Assembly (NCBI GenBank): GCA_900321505.1
Contig: ONWK01000306.1
Span: 1-35,579 of the forward strand
Reading direction: 5' to 3'
DNA from: an uncultured Eubacteriales bacterium
Lineage (GTDB): Bacteria > Bacillota > Clostridia > Lachnospirales > Lachnospiraceae
DNA: 35,579 nt
The notes beneath the pieces were generated by a model. It was not told where the DNA came from, searched no databases, and was given only the letters and a program-made list of their open reading frames with translations. The position numbers and the translations under genes were made by a program. Shown here in pieces: positions 1-35,579 of this stretch (positions are counted from its first letter, which is position 1; every line of letters begins with the position of its first letter).

Positions 1-1465
1 ATCAATAATGCTGCAGGGTACGATGTCAAATGTGGGAAAGACCCTGCTGGCAGCGGGCCTGTGCCGCATTTTCAGACAGGACGGATATAAGACCGTTCCT
101 TTTAAAGCTCAGAATATGTCGCTTAATTCCTGCATTACCGCTGACGGTAAGGAAATGAGCCGCGCACAGGTCATGCAGGCCGAAGCGGCAGGGATCGCAC
201 CTTCGGCGGATATGAATCCCCTGCTGTTAAAACCCACGGGACATACAGGTTCGCAGATCATTTTTCGGGGAAATGTGCTGGAGAATATGACGGCTGCAGA
301 ATTCTACCGAAGAAAAAAGGAATTTGTACCGGGGATACTTGAAGCCTACCGCTGTATCACGGAGGATGCGGAAATAGCGGTGATCGAGGGGGCCGGAAGT
401 CCGGTAGAACTGAATCTCCGGAAGGATGATCTGGTCAATATGGGATTTGCGGAGCTGGTTGATGCTCCTGTCCTTCTGATAGGGGACATAGATCCCGGCG
501 GAATCTTTGCCCAGCTTCTGGGAACTCTCCGGCTGCTGAGTGAAGAGGAACGGAGCAGAGTCAGGGGTCTTATAGTGAATAAATTCAGGGGAGACCCTGA
601 GCTTTTCAGGGACGGGATCAGGATACTTGAGGAAAGCTCCGGCCTTCCGGTATTGGGAGTGGTGCCTTTTACCGGGCATTCGCTTTCAGATGAGGACAGT
701 ATGTCGGACCGGCTGAAAAACAGTGGGGCAGCCGGGAAAGAAAAAGTAATCTATGATATAGCCGTGGTACGTTATCCGCATATATCGAATTTCACGGATT
801 TCGATGTGTTTGATCAGTGGACGGACATGAGGATACGTTATGTGACAGATCCGGCGGAGACAGGGCGTCCGGATATGCTGATACTTCCGGGTTCCAAGAA
901 TACCATAGAAGACATGAGGTGGCTCAGGGAAAAAGGCTTTGAGCCGGTGATAAAAAGCTATTCGTCTTACGGTGTGGTATTCGGAATATGCGGAGGTTAC
1001 CAGATGCTCGGAAGAAGCATAGAGGATCCAGGACACACCGAGGCAGGCGGAAGCATAGAGGGCCTGGGGCTGTTATCTGACAGGACAATCATTGCCGGAA
1101 AGAAGCAGCAGAGAAGGACAGAAGGTGCGGCAGGACAGCTTAAGGGCGCACTTAAGGAGCTGGCAGGCTGTACATTTTCCGGTTATGAGATCCATATGGG
1201 AAATACATTTACAGATACGGCAGAAGAAGGTCTGATAAGAGAAGAAGGAAATATTTACGGTACCTATCTGCACGGCTTCTTTGATGCACCGGAGATCATC
1301 CCTGCACTGAGACGCAACCTGGCCGGTTTAAGGGGACTTTCGTGTGATGACGGGGAGAAGCCTGATTATAAGGAGTTTAAGGAACGTGAGTATGACAGGC
1401 TGGCGGAGGTCCTCAGAAACTCTTTGGATATTAACGGTATCTATCGTATCATGGGTTTAAGGTAG
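1..1465 (+). CDS. cbiP: Cobyric acid synthase (CbiP/CobQ); true start probably just upstream of the window
   Basis: Motifs QGTMSNVGKT, PFKAQNMSLNS, IEGAGSP, glutaminase GICGGYQMLG, GYEIH and YGTYLHG. The frame is open from base 2 (S-I-M). Confidence 0.95.
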   Translation, partial: SIMLQGTMSNVGKTLLAAGLCRIFRQDGYKTVPFKAQNMSLNSCITADGKEMSRAQVMQAEAAGIAPSADMNPLLLKPTGHTGSQIIFRGNVLENMTAAEFYRRKKEFVPGILEAYRCITEDAEIAVIEGAGSPVELNLRKDDLVNMGFAELVDAPVLLIGDIDPGGIFAQLLGTLRLLSEEERSRVRGLIVNKFRGDPELFRDGIRILEESSGLPVLGVVPFTGHSLSDEDSMSDRLKNSGAAGKEKVIYDIAVVRYPHISNFTDFDVFDQWTDMRIRYVTDPAETGRPDMLILPGSKNTIEDMRWLREKGFEPVIKSYSSYGVVFGICGGYQMLGRSIEDPGHTEAGGSIEGLGLLSDRTIIAGKKQQRRTEGAAGQLKGALKELAGCTFSGYEIHMGNTFTDTAEEGLIREEGNIYGTYLHGFFDAPEIIPALRRNLAGLRGLSCDDGEKPDYKEFKEREYDRLAEVLRNSLDINGIYRIMGLR

Positions 1466-1484
1466 TTTCGAGAATAATTTCAGG

Positions 1485-1541
1485 GAAACTGTTCAGTACC
1501 CCGGCTCCGGATGCGGAGCATCCGGGGTGCTGAATAGTTAC
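1485..1541. repeat. Intergenic palindromic repeat, copy 1 (both arms)
   Basis: GAAACTGTTCAG-TACCCCGG-CT-CCGGATGC-GGA-GCATCCGG-GGTG-CTGAATAGTTAC; arms are reverse-complementary with two G-T pairs. Confidence 0.9.
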
Positions 1542-1557
1542 ATTTTAGGAACGAAAA

Positions 1558-2667
1558 ATGACAATAGAGGATATATCCGAACTCAATATAGATGAACCTG
1601 ACAAAAATATCATGTCAGAGATAAAGGAACGCTGGGACAGTATAGCTAAACCGCTGGACGGACTTGGGCTGCTGGAGGAGATACATGCACGTACAGGTGC
1701 GATGGAAAGAACTGTTGAACCGGTGATTGATCCGGCTGTGGCTGTTACATTTTGCGGAGACCATGGTATAACAGCGGCAGGAGTAAGCCAGACCGACAGC
1801 AGCGTTACCCGGACTGTGGCGGGCTTTCTCGGACGCGGTGAAAGCTCACTGGGTCATATGGCAGCTGTGGCAGGCTGTGATACCATAGCCGTGGATGTGG
1901 GTATCATCGGGAGAAAGCCGATCCCGGGGGTACGTGACCGGAAGATCAGAGAAGGAACAAGGGATTTTCGATATGAACCGGCAATGACTCGTGAGGAGGC
2001 CCTTCAGGCCGTTTCCGTGGGTATTGAAATGGCGGAAGAGAAGGTTAAGGATGGTTACAGGCTGTTGATCCCCGGTGAGATGGGAATAGGAAATACAACG
2101 GCGGCCACAGCCATGCTGGCAGCCTTTACGGGACTTTCTGTCGAAAGCATTACGGGAACCGGCGCAGGACTTGATGAGGAAGGTCTGAAAAGAAAAAAAG
2201 CTGCGATATCCGAAGGACTGTCACGTTGGAAAGAGGAAAGGAAGCCTGAGCTTTTCGGAAAGGAAAAGCAGTCACCGGAAGCTGCGCTGGACATAATTTC
2301 CAATTTCGGAGGATATGAACTTGCGGCCATGACAGGGCTTTGTATCGGCGGAGCGCTGTTTCACACGCCTGTTGTGCTGGACGGATATCTTTCGGCAGTG
2401 GCGGGATTTGCGGCGGAAAGACTGAAGCCGGGGGTGAAAGGATATCTTATCGCTTCCCACAGCAGCAGGGAACCCGGTGCGGAGACCTGTATGAAGAAAC
2501 TGGAACTGACACCGGTTATCTACGGAAATTTCAGACTGGGGGAGGGAACGGGAGCCCTGACACTTCTTCCCATGCTCAGAATGGCTGACGCTGTATACCG
2601 CAACATGGTGCGTTTTGACGGAACGGATATAACGGCTTATAAGAGAATTCAGGAGAATAAAGAATGA
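1558..2667 (+). CDS. cobT: Nicotinate-nucleotide--dimethylbenzimidazole phosphoribosyltransferase
   Basis: AKPLDGLGLLE, GDHG, GEMGIGNTT, LDGY and RLGEGTGA motifs; cobalamin context. Confidence 0.93.
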   Translation: MTIEDISELNIDEPDKNIMSEIKERWDSIAKPLDGLGLLEEIHARTGAMERTVEPVIDPAVAVTFCGDHGITAAGVSQTDSSVTRTVAGFLGRGESSLGHMAAVAGCDTIAVDVGIIGRKPIPGVRDRKIREGTRDFRYEPAMTREEALQAVSVGIEMAEEKVKDGYRLLIPGEMGIGNTTAATAMLAAFTGLSVESITGTGAGLDEEGLKRKKAAISEGLSRWKEERKPELFGKEKQSPEAALDIISNFGGYELAAMTGLCIGGALFHTPVVLDGYLSAVAGFAAERLKPGVKGYLIASHSSREPGAETCMKKLELTPVIYGNFRLGEGTGALTLLPMLRMADAVYRNMVRFDGTDITAYKRIQENKE

Positions 2668-3116
2668 CGGAATACAGATTTTACGGAAATGAAAATCCCG
2701 CGGCAGAGGCGGTGACTGATGAATATCCCGGTATAAGGACACAGTTCGATCTGTATGATGCGCTTTCCGAACTGTGGTGTGCCGGGACCTGCGCGCCGAG
2801 AATGAGGGACCGCTGGAGTCCGGAGAATAAAACCCTGGGACAGTGTTCCATTACAGCCTTTCTGGCGCAGGACATTTTCGGCGGTAAGGTTTACGGCATA
2901 CTCCGCGACGGAGGAAACTATCACTGCTATAACGTGGTGGGAGATGTGCTGTTTGATCTGACAAGTGAGCAGTTCGGGGATGAGGTGCTGGATTATACGG
3001 ATAATCCGGAACAGCAGCGGGAGGTGCATTTCGCAAAGGAAGAAAAAAAGGCCCGCTACGAATATCTTGCGGCAGAGCTGAAGAAATACTGTATCAACAG
3101 GCAGAGTAAAAGCTGA
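2664..3116 (+). CDS. YunG-like hypothetical protein
   Basis: W..EN...GQCSITA...QDIFGG...HCYN...DLTSEQF pattern; ATGA overlap with the cobT stop. Confidence 0.65.
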   Translation: MTEYRFYGNENPAAEAVTDEYPGIRTQFDLYDALSELWCAGTCAPRMRDRWSPENKTLGQCSITAFLAQDIFGGKVYGILRDGGNYHCYNVVGDVLFDLTSEQFGDEVLDYTDNPEQQREVHFAKEEKKARYEYLAAELKKYCINRQSKS

Positions 3117-3134
3117 AAAGGCAGGAAAGAAAAG

Positions 3135-3716
3135 ATGAAATGGATCATCATCCGGCACGGAACAACAAAGGGAAATACTGAAAGAAGATTCTCAGGTATA
3201 ACGGATGACCCGCTGATCGATGAGGGGATCAGAGAACTCATCGAAAAGAAGAGCGGCGGCTTGTATTCCGAAACGGAGCAGGCTCTTGAAAACGGCGCGG
3301 GATTATATGTGAGTCCTATGAAAAGATGCACAGCTACGGCTGAGATCCTTTTTCCCGGGCGAAGCTACAGTATAGAAAAGGATTTACATGAGATCGATTT
3401 CGGTGAATTCGAAGGTAAAAACCACGCGGAACTGAACGGGCTGGAAGCATATCAGGAATGGATCGATCTGAGAGGAAAAGCACCTTTCCCGGGTGGGGAA
3501 TCAAGGGAGGAATACATTTTACGGATCCGCGGAGCACTTCGGCGTTTAGAGGACGAAGCACTGAAGGAAGGTAAGGATACGGTAGTTATCGTGGCCCACG
3601 GAGGAACCATCATGTCGGCAAGAGAGATCCTTGCCGGAGGAGATTTCTATGATGAGATACCCGAAAACGGCGGGGTATTTACGGCAGAAACAAAGACGGA
3701 AATCAGTAGTATGTAA
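3135..3716 (+). CDS. cobC: Histidine phosphatase, probable alpha-ribazole/adenosylcobalamin phosphatase (CobC-like)
   Basis: RHG, SPMKRC, EIDFGEFEG, GGES and AHGG motifs; lies near cobT. Confidence 0.75.
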   Translation: MKWIIIRHGTTKGNTERRFSGITDDPLIDEGIRELIEKKSGGLYSETEQALENGAGLYVSPMKRCTATAEILFPGRSYSIEKDLHEIDFGEFEGKNHAELNGLEAYQEWIDLRGKAPFPGGESREEYILRIRGALRRLEDEALKEGKDTVVIVAHGGTIMSAREILAGGDFYDEIPENGGVFTAETKTEISSM

Positions 3717-3742
3717 CACGGGATTTGGCAGGGACACATGAA

Positions 3743-4714
3743 ATGCAGCTGATCTGGATAAAATATCATCTGATAGCGCTCCTTATTGGGATATTGCTGG
3801 ATCTCATTATCGGGGATCCGGAGCATTTTCCTCATCCGGTGAGATGGATGGGAAGGATGATCGCAGACTACGAGGAACGCTGGAATAATGAAGAGCTGAC
3901 GGATGAAGAACGATATCATCGCGGCAGGCGCATGGCAGGCTCGGTGATCCTCCTGACAGGAGTCTACTGCGGAATTATCCTTGCGGCAGGCTATTATATT
4001 CATCCGGTGGCGGGGATCATTATTGAAGCAGTGATCACAGCCTATATGCTGGCTGCACGCTCGCTTTCCAAAGAAAGCGAAATGGTGAGGACAGCCCTGG
4101 AAAGAGGAACGCTGGAAGACGGCAGAAATGCAGTGGCCCGCATAGTTGGAAGGGATACGGCGGAGCTTTCCGAAAAGGGCGTAATTAAAGCGGCAGTTGA
4201 AACTGTGGCGGAAAACACCTCCGACGGAGTGATAGCTCCCCTGCTTTATCTGCTGATAGGAGGCCCGGTTCTGGGCTGCATATATAAGGCAGTTAATACC
4301 ATGGACTCAATGGTGGGATATAAGAATGAAAGGTATCTGTGGTTCGGCCGGGCAGCGGCAAGGCTGGATGATATGGCAAACTATATTCCGGCCAGATTAA
4401 CCGCCGGGCTGCTGATACTTTCCGCATATATCCTTCCCGGCTGCAGCGGCAGGAAGGCTGCTAAGATATGCCGCAGAGATGCCAAAAAGAGCACCAGTCC
4501 AAATTCCGGTCATCCCGAAGCGGCAGTGGCCGGAGCTCTGGGCGTCGAGCTCCTTGGGAATGCCAGCTACCACGGTATTCCGGTATATAAACCGACCATA
4601 GGGGAGCCCCTGAGGGAAATTGAGAGAGAAGATATAAGCCGTGCAAACAGGATGATGTTTACGGCTGAAGGGATAGCGATACTGCCGATCATTACAGCCC
4701 TCTTTTTTCTTTGA
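3743..4714 (+). CDS. cbiB: Adenosylcobinamide-phosphate synthase CbiB
   Basis: LDLIIGDP..HPV, IVGRDT, ETVAENTSDG, NTMDSMVGY and SPNSG motifs. ATG 3743 preferred over TTG 3725. Confidence 0.93.
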   Translation: MQLIWIKYHLIALLIGILLDLIIGDPEHFPHPVRWMGRMIADYEERWNNEELTDEERYHRGRRMAGSVILLTGVYCGIILAAGYYIHPVAGIIIEAVITAYMLAARSLSKESEMVRTALERGTLEDGRNAVARIVGRDTAELSEKGVIKAAVETVAENTSDGVIAPLLYLLIGGPVLGCIYKAVNTMDSMVGYKNERYLWFGRAAARLDDMANYIPARLTAGLLILSAYILPGCSGRKAAKICRRDAKKSTSPNSGHPEAAVAGALGVELLGNASYHGIPVYKPTIGEPLREIEREDISRANRMMFTAEGIAILPIITALFFL

Positions 4715-4716
4715 TA

Positions 4717-4746
4717 CTGGAAAAAAAGTCCTGAAGAGTATAAAAT
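4717..4746 (+). promoter_or_regulatory. Putative promoter of the PP2C gene (CTGGAA-N18-TAAAAT)
   Basis: -10-like TAAAAT at 4741-4746; the same layout recurs at 6335-6364. Confidence 0.45.
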
Positions 4747-4755
4747 AAAAGGATA

Positions 4756-4796
4756 GTAACTATTCAGAAAAAAGGAACTATGAGCTTAACAGTTGC
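4756..4796. repeat. Degenerate repeat copy (arms only, no GC core)
   Basis: Exact left arm GTAACTATTCAG (4756-4767) and a two-mismatch right arm CTTAACAGTTGC (4785-4796). Confidence 0.6.
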
Positions 4797-4833
4797 AGGG
4801 AATAATATATATATATTAAGGAATGTGTGAAGT

Positions 4834-6285
4834 ATGGATATTAGTATGACTTTTGGTAACTTTATAAACGTGATCATTATAGCGGTCGGTGTGGGAGTCT
4901 GCGGACTGAGTGTCATGCAGGTAAGCTCGGGTATCCACATCCGGCCGGAGGTGAAGAGATATTTCCAGCTGTTCTTCAGTCTGATCATAATATATATCAG
5001 CATGCATCTTATAAGGCAGATGCTGGACGGCCAACCCGGAAATGCAGTTCATGTAGTGATCATGATCGTTACATTTATCGAATTCCTGGTATCGGGTTTA
5101 ATGGCCTATATGATCTCAATGCTGATACTTTTTGTTACAAATCCCGATAAGAGAAAACAGATTGGATATTACTATCTTGCTTTGGTAATCATTCATACCA
5201 TATTACTGATCATATCCCAATTTACGGATCTTTTCTATTATTTCGATGCCACAAATACATATCACAGGGGTTCGGGATACATCCTTTCAAATCTTGCGTC
5301 AATCCTGCTGCTGCTCTCGAATGTCGTGCTCCTGATAAAGTACCGCGAGAGGGTTCCGAGAAGGATAGCCATAGCCTTCTGGATATATATCATTGCGCCT
5401 CTCGTGGCTATCGGGATCCAGGCTATACTGACTCAGGTGCAGTTTATCATAATTGCAACGGTGGGTGCGGCAATCTACATGTATTTCGCTATCATCCGGG
5501 AACAGACGGAAAGATATGAAAAGCAGCAGAAGGAGGCGAACCGGCTGGATACGGAGCTGTCCATGGCAACACGTATACAGGCGGATACACTGCCGAATAT
5601 CTTCCCTGCATTTCCGGAACGGGATGAGTTCAACATATATGCATCCATGAAACCGGCCAAGGAGGTAGGAGGAGATTTCTATGATTTCTTCCTGATCGAC
5701 AATGATCATCTGGGACTTGTTATGGCGGATGTGTCCGGTAAGGGAGTTCCGGCGGCACTATTCATGATGATATCCAAGATACTGGTTCAGAACTATGCTT
5801 CCATGGGACTGGAGCCTAAAGAGGTGCTTGAGAAGGTCAATCATCAGATATGCAAGAATAACAGGGAGGATATGTTTGTAACCGTATGGTTCGGATCACT
5901 GAATCTTGTGACCGGAAAGCTGATGGCCGGAAACGCAGGGCATGAATACCCGGTACTGAAAAAACCTGATGGGCATTTCGAACTGATAAAGGATAAGCAC
6001 GGGCTTGTTATAGGCGGTATGGACGGAGTGAGATACAGTCAGTATGAGCTTCAGATGGATCCCGGTTCAAAGCTCTTCATTTATACGGATGGTGTGCCTG
6101 AGGCAACCAATGCGGAAAATGAGCTCTTTGGAACGGATCGTATGGTGGAGGCGCTGAATCTTGCGGATGATAAATCTCCTCAGGAGATCATGGAAATGGT
6201 GGATGCAGCAGTGGAAAGCTTTGTGGGGGATGCACCGCAGTTTGACGATCTGACCATGCTTTGTATCGAGTTTGTCGGAAGATGA
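4834..6285 (+). CDS. Membrane-anchored PP2C/SpoIIE (RsbU-like) serine phosphatase
   Basis: About 7 hydrophobic segments, then VGGDFYDF, ADVSGKGVPAALFM, NAGH, YTDGVPEA and DDLT. Confidence 0.9.
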   Translation: MDISMTFGNFINVIIIAVGVGVCGLSVMQVSSGIHIRPEVKRYFQLFFSLIIIYISMHLIRQMLDGQPGNAVHVVIMIVTFIEFLVSGLMAYMISMLILFVTNPDKRKQIGYYYLALVIIHTILLIISQFTDLFYYFDATNTYHRGSGYILSNLASILLLLSNVVLLIKYRERVPRRIAIAFWIYIIAPLVAIGIQAILTQVQFIIIATVGAAIYMYFAIIREQTERYEKQQKEANRLDTELSMATRIQADTLPNIFPAFPERDEFNIYASMKPAKEVGGDFYDFFLIDNDHLGLVMADVSGKGVPAALFMMISKILVQNYASMGLEPKEVLEKVNHQICKNNREDMFVTVWFGSLNLVTGKLMAGNAGHEYPVLKKPDGHFELIKDKHGLVIGGMDGVRYSQYELQMDPGSKLFIYTDGVPEATNAENELFGTDRMVEALNLADDKSPQEIMEMVDAAVESFVGDAPQFDDLTMLCIEFVGR

Positions 6286-6334
6286 TATCCGGCAGTCCGG
6301 GCGGCTTCAGAAAGGGACAGGACCGGAAAAATCA

Positions 6335-6364
6335 CTGGAAAATCAGCACTGATAAGTGTAAAAT
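6335..6364 (+). promoter_or_regulatory. Putative promoter of the hybrid kinase (CTGGAA-N18-TAAAAT)
   Basis: Matches the 4717-4746 element in both hexamers and spacing. Confidence 0.45.
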
Positions 6365-6427
6365 GGAAATAGCGCTTTTTTTCCAGGTTCTTAAAAGTTA
6401 ACAGCCGTTTACGCGGGGGAAGGTCAT

Positions 6428-8965
6428 ATGAAGAAGATTTGGATACTTCTCATAAATGTACTTTTGATGGTGGGGATCATCGTCTTTGTATTTGTATATG
6501 CAAGGAGCACAAGAAACTCCCGCTACGAAGCCGAGAAAGAGGGCTTCAGGAATATGACCATCAGCATGGAGCAGATCACCGAAAATTATCTGTTAAGCGA
6601 ACAGCATATATGCGATGTGTGGTCAAAGTACATCAATTCCTCGGGAATGACCATGGATCAGGCGGTTGAAGTGGTCCGCGTATCCCATGTGCTCGAAGTG
6701 GCTGCGGCCCATCTGATCTTTGTTGATGATGATTCGTATATCGGTCTTTCCACCAGAGCGAATGTCAACAACCTAAACGATTATCTGGTTTCATATAAGG
6801 GCCTTGATATCGGACTTGATAAAAATGCCGGGGAAGTGGGAGAGAAGCTTCACATTACCAGATCCTATATTAATCCTATGAATGGAGTTCAGTCCATTGC
6901 ATTCTATAACAGCTTAACCCTTATTGACGGTGGGACGGGAGCACCCCGCAGGGCGCTGCTGCTGCGTGTGGTTCCGCTGAGTGAGCTGCAGACAAAATGG
7001 ATTTATCCCCAGGATGATTATAAGAATGCGGAATTCTCCATGCTTGACGAGGAGGGAAACTATGTCATCAAGGGAGAGTCCTTTGATGAAGACAGTTTTC
7101 TTGATTATTACAGTGCGTATAACAAGGCAGATCAGAGCGAGCTTGATAAGCTTGAAATTCAAATGACCTCCGGAACGGGAACAATAAATATTACAAATGA
7201 TAATAATGAAAAAGCACTGATAGTCTATACGCCGATCAAATCGGTGAAGGGCTGGAGGCTTCTGGGATATATTCCCGAAAAGGAAATGAGTATAGAAAGT
7301 ACAGACTGGGCAGTGGTAGGAACCATAGCGGCTGCCCTTATACTGCTGTTTATAGCTGATCTTGTCTTTATCCTTCATTTCAACGAACAGCTTAAGAAAA
7401 CGGCAGAAGAGGCGGAGCGGGCAAATCTTGCCAAAACGGTCTTCCTTTCCACAATGTCTCATGATATCAGAACGCCCATGAATGCCATTATAGGACTTAC
7501 GACCATTGCCGAGAAAAATATCGGGGATCCCCAGGCAGTCAGCGAGAATCTGAGGAAGATAAGCCTTTCCAGCAACCATCTGCTGACGCTGATCAATGAC
7601 ATTCTGGATATCTCAAAGGTGGAAAGCGGCAGGCTTACACTTTCGCCGGTGACCTTCTCTCTGGCAGAGACCGCTGAGAATCTGGTGAACATTTCACAGC
7701 CGATGCTGAAGGAGAAGAATATCGATTTCAACTTCAGGATCAATGCCATTCAGAGTGAGAGCCTTTATGCCGACCAGCTGAGGCTGAACCAGATATTTAT
7801 AAATCTGCTTTCAAATGCGATAAAGTATACTGAGCCGGGCGGTCAGGTAAATGTGGATCTGAGAGAGGATCCGGGATCGACGGAGGATACGGTACTTCTT
7901 ACCTATATAGTCAGTGACAACGGAATCGGAATGTCAGAGGAATTCATGAAGCGGATGTACCAGCCTTTCATGAGAGAGACGGACAGCCGTATCAATACCA
8001 TTCAGGGTACGGGACTGGGACTTGCCATAACCAAGCAAATGGTGGATCTTATGGGAGGGACCATCGACTGTGTAAGCCGTGAAAGGGAAGGCACCACATT
8101 TACGGTTAAGCTTACGCTGCCTGTGTCAGGCAAGGCACCGGTGGAAATGCACCTTGATCCGATGGATGTCCTTCTGGTGGATGATGATGAGGTCCTTCGG
8201 GAGACTGCAAAGGATACACTGAAGTCTCTCGGAGTTTTGGCGGATACGGCGGATTCCGGAGCAGAAGCGCTGAATAAGCTGAAGAGCAGGCGTGAGACGG
8301 GTGAGGATTACGGAGTCGTTATAGTGGACTGGAAGATGCCTGAGATGGATGGCGTTGAGGTGGTCCGCAGGATAAGGCAGGAGACCGGAACGCAGGCGCC
8401 TATACTTCTCATTTCAGCCTATGACTGGACGGAGATAGAGGATGCTGCAAAGCAGGCCGGTGCAAACGGTTTTATCTCCAAGCCGTTGTTCAGAACCACA
8501 CTTTACAACAAGATCACCGAGGTACTGGGACTGGATACAGGGTTTGCGGCAAATGAGGAGGACGATTCCGATATTACGGGAATGCACATTCTGGTTGCCG
8601 AGGACAATGATATCAACTGGGAGATCATCAGTGAGATACTGCACATGCATGGTATAGAATCCGAGCGTGCGGTGAACGGCAAGGAAGCTATAGAGATGTT
8701 TGAAGCGGATAAGGATGAGAAATATGAGCTCATCTTTATGGATATACAGATGCCTGTAATGAACGGCCTGGATGCAACGCGGGGTATCAGGAGCCTGGGA
8801 ACAGAGCGCGGCAGCAGTATTCCCATTATCGCCATGACGGCGGATGCATTTTCGGAAAATGTTGCAGCCTGTCTTGAGGCGGGAATGAACGGACATATAG
8901 CCAAGCCCATAGATATAAAGCATGTTATTAAGGAGATACGGAGGGTGAAGGAAGGCCGGATTTAA
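6428..8965 (+). CDS. Hybrid sensor histidine kinase with two receiver domains
   Basis: Two TM segments flank an extracellular region. H-box MSHDIRTPMNAIIG, N-box NLLSNAIKYT, DNGIG and GTGLGL; receivers DWKMP and DIQMP. Confidence 0.93.
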   Translation: MKKIWILLINVLLMVGIIVFVFVYARSTRNSRYEAEKEGFRNMTISMEQITENYLLSEQHICDVWSKYINSSGMTMDQAVEVVRVSHVLEVAAAHLIFVDDDSYIGLSTRANVNNLNDYLVSYKGLDIGLDKNAGEVGEKLHITRSYINPMNGVQSIAFYNSLTLIDGGTGAPRRALLLRVVPLSELQTKWIYPQDDYKNAEFSMLDEEGNYVIKGESFDEDSFLDYYSAYNKADQSELDKLEIQMTSGTGTINITNDNNEKALIVYTPIKSVKGWRLLGYIPEKEMSIESTDWAVVGTIAAALILLFIADLVFILHFNEQLKKTAEEAERANLAKTVFLSTMSHDIRTPMNAIIGLTTIAEKNIGDPQAVSENLRKISLSSNHLLTLINDILDISKVESGRLTLSPVTFSLAETAENLVNISQPMLKEKNIDFNFRINAIQSESLYADQLRLNQIFINLLSNAIKYTEPGGQVNVDLREDPGSTEDTVLLTYIVSDNGIGMSEEFMKRMYQPFMRETDSRINTIQGTGLGLAITKQMVDLMGGTIDCVSREREGTTFTVKLTLPVSGKAPVEMHLDPMDVLLVDDDEVLRETAKDTLKSLGVLADTADSGAEALNKLKSRRETGEDYGVVIVDWKMPEMDGVEVVRRIRQETGTQAPILLISAYDWTEIEDAAKQAGANGFISKPLFRTTLYNKITEVLGLDTGFAANEEDDSDITGMHILVAEDNDINWEIISEILHMHGIESERAVNGKEAIEMFEADKDEKYELIFMDIQMPVMNGLDATRGIRSLGTERGSSIPIIAMTADAFSENVAACLEAGMNGHIAKPIDIKHVIKEIRRVKEGRI

Positions 8966-9058
8966 GACTGTAGTGCAGCGGGATGCCTTTTCAGTATGGA
9001 ATACGGTTTTCAGGCTGAGCAGCTCAGGTAACAAAAGCCAGGATGCGGAGGAAGAAGG

Positions 9059-10120
9059 ATGCATGGTGGAGACAGGTACAGGAACTGTGTGACGGTGGAT
9101 CTTTCGGTGAATCTCAATCCTCTCGGTGTACCGGAATGCCTGAAGGAGGGCATGACCAGAGGGATCAGTGAGGCGGGCTTCTATCCCGATCCATTTCAGC
9201 AAAGGGCAAGAGAAGCCGCAGCAGGACTGTATGGCAGATATACGGATATCGATCCGGAATGGATAATCCCGGGAAACGGTGCGTCAGAGCTTATTACTGC
9301 GGTCTTCCACGGACTCAGACCGAGAAGCATACTCATACCGGCGCCCTGCTTTACCGGATATCTGAGAGCGGAGAAATACGGATGCCGCATTGACCTTTTT
9401 CCGCTTCGGGAAGAAAATTGCTTTATCCCGGAGGGAGGGATCGGGCTTGCGGTAAAGCCGGATACGGATCTTATAATACTGACTAATCCCGTTAATCCGT
9501 CGGGGGTCATGTATGACACTTCATTACTGAAGGATCTGCTGATCCTTGCAGGAGAAAGAAGGATACCGGTGCTTCTGGATGAGTGCTTTATATCCTTTAC
9601 CGGAAGAGATGCGGAAAGCGGACTTCATCTTCTTAAGGAGTATCCGCAGCTGATGGTGCTCAGGGCATTTACCAAGATCTTTTCGCTTCCCGGACTTCGG
9701 CTGGGACTGCTTTTCACAACGGATGCAGCACTCAGGGAGAAGCTGAGGGCGGCTCTTCCGGAATGGAATCTGTCGGCTTTTTCAGAGCAGGCTCTGATCA
9801 CGGCGGAAGAACACCGGGAGGAGATTTATTCATTTATTGAAAAAACGGCGGCTGCGACTGCCGGGCTGAGGGAAAGCTTCGCAAAGAGACTGCAGGCTGC
9901 AGGTATCAGAGTATATCCCTCGGCGGCGAATTTCATTCTTACCGGAGGAATGAAAAAAAGCAGGGAATATCTGCTGAAAAACGGTATACTTACCAGAAGC
10001 TGCGGTGATATGCCGCCGCTTACTGATGACTATATAAGACTGGCGGTACGTCCCGAGGCTGAGCAGAAGCTGCTGCTGGAATTACTTGCCATGAGCAGGG
10101 ACCGTATCTCGGGAGTATGA
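9059..10120 (+). CDS. cobD: L-threonine-O-3-phosphate decarboxylase (PLP class I/II fold)
   Basis: MHGGD, DLSVNLNPLG, GNGASELI, NPVNPSG, DECF and AFTK..SLPGLRLG; cobalamin context. Confidence 0.85.
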   Translation: MHGGDRYRNCVTVDLSVNLNPLGVPECLKEGMTRGISEAGFYPDPFQQRAREAAAGLYGRYTDIDPEWIIPGNGASELITAVFHGLRPRSILIPAPCFTGYLRAEKYGCRIDLFPLREENCFIPEGGIGLAVKPDTDLIILTNPVNPSGVMYDTSLLKDLLILAGERRIPVLLDECFISFTGRDAESGLHLLKEYPQLMVLRAFTKIFSLPGLRLGLLFTTDAALREKLRAALPEWNLSAFSEQALITAEEHREEIYSFIEKTAAATAGLRESFAKRLQAAGIRVYPSAANFILTGGMKKSREYLLKNGILTRSCGDMPPLTDDYIRLAVRPEAEQKLLLELLAMSRDRISGV

Positions 10121-10146
10121 CCGGTAAAAGAAGGGAAGGCGGAAAA

Positions 10147-10779
10147 ATGAGCTTTACGAGGCCTGAGGATATCGAGGCGGAAAGCTTCAGGATAATAGCT
10201 GAAGAAATGAAAGAAAAGGGCATCAGTATCCCCGGCGATGAAGCTCCGGTAACCATGCGGGTCATACATACCACGGCTGATTTTGATTATTCCGCTACGC
10301 TGGCCTTCTCAAAGGGTGCAGCCGAAAAGCTGTCCCGGCTGCTGAAGCAGGGGACCAGGATCGTCACTGATACAAATATGGCCAAAAGCGGGATAAATAA
10401 AGGGCTTTTATCAGGATACGGCGGAGAGGTCCTGTGCTTTATGGCAGAGAAGAATGTGGCATCCGAAGCGGCGGAGAGAGGCATCACCAGAGCCATGGTG
10501 AGTATGGAACGTGCGGCCTCCCTTACCGGAGATACCGTCTACGTTATAGGAAATGCTCCGACGGCCCTTATGCTGCTTAAGGAAAAGATAGAAGAGGACG
10601 GATACCGTCCTGCCTTTATCGTAGGAGTTCCCGTGGGCTTTGTGAATGTGGTGAAGTCCAAGGAGGAGATCCGCAAAACGGCTGAGACATACGGGATCCC
10701 GTATATAATCAATATGGGACGTAAGGGCGGAAGTAATGTGGCGGCTGCGATAATCAATGCCGCGCTGAAAATGCTTTGA
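10147..10779 (+). CDS. cbiC: Cobalt-precorrin-8 methylmutase
   Basis: PEDIEAESF, RVIHTTADF, GNAPTAL, GVPVGFV and GRKGGS. Alternative start at 10117. Confidence 0.95.
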   Translation: MSFTRPEDIEAESFRIIAEEMKEKGISIPGDEAPVTMRVIHTTADFDYSATLAFSKGAAEKLSRLLKQGTRIVTDTNMAKSGINKGLLSGYGGEVLCFMAEKNVASEAAERGITRAMVSMERAASLTGDTVYVIGNAPTALMLLKEKIEEDGYRPAFIVGVPVGFVNVVKSKEEIRKTAETYGIPYIINMGRKGGSNVAAAIINAALKML

Positions 10780-11921
10780 TAATAAGAGGTGATGATTTGC
10801 TGCGCAAGGGTTTTACCTCGGGGAGCTGTGCAGCGGCTGCTGCCGCAGCGGCGAGCCGCATGCTTTTTTCGGGAGTCAGGATCAACAGCATCATGATCGA
10901 TACGCCGGCAGGCATACCATTTAATGCAGAGCTGCTGGATATCAGGATGGATAGTGACAGGGTATCCTGCGGCGTAAGGAAGGACGGAGGCGATGATCCC
11001 GATGTTACTACCGGGCTTATTATTTTCGCTTCTGTTGAAAGAGCAGGCTGTGAAGAGTCTGCGCAGGGCAGACGCAGTGTAGAAATAAAGGCAGGCCCCG
11101 GGATCGGAACAGTAACGGCCCCGGGACTGGATCAGCCTGTGGGGAGTCCTGCCATAAACAGGGTTCCCAGAAAAATGATCATTGACGAAGTTCGGAAGGC
11201 CATGGAGCTTTTTGATGAGGAAGGCTCTGTCATAGTTACCATTTCCGTACCGGGGGGAGAAAAGACTGCAGAGAAGACCTTTAACGGCAGGCTGGGCATA
11301 GAAGGCGGTATTTCCATCCTTGGGACTACGGGAATAGTCGAACCCATGAGTGAGGAAGCCCTCCTTGCCACCATCCGTCTGGAGCTGGGACAGAGAAGGC
11401 TGGCGGGACAGGAGACCATAGTAGTGACTCCCGGCAACTACGGAATGGATATGCTGAAGAAGGCCTTCGGATATGATCTTGAAAGGGCGGTACGCTGCAG
11501 CAATTTCATCGGTGACACCATAGATATGGCGGCGGAAACCGGTTTCAGGAGAATGGTGCTGCTTGGTCATATTGGAAAGCTTGTAAAATGTTCCGGCGGC
11601 GCAATGAATACCCATTCCCGTTACGGCGACGGCAGGATGGAGATACTTGCGGCGGAGGCATACAGACAGGGAGCGGATATGCTGATGATAAGGAGGATAC
11701 TTTCATCGGTATCCACCGAGGCGGCGGTATCTGCACTGGATGAGGACGGACCGGTGATCCGCAGCAGGGTTTGCGGTGCGGTACTTGGCAGGGCGCTGGA
11801 ACATCTCAGGGAAAAAGCCGGTACACGGATGGAAATAGAGATGATCATGTATACGAATGAACACGGCATTCTTGCCGAAAGCAAGTGGGCTGAGGAATGG
11901 CTGCGGAGTACCATGAGTTAA
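10776..11921 (+). CDS. cbiD: Cobalt-precorrin-5B C1-methyltransferase
   Basis: RKGFTSGSCAAAA, KDGGDDPDVT, GGISILGTTG and GHIGKLVK. Start codon uncertain (TTG 10776 or TTG 10797). Confidence 0.95.
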   Translation: MIIRGDDLLRKGFTSGSCAAAAAAAASRMLFSGVRINSIMIDTPAGIPFNAELLDIRMDSDRVSCGVRKDGGDDPDVTTGLIIFASVERAGCEESAQGRRSVEIKAGPGIGTVTAPGLDQPVGSPAINRVPRKMIIDEVRKAMELFDEEGSVIVTISVPGGEKTAEKTFNGRLGIEGGISILGTTGIVEPMSEEALLATIRLELGQRRLAGQETIVVTPGNYGMDMLKKAFGYDLERAVRCSNFIGDTIDMAAETGFRRMVLLGHIGKLVKCSGGAMNTHSRYGDGRMEILAAEAYRQGADMLMIRRILSSVSTEAAVSALDEDGPVIRSRVCGAVLGRALEHLREKAGTRMEIEMIMYTNEHGILAESKWAEEWLRSTMS

Positions 11922-11964
11922 GGTTTTCGAAGCAGTGATTCCCAGTTTATCCGGGAGGGTAGAT

Positions 11965-12723
11965 ATGGTACATTTCGTCGGGGCCGGCCCCGGTGCGCCG
12001 GATCTTATAACGGTGCGGGGAAGCAGGCTTCTGGAGAAGGCAGATGTTGTGATATATGCGGGAAGTCTGGTGAATCCGGAGCTTCTTGAATTATGTTCAG
12101 GGGGGACGGAGTTCCATGACAGCAAGGAGCTGGATCTTCCAGAGATCATAGAGCTGATGGCGGAAGCGGATGCCGCCGGGAAGGACGTGGTACGTCTTCA
12201 CAGCGGAGAGCCCAGTCTGTACGGCGCAGTCCGGGAGCAGATGGATGAGCTGGATAAGAAGGGCATCAGCTATGACAGCTGTCCGGGTGTTACGGCGGCC
12301 TTCGGTGCAGCAGCGCAGCTGAATATGGAATATACGCTGCCGGGAGTATCACAGTCCCTTATCATTACAAGGATGAAGGGAAGGACTTCGGTCCCGGAAT
12401 ATGAATCCATAGAAAGCCTTGCAGCCCATCAGTGTTCCATGGCCATTTATCTTTCCGCCGGGATGCTTCCGGAGCTTGCAAGGAAGCTTATTATCGGCGG
12501 GAGATCCGGGGACACCCCTGTCGCCATTATTTATAAGGCCACCTGGCCTGATGAAAAAAGAGTACACACAACCATTTCACGTATGGCCGAAGAGGCCGCG
12601 AAGGAAGGAATAGACCGCACTGCCGTAGTCCTGGTGGGGGATGCGGTCATCGGAAGCGGTTACAGCTATTCAAAGCTGTATGATCCTACGTTTGAAACGG
12701 AATTCCGGAAACCGGAGGTTTGA
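11965..12723 (+). CDS. cbiF: Cobalt-precorrin-4 C11-methyltransferase
   Basis: MVHFVGAGPGAPDLIT, YAGSLV, RLHSGEP and SKLYDP; GGGAGG RBS precedes ATG 11965. Confidence 0.95.
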   Translation: MVHFVGAGPGAPDLITVRGSRLLEKADVVIYAGSLVNPELLELCSGGTEFHDSKELDLPEIIELMAEADAAGKDVVRLHSGEPSLYGAVREQMDELDKKGISYDSCPGVTAAFGAAAQLNMEYTLPGVSQSLIITRMKGRTSVPEYESIESLAAHQCSMAIYLSAGMLPELARKLIIGGRSGDTPVAIIYKATWPDEKRVHTTISRMAEEAAKEGIDRTAVVLVGDAVIGSGYSYSKLYDPTFETEFRKPEV

Positions 12724-12725
12724 GC

Positions 12726-13817
12726 ATGGAGAGACAACTTCGAATCATATGTTTTACAAGACAGGGCTGCAGGATCGCCAAGAAGATCGCTGCGCGGATT
12801 CCTGCCGAAATGTATTATAAATTTCAGCCCCTGCCGGATGAAAGCGAGGCTATGGTATCCGGAATGCATGAGGTAAAGGAACCGCTTAATGACTGGGCGG
12901 CACAGGCCTTCAGGGACGAAGCGGCGCTGCTTTTCATCGGCGCAACTGGGATAGCGGTACGTGCCATAGCGGAAGCCATAAAGGATAAGCTCACCGATAT
13001 ACCGGTGCTTGTGGTGGATATGGAGGGAAGATTCGTTGTACCGATCCTTTCGGGACATTACGGCGGCGCAAATGAGCTGGCGCAGCGTATATCTTCCGTC
13101 ACCGGAGCGGTACCGGTCATTACTACAGGAACAGACATAACAGGAGGCTTTGCCGCAGATGTTTTTGCGGGGAAGAATGACATGAAGATCCTGAATCCGG
13201 CTGCGCTGCCGCGCATTTCGGGAAAAGCAGTTGCGGGAAGAAGGCTTTCCATAAGCTCTGAGCTCCCCATGCGGATCATGTTTGAAGGAAAGAGACCCGT
13301 AACAGTGGATTATAATGAGACAGCGCATCCCGAGGGCACATTTGATACAGATATATGCATTACGGGAAGAGCTTTTGAATGCGATATAAGAGATGAAAGC
13401 GAAACACTGTATCTCATTCCCAGATTTCTGCATATCGGGATCGGATGCAGGAAGAATACGGATCCGGATAAGCTGGAGGAGTTTACCCTGAGATGCATAA
13501 AGCAGCTGGGATTTGCGTCATCAGCTGTGGCTTCGATCTCAAGTATCGATCTTAAGGAAAATGAAATGGCTGTTCTCCTTCTGGCTGAGAAGCTGGAACG
13601 TCCCTTTATGACCTATTCGGCTGAGGAACTGGAAGAGATCGAGGGGATATTCCCAGAGTCGGAATTTGTTCAGGAAACGGTGGGAGTGGGAAATGTTTCG
13701 GCCCGTGCCGCGGCAAGAAGCGCAGGAAAGGGATACCGCCTTATCAGGGAGACAGTTAAGGAAGACGGGATGACATTCGCTGCAGCGATACCGGGAATAC
13801 TGATGCTTAACTGGTAA
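12726..13817 (+). CDS. cbiG: Cobalt-precorrin-5A hydrolase
   Basis: GATGIAVRAIA, DKLTD.PV, LSGHYGGAN, GIGCRK and SEFV...VGVGNV; GGAGG RBS. Confidence 0.93.
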   Translation: MERQLRIICFTRQGCRIAKKIAARIPAEMYYKFQPLPDESEAMVSGMHEVKEPLNDWAAQAFRDEAALLFIGATGIAVRAIAEAIKDKLTDIPVLVVDMEGRFVVPILSGHYGGANELAQRISSVTGAVPVITTGTDITGGFAADVFAGKNDMKILNPAALPRISGKAVAGRRLSISSELPMRIMFEGKRPVTVDYNETAHPEGTFDTDICITGRAFECDIRDESETLYLIPRFLHIGIGCRKNTDPDKLEEFTLRCIKQLGFASSAVASISSIDLKENEMAVLLLAEKLERPFMTYSAEELEEIEGIFPESEFVQETVGVGNVSARAAARSAGKGYRLIRETVKEDGMTFAAAIPGILMLNW

Positions 13818-13892
13818 GAGGTATGTGAACAGCTGCAGGACAATCTAAGAAAGGAATGATCCGTAACAGGAAAACGGATCCGGTGAACGAGG

Positions 13893-14657
13893 ATGAATGT
13901 AACGGAATATGGCGTTGATAATGAGAAGACTTTGCTGCTCCTTCCCGGGGCTTTCGCAAATGTGGAACTTTGCTACGGAAATGTAATCCCTGCGCTTGCG
14001 GAAAAATATCATGTTATAGCAGTGGATTATGACGGATTTGACGGAAAGGGCGGAGAATTCACCAGCTTTATCCGGATGGCTAAGAAGATAGAATGGCTGA
14101 TACAGAGCAAATTTGAAGGCGAGCTTTATGCTGTTTACGGTTCAGCTATCGGAAGCGATGTGGCAGGGCTTCTGATACAGAGAAAGAATATCCTGATCGC
14201 TCACGCAATACTGGGAAGCCCGGATATGGAAACCTGTGGGGAGAAGTCCGCAAAGATGCGTACAAAGATGATGGGAACCGCCATAATACGTATGATGCAG
14301 TCAGGTCAGGTTCCGGACTGGATCAGGAGATCCATGAAGCACCAGATAGGAGAGGAACGTACGGAAAGATATCTGGGTATTCTGGAAAAAATGCCTGAGA
14401 TACTTTCTGATGTGTCCAGAATAAGCATGGAAAGACAGTTCTATTCGCATTTGACAACTCATCTGGAGATGAATATTGATGTGCCCGGAACCCGGGTACA
14501 TATCTTTTTCGCAACGAAGATGGGGGAAAAATACCAGGAGCGTTATGAGCAGCATTTCAACAACCCCGATATTATCCGTAAGGATTACGGAAGTGAGGAG
14601 CTTCTTTTCTTCTATCCTGAAGAGTGGGTTGAAACTGTAGAGGAATGCCTTGTTTAG
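13893..14657 (+). CDS. Alpha/beta-hydrolase-fold protein with degenerate catalytic motifs
   Basis: LLLLPG, YHVIAVDYDGFD and an elbow-position YGSAIGS. Confidence 0.7.
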   Translation: MNVTEYGVDNEKTLLLLPGAFANVELCYGNVIPALAEKYHVIAVDYDGFDGKGGEFTSFIRMAKKIEWLIQSKFEGELYAVYGSAIGSDVAGLLIQRKNILIAHAILGSPDMETCGEKSAKMRTKMMGTAIIRMMQSGQVPDWIRRSMKHQIGEERTERYLGILEKMPEILSDVSRISMERQFYSHLTTHLEMNIDVPGTRVHIFFATKMGEKYQERYEQHFNNPDIIRKDYGSEELLFFYPEEWVETVEECLV

Positions 14658-14673
14658 GTACAGAGGTGAACTC

Positions 14674-15417
14674 ATGAACCGGAAGCTGCTTTATGTGGTT
14701 GGGATAGGACCGGGAAAACCGGAGGGGATGACAAAAGAGGCAAAAGCTGCTCTTGATGATAGTGAACTGTTGGTCGGATATCCCTTATATCTGTCCCTGC
14801 TGGGCCCTGAATATGATAAAAAAGAAAAGAAGTCCACGGGTATGACTGCGGAAATGGAACGCTGCAGGATGGCGCTTTCCGAGGCGGATTCGGGGAGGAC
14901 TGTAGCTCTTATCTGCAGCGGTGATCCCGGTATATATGGGATGGCCGGACCGGTGCTCTCGCTGAGCGGGGCTTATCCTGAGGTTAAGATAAGGATCATA
15001 CCGGGAGTTACTGCAGCAACCGGAGGAGCGGCTCTTCTCGGGGCGCCGCTCATGCATGATTTTGCAGTGATCAGTCTGAGTGACAGGCTTACTCCCTGGG
15101 ATAAGATCGAAAAGAGGCTCAGGGCAGCGGCGGAGGCGGACCTTGTCATAGTGCTCTATAATCCCGAATCAAAGGGAAGATCAGGCTATCTTAAGAAGGC
15201 CTGCGGGATCCTGCTGGATATACTGCCGCCTGAAAGAGCGGCGGGTACGGCAGAGAGGGTCGGAAGAGAGGGCGAGACCTGCTGGACAGGTACGCTTGCC
15301 GGGCTTTCGGAGAGGCAGGCTGATATGTTTACAACGGTATATATAGGGAACAGTACAACAGAAATAAAGGAAGGCAGGATGATCACTGACAGAGGTTACA
15401 GACCCGATGAAGAATAA
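14674..15417 (+). CDS. cbiH: Cobalt-precorrin-3B C17-methyltransferase
   Basis: LYVVGIGPG, SGDPGIYGMAG, LGAPLMHDF..ISLSD.LTPW, LYNP and terminal RGY; GAGGTG RBS before ATG 14674. Confidence 0.95.
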   Translation: MNRKLLYVVGIGPGKPEGMTKEAKAALDDSELLVGYPLYLSLLGPEYDKKEKKSTGMTAEMERCRMALSEADSGRTVALICSGDPGIYGMAGPVLSLSGAYPEVKIRIIPGVTAATGGAALLGAPLMHDFAVISLSDRLTPWDKIEKRLRAAAEADLVIVLYNPESKGRSGYLKKACGILLDILPPERAAGTAERVGREGETCWTGTLAGLSERQADMFTTVYIGNSTTEIKEGRMITDRGYRPDEE

Positions 15418-16285
15418 ATTATCTGATCAGTCAAAGGGTATAATATGTGTCATTCTTGCAGCCTTCGGTTTTTCTCTCATGACCTTTTTTGTCCGGATCT
15501 CGGGGGATCTTCCCACCATGCAGAAGGCTTTCTTCCGAAATGCGGTGGCGCTGCTCATTGCAGGCTTTACTCTGCTCTCGAAGAAGGAGCCCATAAGGAT
15601 CAAAAAGGGCTGCGGAGGCGACATTTTCTTTCGCTGTCTCTTCGGAACCACGGGGATGATAGCGAATTTCTATGCGGTTGACCACCTGGGAATCGCAGAT
15701 GCAAATATGCTTAACAAGCTCTCGCCTTTTTTTGCCATACTTGTATCTATCCCTCTTTTAAAGGAGAAGCCCAGCAGGATGGACTGGATCGCACTGCTGG
15801 CGGCATTCCTGGGAGCCGTGCTTATCATCAGGCCGGGGGCAACACTTACGCTGGGCCCCGCACTGCTGGGATTATACGGAGGCTTTGGTGCGGGAACCGC
15901 TTATGCATTTGTACGAAGGCTGGGAAGAAAGCAGGAAAGGACACCCATAATCGTTTTCTGTTTTTCCGCCTTTTCATGTCTTCTTACAGGTCCCTTCCTT
16001 ATCTTCAATTATCATCATATGACAGGGCAGCAGTGGCTGTGCCTCGTCCTTGCCGGGGCTTCGGCGGCCCTGGGACAGTTCAGCATAACCACTGCATATA
16101 AGTATGCGCCTGCCAAGGATATATCGGTATTTGACTACACCCAGGTGATCTTTGCGGCTATCTGGGGCATGCTCTTTCTGGATGAGCTGCCGGTGCCTCT
16201 CAGTATCGCAGGTTATATTCTTATCATCGGAACGGCAGTGGTCCGGTGGCATTTCATGAGAAAACGGGAGACAGTTCATGTGTAA
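15407..16285 (+). CDS. DMT superfamily (EamA-like) transporter
   Basis: About 10 TM segments in two repeats, with FFRN, LSPFF..LKEK and FDYTQVIFA..LDE. Overlaps both neighbours. Confidence 0.88.
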   Translation: MKNKLSDQSKGIICVILAAFGFSLMTFFVRISGDLPTMQKAFFRNAVALLIAGFTLLSKKEPIRIKKGCGGDIFFRCLFGTTGMIANFYAVDHLGIADANMLNKLSPFFAILVSIPLLKEKPSRMDWIALLAAFLGAVLIIRPGATLTLGPALLGLYGGFGAGTAYAFVRRLGRKQERTPIIVFCFSAFSCLLTGPFLIFNYHHMTGQQWLCLVLAGASAALGQFSITTAYKYAPAKDISVFDYTQVIFAAIWGMLFLDELPVPLSIAGYILIIGTAVVRWHFMRKRETVHV

Positions 16286-18422
16286 GATCTTTCTTTTTGC
16301 GGGAACAAATGAAGGAAGGCGTCTGGCAAAGCGACTCGGGGCTGCCGACATTCCGACTGTTGTTTCGGTGGCGACGGAATATGGCGCAGTAGTACTGGCA
16401 GATGCGGGTATCGGTGAATCGGTCAGGATACGTCAGGGGAGGATGACACCGGAGGAAATGGAAGCGGAGATACGCAGGGCGGCTCCGCTTGTTGTTGTGG
16501 ACGCGACACATCCCTATGCGCTTGCGGCTTCCGAGAATATACGCAGGGCTGCCGAAGCCGCGGGAACGCCGTATATAAGGCTTAAGAGAAAGACCAAGGA
16601 CAGTCCTTCGCAGAAGGTTTTCATGTTCTCGGATATTGGTGAAATGATAAGCTCACTTCAGCGCACCGGCGGAAATATCCTGCTTACCACCGGCGTTAAT
16701 TCGCTTAAGGAATTTGCTTCGGCCGAAGGACTTAAGGACAGGCTGTTTGTCAGGGTGCTTCCCGGAGAGGAGAGTCTTAAGGCCTGCGAAGAGGCAGGGA
16801 TACACGGAAGGCAGATAATAGCCATGCAGGGGCCCTTCAGTCAGGAAATGAACAGGGCAACGATACATTCCTATGATATAAAGCATCTGGTAACAAAGCA
16901 GAGCGGCAGAAGCGGCGGCTTTGAAGAAAAGGTCTTTGCAGCACAGGAGACGGAGACCGCGCTTTATATCCTCGGAGCACCCGAGGAAGAGGGGATACCA
17001 TATGCAAAGGTGCTGGACCAGTTGGGAGAAATGCTTTCCACGGATCTCAGGGAGACGGTTACCGTCACTGTATCCCTGATAGGAGCGGGGCCGGGTGATG
17101 AAGCCTTTCTGACCGAAGAAGGACGGAAGGCCATAACCGAGGCTGATGTGCTTTTCGGTGCAAAACGTCTTGTGGAGCCCTATGAGGAGGGAAAAACCGT
17201 ATATCCCTATTACAAAGGTGAGGATATCATGCCCAGGCTTGAGCAGCTTTTCCGTGAGGCGAGAGAGAAGGATCCCCATGTCCGCGCGGCAGTACTGCTG
17301 TCGGGAGATTCGGGATTTTTCAGCGGATCTTCGGGGCTCATTTTCTATCTTACGAACTGGAGAAGACGGATGCTGCTTGCCGATACCGGAAGATTTGCGA
17401 TGCATATCCGGACTATCCCGGGGATATCTTCGATACAGCTGATGGCGGCGAGGCTGCAGGAACACTGGGAGAGCGGATATATAGACAGCCTTCACGGAGT
17501 GGAGGAGGAGGTCTGGGACAGAGTGCTCAGAAGGATACCGAAGGAAAAGCGCACCATGCTGCTGACCTCCGGACCCGGAGATGTAAAGCGTCTTCTGAAA
17601 TGGGTCCGCGGGCAGGGAAGCCATCGCGGACGCTACAGCTTCTATGCAGGATATAACCTGTCCGGTCAGAATGAGCAGATCTATAAAGAAGAGGGTGAAC
17701 ACCCGGGAATGGGTGCGGAGGATCTGAAGGCGCTGCCCTTCCCGGATATACTTCCGGAGGGCCTCTATACGGTTTTCATCCGTAACAGTGAGCCTGAGGA
17801 GGATATGGGAGAGTATCAGGATACTCTGGGACTTCCCAATGATGAGTTCATAAGGGAGGAAGGGATCCCGATCACCAAGGAAGAGGTGCGCACCATAGCA
17901 ATAAGCAAGCTCAGGATAAAGGAGCCGGCAATAGTCTATGATATCGGCAGCGGAAGCGGCAGCTTCGCGGTGGAATTGGGAAGGATACTGAAGGATTCCC
18001 GTATATTTGCCATAGAAAAAAGTAAACGGCGTATAGAACTTATAGAAAGAAATGTAAGGCAGCTTAAGGCGGCATCGGTATCCGTGGTCTGCGGAGAAGC
18101 ACCTGAGGTACTTGACCGTCTTGTTCCGCCAACCCATGCGGTGATCGGAGGCTCCGACGGAAGACTGCTTTCCATACTTCAGAAGCTATATAAGAAGTCG
18201 CCGGAATGCAGGGTTGTCATACTTGCGGCGACTCTTGAGACCAAGGCTGAGATCGCGTCTCTGCTGGCGGGACAGCTGCCCACCGAATATGATCTCGGGG
18301 ATGCGGAATATATAGAGCTGAATCTGTCCAGATCAAGACAGTTGGGTAAATACAGGGCGCTCCGGGCGGAGAATCCTGTGGCAGTATGCTCATTTACCTT
18401 CAGGAGAAAACCCGGAGCGTGA
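16278..18422 (+). CDS. cbiJ/cbiE/cbiT: Fusion of cobalt-precorrin-6A reductase (CbiJ) with C5/C15-methyltransferases (CbiE-CbiT)
   Basis: CbiJ: FAGTNEG, DATHPYA, AMQGPFS. CbiE: IGAGPG, LSGDSGFFS, PGISS. CbiT: PITKEEVR, DIGSGSGS. All in one 714-aa ORF. Confidence 0.9.
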   Translation: MCKIFLFAGTNEGRRLAKRLGAADIPTVVSVATEYGAVVLADAGIGESVRIRQGRMTPEEMEAEIRRAAPLVVVDATHPYALAASENIRRAAEAAGTPYIRLKRKTKDSPSQKVFMFSDIGEMISSLQRTGGNILLTTGVNSLKEFASAEGLKDRLFVRVLPGEESLKACEEAGIHGRQIIAMQGPFSQEMNRATIHSYDIKHLVTKQSGRSGGFEEKVFAAQETETALYILGAPEEEGIPYAKVLDQLGEMLSTDLRETVTVTVSLIGAGPGDEAFLTEEGRKAITEADVLFGAKRLVEPYEEGKTVYPYYKGEDIMPRLEQLFREAREKDPHVRAAVLLSGDSGFFSGSSGLIFYLTNWRRRMLLADTGRFAMHIRTIPGISSIQLMAARLQEHWESGYIDSLHGVEEEVWDRVLRRIPKEKRTMLLTSGPGDVKRLLKWVRGQGSHRGRYSFYAGYNLSGQNEQIYKEEGEHPGMGAEDLKALPFPDILPEGLYTVFIRNSEPEEDMGEYQDTLGLPNDEFIREEGIPITKEEVRTIAISKLRIKEPAIVYDIGSGSGSFAVELGRILKDSRIFAIEKSKRRIELIERNVRQLKAASVSVVCGEAPEVLDRLVPPTHAVIGGSDGRLLSILQKLYKKSPECRVVILAATLETKAEIASLLAGQLPTEYDLGDAEYIELNLSRSRQLGKYRALRAENPVAVCSFTFRRKPGA

Positions 18423-18439
18423 TCCGGGTCACCCTCCGG
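18412..18439. other. GC-rich hairpin across the cbiT stop
   Basis: CCGGAGCGTGAT-CCGG-GTCACCCTCCGG; no U-tract follows. Confidence 0.4.
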
Positions 18440-18455
18440 CAGGAGAGGTATCAGC

Positions 18456-19856
18456 ATGGATAAAGATAAAAAAGATAACAGAGTGCCAGGTGTCCTGATA
18501 GCCGCACCCTCCAGCGGGAGCGGAAAGACAACCTTTACCACGGGGCTGATGGCGGCGTTAAAGGAGAAGGGACACAGGGTTTACGGCTATAAGTGCGGCC
18601 CGGATTTTATAGATCCCATGTATTATACCGGGGTTCTGGGAGTTCCCTGCAGAAATCTGGATACCTGGTTTACCGGAGAGGAAAAGACAAGGGAGCTTTT
18701 CATGGAGGGTACCGGGACCGGCGGGATAAGGATAGTCGAGGGAGTTATGGGACTCTACGACGGTGCTGCGGGAACGGAAAGAGAAGGCTCTTCGTATGAT
18801 CTGGCCCGTACCCTCGGACTGCCTGTGATACTGGTGGTAAATGCACGGGGTATGGGACGTTCGGCTGTGGCGCTGATCAAAGGCTTCTGTGATATGGATA
18901 CCGGAAACCTGATAAAGGGCATTTTTCTCAATAATACTGCCGAAACGCTGTACAGGAGACTAAAACCGCTGATAGAAAGTGAGACAGGCTGCAGCTGCCT
19001 GGGATTTCTTTCAAGGAATGAAAAGCTGCTCCTTCCCGAACGGCATCTGGGACTCGTGACGCCGGCGGGGAGAGAAGAAGCATATGCCGCATTTGCGGCA
19101 GCGGCCGGTGAGAGTATCGGAAATGCCCTGGACTGGGATAAGTTTTATGAAATCTCAGGTTATTTATCGGATATGACAGCTTCGGAAGAGGAAAGTATCT
19201 TGCCGGAAAAAGAAGAAAGGCCGGATTCCGTTTTGCTGGCTGTTGCGAGGGATGAAGCCTTCTGCTTCCTCTATGAGGATAATCTCAGGGAGCTGAAAAA
19301 GGCGGGAGCGGAGCTGTGCTTCTTTTCGCCGATAAGGGATAAAAGGCTGCCGGAGGGCATATCGGGACTGCTTCTTTCCGGCGGATATCCGGAGCTTTAC
19401 GCGGAAGAGCTTTCAGGAAACAGGGAGCTTATGGAGGATATAAGACGCAGTGTGCGGGCGGGGCTTCCCACTGTTGCGGAGTGCGGAGGCTTTATGTACC
19501 TTCAGGAAAGCATTTTTACCTTTGAAGGAAAGGAATATCCCATGGTGGGAGCGCTTCCGGGGATATCCGCAAGTAAAGGTCATCCGGTGAGATTCGGATA
19601 TGTTGAAGTCCGTGAGAAGGAACCGGCCTTTCTTCCTGAAGGGACAGGTCTCAGAGGGCATGAATTTCATTATTATGACAGCACTGAGAACGGTGATTCC
19701 TGCAGCCTGACCAAACCGGTGACCGGTAAAAGCCGGGAAGGGATAGTAACGACCTCAACTCTGTGGGCGGGTTTTCCTCACATTTATTATCCTGCGGAGC
19801 CGGTATTTGCTGAGACGTTTGTAAGTAAGATGAGGGAATATTCCCGGCAGCATTGA
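18456..19856 (+). CDS. cbiA: Cobyrinate a,c-diamide synthase
   Basis: SGSGKTT, KCGPDFIDP, EGVMGLYDG, ERHLGL, AECGGFMYL and GHEFHY. Confidence 0.95.
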   Translation: MDKDKKDNRVPGVLIAAPSSGSGKTTFTTGLMAALKEKGHRVYGYKCGPDFIDPMYYTGVLGVPCRNLDTWFTGEEKTRELFMEGTGTGGIRIVEGVMGLYDGAAGTEREGSSYDLARTLGLPVILVVNARGMGRSAVALIKGFCDMDTGNLIKGIFLNNTAETLYRRLKPLIESETGCSCLGFLSRNEKLLLPERHLGLVTPAGREEAYAAFAAAAGESIGNALDWDKFYEISGYLSDMTASEEESILPEKEERPDSVLLAVARDEAFCFLYEDNLRELKKAGAELCFFSPIRDKRLPEGISGLLLSGGYPELYAEELSGNRELMEDIRRSVRAGLPTVAECGGFMYLQESIFTFEGKEYPMVGALPGISASKGHPVRFGYVEVREKEPAFLPEGTGLRGHEFHYYDSTENGDSCSLTKPVTGKSREGIVTTSTLWAGFPHIYYPAEPVFAETFVSKMREYSRQH

Positions 19857-19873
19857 ATGATCGGAGGAAAAGG

Positions 19874-20113
19874 ATGGAAGCAGTTTATTTCGAGCACAGG
19901 GACTGCCCCTATTATCCCTGCCATAAAGATATAGCCGGGATCAACTGTCTTTTCTGTTACTGCCCGCTCTATCATAAGGAGAACTGTCCAGGAAATCCGG
20001 TATGGAAGGAAAATGAAGGACACAGGATCAAAAGCTGTATAGACTGTACATTTCCTCATAAAAAGGAGAACTATGAGGCCGTTATACAGTGCTTAAGGAA
20101 CGAAGACCGCTGA
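19874..20113 (+). CDS. Cysteine-rich small domain protein
   Basis: CPYYPCH...NCLFCYCPLY...C...KSCIDCTFPH; GGAGG RBS before ATG 19874. Confidence 0.85.
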   Translation: MEAVYFEHRDCPYYPCHKDIAGINCLFCYCPLYHKENCPGNPVWKENEGHRIKSCIDCTFPHKKENYEAVIQCLRNEDR

Positions 20114-20132
20114 GGAGGCAGGGCTTTTTCAC

Positions 20133-20160
20133 TTGTGTTTTTTTAATAACAGATTATAAT
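20133..20160 (+). promoter_or_regulatory. Putative sigma-A promoter of trkAH
   Basis: TTGTGT-N16-TATAAT in an AT-rich intergenic region. Confidence 0.55.
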
Positions 20161-20208
20161 TATTGACAGATCGTTGATCGGTCAAAGACGGTTAAAAGGA
20201 CAACAGAT

Positions 20209-21570
20209 ATGAATATTCTTATAGCAGGCTGCGGCCAGGTGGGACGTTCACTTGCGGAGCAGCTATATAGGGAAGGTCATGAGGTTACCGTGATGGATAC
20301 GGATTATTCCGTGGTGGAAGCGGCAACGGCGGCTAGTGATGTTATCGGATTTCAGGGAGACTGCACCAGCCTTTCAGCCCAGATGGAAGCCGGGATACAG
20401 GATATGGATATTCTGATAGCGGCTACCAATCAGGATGAGAAGAATATGTTGGCATGCCTCATAGCAAAAAAAGCGGGTAACTGCCAGACCATCGCGAGAG
20501 TGCGCGATCCCCAGTATCTTGATGAGATATTTTTCCTCAGGGAGGAGCTGGGACTGTCCATGTCCATAAACCCCGAACGGGTTGCTGCAGATGATCTGGT
20601 GCGGCTTATACAGATTCCTTCGGCTCTGGAGGTGGATACCTTCGCCAAGGGAAAGGTAAGCCTTATCAGGCTGGTTATCCCGGAGGGGTCGGTACTTGAT
20701 GGACTATATCTGAAGGATTATTCCTCAAAGGTGGGTTCTGCTGCACTGATCTGTGTAGTTGAACGTGGCAAGGAGGTTACGATCCCGGGCGGTGATTTCC
20801 AGCTTAAGGCCGGAGATTCCATATCGCTTACTCTTTCTCTGGCAGATCTGAACGGTCTTTTGCAAAAGACCGGGATAAAGGCCAAAAAGATCAGAAATGT
20901 GCTGATCGCCGGCGGAGGAATGATAAGCTATTATCTGGCAAAAAAACTGATAGAGCTTAAGATATCGGTAAAGATCATAGAGAAGGACCCGAAGAGGTGT
21001 GATGAGCTTGCGGAGGTTCTTCCGAAGGCAATGGTGATCTGCGGGGACGCTACGGACAAAACCCTGCTGCTGGAGGAATCCATAGAGGATATGGATGCTG
21101 TATGCTGCCTTATGGGACAGGATGAGGCAAATATCCTTCTTTCCCTGTATGTATCAAAGATAAGTGATGCGAAAAAGATGATCAAGATCCACCGGGACTC
21201 CTACGAGGATATGGTGGGGGATCTTCCCGTGGGTACGATCATTTCTACAAAGAGGATCACGGCGGAATATATCACAAGATTTGTACGTTCCATGCAGAAC
21301 AGCGTGGGAAGCAACGTGGAGGCTTTATACCGGCTGATGGACGGAAGAGTGGAAGCTCTGGAGTTCAATGTCGGAAAAAATTCGCAGGTTACGCATGCGG
21401 CTATCAGGGAGCTGAAGATACGAAAGAATACACTGATCTGCTGTATCAACCGTAAGGGCGCGATCATCCGGCCCGGCGGAAATGACAGGATAGCAGCGGG
21501 AGACAGTGTTGTTGTGGTAACTACCGAACATGGCGTGAACGGGATCGACGATATCCTTGAAAAGTGGTAA
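20209..21570 (+). CDS. trkA: Trk potassium uptake regulatory subunit
   Basis: Two RCK units (IAGCGQVG and IAGGGMIS), plus ARVRDP and SINPE; 453 aa. Confidence 0.93.
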   Translation: MNILIAGCGQVGRSLAEQLYREGHEVTVMDTDYSVVEAATAASDVIGFQGDCTSLSAQMEAGIQDMDILIAATNQDEKNMLACLIAKKAGNCQTIARVRDPQYLDEIFFLREELGLSMSINPERVAADDLVRLIQIPSALEVDTFAKGKVSLIRLVIPEGSVLDGLYLKDYSSKVGSAALICVVERGKEVTIPGGDFQLKAGDSISLTLSLADLNGLLQKTGIKAKKIRNVLIAGGGMISYYLAKKLIELKISVKIIEKDPKRCDELAEVLPKAMVICGDATDKTLLLEESIEDMDAVCCLMGQDEANILLSLYVSKISDAKKMIKIHRDSYEDMVGDLPVGTIISTKRITAEYITRFVRSMQNSVGSNVEALYRLMDGRVEALEFNVGKNSQVTHAAIRELKIRKNTLICCINRKGAIIRPGGNDRIAAGDSVVVVTTEHGVNGIDDILEKW

Positions 21571-21633
21571 TGATACGATGTACGGGATTCGTTTTTCGAT
21601 ATTGCCGCGGGGTATTTGACTGAGAGGCATTTC

Positions 21634-23070
21634 ATGAATTACGGTAAAATAATACATATTATCGGTGTGCTGCTGCAGGTTGAAGGAACTCTGATGTTCC
21701 TTTCCGTGATCGTTGCCTGGATCTATGGAGAGGACTGCTGGATGTACCTCTGCGCAACCTCCGTCGGAGCCGGAATTCTCGGAACCCTGCTCCGGCTGAA
21801 AAAAATGAAACGAGAAAAGTTTCATGCCAAAGAGGGCTTTGTAATAACTGCAATCTGCTGGGTCGTTCTCAGTGTGGTGGGTGCGCTTCCATTCTTCTTT
21901 TCGGGGGCTATCCCTTCATTTACGGATGCGGTTTTTGAATCGGCATCGGGCTTCACCACCACGGGAGCCAGCATACTGAAGGACATTGAGGCCATGCCCC
22001 ACGGACTGCTGTTCTGGAGAAGCTTCACCCACTGGCTGGGCGGCATGGGTGTGCTGGTATTCATCCTTCTGGTAGTACCGTCAAATGCAGACGATATGTA
22101 CCTTATGAAAGCGGAAAGCCCGGGGCCTTCCGTGGAGAAGATGCTTCCGAAGGTACGGCAGACGGCGCTTGTACTATATGGTATCTATCTTGGACTGACA
22201 GTACTGAACATAGTTGTTCTGATCATCTGCGGGATGCCTGTTTTTGATTCGTTCTGTCTCTCCTTCGGAGATGCGGGTACGGGAGGCTTCGGTGTCAGAA
22301 ATGACAGTATCGCAGGCTATTCACCTGCCTGTCAGATAGTGATCACCATATTTATGTTCCTCTTCGGAGTAAACTTTAAACTGTATTTCCTGCTGCTCTT
22401 CAGGAAGTGGAAGGATATACTTAAATGTGAAGAGGTGAAATGGTACTGCATCATCTACTGCGCGATCACGGCTTTTGTTGTGGTGGGTATATTGAAGGAT
22501 GTCGGAGATTTCGGAACAGCCCTTCGTGAAGGCGCGTTCCAGGTATCTTCGATCATGACGACTACTGGATATTCCACAACGGATTTCAATCTCTGGAATG
22601 CCATGCCCAAGGCGATGCTGGTACTGGCTATGTTTATCGGAGCCTGCGCCGGAAGTACCGGAGGAGGAATGAAGGTAAGCCGGTGGATACTGTGGTTTAA
22701 ACAGGTCAGGAATGAGCTGTCACATTTCATCCATCCGAGAAGCGTGAAAAAGATCCGCCTTGAAGGAAAGGCGGTTGATCAGGAGACAATACGGACTGCA
22801 AATGTCTATCTTATGGCATATGTGCTCGTGTTTATCGTGTCACTGCTCATAATCAGCTTTGACGGCTTTGATCTGGAATCAACCTTTACGGCCGTGGCCG
22901 CGACCCAGAATAATATAGGACCGGGTCTCGGAGTTGTTGGTCCTGCGGGAGGATTCAGTGAATTCAGTATCCTCTCGAAGCTGGTGATGATATTTGATAT
23001 GATAGCAGGACGTCTGGAGGTATTCCCGATGCTGATCCTGTTTGCACCGTCCACCTGGAAGAAAATGTAA
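21634..23070 (+). CDS. trkH: Trk potassium uptake membrane subunit
   Basis: FESASGFTTTGAS, WLGGMG, GTGGF, TTTGY, GSTGGG, NNIGPG and GRLE. ATG 21634 preferred. Confidence 0.93.
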   Translation: MNYGKIIHIIGVLLQVEGTLMFLSVIVAWIYGEDCWMYLCATSVGAGILGTLLRLKKMKREKFHAKEGFVITAICWVVLSVVGALPFFFSGAIPSFTDAVFESASGFTTTGASILKDIEAMPHGLLFWRSFTHWLGGMGVLVFILLVVPSNADDMYLMKAESPGPSVEKMLPKVRQTALVLYGIYLGLTVLNIVVLIICGMPVFDSFCLSFGDAGTGGFGVRNDSIAGYSPACQIVITIFMFLFGVNFKLYFLLLFRKWKDILKCEEVKWYCIIYCAITAFVVVGILKDVGDFGTALREGAFQVSSIMTTTGYSTTDFNLWNAMPKAMLVLAMFIGACAGSTGGGMKVSRWILWFKQVRNELSHFIHPRSVKKIRLEGKAVDQETIRTANVYLMAYVLVFIVSLLIISFDGFDLESTFTAVAATQNNIGPGLGVVGPAGGFSEFSILSKLVMIFDMIAGRLEVFPMLILFAPSTWKKM

Positions 23071-23090
23071 AAAATGGAAGGGAGTGTATT

Positions 23091-24158
23091 ATGACTTTAA
23101 AAAAGAAAAGACCTGTTTTTAGAAAGATATTTACTGTAACCCTGATGGCAGGGATAATGCTTCAATCCTCCGCGGCATTTGCGGACACACTCTGGACAGA
23201 GGATGAGAAGGGTTACAAATATACAAACGAAGACGGAACATTTCTCAAAAATAAGTGGAAGAAGGCAGACGGAAACTGGTATTTTATGAATTCAGAGGGA
23301 TACCGTGTGACCGGATGGAAGAAGATCTCAGGAAAATGGTACTATTTTGATAAAGAAGGCGTCATGCAGACAGGGTGGATTAATCTTTCGGGAAAGACCT
23401 ATTATCTCAGCGAAGACGGCTCCATGGCGACCGGAGAGGTTGTGATAGATGAGGTCATATATACCTTTGATGCCGGCGGTGCCCTGACAGACACCGGGGA
23501 TACAGAGGAAAAAGAAGAAAAAGAAGAAAAAGAAGAGGAGAGCGAAGTCCCCGGAGTTCAGTATACTGTGGGAAGTATCGTTACCTTCGGAAGCTATGAG
23601 CAGGATGCAGATATAGATAACGGCAGGGAAGCCATAGAGTGGATGGTGCTTGATGAGGATGATGAAGGATATCTTCTTCTTTCACTTTACGGACTGGATG
23701 TTCAGAGATATAACAGAAAGTGGGCAGCAGTAAGCTGGGAGAGCTGCACGCTCAGGGCATGGCTTAACGATACATTCTACAATACTGCATTCTCGGAGGA
23801 GGACAAGGCACTTATTCTTACGACCAGCTTAAGTGATACAAAGAATTCAAAGTACGGTACCGAAGCAGGACCTGAAACAAGCGATAAAGTATTCCTTCTG
23901 AGCATAAACGAGGCAAATAAATATTTCACATCGAATTCTGCAAGAATGTGCATGCCCACAGCGTATGCTGATCTGCAGGGCGCATGGCATTCACAGGCGA
24001 CTTCCACCATGATGAACGGCTGGTGGTTCCTTCGTTCGCCCGGCGGCAATATGCAGCATGCGGCAGGAGTCAGCACGGCCGGAAATGTGGATATTTACGG
24101 GAATCATGTGAATTTTGATATGGCATCCGTAAGACCTGTGATCCGTGTTAAAAAATAG
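23091..24158 (+). CDS. Secreted protein: signal peptide, cell-wall-binding repeats, acidic linker and DUF6273-like C-terminal domain
   Basis: Basic-hydrophobic-AFA signal, WYF/WYYF..G.M.TGW repeats, FGSYEQD..IEW.VL, DKVFLLS and WWFLRSPG...VRP. Confidence 0.75.
   Translation: MTLKKKRPVFRKIFTVTLMAGIMLQSSAAFADTLWTEDEKGYKYTNEDGTFLKNKWKKADGNWYFMNSEGYRVTGWKKISGKWYYFDKEGVMQTGWINLSGKTYYLSEDGSMATGEVVIDEVIYTFDAGGALTDTGDTEEKEEKEEKEEESEVPGVQYTVGSIVTFGSYEQDADIDNGREAIEWMVLDEDDEGYLLLSLYGLDVQRYNRKWAAVSWESCTLRAWLNDTFYNTAFSEEDKALILTTSLSDTKNSKYGTEAGPETSDKVFLLSINEANKYFTSNSARMCMPTAYADLQGAWHSQATSTMMNGWWFLRSPGGNMQHAAGVSTAGNVDIYGNHVNFDMASVRPVIRVKK
23508..23534 (+). repeat. In-frame tandem repeat (GAAAAAGAA)x3
   Basis: Three exact 9-mers encode the EKE linker. 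Confidence 0.85.
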
Positions 24159-24166
24159 CAGGCAAT

Positions 24167-24210
24167 AAAAAAGAGGCAGTCACGCCATAGTGGTGTGCTG
24201 CCTCTTTTTT
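24167..24210. terminator. Bidirectional intrinsic terminator
   Basis: AAAAAAGAGGCAG-TCACGCCA-TAG-TGGTGTG-CTGCCTCTTTTTT between convergent genes. Confidence 0.9.
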
Positions 24211-24217
24211 CATGAGA

Positions 24218-24856
24218 TTAAAGCTCTTTCAGTCCTCCGGCGGATACAATGCCGTCCAGCTTCTTGCCGCTCTGGCAGAAGGGGCAGGAATGGGAGCTGA
24301 AGGAGGTGTAACCCTCAACATCCTTTGCATGGAAGATGGAATGAATGGGATATCCGCTGATCTCATCGGTAGCTGTGAAAATGGATGAGATGCCGGCGAT
24401 AACTCCACCGTAATAGTCTATACATTCCAGTGCCTTCTCCACGGTATGACCGGTGGTGGCGGTAGCAAGAAGCAGGAGCACATGCTTTCCGCGGACCATG
24501 GGAATCACATTATCCGGGAAGGTCAGCTGTCCCATGGCATTCTGCTCGGGAGTGATAACATAGATCGTTCCGTGGGCGTTCATGCACATGATACCGGATG
24601 AAGTAAGGTCATCGGCCAGGTATGCGCCTATCACATCAGTACCGTCCATGCAGATGATAACATCCACGATGGTAGTTGCAAGATATTCGGAACACATGGA
24701 CTTTGCAACGGCCTTTGCCTCGCTGCTGCGGGCTTTAAGGGTTGTAAGATCGATGTAGGCATTGATGTGTGAAGATGATGTTGCAAAGTGACCCGGAGTA
24801 ACCTTGAGATTGATAAGGTTGTTGTATGGTGAATTGATCTTGAAGCTGGTAGGCAT
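24218..24856 (-). CDS. Type I phosphoribosyltransferase-fold protein (PyrE-like, degenerate)
   Basis: GHFATSSSH.N.YID, GKHVLLLLATATTGHT and C-terminal CPFC; AAGGAG RBS. Confidence 0.75.
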   Translation of the reverse strand: MPTSFKINSPYNNLINLKVTPGHFATSSSHINAYIDLTTLKARSSEAKAVAKSMCSEYLATTIVDVIICMDGTDVIGAYLADDLTSSGIMCMNAHGTIYVITPEQNAMGQLTFPDNVIPMVRGKHVLLLLATATTGHTVEKALECIDYYGGVIAGISSIFTATDEISGYPIHSIFHAKDVEGYTSFSSHSCPFCQSGKKLDGIVSAGGLKEL

Positions 24857-24888
24857 ATTAATCTCTCCTTTTAGTAAAGATTGGCCGT

Positions 24889-24937
24889 CCTGCGATCCGG
24901 ATGCTGTTCATCCGGAGTCGTGGTGCTGAACAGCTAC
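24889..24937. repeat. Palindromic repeat, copy 2 (left outer arm missing)
   Basis: CCTGCGA-TCCGGATG-CTGTT-CATCCGGA-GTCGTGGTG-CTGAACAGCTAC. Confidence 0.9.
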
Positions 24938-24941
24938 AAGT

Positions 24942-24970
24942 ATTTTATAATATTTCAGCTGATTTCACAA
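24942..24970 (-). promoter_or_regulatory. Putative sigma-A promoter of the PRTase-like gene
   Basis: Minus strand reads TTGTGA-N17-TAAAAT. Confidence 0.55.
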
Positions 24971-25022
24971 GGAAAAAAGAGGGTGATTTTATATGCCATG
25001 CAGATGTAAAAAAAAAGTCATA

Positions 25023-25033
25023 TGTGTTATTAT
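25023..25033 (+). promoter_or_regulatory. Putative extended -10 promoter of addBA
   Basis: TGTG-T-TATTAT (TRTGn plus -10); the -35 is weak. Confidence 0.5.
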
Positions 25034-25039
25034 GGGAAC

Positions 25040-25106
25040 GTAATTATTCAGTAACCCTGCGCTCCGGATGCTGTTCATCCGGAGTCGCAGGGCGCTGAAC
25101 AGTTAC
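25040..25106. repeat. Palindromic repeat, copy 3 (complete, 67 bp)
   Basis: GTAATTATTCAG-TAACCCTGCG-CTCCGGATG-CTGTT-CATCCGGAG-TCGCAGGGCG-CTGAACAGTTAC. Confidence 0.92.
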
Positions 25107-25133
25107 CTGATATTTTAAAAGCTGCCGGGGAGG

Positions 25134-28100
25134 GTGAACATTTTGAAAAGGGCAGAAGTAAAGATCATGACAGGTCCTGCAGGATCGGGAAAGACAAGGG
25201 TATGCTATGAACAGCTGGTGGATGCCGCGGCAGAAAGACTGTCGGAGCATTTTTATCTGATCGTTCCGGAGCAGGCGGGAAGCAGTACAGAACAGCGGCT
25301 TTTGGCGGTGAACCGGGAAAGAACGGACAGACCGGGTTTTTTCAACCTGGATATTTTCGGCTTTTCAAGGCTGGCCCATACTGTTCTTTCGGATGCAGGC
25401 GTTGATACCGGGGAAGTGCTGGGAGAGTACGGGAAGACCATACTTCTGCGCTCAGTTATGGCAAGGGTAAAAAAGGAGCTTAACATATATCAGGGAAGCG
25501 TAGACAGAAGGGGCTTTGTGGACGAGATAAAATCACTTGTGTCGGAATTCCTTCTTTTTGACATCAGTCCGGAAGAGCTTGAAGAAGCGGCATCCCGGCT
25601 GGGGGCGGAGGAACGGCAGCTGCAGCGGAAGCTGGCGGATGTCATAACGATCTACAGGGCATTTCGTGAAGATCCTGTATTTACGGGTAAATATATGGCT
25701 GCAGAGGAGCTGCAGGGCTTCTTTGCGGGCTTCCTTTCGGAAGAAGGAGAAAAAGGCTCTGTTGACGGCGCTGTGTTTTATTTTGACGGCTTTACCGGAT
25801 TTACTGCCGGACAGAGGAAGGTTATCACACAGCTTGCAAAGAGGGCTTCGGAACTGCATTTTACCATAACCATGGATAATGATGACAGTACGACGGGTAT
25901 GTTTGTGCAGAGCCGGGAAATGCTGCAGCAGCTGATGAAGATCGCTCCGGATGCAAAGATCATCCTTCAGGAGAGGCCGCAGAAGGCCGGAAGACTGGCG
26001 CATCTGGAAAAGCATGCGTTCCGTTTTCCCGTACGTGAATATAAAGGTGAGGAAGGAAATGATCTAAAGGTATGGAAGGCTGAAAATCCTCTTGAGGAGC
26101 TCAGGATCATAGCAGAGGATATAGCCGGGGGAGTACGCGCCGGAAAATGCAGATACAGGGATAATGTTATACTTACTCCCGATCCGGCGGGGCTTCAGAG
26201 TTATCTGGATCAGGTCATGCGGGAATATGAGCTCCCGTATTTTATGGATACTACACGCAGCTTTACCAATAATCCCATCATAGATGCACAGCTGCTGGCT
26301 CTGGAGATAATTGACAGGGATTTTGCATATGAACCGGTATTTTCATTCCTTAAAACCTCAGCGTTGGATGCGGTACTTGCTGCGGAGGGAATAGATCCCG
26401 GTGTGGTGGAAATGCTTGAGAATCATGTTATCGCCCATGGTATCCGTGGGAGAAAGCTGTGGGGAAAAACGGTAATGCATTTTACCGGAAGAAGGGAACC
26501 GGGGGAGGAGGAAACCGTATCACTGCAGAAGATGGAGAGGCTCAGGCTGCTCTTTCTTGATATACTTAAGCCTCTTTCTTCCTTTGCGGGAGAAAAGGAG
26601 GTTCCTGTGAACCGTATGCTGAAGGGACTGCTTCAGCTGGCTGATGATACCCGCCTTATGCTTGAAGAGCGTGAGGAAACAGCGGAAAAGGAGCTTACCC
26701 GATATGGTTATCTGGCGGAGGCAAGGGCATACCGGGGACTTACGGAAAAATTCAGACAGGTACTGCAGAAAACTGCTGATATACTGGGTGAGCTTCCGAT
26801 GTCGATACATGAGCTGAGAGAAACGCTGCTTGCAGGCGCAGCAGAGCTGCATCTTGGCGCGATACCTCCCACACTGGACAGAGTGCTGATAGGAGATCTT
26901 ACAAGAACAAGAACCGATGCCGTAAGAAATGTATATATAATCAATCTTAACGAGGGCATCTTTCCGCGGCCGGCTGTCAGCGCGGGTATAATAAACGACA
27001 GGGACAGACTTACTCTGGACCGTCTGATAAATGATAAGGAGCTGGCTCCCGGTGAAGGAAGGAAAAGGGAGGAAGAACAGTTTTCACTTTATCTTGCCAT
27101 GAGCAGGGCCGTGGAAAGGCTGGTGCTCAGCTTCAGTGCGTCAGGACGCAGCGGCGGGGAGCAGGAGCGGTCATACCTGCTCGGCCGTATCATGAGGCTT
27201 TTCCCGGGACTCCGGGAGGAGATAAGAGTAAGAAAAGGGCTGTCGGGTGTCAGGATCCCTGACCGTCTCAGATATATGAAGCTTAAGGAGGAGCTCAGGG
27301 AGGGCAGGCTCGATCCGCAGGAGGAAGAGCAGTTTACACTTCTCGGACAGAGCTTTCCCGAACTGGAGCATCTGGGCGTGAGAGACCGGCAGGGAGATGA
27401 GAAGCTTCCGCCAGAGCTGATGAGCGAGCTGAAGCTCAGCATCTCGGTATCGGGCATGCAGAAATATGCCGGCTGTCCTTATTCATATTTCCTTCAGTAT
27501 ATCCTGGGACTCATGCCGAGAAGGGAGCATGATATACAGGAAAAGGATGTGGGAACGATACTTCACAGGGCGCTTGAGCTGTTGTTCCGGGAAATGAAGG
27601 ACGAAAGAAAAAATGACTGGAAGGGCATTTCCGGGGAAGAGCTCTCCGCCATGACAGTGGAAAAGGTGCGCGCGGCGGCATACGAGTCGGAGCTGATAAG
27701 GAAGGATGACATGGAGGAAACCCCCGGAAAAGCGGTACAGGTACTTCAGCAGCTGGAGGAGCTGGCAGTGGTCAGCGCACAGGTACTTAAGAGACAGCTG
27801 CAGGAGAGCAGTCTTTTACCTGAGGTTATGGAAGGCAGCTTTGAAGCCGAATTTACTGCAGACCGTCCTGACGGATCTCCGGAGACGGTCCGGATACGTG
27901 GAGTGATCGACCGACTGGATATGTTCCGGGATGAAGAAGGAACAGCTTATCTCAGGCTGCTGGATTATAAAACGGGTGATAAAAAGCTGGATCCCAGAGA
28001 TCTGCGGGACGGCAGAAATCTTCAGCTTGCGATCTATACAAAGATCCTTTCCGAATGGGCCGCAAAAAATGCAAAGGATGCGGTGCCTGCCGGTATGTAT

Positions 28101-28742
28101 TATTTCCATGTGGACAGGCCGGTGCTTGACGAAATGTCAAGGGCTGCCGTGGAGAAGGCCGGAGGTGAGGAACAGGCGGCACTGGCTGAGATAATAAAGA
28201 CTCTCCGTCTGCGCGGCTTACCGAATATCGGACCGCTGGAGGATGAGGAGAGTGAGAAACCGGTACATTATGTGCTGGAGCTTCAGGAAAAGGGCGCGGT
28301 GGGAGAAGACCGGTCACTGCAGACCGCAGTATCCCTTCCCATCACGGTTTCATCGAAGAACCATACACTGTCAGGCAATCCGACGCTTCTCAGTACGGAT
28401 GACATGATCGGCATAGGAGAATACGGATTGCTGAAAATGAAGCAGATGACAGAGGAACTCCTGAAGGGTGATATACCGAGATATCCCACAAGGGTTGCAG
28501 GTGTCCGCGTAAGCAGCTGTACATACTGTCAGGCTGCACAGGCCTGCCTTATGCGTGAGGATGAAGTACGGGAGCGGTACATTTCCGTAAATCAGGATGA
28601 TAAAGCCCTTTTCAGGGAGCTTGCCGAAGAGGGAAATGAAAATCCCGTCGCACTGAAAAATATACATATGAAGGAGCATGCTGAACCCCGGGAGATCGAG
28701 GAAAGTCTGGAAGATACGGATGATGCGGAGAAGGAGGATTAG
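25134..28742 (+). CDS. addB: ATP-dependent helicase/nuclease subunit B
   Basis: GPAGSGKT, LIVPEQ, DGFTGFT, nuclease GVIDRLD..LDYKTG..LQLAIY, and Fe-S cysteines (CPY; CTYC.....C). GTG start. Confidence 0.93.
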   Translation: MNILKRAEVKIMTGPAGSGKTRVCYEQLVDAAAERLSEHFYLIVPEQAGSSTEQRLLAVNRERTDRPGFFNLDIFGFSRLAHTVLSDAGVDTGEVLGEYGKTILLRSVMARVKKELNIYQGSVDRRGFVDEIKSLVSEFLLFDISPEELEEAASRLGAEERQLQRKLADVITIYRAFREDPVFTGKYMAAEELQGFFAGFLSEEGEKGSVDGAVFYFDGFTGFTAGQRKVITQLAKRASELHFTITMDNDDSTTGMFVQSREMLQQLMKIAPDAKIILQERPQKAGRLAHLEKHAFRFPVREYKGEEGNDLKVWKAENPLEELRIIAEDIAGGVRAGKCRYRDNVILTPDPAGLQSYLDQVMREYELPYFMDTTRSFTNNPIIDAQLLALEIIDRDFAYEPVFSFLKTSALDAVLAAEGIDPGVVEMLENHVIAHGIRGRKLWGKTVMHFTGRREPGEEETVSLQKMERLRLLFLDILKPLSSFAGEKEVPVNRMLKGLLQLADDTRLMLEEREETAEKELTRYGYLAEARAYRGLTEKFRQVLQKTADILGELPMSIHELRETLLAGAAELHLGAIPPTLDRVLIGDLTRTRTDAVRNVYIINLNEGIFPRPAVSAGIINDRDRLTLDRLINDKELAPGEGRKREEEQFSLYLAMSRAVERLVLSFSASGRSGGEQERSYLLGRIMRLFPGLREEIRVRKGLSGVRIPDRLRYMKLKEELREGRLDPQEEEQFTLLGQSFPELEHLGVRDRQGDEKLPPELMSELKLSISVSGMQKYAGCPYSYFLQYILGLMPRREHDIQEKDVGTILHRALELLFREMKDERKNDWKGISGEELSAMTVEKVRAAAYESELIRKDDMEETPGKAVQVLQQLEELAVVSAQVLKRQLQESSLLPEVMEGSFEAEFTADRPDGSPETVRIRGVIDRLDMFRDEEGTAYLRLLDYKTGDKKLDPRDLRDGRNLQLAIYTKILSEWAAKNAKDAVPAGMYYFHVDRPVLDEMSRAAVEKAGGEEQAALAEIIKTLRLRGLPNIGPLEDEESEKPVHYVLELQEKGAVGEDRSLQTAVSLPITVSSKNHTLSGNPTLLSTDDMIGIGEYGLLKMKQMTEELLKGDIPRYPTRVAGVRVSSCTYCQAAQACLMREDEVRERYISVNQDDKALFRELAEEGNENPVALKNIHMKEHAEPREIEESLEDTDDAEKED

Positions 28743-28745
28743 GCT

Positions 28746-31700
28746 GTGACAAAATGGAATGAAGGACAGCTTGAGGTCCTTGAAAGTATAGACAGGAATC
28801 ATAATATCCTGGTATCTGCCGCGGCTGGCTCAGGGAAGACGGCAGTGCTGGTGGAAAGGATAATCCGCAGCATCGAACAGGGAAAGTGCGGTATAGATGA
28901 GATTCTGGTAATGACCTTCACCAGAGCAGCTGCTGCGCAGATGAAGGGGAAGATCATAACCGGACTCGAAAACAGAGCTTATGAATCGGGAAATCCCGAA
29001 TTGCTGAAGCAGCTGAATCTTGCCGGTAATGCCGATATTTCCACTATAGACAGCTTCTGCAACCGTGTGGTAAAGGAGAATTTCCAGCTTGCAGGAATGG
29101 ATCCGGGATATTCAGTCATGGATAACGGAGAATCCGTGCTGCTTAAGGAGGAGATACTTGACGGAGTCATGGAGCAGATGTATAAGGATCCCGGATTCAA
29201 AAAGGCGGCGGCAGTTTATACCAGAAGGGCCTATGACGACAGTATGCTCAGGGATATTATCTTTGCCATAGACCGTACGGCGGACAGCTTTGCGGATCCG
29301 GAGGGATGGCTTATCAGCTGCGCTTTTCCGGCGGGTGACGATGCGGTGGAAAAGGCTCTTGCCATGCCGTGGGCTGTAAAGCTTCTGGAAGAGAAAAAGC
29401 GGCAGCTGGAACAGGCAAAAAAGGATTATGAGGAACTCAGGGACAGATATTATGCTGTGGCAGATCCGTCAGTGAGAGATACTGCGGCGAAGATTTATGC
29501 AGTACTGGATTCTGATGTGGCTGCCATTCAGTGCGGTATCAATGCCAAAGATCTTCTGAAGCTGAATGAAGCTATCTCCGTAAGAAAGACGACTTTTGCG
29601 GCGGCGTCCTATAAAAAGGTATTTTCCGGTGAGGAGATAGATGGGCTTAAAGCTGAACGTGATGCCATAGGGAAAAGGGTGGACAAGCTTAAGCTTCCCT
29701 ACGGCAGAGAAGGTTTTGAACAGGAGCTGAAGGATCATGCGTTGATACTTAATGAGCTGGTCCGGGCGGTACGGCTTTTCAGACAGGAGCTGGAAGCTGA
29801 GAAGAAACGCCGGAAGAGGTATGATTTCAGTGATATAGCCCATGCGGCATATAAGGTGCTCTTCGATACCGAAAAGAATGAGGTGACGGCTGCGGGAAGA
29901 ACCATCAGTGAACAGTACAGATATATCTATATTGACGAATATCAGGACGGAAGTGATATTCAGGAGAAGATCATGAACAGTGTGGCGCGTTATGAAAGCG
30001 GTGCACCGTCGAATATATTCATGGTAGGTGATGTAAAGCAGAGCATATACCGTTTCCGCGAGGCAAAGCCCGAGCTTTTTCTTGAAAAGGAAAGGCTTTA
30101 TAATTCTAAGGAGCTTCCGGGAGAGGTGATATATCTTAACAGGAATTACCGTTCGCGAAAAGAGATACTTGAGGCTGTGAATTTCTTTTTCAAAAAGCTA
30201 ATGAGGAAGGATTTCGGAGGGATAGTCTATGATGAAAAGGTACAGCTTAATCCCCCTGAGGATACGGAGGATGAGCCGGCTGATGAATGGAAGCCGGAGC
30301 TGATACTGGCGGATCCGGGTACTGCAGATGAAGATTCCGGACCGGTTCCGGATGACCAGGTGCTTGAAGCCCGTATGATAGCAGAGAGGATAAGGCAGCT
30401 TGTGACAGGAAACGAGCCGGTACAGTACAGTGACATAGTCATACTCCGGCGCGGAGTGAAGGGCTGCGGAAAAATGCTGAGAGAATTTGAAAGACTCGGA
30501 ATCCCCGTTCAGCTTGAAGACCCGAAGGCTTATTTTGATGCGGAGGAGGTTCTGGTGATACTGTCGGTGCTGCAGATCATAGATAACGCCAGACAGGATA
30601 TCCCATATGCGGCAGTGCTGCATTCGGTCATCGGAGGCTTTACCGATGAGGAACTGACAAGGCTTGCAATGCAGAGAGCTTATAGGGGCGAGGCCTTATA
30701 CGATACCGCGGAAAGGCTTATAAAAGAAGGAAAGGCGGAGGAAAAGCTGATAAGTCTTCACGGCATGATCGCCGGGTGGAAAAAGGAAGCCCTTTATCTT
30801 TCCATAGCTCAGCTTATTGACAGGATACTTACCGACACGGAGTATCTGTTGTATGCGGCATCATTGCCCCGGGGAGGAAAAAGACAGAGCAACCTTATGC
30901 GTCTCATGGCGAAGGCGGAGGATTTTGAAAAGGCAGGGAACCACGGGCTTTTCGCCTTCCTGAGATATATAGAAAAATGCAGGATACATGAGGCTGATTT
31001 CGGGGCATCGGGCGGTTTTTCCGAGGGAAGCAACAGTGTTCATATCTGTACCATCCACAGTTCAAAGGGACTTGAATATCCTGTTGTATTCCTTGCGGGA
31101 TTAGGCAGGAAATATAATACGATGGATCAGAAAAAGCCGGTTGCGGTAAGCGCGAGATACGGCATCGCTCCAAATCATGTACGCAGGATCGGAAGGGGAT
31201 ATATCCAGTCGTCGAAGGGGATCTGCAGGGATGCGGTAAACAGGCTGGAATACCTTGAATCGGTACATGAAGAGCTGAGACTGCTTTATGTGGGAATGAC
31301 CAGGGCAAAGGACAGGCTGATAATGACCGGAGTAAGAAAGGATGCATATGAAAGCCTCAGTCCGGTTGATGGAGACGGAAACCTTTCTTATTCGGAACTT
31401 ACGGATTCTGATTCGGATCTGGATTTTATACTGAAAGTGATAAGAAAAAATGGAAAAGAAGCAGAAAAGTATGTTAGAATCAGTATCCGGGGCATGGATG
31501 AGCTTATGCCGGATGCTGCTGAGACTGAGCTGAAGCCTGTCATTGAAAATAATGAGGGGGAGCTTACGGAGGAGCTTGACGGTCTTCGTAAGAAACTGCA
31601 GGAATCCTATGATTTCACTTATCCCTTCAGAGCTGCTGTGGAGACCAGAACCAAGGTATCTGTATCCGAGATAAAGCATGAGGCTATGGAGAGGAAGGGA

Positions 31701-32366
31701 GCCGGGATAGAGCAGGAACACCCTGTGGATAAGAGCGGCGGACAGAAAAAAGAAGGAACCGGAAAGACAGGAGAAGCTGTCAGTGCGGCGGATTACGGTA
31801 CAGCGGTCCACAAGCTTATGGAACTCCTTCCCTTCCGAAGACTGAACAGCCGGGCCGAGATGGAAAATGTACTGAAGGATGAACTGAACACTTCATTTTT
31901 CACACCGGAGCTTAGAAAAAGGATAAGGGTGGGATCACTGGCTGATTTTTATTCGGATGAGCCGGGAAGCCTTTTTGCACGGATGAGAAGGGCGGACCGG
32001 GAAGGAAAGCTTTATAAGGAACAGCAGTTCCTGATCGGGCTTCCGGGAAGCAGGCTTGGGCAGGAGATCCCGGTGGAGGATGAGGAAGGCCGGCCGGAGG
32101 CGCTCAGCTATGAAACTGATGAGACGGTAGTCATGCAGGGTGTGATCGACGGATTCTTTCTTGAAACGGATGAAAAGGGTCGTGAATATGCAGTACTGAT
32201 GGACTATAAAACAGACAGGGTGGACAGCCCCGATGATCTGATAAGAAGGTACAGTGCGCAGCTTTCGTTATATAAGGAAACACTGGAGGGAATACTCAGG
32301 CTTCCGGTCCGCGAGGTGTGGCTGTACGGATTCTCCCGGGGAATGGGAGAGATCAGGATGGAATAA
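28746..32366 (+). CDS. addA: ATP-dependent helicase/nuclease subunit A
   Basis: [52 protein letters not shown], and nuclease GVID..DYKTD..QL..Y. Confidence 0.95.
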
Positions 32367-32391
32367 GAGCTTACAGGAAAGGATGGAAAAA

Positions 32392-32886
32392 ATGTCAAGA
32401 ACCAAAGATGAAACCCAGGGCATTTCGCTGTTAAAGGAGACGCTGACAAAATATCCGCTGGATTATACACCTGACGTGCTGGAAACATTTGTTAACAAGC
32501 ATCAGGAAAATGATTACTTTGTGAAGTTTAACTGTCCGGAGTTTACTTCGCTTTGTCCTATAACGGGACAGCCGGATTTTGCGTCCATTACCATTTCCTA
32601 TATTCCGGGTGAAAGGATGGTTGAGTCAAAATCACTGAAGCTGTATCTTTTCGGTTTCAGGAATCACGGGGATTTTCATGAGGACTGCGTAAATATCATC
32701 ATGAAGGATCTGATAAAGCTTATGGACCCGAAATATATTGAGGTGTGGGGCAAGTTTACGCCCCGAGGAGGTATATCCATCGATCCGTATGCGAACTATG
32801 GAAGACCCGGTACGAAATGGGAGGAACTGGCCTGGCAGCGGCTTTCACAGCATGATATGTATCCGGAGAAGGTGGATAACCGTTAA
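32392..32886 (+). CDS. queF: NADPH-dependent preQ0 reductase (type I QueF)
   Basis: [31 protein letters not shown] and FTPRGGI. The ORF-track start at 32254 lies inside addA. Confidence 0.95.
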
Positions 32887-32888
32887 GC

Positions 32889-32926
32889 TGCGGAGCATCC
32901 GGAGTCATAGGGTGCTGAACAGTTAC
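32889..32926. repeat. Palindromic repeat, copy 4 (loop plus right half only)
   Basis: TGCGGAGCATCCGGAGTCATAGGGTG-CTGAACAGTTAC; fills nearly the whole queF-folC gap. Confidence 0.88.
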
Positions 32927-32927
32927 G

Positions 32928-34310
32928 ATGAATAAAAAAGATGGGATCAACGTGGATAAGAATATTAAAATAAGGGCTGAAAAGGCTGCAGAGGAGATAC
33001 TTTCAATCCCCAGATTTACAGAGGAACGGGATGCGGCTCTGCTCCGGGATTATCTGGAAGCTCTGGACCACCCGGAATCGGGACTTTATGTGGTTCATGT
33101 GGCAGGGACAAACGGAAAGGGTTCCGTTACAAGGATGCTCCGGGGACTGCTCACACTTTCGGGAAAGAAAACAGGCGGTTTTTACTCGCCCCACCTGATA
33201 CGAATTAATGAGCGTATGGAGGTGGACGGAGAAGAGATAACCGATGAGGAGTTTGTATCGGTTTATGATGAGTTTAAAGCTGTGGTTGACAGAAAAAAGC
33301 CGGGCCGGCTGAACTGCTTCGAAACTTTATTTATACTGGCGCTGCTTTTCTTCAGAAGGAGAAAGGCTGCGCATGTGGTGCTTGAGACCGGACTGGGCGG
33401 AAGGCTGGATGCAACGACATCCATTCCCGCAGAGCTCTATGTTATCACACAGATCGGCCTCGATCATGAGGAATATCTTGGTAATACCATAGAAAAGATA
33501 GCTGCTGAAAAAGCAGGGATAATCACGGGAAATTCACCCCTGGTAATGAATACCGGGAGCCGGTCGGCTGATGAAGTGATAGAGCGTAAAGCTTTGGAGA
33601 TGGGAGTCTCAGCCATAGTGAATGCCGGAAATCATATTGTGTCAGATGTGGCATTTTCTGCATCCGGCATTGATTTTTCATTGCAAAACGATTATGATAT
33701 GTATCAACGTTTTCATCTGCCATGTTATGCGGGGTACCAGATCAGGAATGCAGTGACAGCGTTATGTGCTTCGGAATTCCTGTTGGCGGACCGTTCTCCT
33801 GAGGAACGTGAAAGGCTGCAGAAGGAGATGCTTCTCGGCTTTTCGTGGATGGGAAGGCTGACAGAGGCTGCACCGGGAATATGGCTGGACGGAGCGCATA
33901 ATCCGTCGGCGGCGGATGAACTTCAGTCATCGCTGCCGTATCTGCTTAAGGATTATAACCGGCTTATCTTTGCGGCCTCCGCAGATAAAAATGTGGAGGG
34001 TGTGCTGCAAAGACTGGCAGTACTTCCGTGGAATGAGCTGTGGCTGGTACCATATTCCGGGAGCAGGAGCATGAAGCGTGAGGAGCTGCAGGCTCTGGCA
34101 TGCAGGATATTTCCGCCGGAGACTGTTATAATGCAGTTCGGATCTCCGAAGGAAGCGGTTTCTGCACTGATGAGGGCGGATGAAGAAAATAAGGCGGAGG
34201 ACAGCACATTTACACTGGCTGCGGGATCACTGTATCTGGTTGGTGAGCTGTTGGAATACATACGGGCGTCCGGTCTTTCGGATGCAGAGAAAGGTGAAAA
34301 AGTCGAATGA
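32928..34310 (+). CDS. folC: Folylpolyglutamate synthase/dihydrofolate synthase
   Basis: HVAGTNGKGS, SPHL...NER, ETGLGGRLDAT, IGLDH...LG, EKAGII, LDGAHN and GSLYLVGE. Confidence 0.93.
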   Translation: MNKKDGINVDKNIKIRAEKAAEEILSIPRFTEERDAALLRDYLEALDHPESGLYVVHVAGTNGKGSVTRMLRGLLTLSGKKTGGFYSPHLIRINERMEVDGEEITDEEFVSVYDEFKAVVDRKKPGRLNCFETLFILALLFFRRRKAAHVVLETGLGGRLDATTSIPAELYVITQIGLDHEEYLGNTIEKIAAEKAGIITGNSPLVMNTGSRSADEVIERKALEMGVSAIVNAGNHIVSDVAFSASGIDFSLQNDYDMYQRFHLPCYAGYQIRNAVTALCASEFLLADRSPEERERLQKEMLLGFSWMGRLTEAAPGIWLDGAHNPSAADELQSSLPYLLKDYNRLIFAASADKNVEGVLQRLAVLPWNELWLVPYSGSRSMKREELQALACRIFPPETVIMQFGSPKEAVSALMRADEENKAEDSTFTLAAGSLYLVGELLEYIRASGLSDAEKGEKVE

Positions 34311-34450
34311 TCGATTTTGATGAGGAAATTAAAGCCTTTTCTCCCAGTCTTGATGTGAGTCAGGCAGAGGAGGATATATTGAAGAATGATCTGAAGGATA
34401 TCGCGGATATCGTACTTCAGATGACGACGGATCTCAGAGGGAAGGATTAA
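34307..34450 (+). CDS. Small acidic hypothetical protein (47 aa), absent from the ORF track
   Basis: MIDFDEEIKAFSPSLDVSQAEEDILKNDLKDIADIVLQMTTDLRGKD. ATGA overlap with folC, TAATG overlap with the next gene, AAGGTG RBS. Confidence 0.75.
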   Translation: MIDFDEEIKAFSPSLDVSQAEEDILKNDLKDIADIVLQMTTDLRGKD

Positions 34451-35579
34451 TGGCAATACGCGGAAAATGCTTATACTGCGGAGAGCCTGTCAGTACCAAC
34501 GGGTATTGTACTTCCTGCAAGCTGAACCAGCGCTTTCTGGAAAAGTCGATCAATACGTCGGCATTCCATTATAACATAGGACTGGAGCGGGCAAAGGCAA
34601 GAGACCTGTCAGGTGCCATCGAGTCACTGAAACAGTCTCTTCGCTATAATAAAATGAATATCAGGAGCAGGAACCTTCTCGGACTTATCTATTACGAGAT
34701 CGGCGAGACCGTACCGGCACTCAGCCAGTGGGTCATAAGCGTTAACTATCAGGCGGCAAAGAATCCGGCTGTACGGTATCTGAAGGAGCTTCGGGAGAAA
34801 CCGAAGGAGCTGGACCGCGCTTCGCAGGTGGCGAGGGAGTTCAACCAGGCTTTGGAGCATGCGAAGCAGCATTCTTTCGATCTGGCAGTTATCCCGCTGA
34901 AAAAGGCTCTCTCAATGAATAACCGTTTTGTGAAGGGACACCTTCTGATGGCGCTTATCTATATTGAGAAGAACAGGAAGGGTATGGCCAAGAAGCATCT
35001 TTCCAGGGTTCTTGCCATAGACCGTACAAATGTGCAGGCTCAGCGGATCCTCAGGGAAATGGGAGAAAAGGAGGAGGCCATACTCCGGCTTGCGGAACAG
35101 GGCGAGGAGGCGGCAGCCGAGCTTTTCAGCTATTACGGCGTTGAGACACCGGAGGGACAGCGCCCTGCAAGGAAGATCGAACCGGTATCCGTATCCGGCA
35201 GGAGACGGAGCAACCGGATGAGCAGGTTTAAAGAGGCCAGTATAGCAAGGTTCTCAAATGTATACATGATCGCGGGAATTGTGATCGGTATGCTCATTTT
35301 GCTGCTGGTATTTCTCCCGGGTATAAAACGCAGTGCCGAGGGAGAGGTCGAGGCTCAGGAAAATTCCTATCTCAAGGAGCTTTCAGCCAGAAATGCCGAG
35401 ATAGCCGGTCTTGAGCTTTCTGTGGAGGAAGCAAACAAGAAGGTTGAGCAGGTGGAAAGGGAAAAGGAGGGCCTTGAAAGGGAGATAGAATCTCTGGGCG
35501 CTCAGATAGAAGCGCTCAGGACACAGATAGCTTCCGGAGGCGCGGCGCTTCTTCCGGATGCAGCGGAGGAGAATGCCTC
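34450..35579 (+). CDS. Zn-ribbon + TPR membrane protein, 3' partial, absent from the ORF track
   Basis: Open to the window end: CLYCG...YCTSC, TPR-like helices (YNIGLERA, RNLLGLIYYEIG), a TM segment (MIAGIVIGMLILLLVFLP) and a coiled coil. Confidence 0.85.
   Translation, partial: MAIRGKCLYCGEPVSTNGYCTSCKLNQRFLEKSINTSAFHYNIGLERAKARDLSGAIESLKQSLRYNKMNIRSRNLLGLIYYEIGETVPALSQWVISVNYQAAKNPAVRYLKELREKPKELDRASQVAREFNQALEHAKQHSFDLAVIPLKKALSMNNRFVKGHLLMALIYIEKNRKGMAKKHLSRVLAIDRTNVQAQRILREMGEKEEAILRLAEQGEEAAAELFSYYGVETPEGQRPARKIEPVSVSGRRRSNRMSRFKEASIARFSNVYMIAGIVIGMLILLLVFLPGIKRSAEGEVEAQENSYLKELSARNAEIAGLELSVEEANKKVEQVEREKEGLEREIESLGAQIEALRTQIASGGAALLPDAAEENA

What the first reader, a model, noticed from the sequence alone, without database searches (positions are those of the whole stretch)
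1485..32926. Dispersed intergenic palindromic repeat family with GTAACTRTTCAG...CTGAAYAGTTAC arms
Seen: five copies, at 1485-1541, 4756-4796, 24889-24937, 25040-25106 and 32889-32926. Together they give eight 12-bp half-sites, each within two mismatches of CTGAAYAGTTAC, all in the few short intergenic gaps. Four copies share a nested GC core (CCGGATG-loop-CATCCGG, only the right half in copy 4) with two loop types, CGGAG and CTGTT. The outer arms persist when the interior shrinks (copy 1) or is replaced (4756 copy). No target-site duplication, transposase or recombinase is visible. Inference: this is a REP/MITE-like non-autonomous element or protein-binding site family whose cognate protein recognises the 12-bp arm and is encoded elsewhere. 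I cannot assign it to a named family.
Basis: partly seen in the sequence, partly recalled or inferred. Interest (0 to 1): 0.78.

Follow-up and report, generated by a model that had tools for sequence, protein, structure and literature searches.

The report
IS66-type mini-transposon with folded cloverleaf core
The repeats are decayed copies of a ~164-base gene-less mobile element whose ends and 8-base insertion footprint match single-gene IS66 insertion sequences of gut Lachnospiraceae, which likely move it: an ordinary kind of genomic parasite, except that its interior keeps a cloverleaf fold predicted to act as single-stranded DNA.

Summary
The repeat is real (69 exact arms in the genome against 1-2 simulated) and is a MITE. 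The arms (about 17-19 bp) match the ends of 1.8-kb single-ORF IS66/ISBst12-type elements of Lachnospiraceae, which also make 8-bp duplications; copy 1's right end is 19/19 identical to one. No such transposase was found in this 79%-complete genome. Window copies are remnants of a 163-165-bp master with three hairpins; in another strain the copy-1 site holds the full 164 bp. The master recurs in other genera with strong compensatory pairing (38 of 65 pairs) and DNA-type mini-hairpin loops on one strand. It parallels, but does not score as, Rfam Clostridiales-1. No Rfam match; no description found in the searched papers. This scan has reported the same kind of element on other DNA (e1-5267637, e1-3987286, e1-4004700). 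Verdict: a new member of a known kind; the function of the fold is open.

The parts
1477..1484 (.). left copy of the 8-bp target duplication of copy 1
   Evidence: 7/8 identical to 1542-1549
1485..1541 (+). Copy 1: both TIRs plus hairpin A; internal-deletion derivative of the ~164-bp master, between cobQ and cobT
   Evidence: Right end 19/19 identical to the left end of IS elements L060/L072/L132. A contig of run X3 has 107 extra bases at 1523-1525, giving 164 bp, and the same contig aligns to a full-length copy (record 11). Model R1 E 7e-7.
1542..1549 (.). right copy of the 8-bp target duplication of copy 1
4756..4796 (.). Copy 2: two degenerate IS66-type arms with an unrelated 17-bp interior; likely an old remnant, possibly of a sister family
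   Evidence: Arms 0 and 2 mismatches; flanks 5/8; not hit by HMM or covariance model
24881..24937 (-). Copy 3: one TIR, hairpin A and the start of hairpin B (master positions 2-57); other end lost
   Evidence: HMM E 6.8e-5; no matching duplication upstream
25040..25106 (+). Copy 4: both TIRs plus hairpin A; internal-deletion derivative, upstream of addB
   Evidence: HMM and covariance-model hits; flanks do not match
32889..32926 (-). Copy 5: one TIR plus half of hairpin A, right after the queF stop codon
   Evidence: First 17 bases of the arm identical to the left end of IS L075; model R1 E 0.057

Best explanation
These are remnants of a ~164-bp non-autonomous transposon (MITE) whose terminal inverted repeats and 8-bp target duplication match single-ORF IS66-family (ISBst12-type) insertion sequences, whose transposase likely mobilised it in trans. 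Shown: end identity, 8-bp duplications, a master made of a TIR stem closing three hairpins (A, B, C), a full-length allele at the copy-1 site in another strain, and a patchy spread of homologues across Lachnospiraceae genera. Inferred: a visiting ~1.8-kb IS supplied the DDE transposase, the MITE spread to on the order of 100 intergenic sites, and the IS was then lost or was not assembled. Copies then decayed by deletion between short repeats inside the hairpin-rich interior (3-bp microhomology at copy 1), which leaves the arms and often the duplication. Inferred more weakly: the interior fold is kept by selection on a single-stranded DNA form of one strand.
For: Copy number: 69 exact and 173 one-mismatch arms against 1-2 and 21-24 in two order-4 Markov genomes; 12 of 69 exact arms lie inside ORFs, which cover 89% of the genome. 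Duplication: 11 of 55 paired copies match at <=1 mismatch at 8 bp (4 perfect; permutation mean 0.07), 2 of 55 at 7 bp and 0 of 55 at 9 bp. Partner: 44 of 80 loci holding relatives of a 488-aa transposase (NF033517 256.7 bits, cut-off 180; one ORF in 1,815 bp) have both ends. Each of positions 1-12 of their 88 ends follows GTAACTRTTCAG in at least 85 of 88, and 19 of 36 with both flanks have an 8-bp duplication at <=1 mismatch. ISDge4, an ISBst12-group element shown to transpose, has near-identical TIRs, one ORF and an 8-bp DR (PMC12898284 passages). Deletion allele. A short 82-bp copy on C124 is spanned by independent contigs of X2 and X5, so that copy is not an assembly artefact. Cross-species empty site: L330 has a full copy with a perfect duplication where the orthologous G000 site has none. 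Other genomes: 15 of 26 model hits examined have an 8-bp duplication, as do 23 of 40 paired elements (partner choice there rewarded a duplication).
Against: No cognate transposase was found in G000 (79% complete), and no close one in 63 congeners (7 weak hits at 23-37% identity). Only 4 of 10 other arm-rich genomes hold all or part of one. No empty site was found within the species. The cross-species empty site has only 14 bases of left flank. 44 of 55 paired copies lack a clear duplication, and 96 of 123 arm loci have a single arm. The interior has no similarity to the IS beyond about 20 terminal bases, so it is not a simple internal deletion of the IS. Mobilisation was not tested.
Confidence: 0.92

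Rival explanations
1. REP/REPIN-like elements spread by an HUH (RAYT) transposase acting on the GTAG-plus-hairpin core; the arms are incidental.
For: G000 copies contain a GTAG next to hairpin B and a CCGGATG/CATCCGG palindrome that recalls enterobacterial REPs (recalled, not from a call). The loops look like ssDNA hairpins.
Against: The GTAG is not kept in G345/G076 homologues. The only Y1 hit in G000 is a partial frame with none of these arms. Boundaries and 8-bp duplications sit exactly at the IS66 ends.
Confidence: 0.03
2. Host protein-binding or regulatory sites (operator, terminator or RNA stabiliser) kept by selection on the neighbouring genes.
For: 84 of 123 loci lie in gaps between called genes, and the fold is conserved.
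Against: The master is found in only 2 of 64 genomes of the genus. Convergent gaps are not enriched (9 of 84, background 126 of 1,024). Neighbouring genes are unrelated, and the interior is deleted freely. Single copies may still have been co-opted.
Confidence: 0.03
3. The element is an IS66-type MITE, but the interior covariation arises from hairpin self-correction (template switching) or from selection on an RNA, not on ssDNA. This rival concerns the interior only and is compatible with the main verdict.
For: Quasi-palindromes are known to self-correct (recalled). The loop of hairpin A is inverted in window copy 1 relative to most copies. CUUG closed by G-C is also a stable RNA loop (recalled). 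The same strand folds better as RNA in 16 of 17 copies.
Against: Self-correction does not explain why the loops keep G and A while the middle base takes all four values (GCGNAGC in 12 of 17 A loops and 13 of 17 B loops; GCTTGC in 14 of 17 C loops, all on one strand). GCGNAGC is an extraordinarily stable DNA motif, and the RNA counterpart of the related GCGAAAGC hairpin is much weaker (PMC13037366 abstract and passages).
Confidence: 0.45

Closest known systems
IS66 family, single-ORF ISBst12 group (ISBst12, ISDge4; the 1.8-kb Lachnospiraceae elements L035, L060, L072, L075)
   Same: Terminal sequence (up to 19-20 bases identical), 8-bp target duplication, host family.
   Different: No transposase; 32-212 bp instead of about 1.8 kb; both ends resemble the IS left end; interior unrelated to the IS.
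Prokaryotic MITEs (review PMC10969869; survey PMC11602168)
   Same: Short, non-coding, TIR-bounded, TSD-flanked, intergenic, multi-copy, dependent on a transposase in trans.
   Different: Neither paper's main text mentions IS66 or Lachnospiraceae (term searches; supplements not seen). The interior shows cross-genus compensatory pairing, and most copies are internal deletions.
Clostridiales-1 motif (Rfam RF01699; PMC2864571)
   Same: About 165 nt, a closing stem with three hairpins, GCTTGC and GCGNAGC loops in the same order on one strand, many copies in the same genomes. Model R1 hits all 9 copies tested on the expected strand, at 11-44 bits.
   Different: Different termini and loci; this element gives no RF01699 hit at E<=10 on its own or at E<=1 in G000.
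REP/REPIN with RAYT
   Same: Intergenic palindromic repeats with stable hairpins.
   Different: IS66 ends and 8-bp duplications; no RAYT partner found; GTAG not conserved.

Membership tests
MITE (non-autonomous IS derivative) | short, no transposase gene | tested here: met
   Paired copies 32-212 bp
MITE (non-autonomous IS derivative) | terminal inverted repeats shared with an autonomous IS | tested here: met
   19-20 bases identical to IS left ends
MITE (non-autonomous IS derivative) | target duplication of the partner's length | tested here: met
   8 bp in MITE (11 of 55) and in IS (19 of 36); 0 at 9 bp
MITE (non-autonomous IS derivative) | dispersed multicopy, intergenic | tested here: met
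   123 loci, 20 inside ORFs, reversed-pattern control 3 hits
MITE (non-autonomous IS derivative) | filled and empty alleles | tested here: inconclusive
   One cross-species pair with a short left flank; none within the species
MITE (non-autonomous IS derivative) | mobilised in trans by the transposase | not testable with these tools
   Needs a transposition assay; no partner found in G000
IS66 / ISBst12 group (partner element) | IS66-family transposase | tested here: met
   NF033517 above cut-off and PF03050 for L035 and L034
IS66 / ISBst12 group (partner element) | single ORF, no accessory genes | tested here: met
   One ORF >=100 aa in the 1,815-bp element; definition from PMC12898284
IS66 / ISBst12 group (partner element) | phylogenetic placement with ISBst12 itself, ISfinder name | not tested
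   No ISfinder access; no tree built
Clostridiales-1 (RF01699) | scores above the gathering threshold of RF01699 | tested here: not met
Clostridiales-1 (RF01699) | four-stem architecture of similar length | tested here: met
   Folds; weak same-orientation hits
REP/RAYT | conserved GTAG-type tetranucleotide before the hairpin | tested here: not met
   Lost in G345, G076, G016, G359, G393
REP/RAYT | RAYT gene flanked by the repeats | tested here: not met
   Single partial Y1 frame without these arms; genome 79% complete

The most novel reading that the evidence does not exclude
The interior is a selected single-stranded-DNA cloverleaf (GNA mini-hairpins plus a CTTG mini-loop on one strand) that works as a cis-acting device for copying or protecting the element, for example a priming or transposase-loading site. 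It is a portable cargo captured by several unrelated end systems: IS66 ends here, other ends in 3 of 26 model hits, and TA-flanked ends in some Clostridiales-1 copies. On this reading the orphan 'RNA' Clostridiales-1 is the DNA body of MITEs, and these elements reveal a single-stranded step in IS66 transposition.
Probability: 0.3. Interest if true: 0.7.

Novelty: new member of a known kind. Interest (0 to 1): 0.36.

Why it matters
As a MITE family it is ordinary, but it names the mover for an abundant repeat of gut Lachnospiraceae and offers a minimal natural substrate for the little-studied ISBst12-group transposase. The strand-polarised, covarying cloverleaf is the part worth testing. It bears on whether IS66 transposition has a single-stranded step and on whether Rfam's Clostridiales-1 is an RNA at all. 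It also warns that covariation screens can pick up MITE bodies.

Tried and rejected
Rfam: 0 hits at gathering score in the window, only chance hairpin families on 8 loci and on one full copy. PF03050 and protein searches of G000 found nothing. The 30 top-scoring IS66 loci of the family (L001-L030) showed no such arms; the two whose ends could be paired read GTAAGCGTC. Y1 transposase: unrelated fragment. Empty-site search within the species: none of the listed joints removes a copy in 4 runs on window 200-6200 or 4 runs on C124 (tables were cut; contigs show presence, not absence). A metagenome scan with a copy-1 flank found 0 records. G170's cobT locus is not syntenic upstream; the cobQ-cobT gaps of other congeners were located but not read for the element. 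No RNA holder was listed, which is no evidence on expression. Copy 2 as a remnant of the G412/G430 family: a short resemblance by eye, with no interior BLAST support and no other such copy in G000; left open. Papers: 0 hold IS66+ISBst12+MITE. ISBst12 occurs in 6 (passages of 2 read). IS66+MITE occurs in 24 (listing only, except passages of PMC3281130, with no IS66 MITE). The arm 12-mers occur in 19 papers, none on this subject by listing. Lachnospiraceae+miniature inverted gave 4 papers, none on this subject by listing. Han 2001 was not held; Gourbeyre 2010, TnCentral and ISfinder were not seen, so an IS66 MITE may be catalogued there. The discussion of Clostridiales-1 in the supplements of PMC2864571 was not found (table rows, alignment header and figure page only).

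Full report
Observation. The 12-mer has 10 matches at <=2 mismatches in the window against 2.93 expected. Eight belong to the copies; two lie in ORFs. The window is a cobalamin gene cluster followed by trkA/trkH, addB/addA and queF. It is contig C343 of a 2.6-Mb, 79%-complete assembly. Holders of the stretch are mostly recorded as bovine gut metagenomes. The family is Lachnospiraceae by inference from the titles of related records (L056 is the same record as G054's contig).

Genome-wide. The arm occurs 69 times exactly and 173 times with one mismatch, against 1-2 and 21-24 in two simulated genomes. A 15-base version gives 150 hits in 123 loci: 84 in gaps between called genes, 20 inside ORFs, 19 at edges; the reversed control gives 3. 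Only 25 loci have a proper pair and 96 have one arm. Convergent gaps are not enriched (9 of 84; background 126 of 1,024).

Footprint. I paired inverted arms within 400 bp (59 pairs) and dropped the 4 longer than 215 bp as chance. Among the 55 left, the flanks match at <=1 mismatch in 11 at 8 bp (4 perfect; permutation mean 0.07), 2 at 7 bp and 0 at 9-12 bp. Window copy 1 is one of the 11, so 'no target-site duplication' is wrong. 44 of 55 show no clear duplication, as expected for old copies, although this also limits the inference per copy.

Partner. GTAA termini with 8-bp duplications suggested IS66 (recalled lead). G000 has no PF03050 hit and no hit to the candidate transposase. In 151 family genomes, the 30 top-scoring IS66 loci showed no such arms. 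I then fetched 20 of the weaker full-length hits. Three (L034, L035, L037) end in the same arm, and several others end in a GTTAC variant. L035 is a 1,815-bp element with one 488-aa ORF that passes NF033517. Of 80 loci with relatives, 44 have both ends. Their 88 ends read GTAACTRTTCAG then (A/C)ACCCC, and 19 of 36 with both flanks carry an 8-bp duplication; several loci come from one genome. Copy 1's right end is 19/19 identical to the left end of L060/L072/L132, and copy 5's arm is 17/17 identical to that of L075. Nothing inside the first 20 bases aligns to the IS. PMC12898284 (passages) describes ISDge4 as an ISBst12-group, single-ORF IS66 element with TIRs GTGACTACTCAGCA and GTAACTGCTCAGCA, an 8-bp DR and observed transposition. 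Against: no close transposase in 63 congeners, and all or part of one in only 4 of 10 other arm-rich genomes.

Anatomy. The longest common form is 160-165 bp: a TIR stem closing hairpins A, B and C. Window copies 1, 3, 4 and 5 keep only a TIR or two plus all or part of A. A 1,640-base contig of run X3, about 95% identical over cobQ, aligns to 200-1525 and 1523-1678 with 104 bases between. That gives 164 bp with a 3-base overlap, and the same contig aligns to a full-length copy. Copy 1 is therefore a deletion allele, or an assembly collapse, which I did not exclude for this copy. An 82-bp short copy on C124 is spanned by contigs of two other runs, so short forms exist. Copy 2 has arms only. No empty allele appeared within the species. 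Across species, L330 has a full copy with a perfect 8-bp duplication, and the orthologous G000 site (C419, right flank 73% identical) lacks it. L330 offers only 14 bases of left flank.

Distribution. The master is in 2 of 64 genomes of the genus. G170's best copy (95% identical) lies near a 1,061-bp segment 99.2% identical to G000, which suggests transfer or mis-binning. In 401 family genomes 68 have the arm, and 11 including G000 have 10 or more hits; in G036 these are IS ends. G076, G345, G016, G359 and G393 carry 155-168-bp homologues. G145, G412, G430 and G451 carry other interiors between the same arms. A covariance model hits 22 of 151 family genomes. Of the 26 non-G000, non-G076 loci returned, 23 have the arms, 15 have an 8-bp duplication, and 3 have the fold with other termini.

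The fold. On 17 full copies from 7 genomes, 89.7% of cells pair and 38 of 65 pairs change on both sides (0 of 500 shuffles; slid controls 38-44% paired). All such changes are in the interior and none in the TIR stem. The copies are related and the structure was drawn from them, so these numbers are not probabilities. On one strand, loops A and B read GCGNAGC in 12 and 13 of 17 (N = A, G, C, and T once) and loop C reads GCTTGC in 14 of 17. GCGNAGC is the extraordinarily stable DNA mini-hairpin, which resists nucleases, binds SSB poorly and occurs at the G4 origin, ssiA and N4 promoters (PMC13037366 abstract and passages). This points to selection on ssDNA, but self-correction of palindromes or an RNA role is not excluded. 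The strand counts are partly circular because the model contains these loops.

Comparison. Earlier AI notes on other genomes reached the same IS66/ISBst12 MITE class after I had, and gave the Clostridiales-1 lead. Tested here: RF01699 hits G000 at 5 places, none at this family's loci, and a full copy gives no hit. The RF01699 copies have the same length, stem layout and loop order but other termini. My model hits all 9 tested on the expected strand at 11-44 bits, a level that unrelated interiors reach through the arms alone. So the element is built like Clostridiales-1 but is not a member. PMC2864571 lists that motif as a probable RNA (table row). The literature searches found no description of this family or of an IS66-derived MITE; ISfinder and subscription papers were not seen.

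Verdict. IS66/ISBst12-type MITE, confidence 0.92; new member of a known kind; interest 0.36. Novel case: a functional, portable ssDNA cloverleaf, probability 0.3, interest 0.7 if true.

Noticed in passing
G000 C154:2745-2840, C204:7141-7235, C19:4423-4475, plus single arms on C21, C176, C201, C237, C276, C318, C383, C419: A second family with arms ending ...TTCAC instead of ...TTCAG, a different interior, and a 7/8 duplication at C204; likely served by a sister IS66 subgroup.
   Followed up: partly
L320-L329 (G000 C170:9134-9305, C134:2600-2762; G345; G076): Clostridiales-1 copies are multi-copy (32 and 55 hits at E<=1 in G345 and G076) with several kinds of termini; those ending TAAGTCCC/GGGACTTA are flanked by TA on both sides, as IS630/mariner-type MITEs would be.
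   Followed up: partly
L272 (G076:C11, about 57314-57427): A chimera: an IS66-type arm and half of hairpin A joined, at a shared GCGCAGC loop, to the last two hairpins of a Clostridiales-1 copy.
   Followed up: no
L163:2103-3163 (G170:C64) versus G000 C142:1204-2264: 1,061 bp at 99.2% identity between two species whose core genes are about 70% identical, near a 95%-identical MITE copy: recent transfer or mis-binning.
   Followed up: partly
L169:1455-1702 (G170:C5): Tandem B-A-B-A-B-C arrangement of the hairpin modules with decayed arms.
   Followed up: no
G000 C185:2106-2317 and C360:6094-6271: Longer copies with extra hairpin modules inserted inside the master.
   Followed up: no
G000 C419:1995-2050 versus L330: Reciprocal presence: G000 has a TTCAC-family remnant in a promoter region where L330 has none, while L330 has the three-hairpin MITE about 60 bases upstream where G000 has none.
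   Followed up: partly
L031-L033, L332-L334 (viral contigs): Short elements with these arms, and left ends of the IS, occur on viral contigs, a possible route between genera.
   Followed up: no
L054:681-914 (G000 C258): A 5'-truncated Y1 (IS200-like) transposase remnant followed by short palindromes; unrelated to the arms.
   Followed up: partly
window 13893-14657 (+) and 24218-24856 (-): Two ORFs with no Pfam hit at E<=1e-5; the first sits inside the cbi cluster.
   Followed up: no
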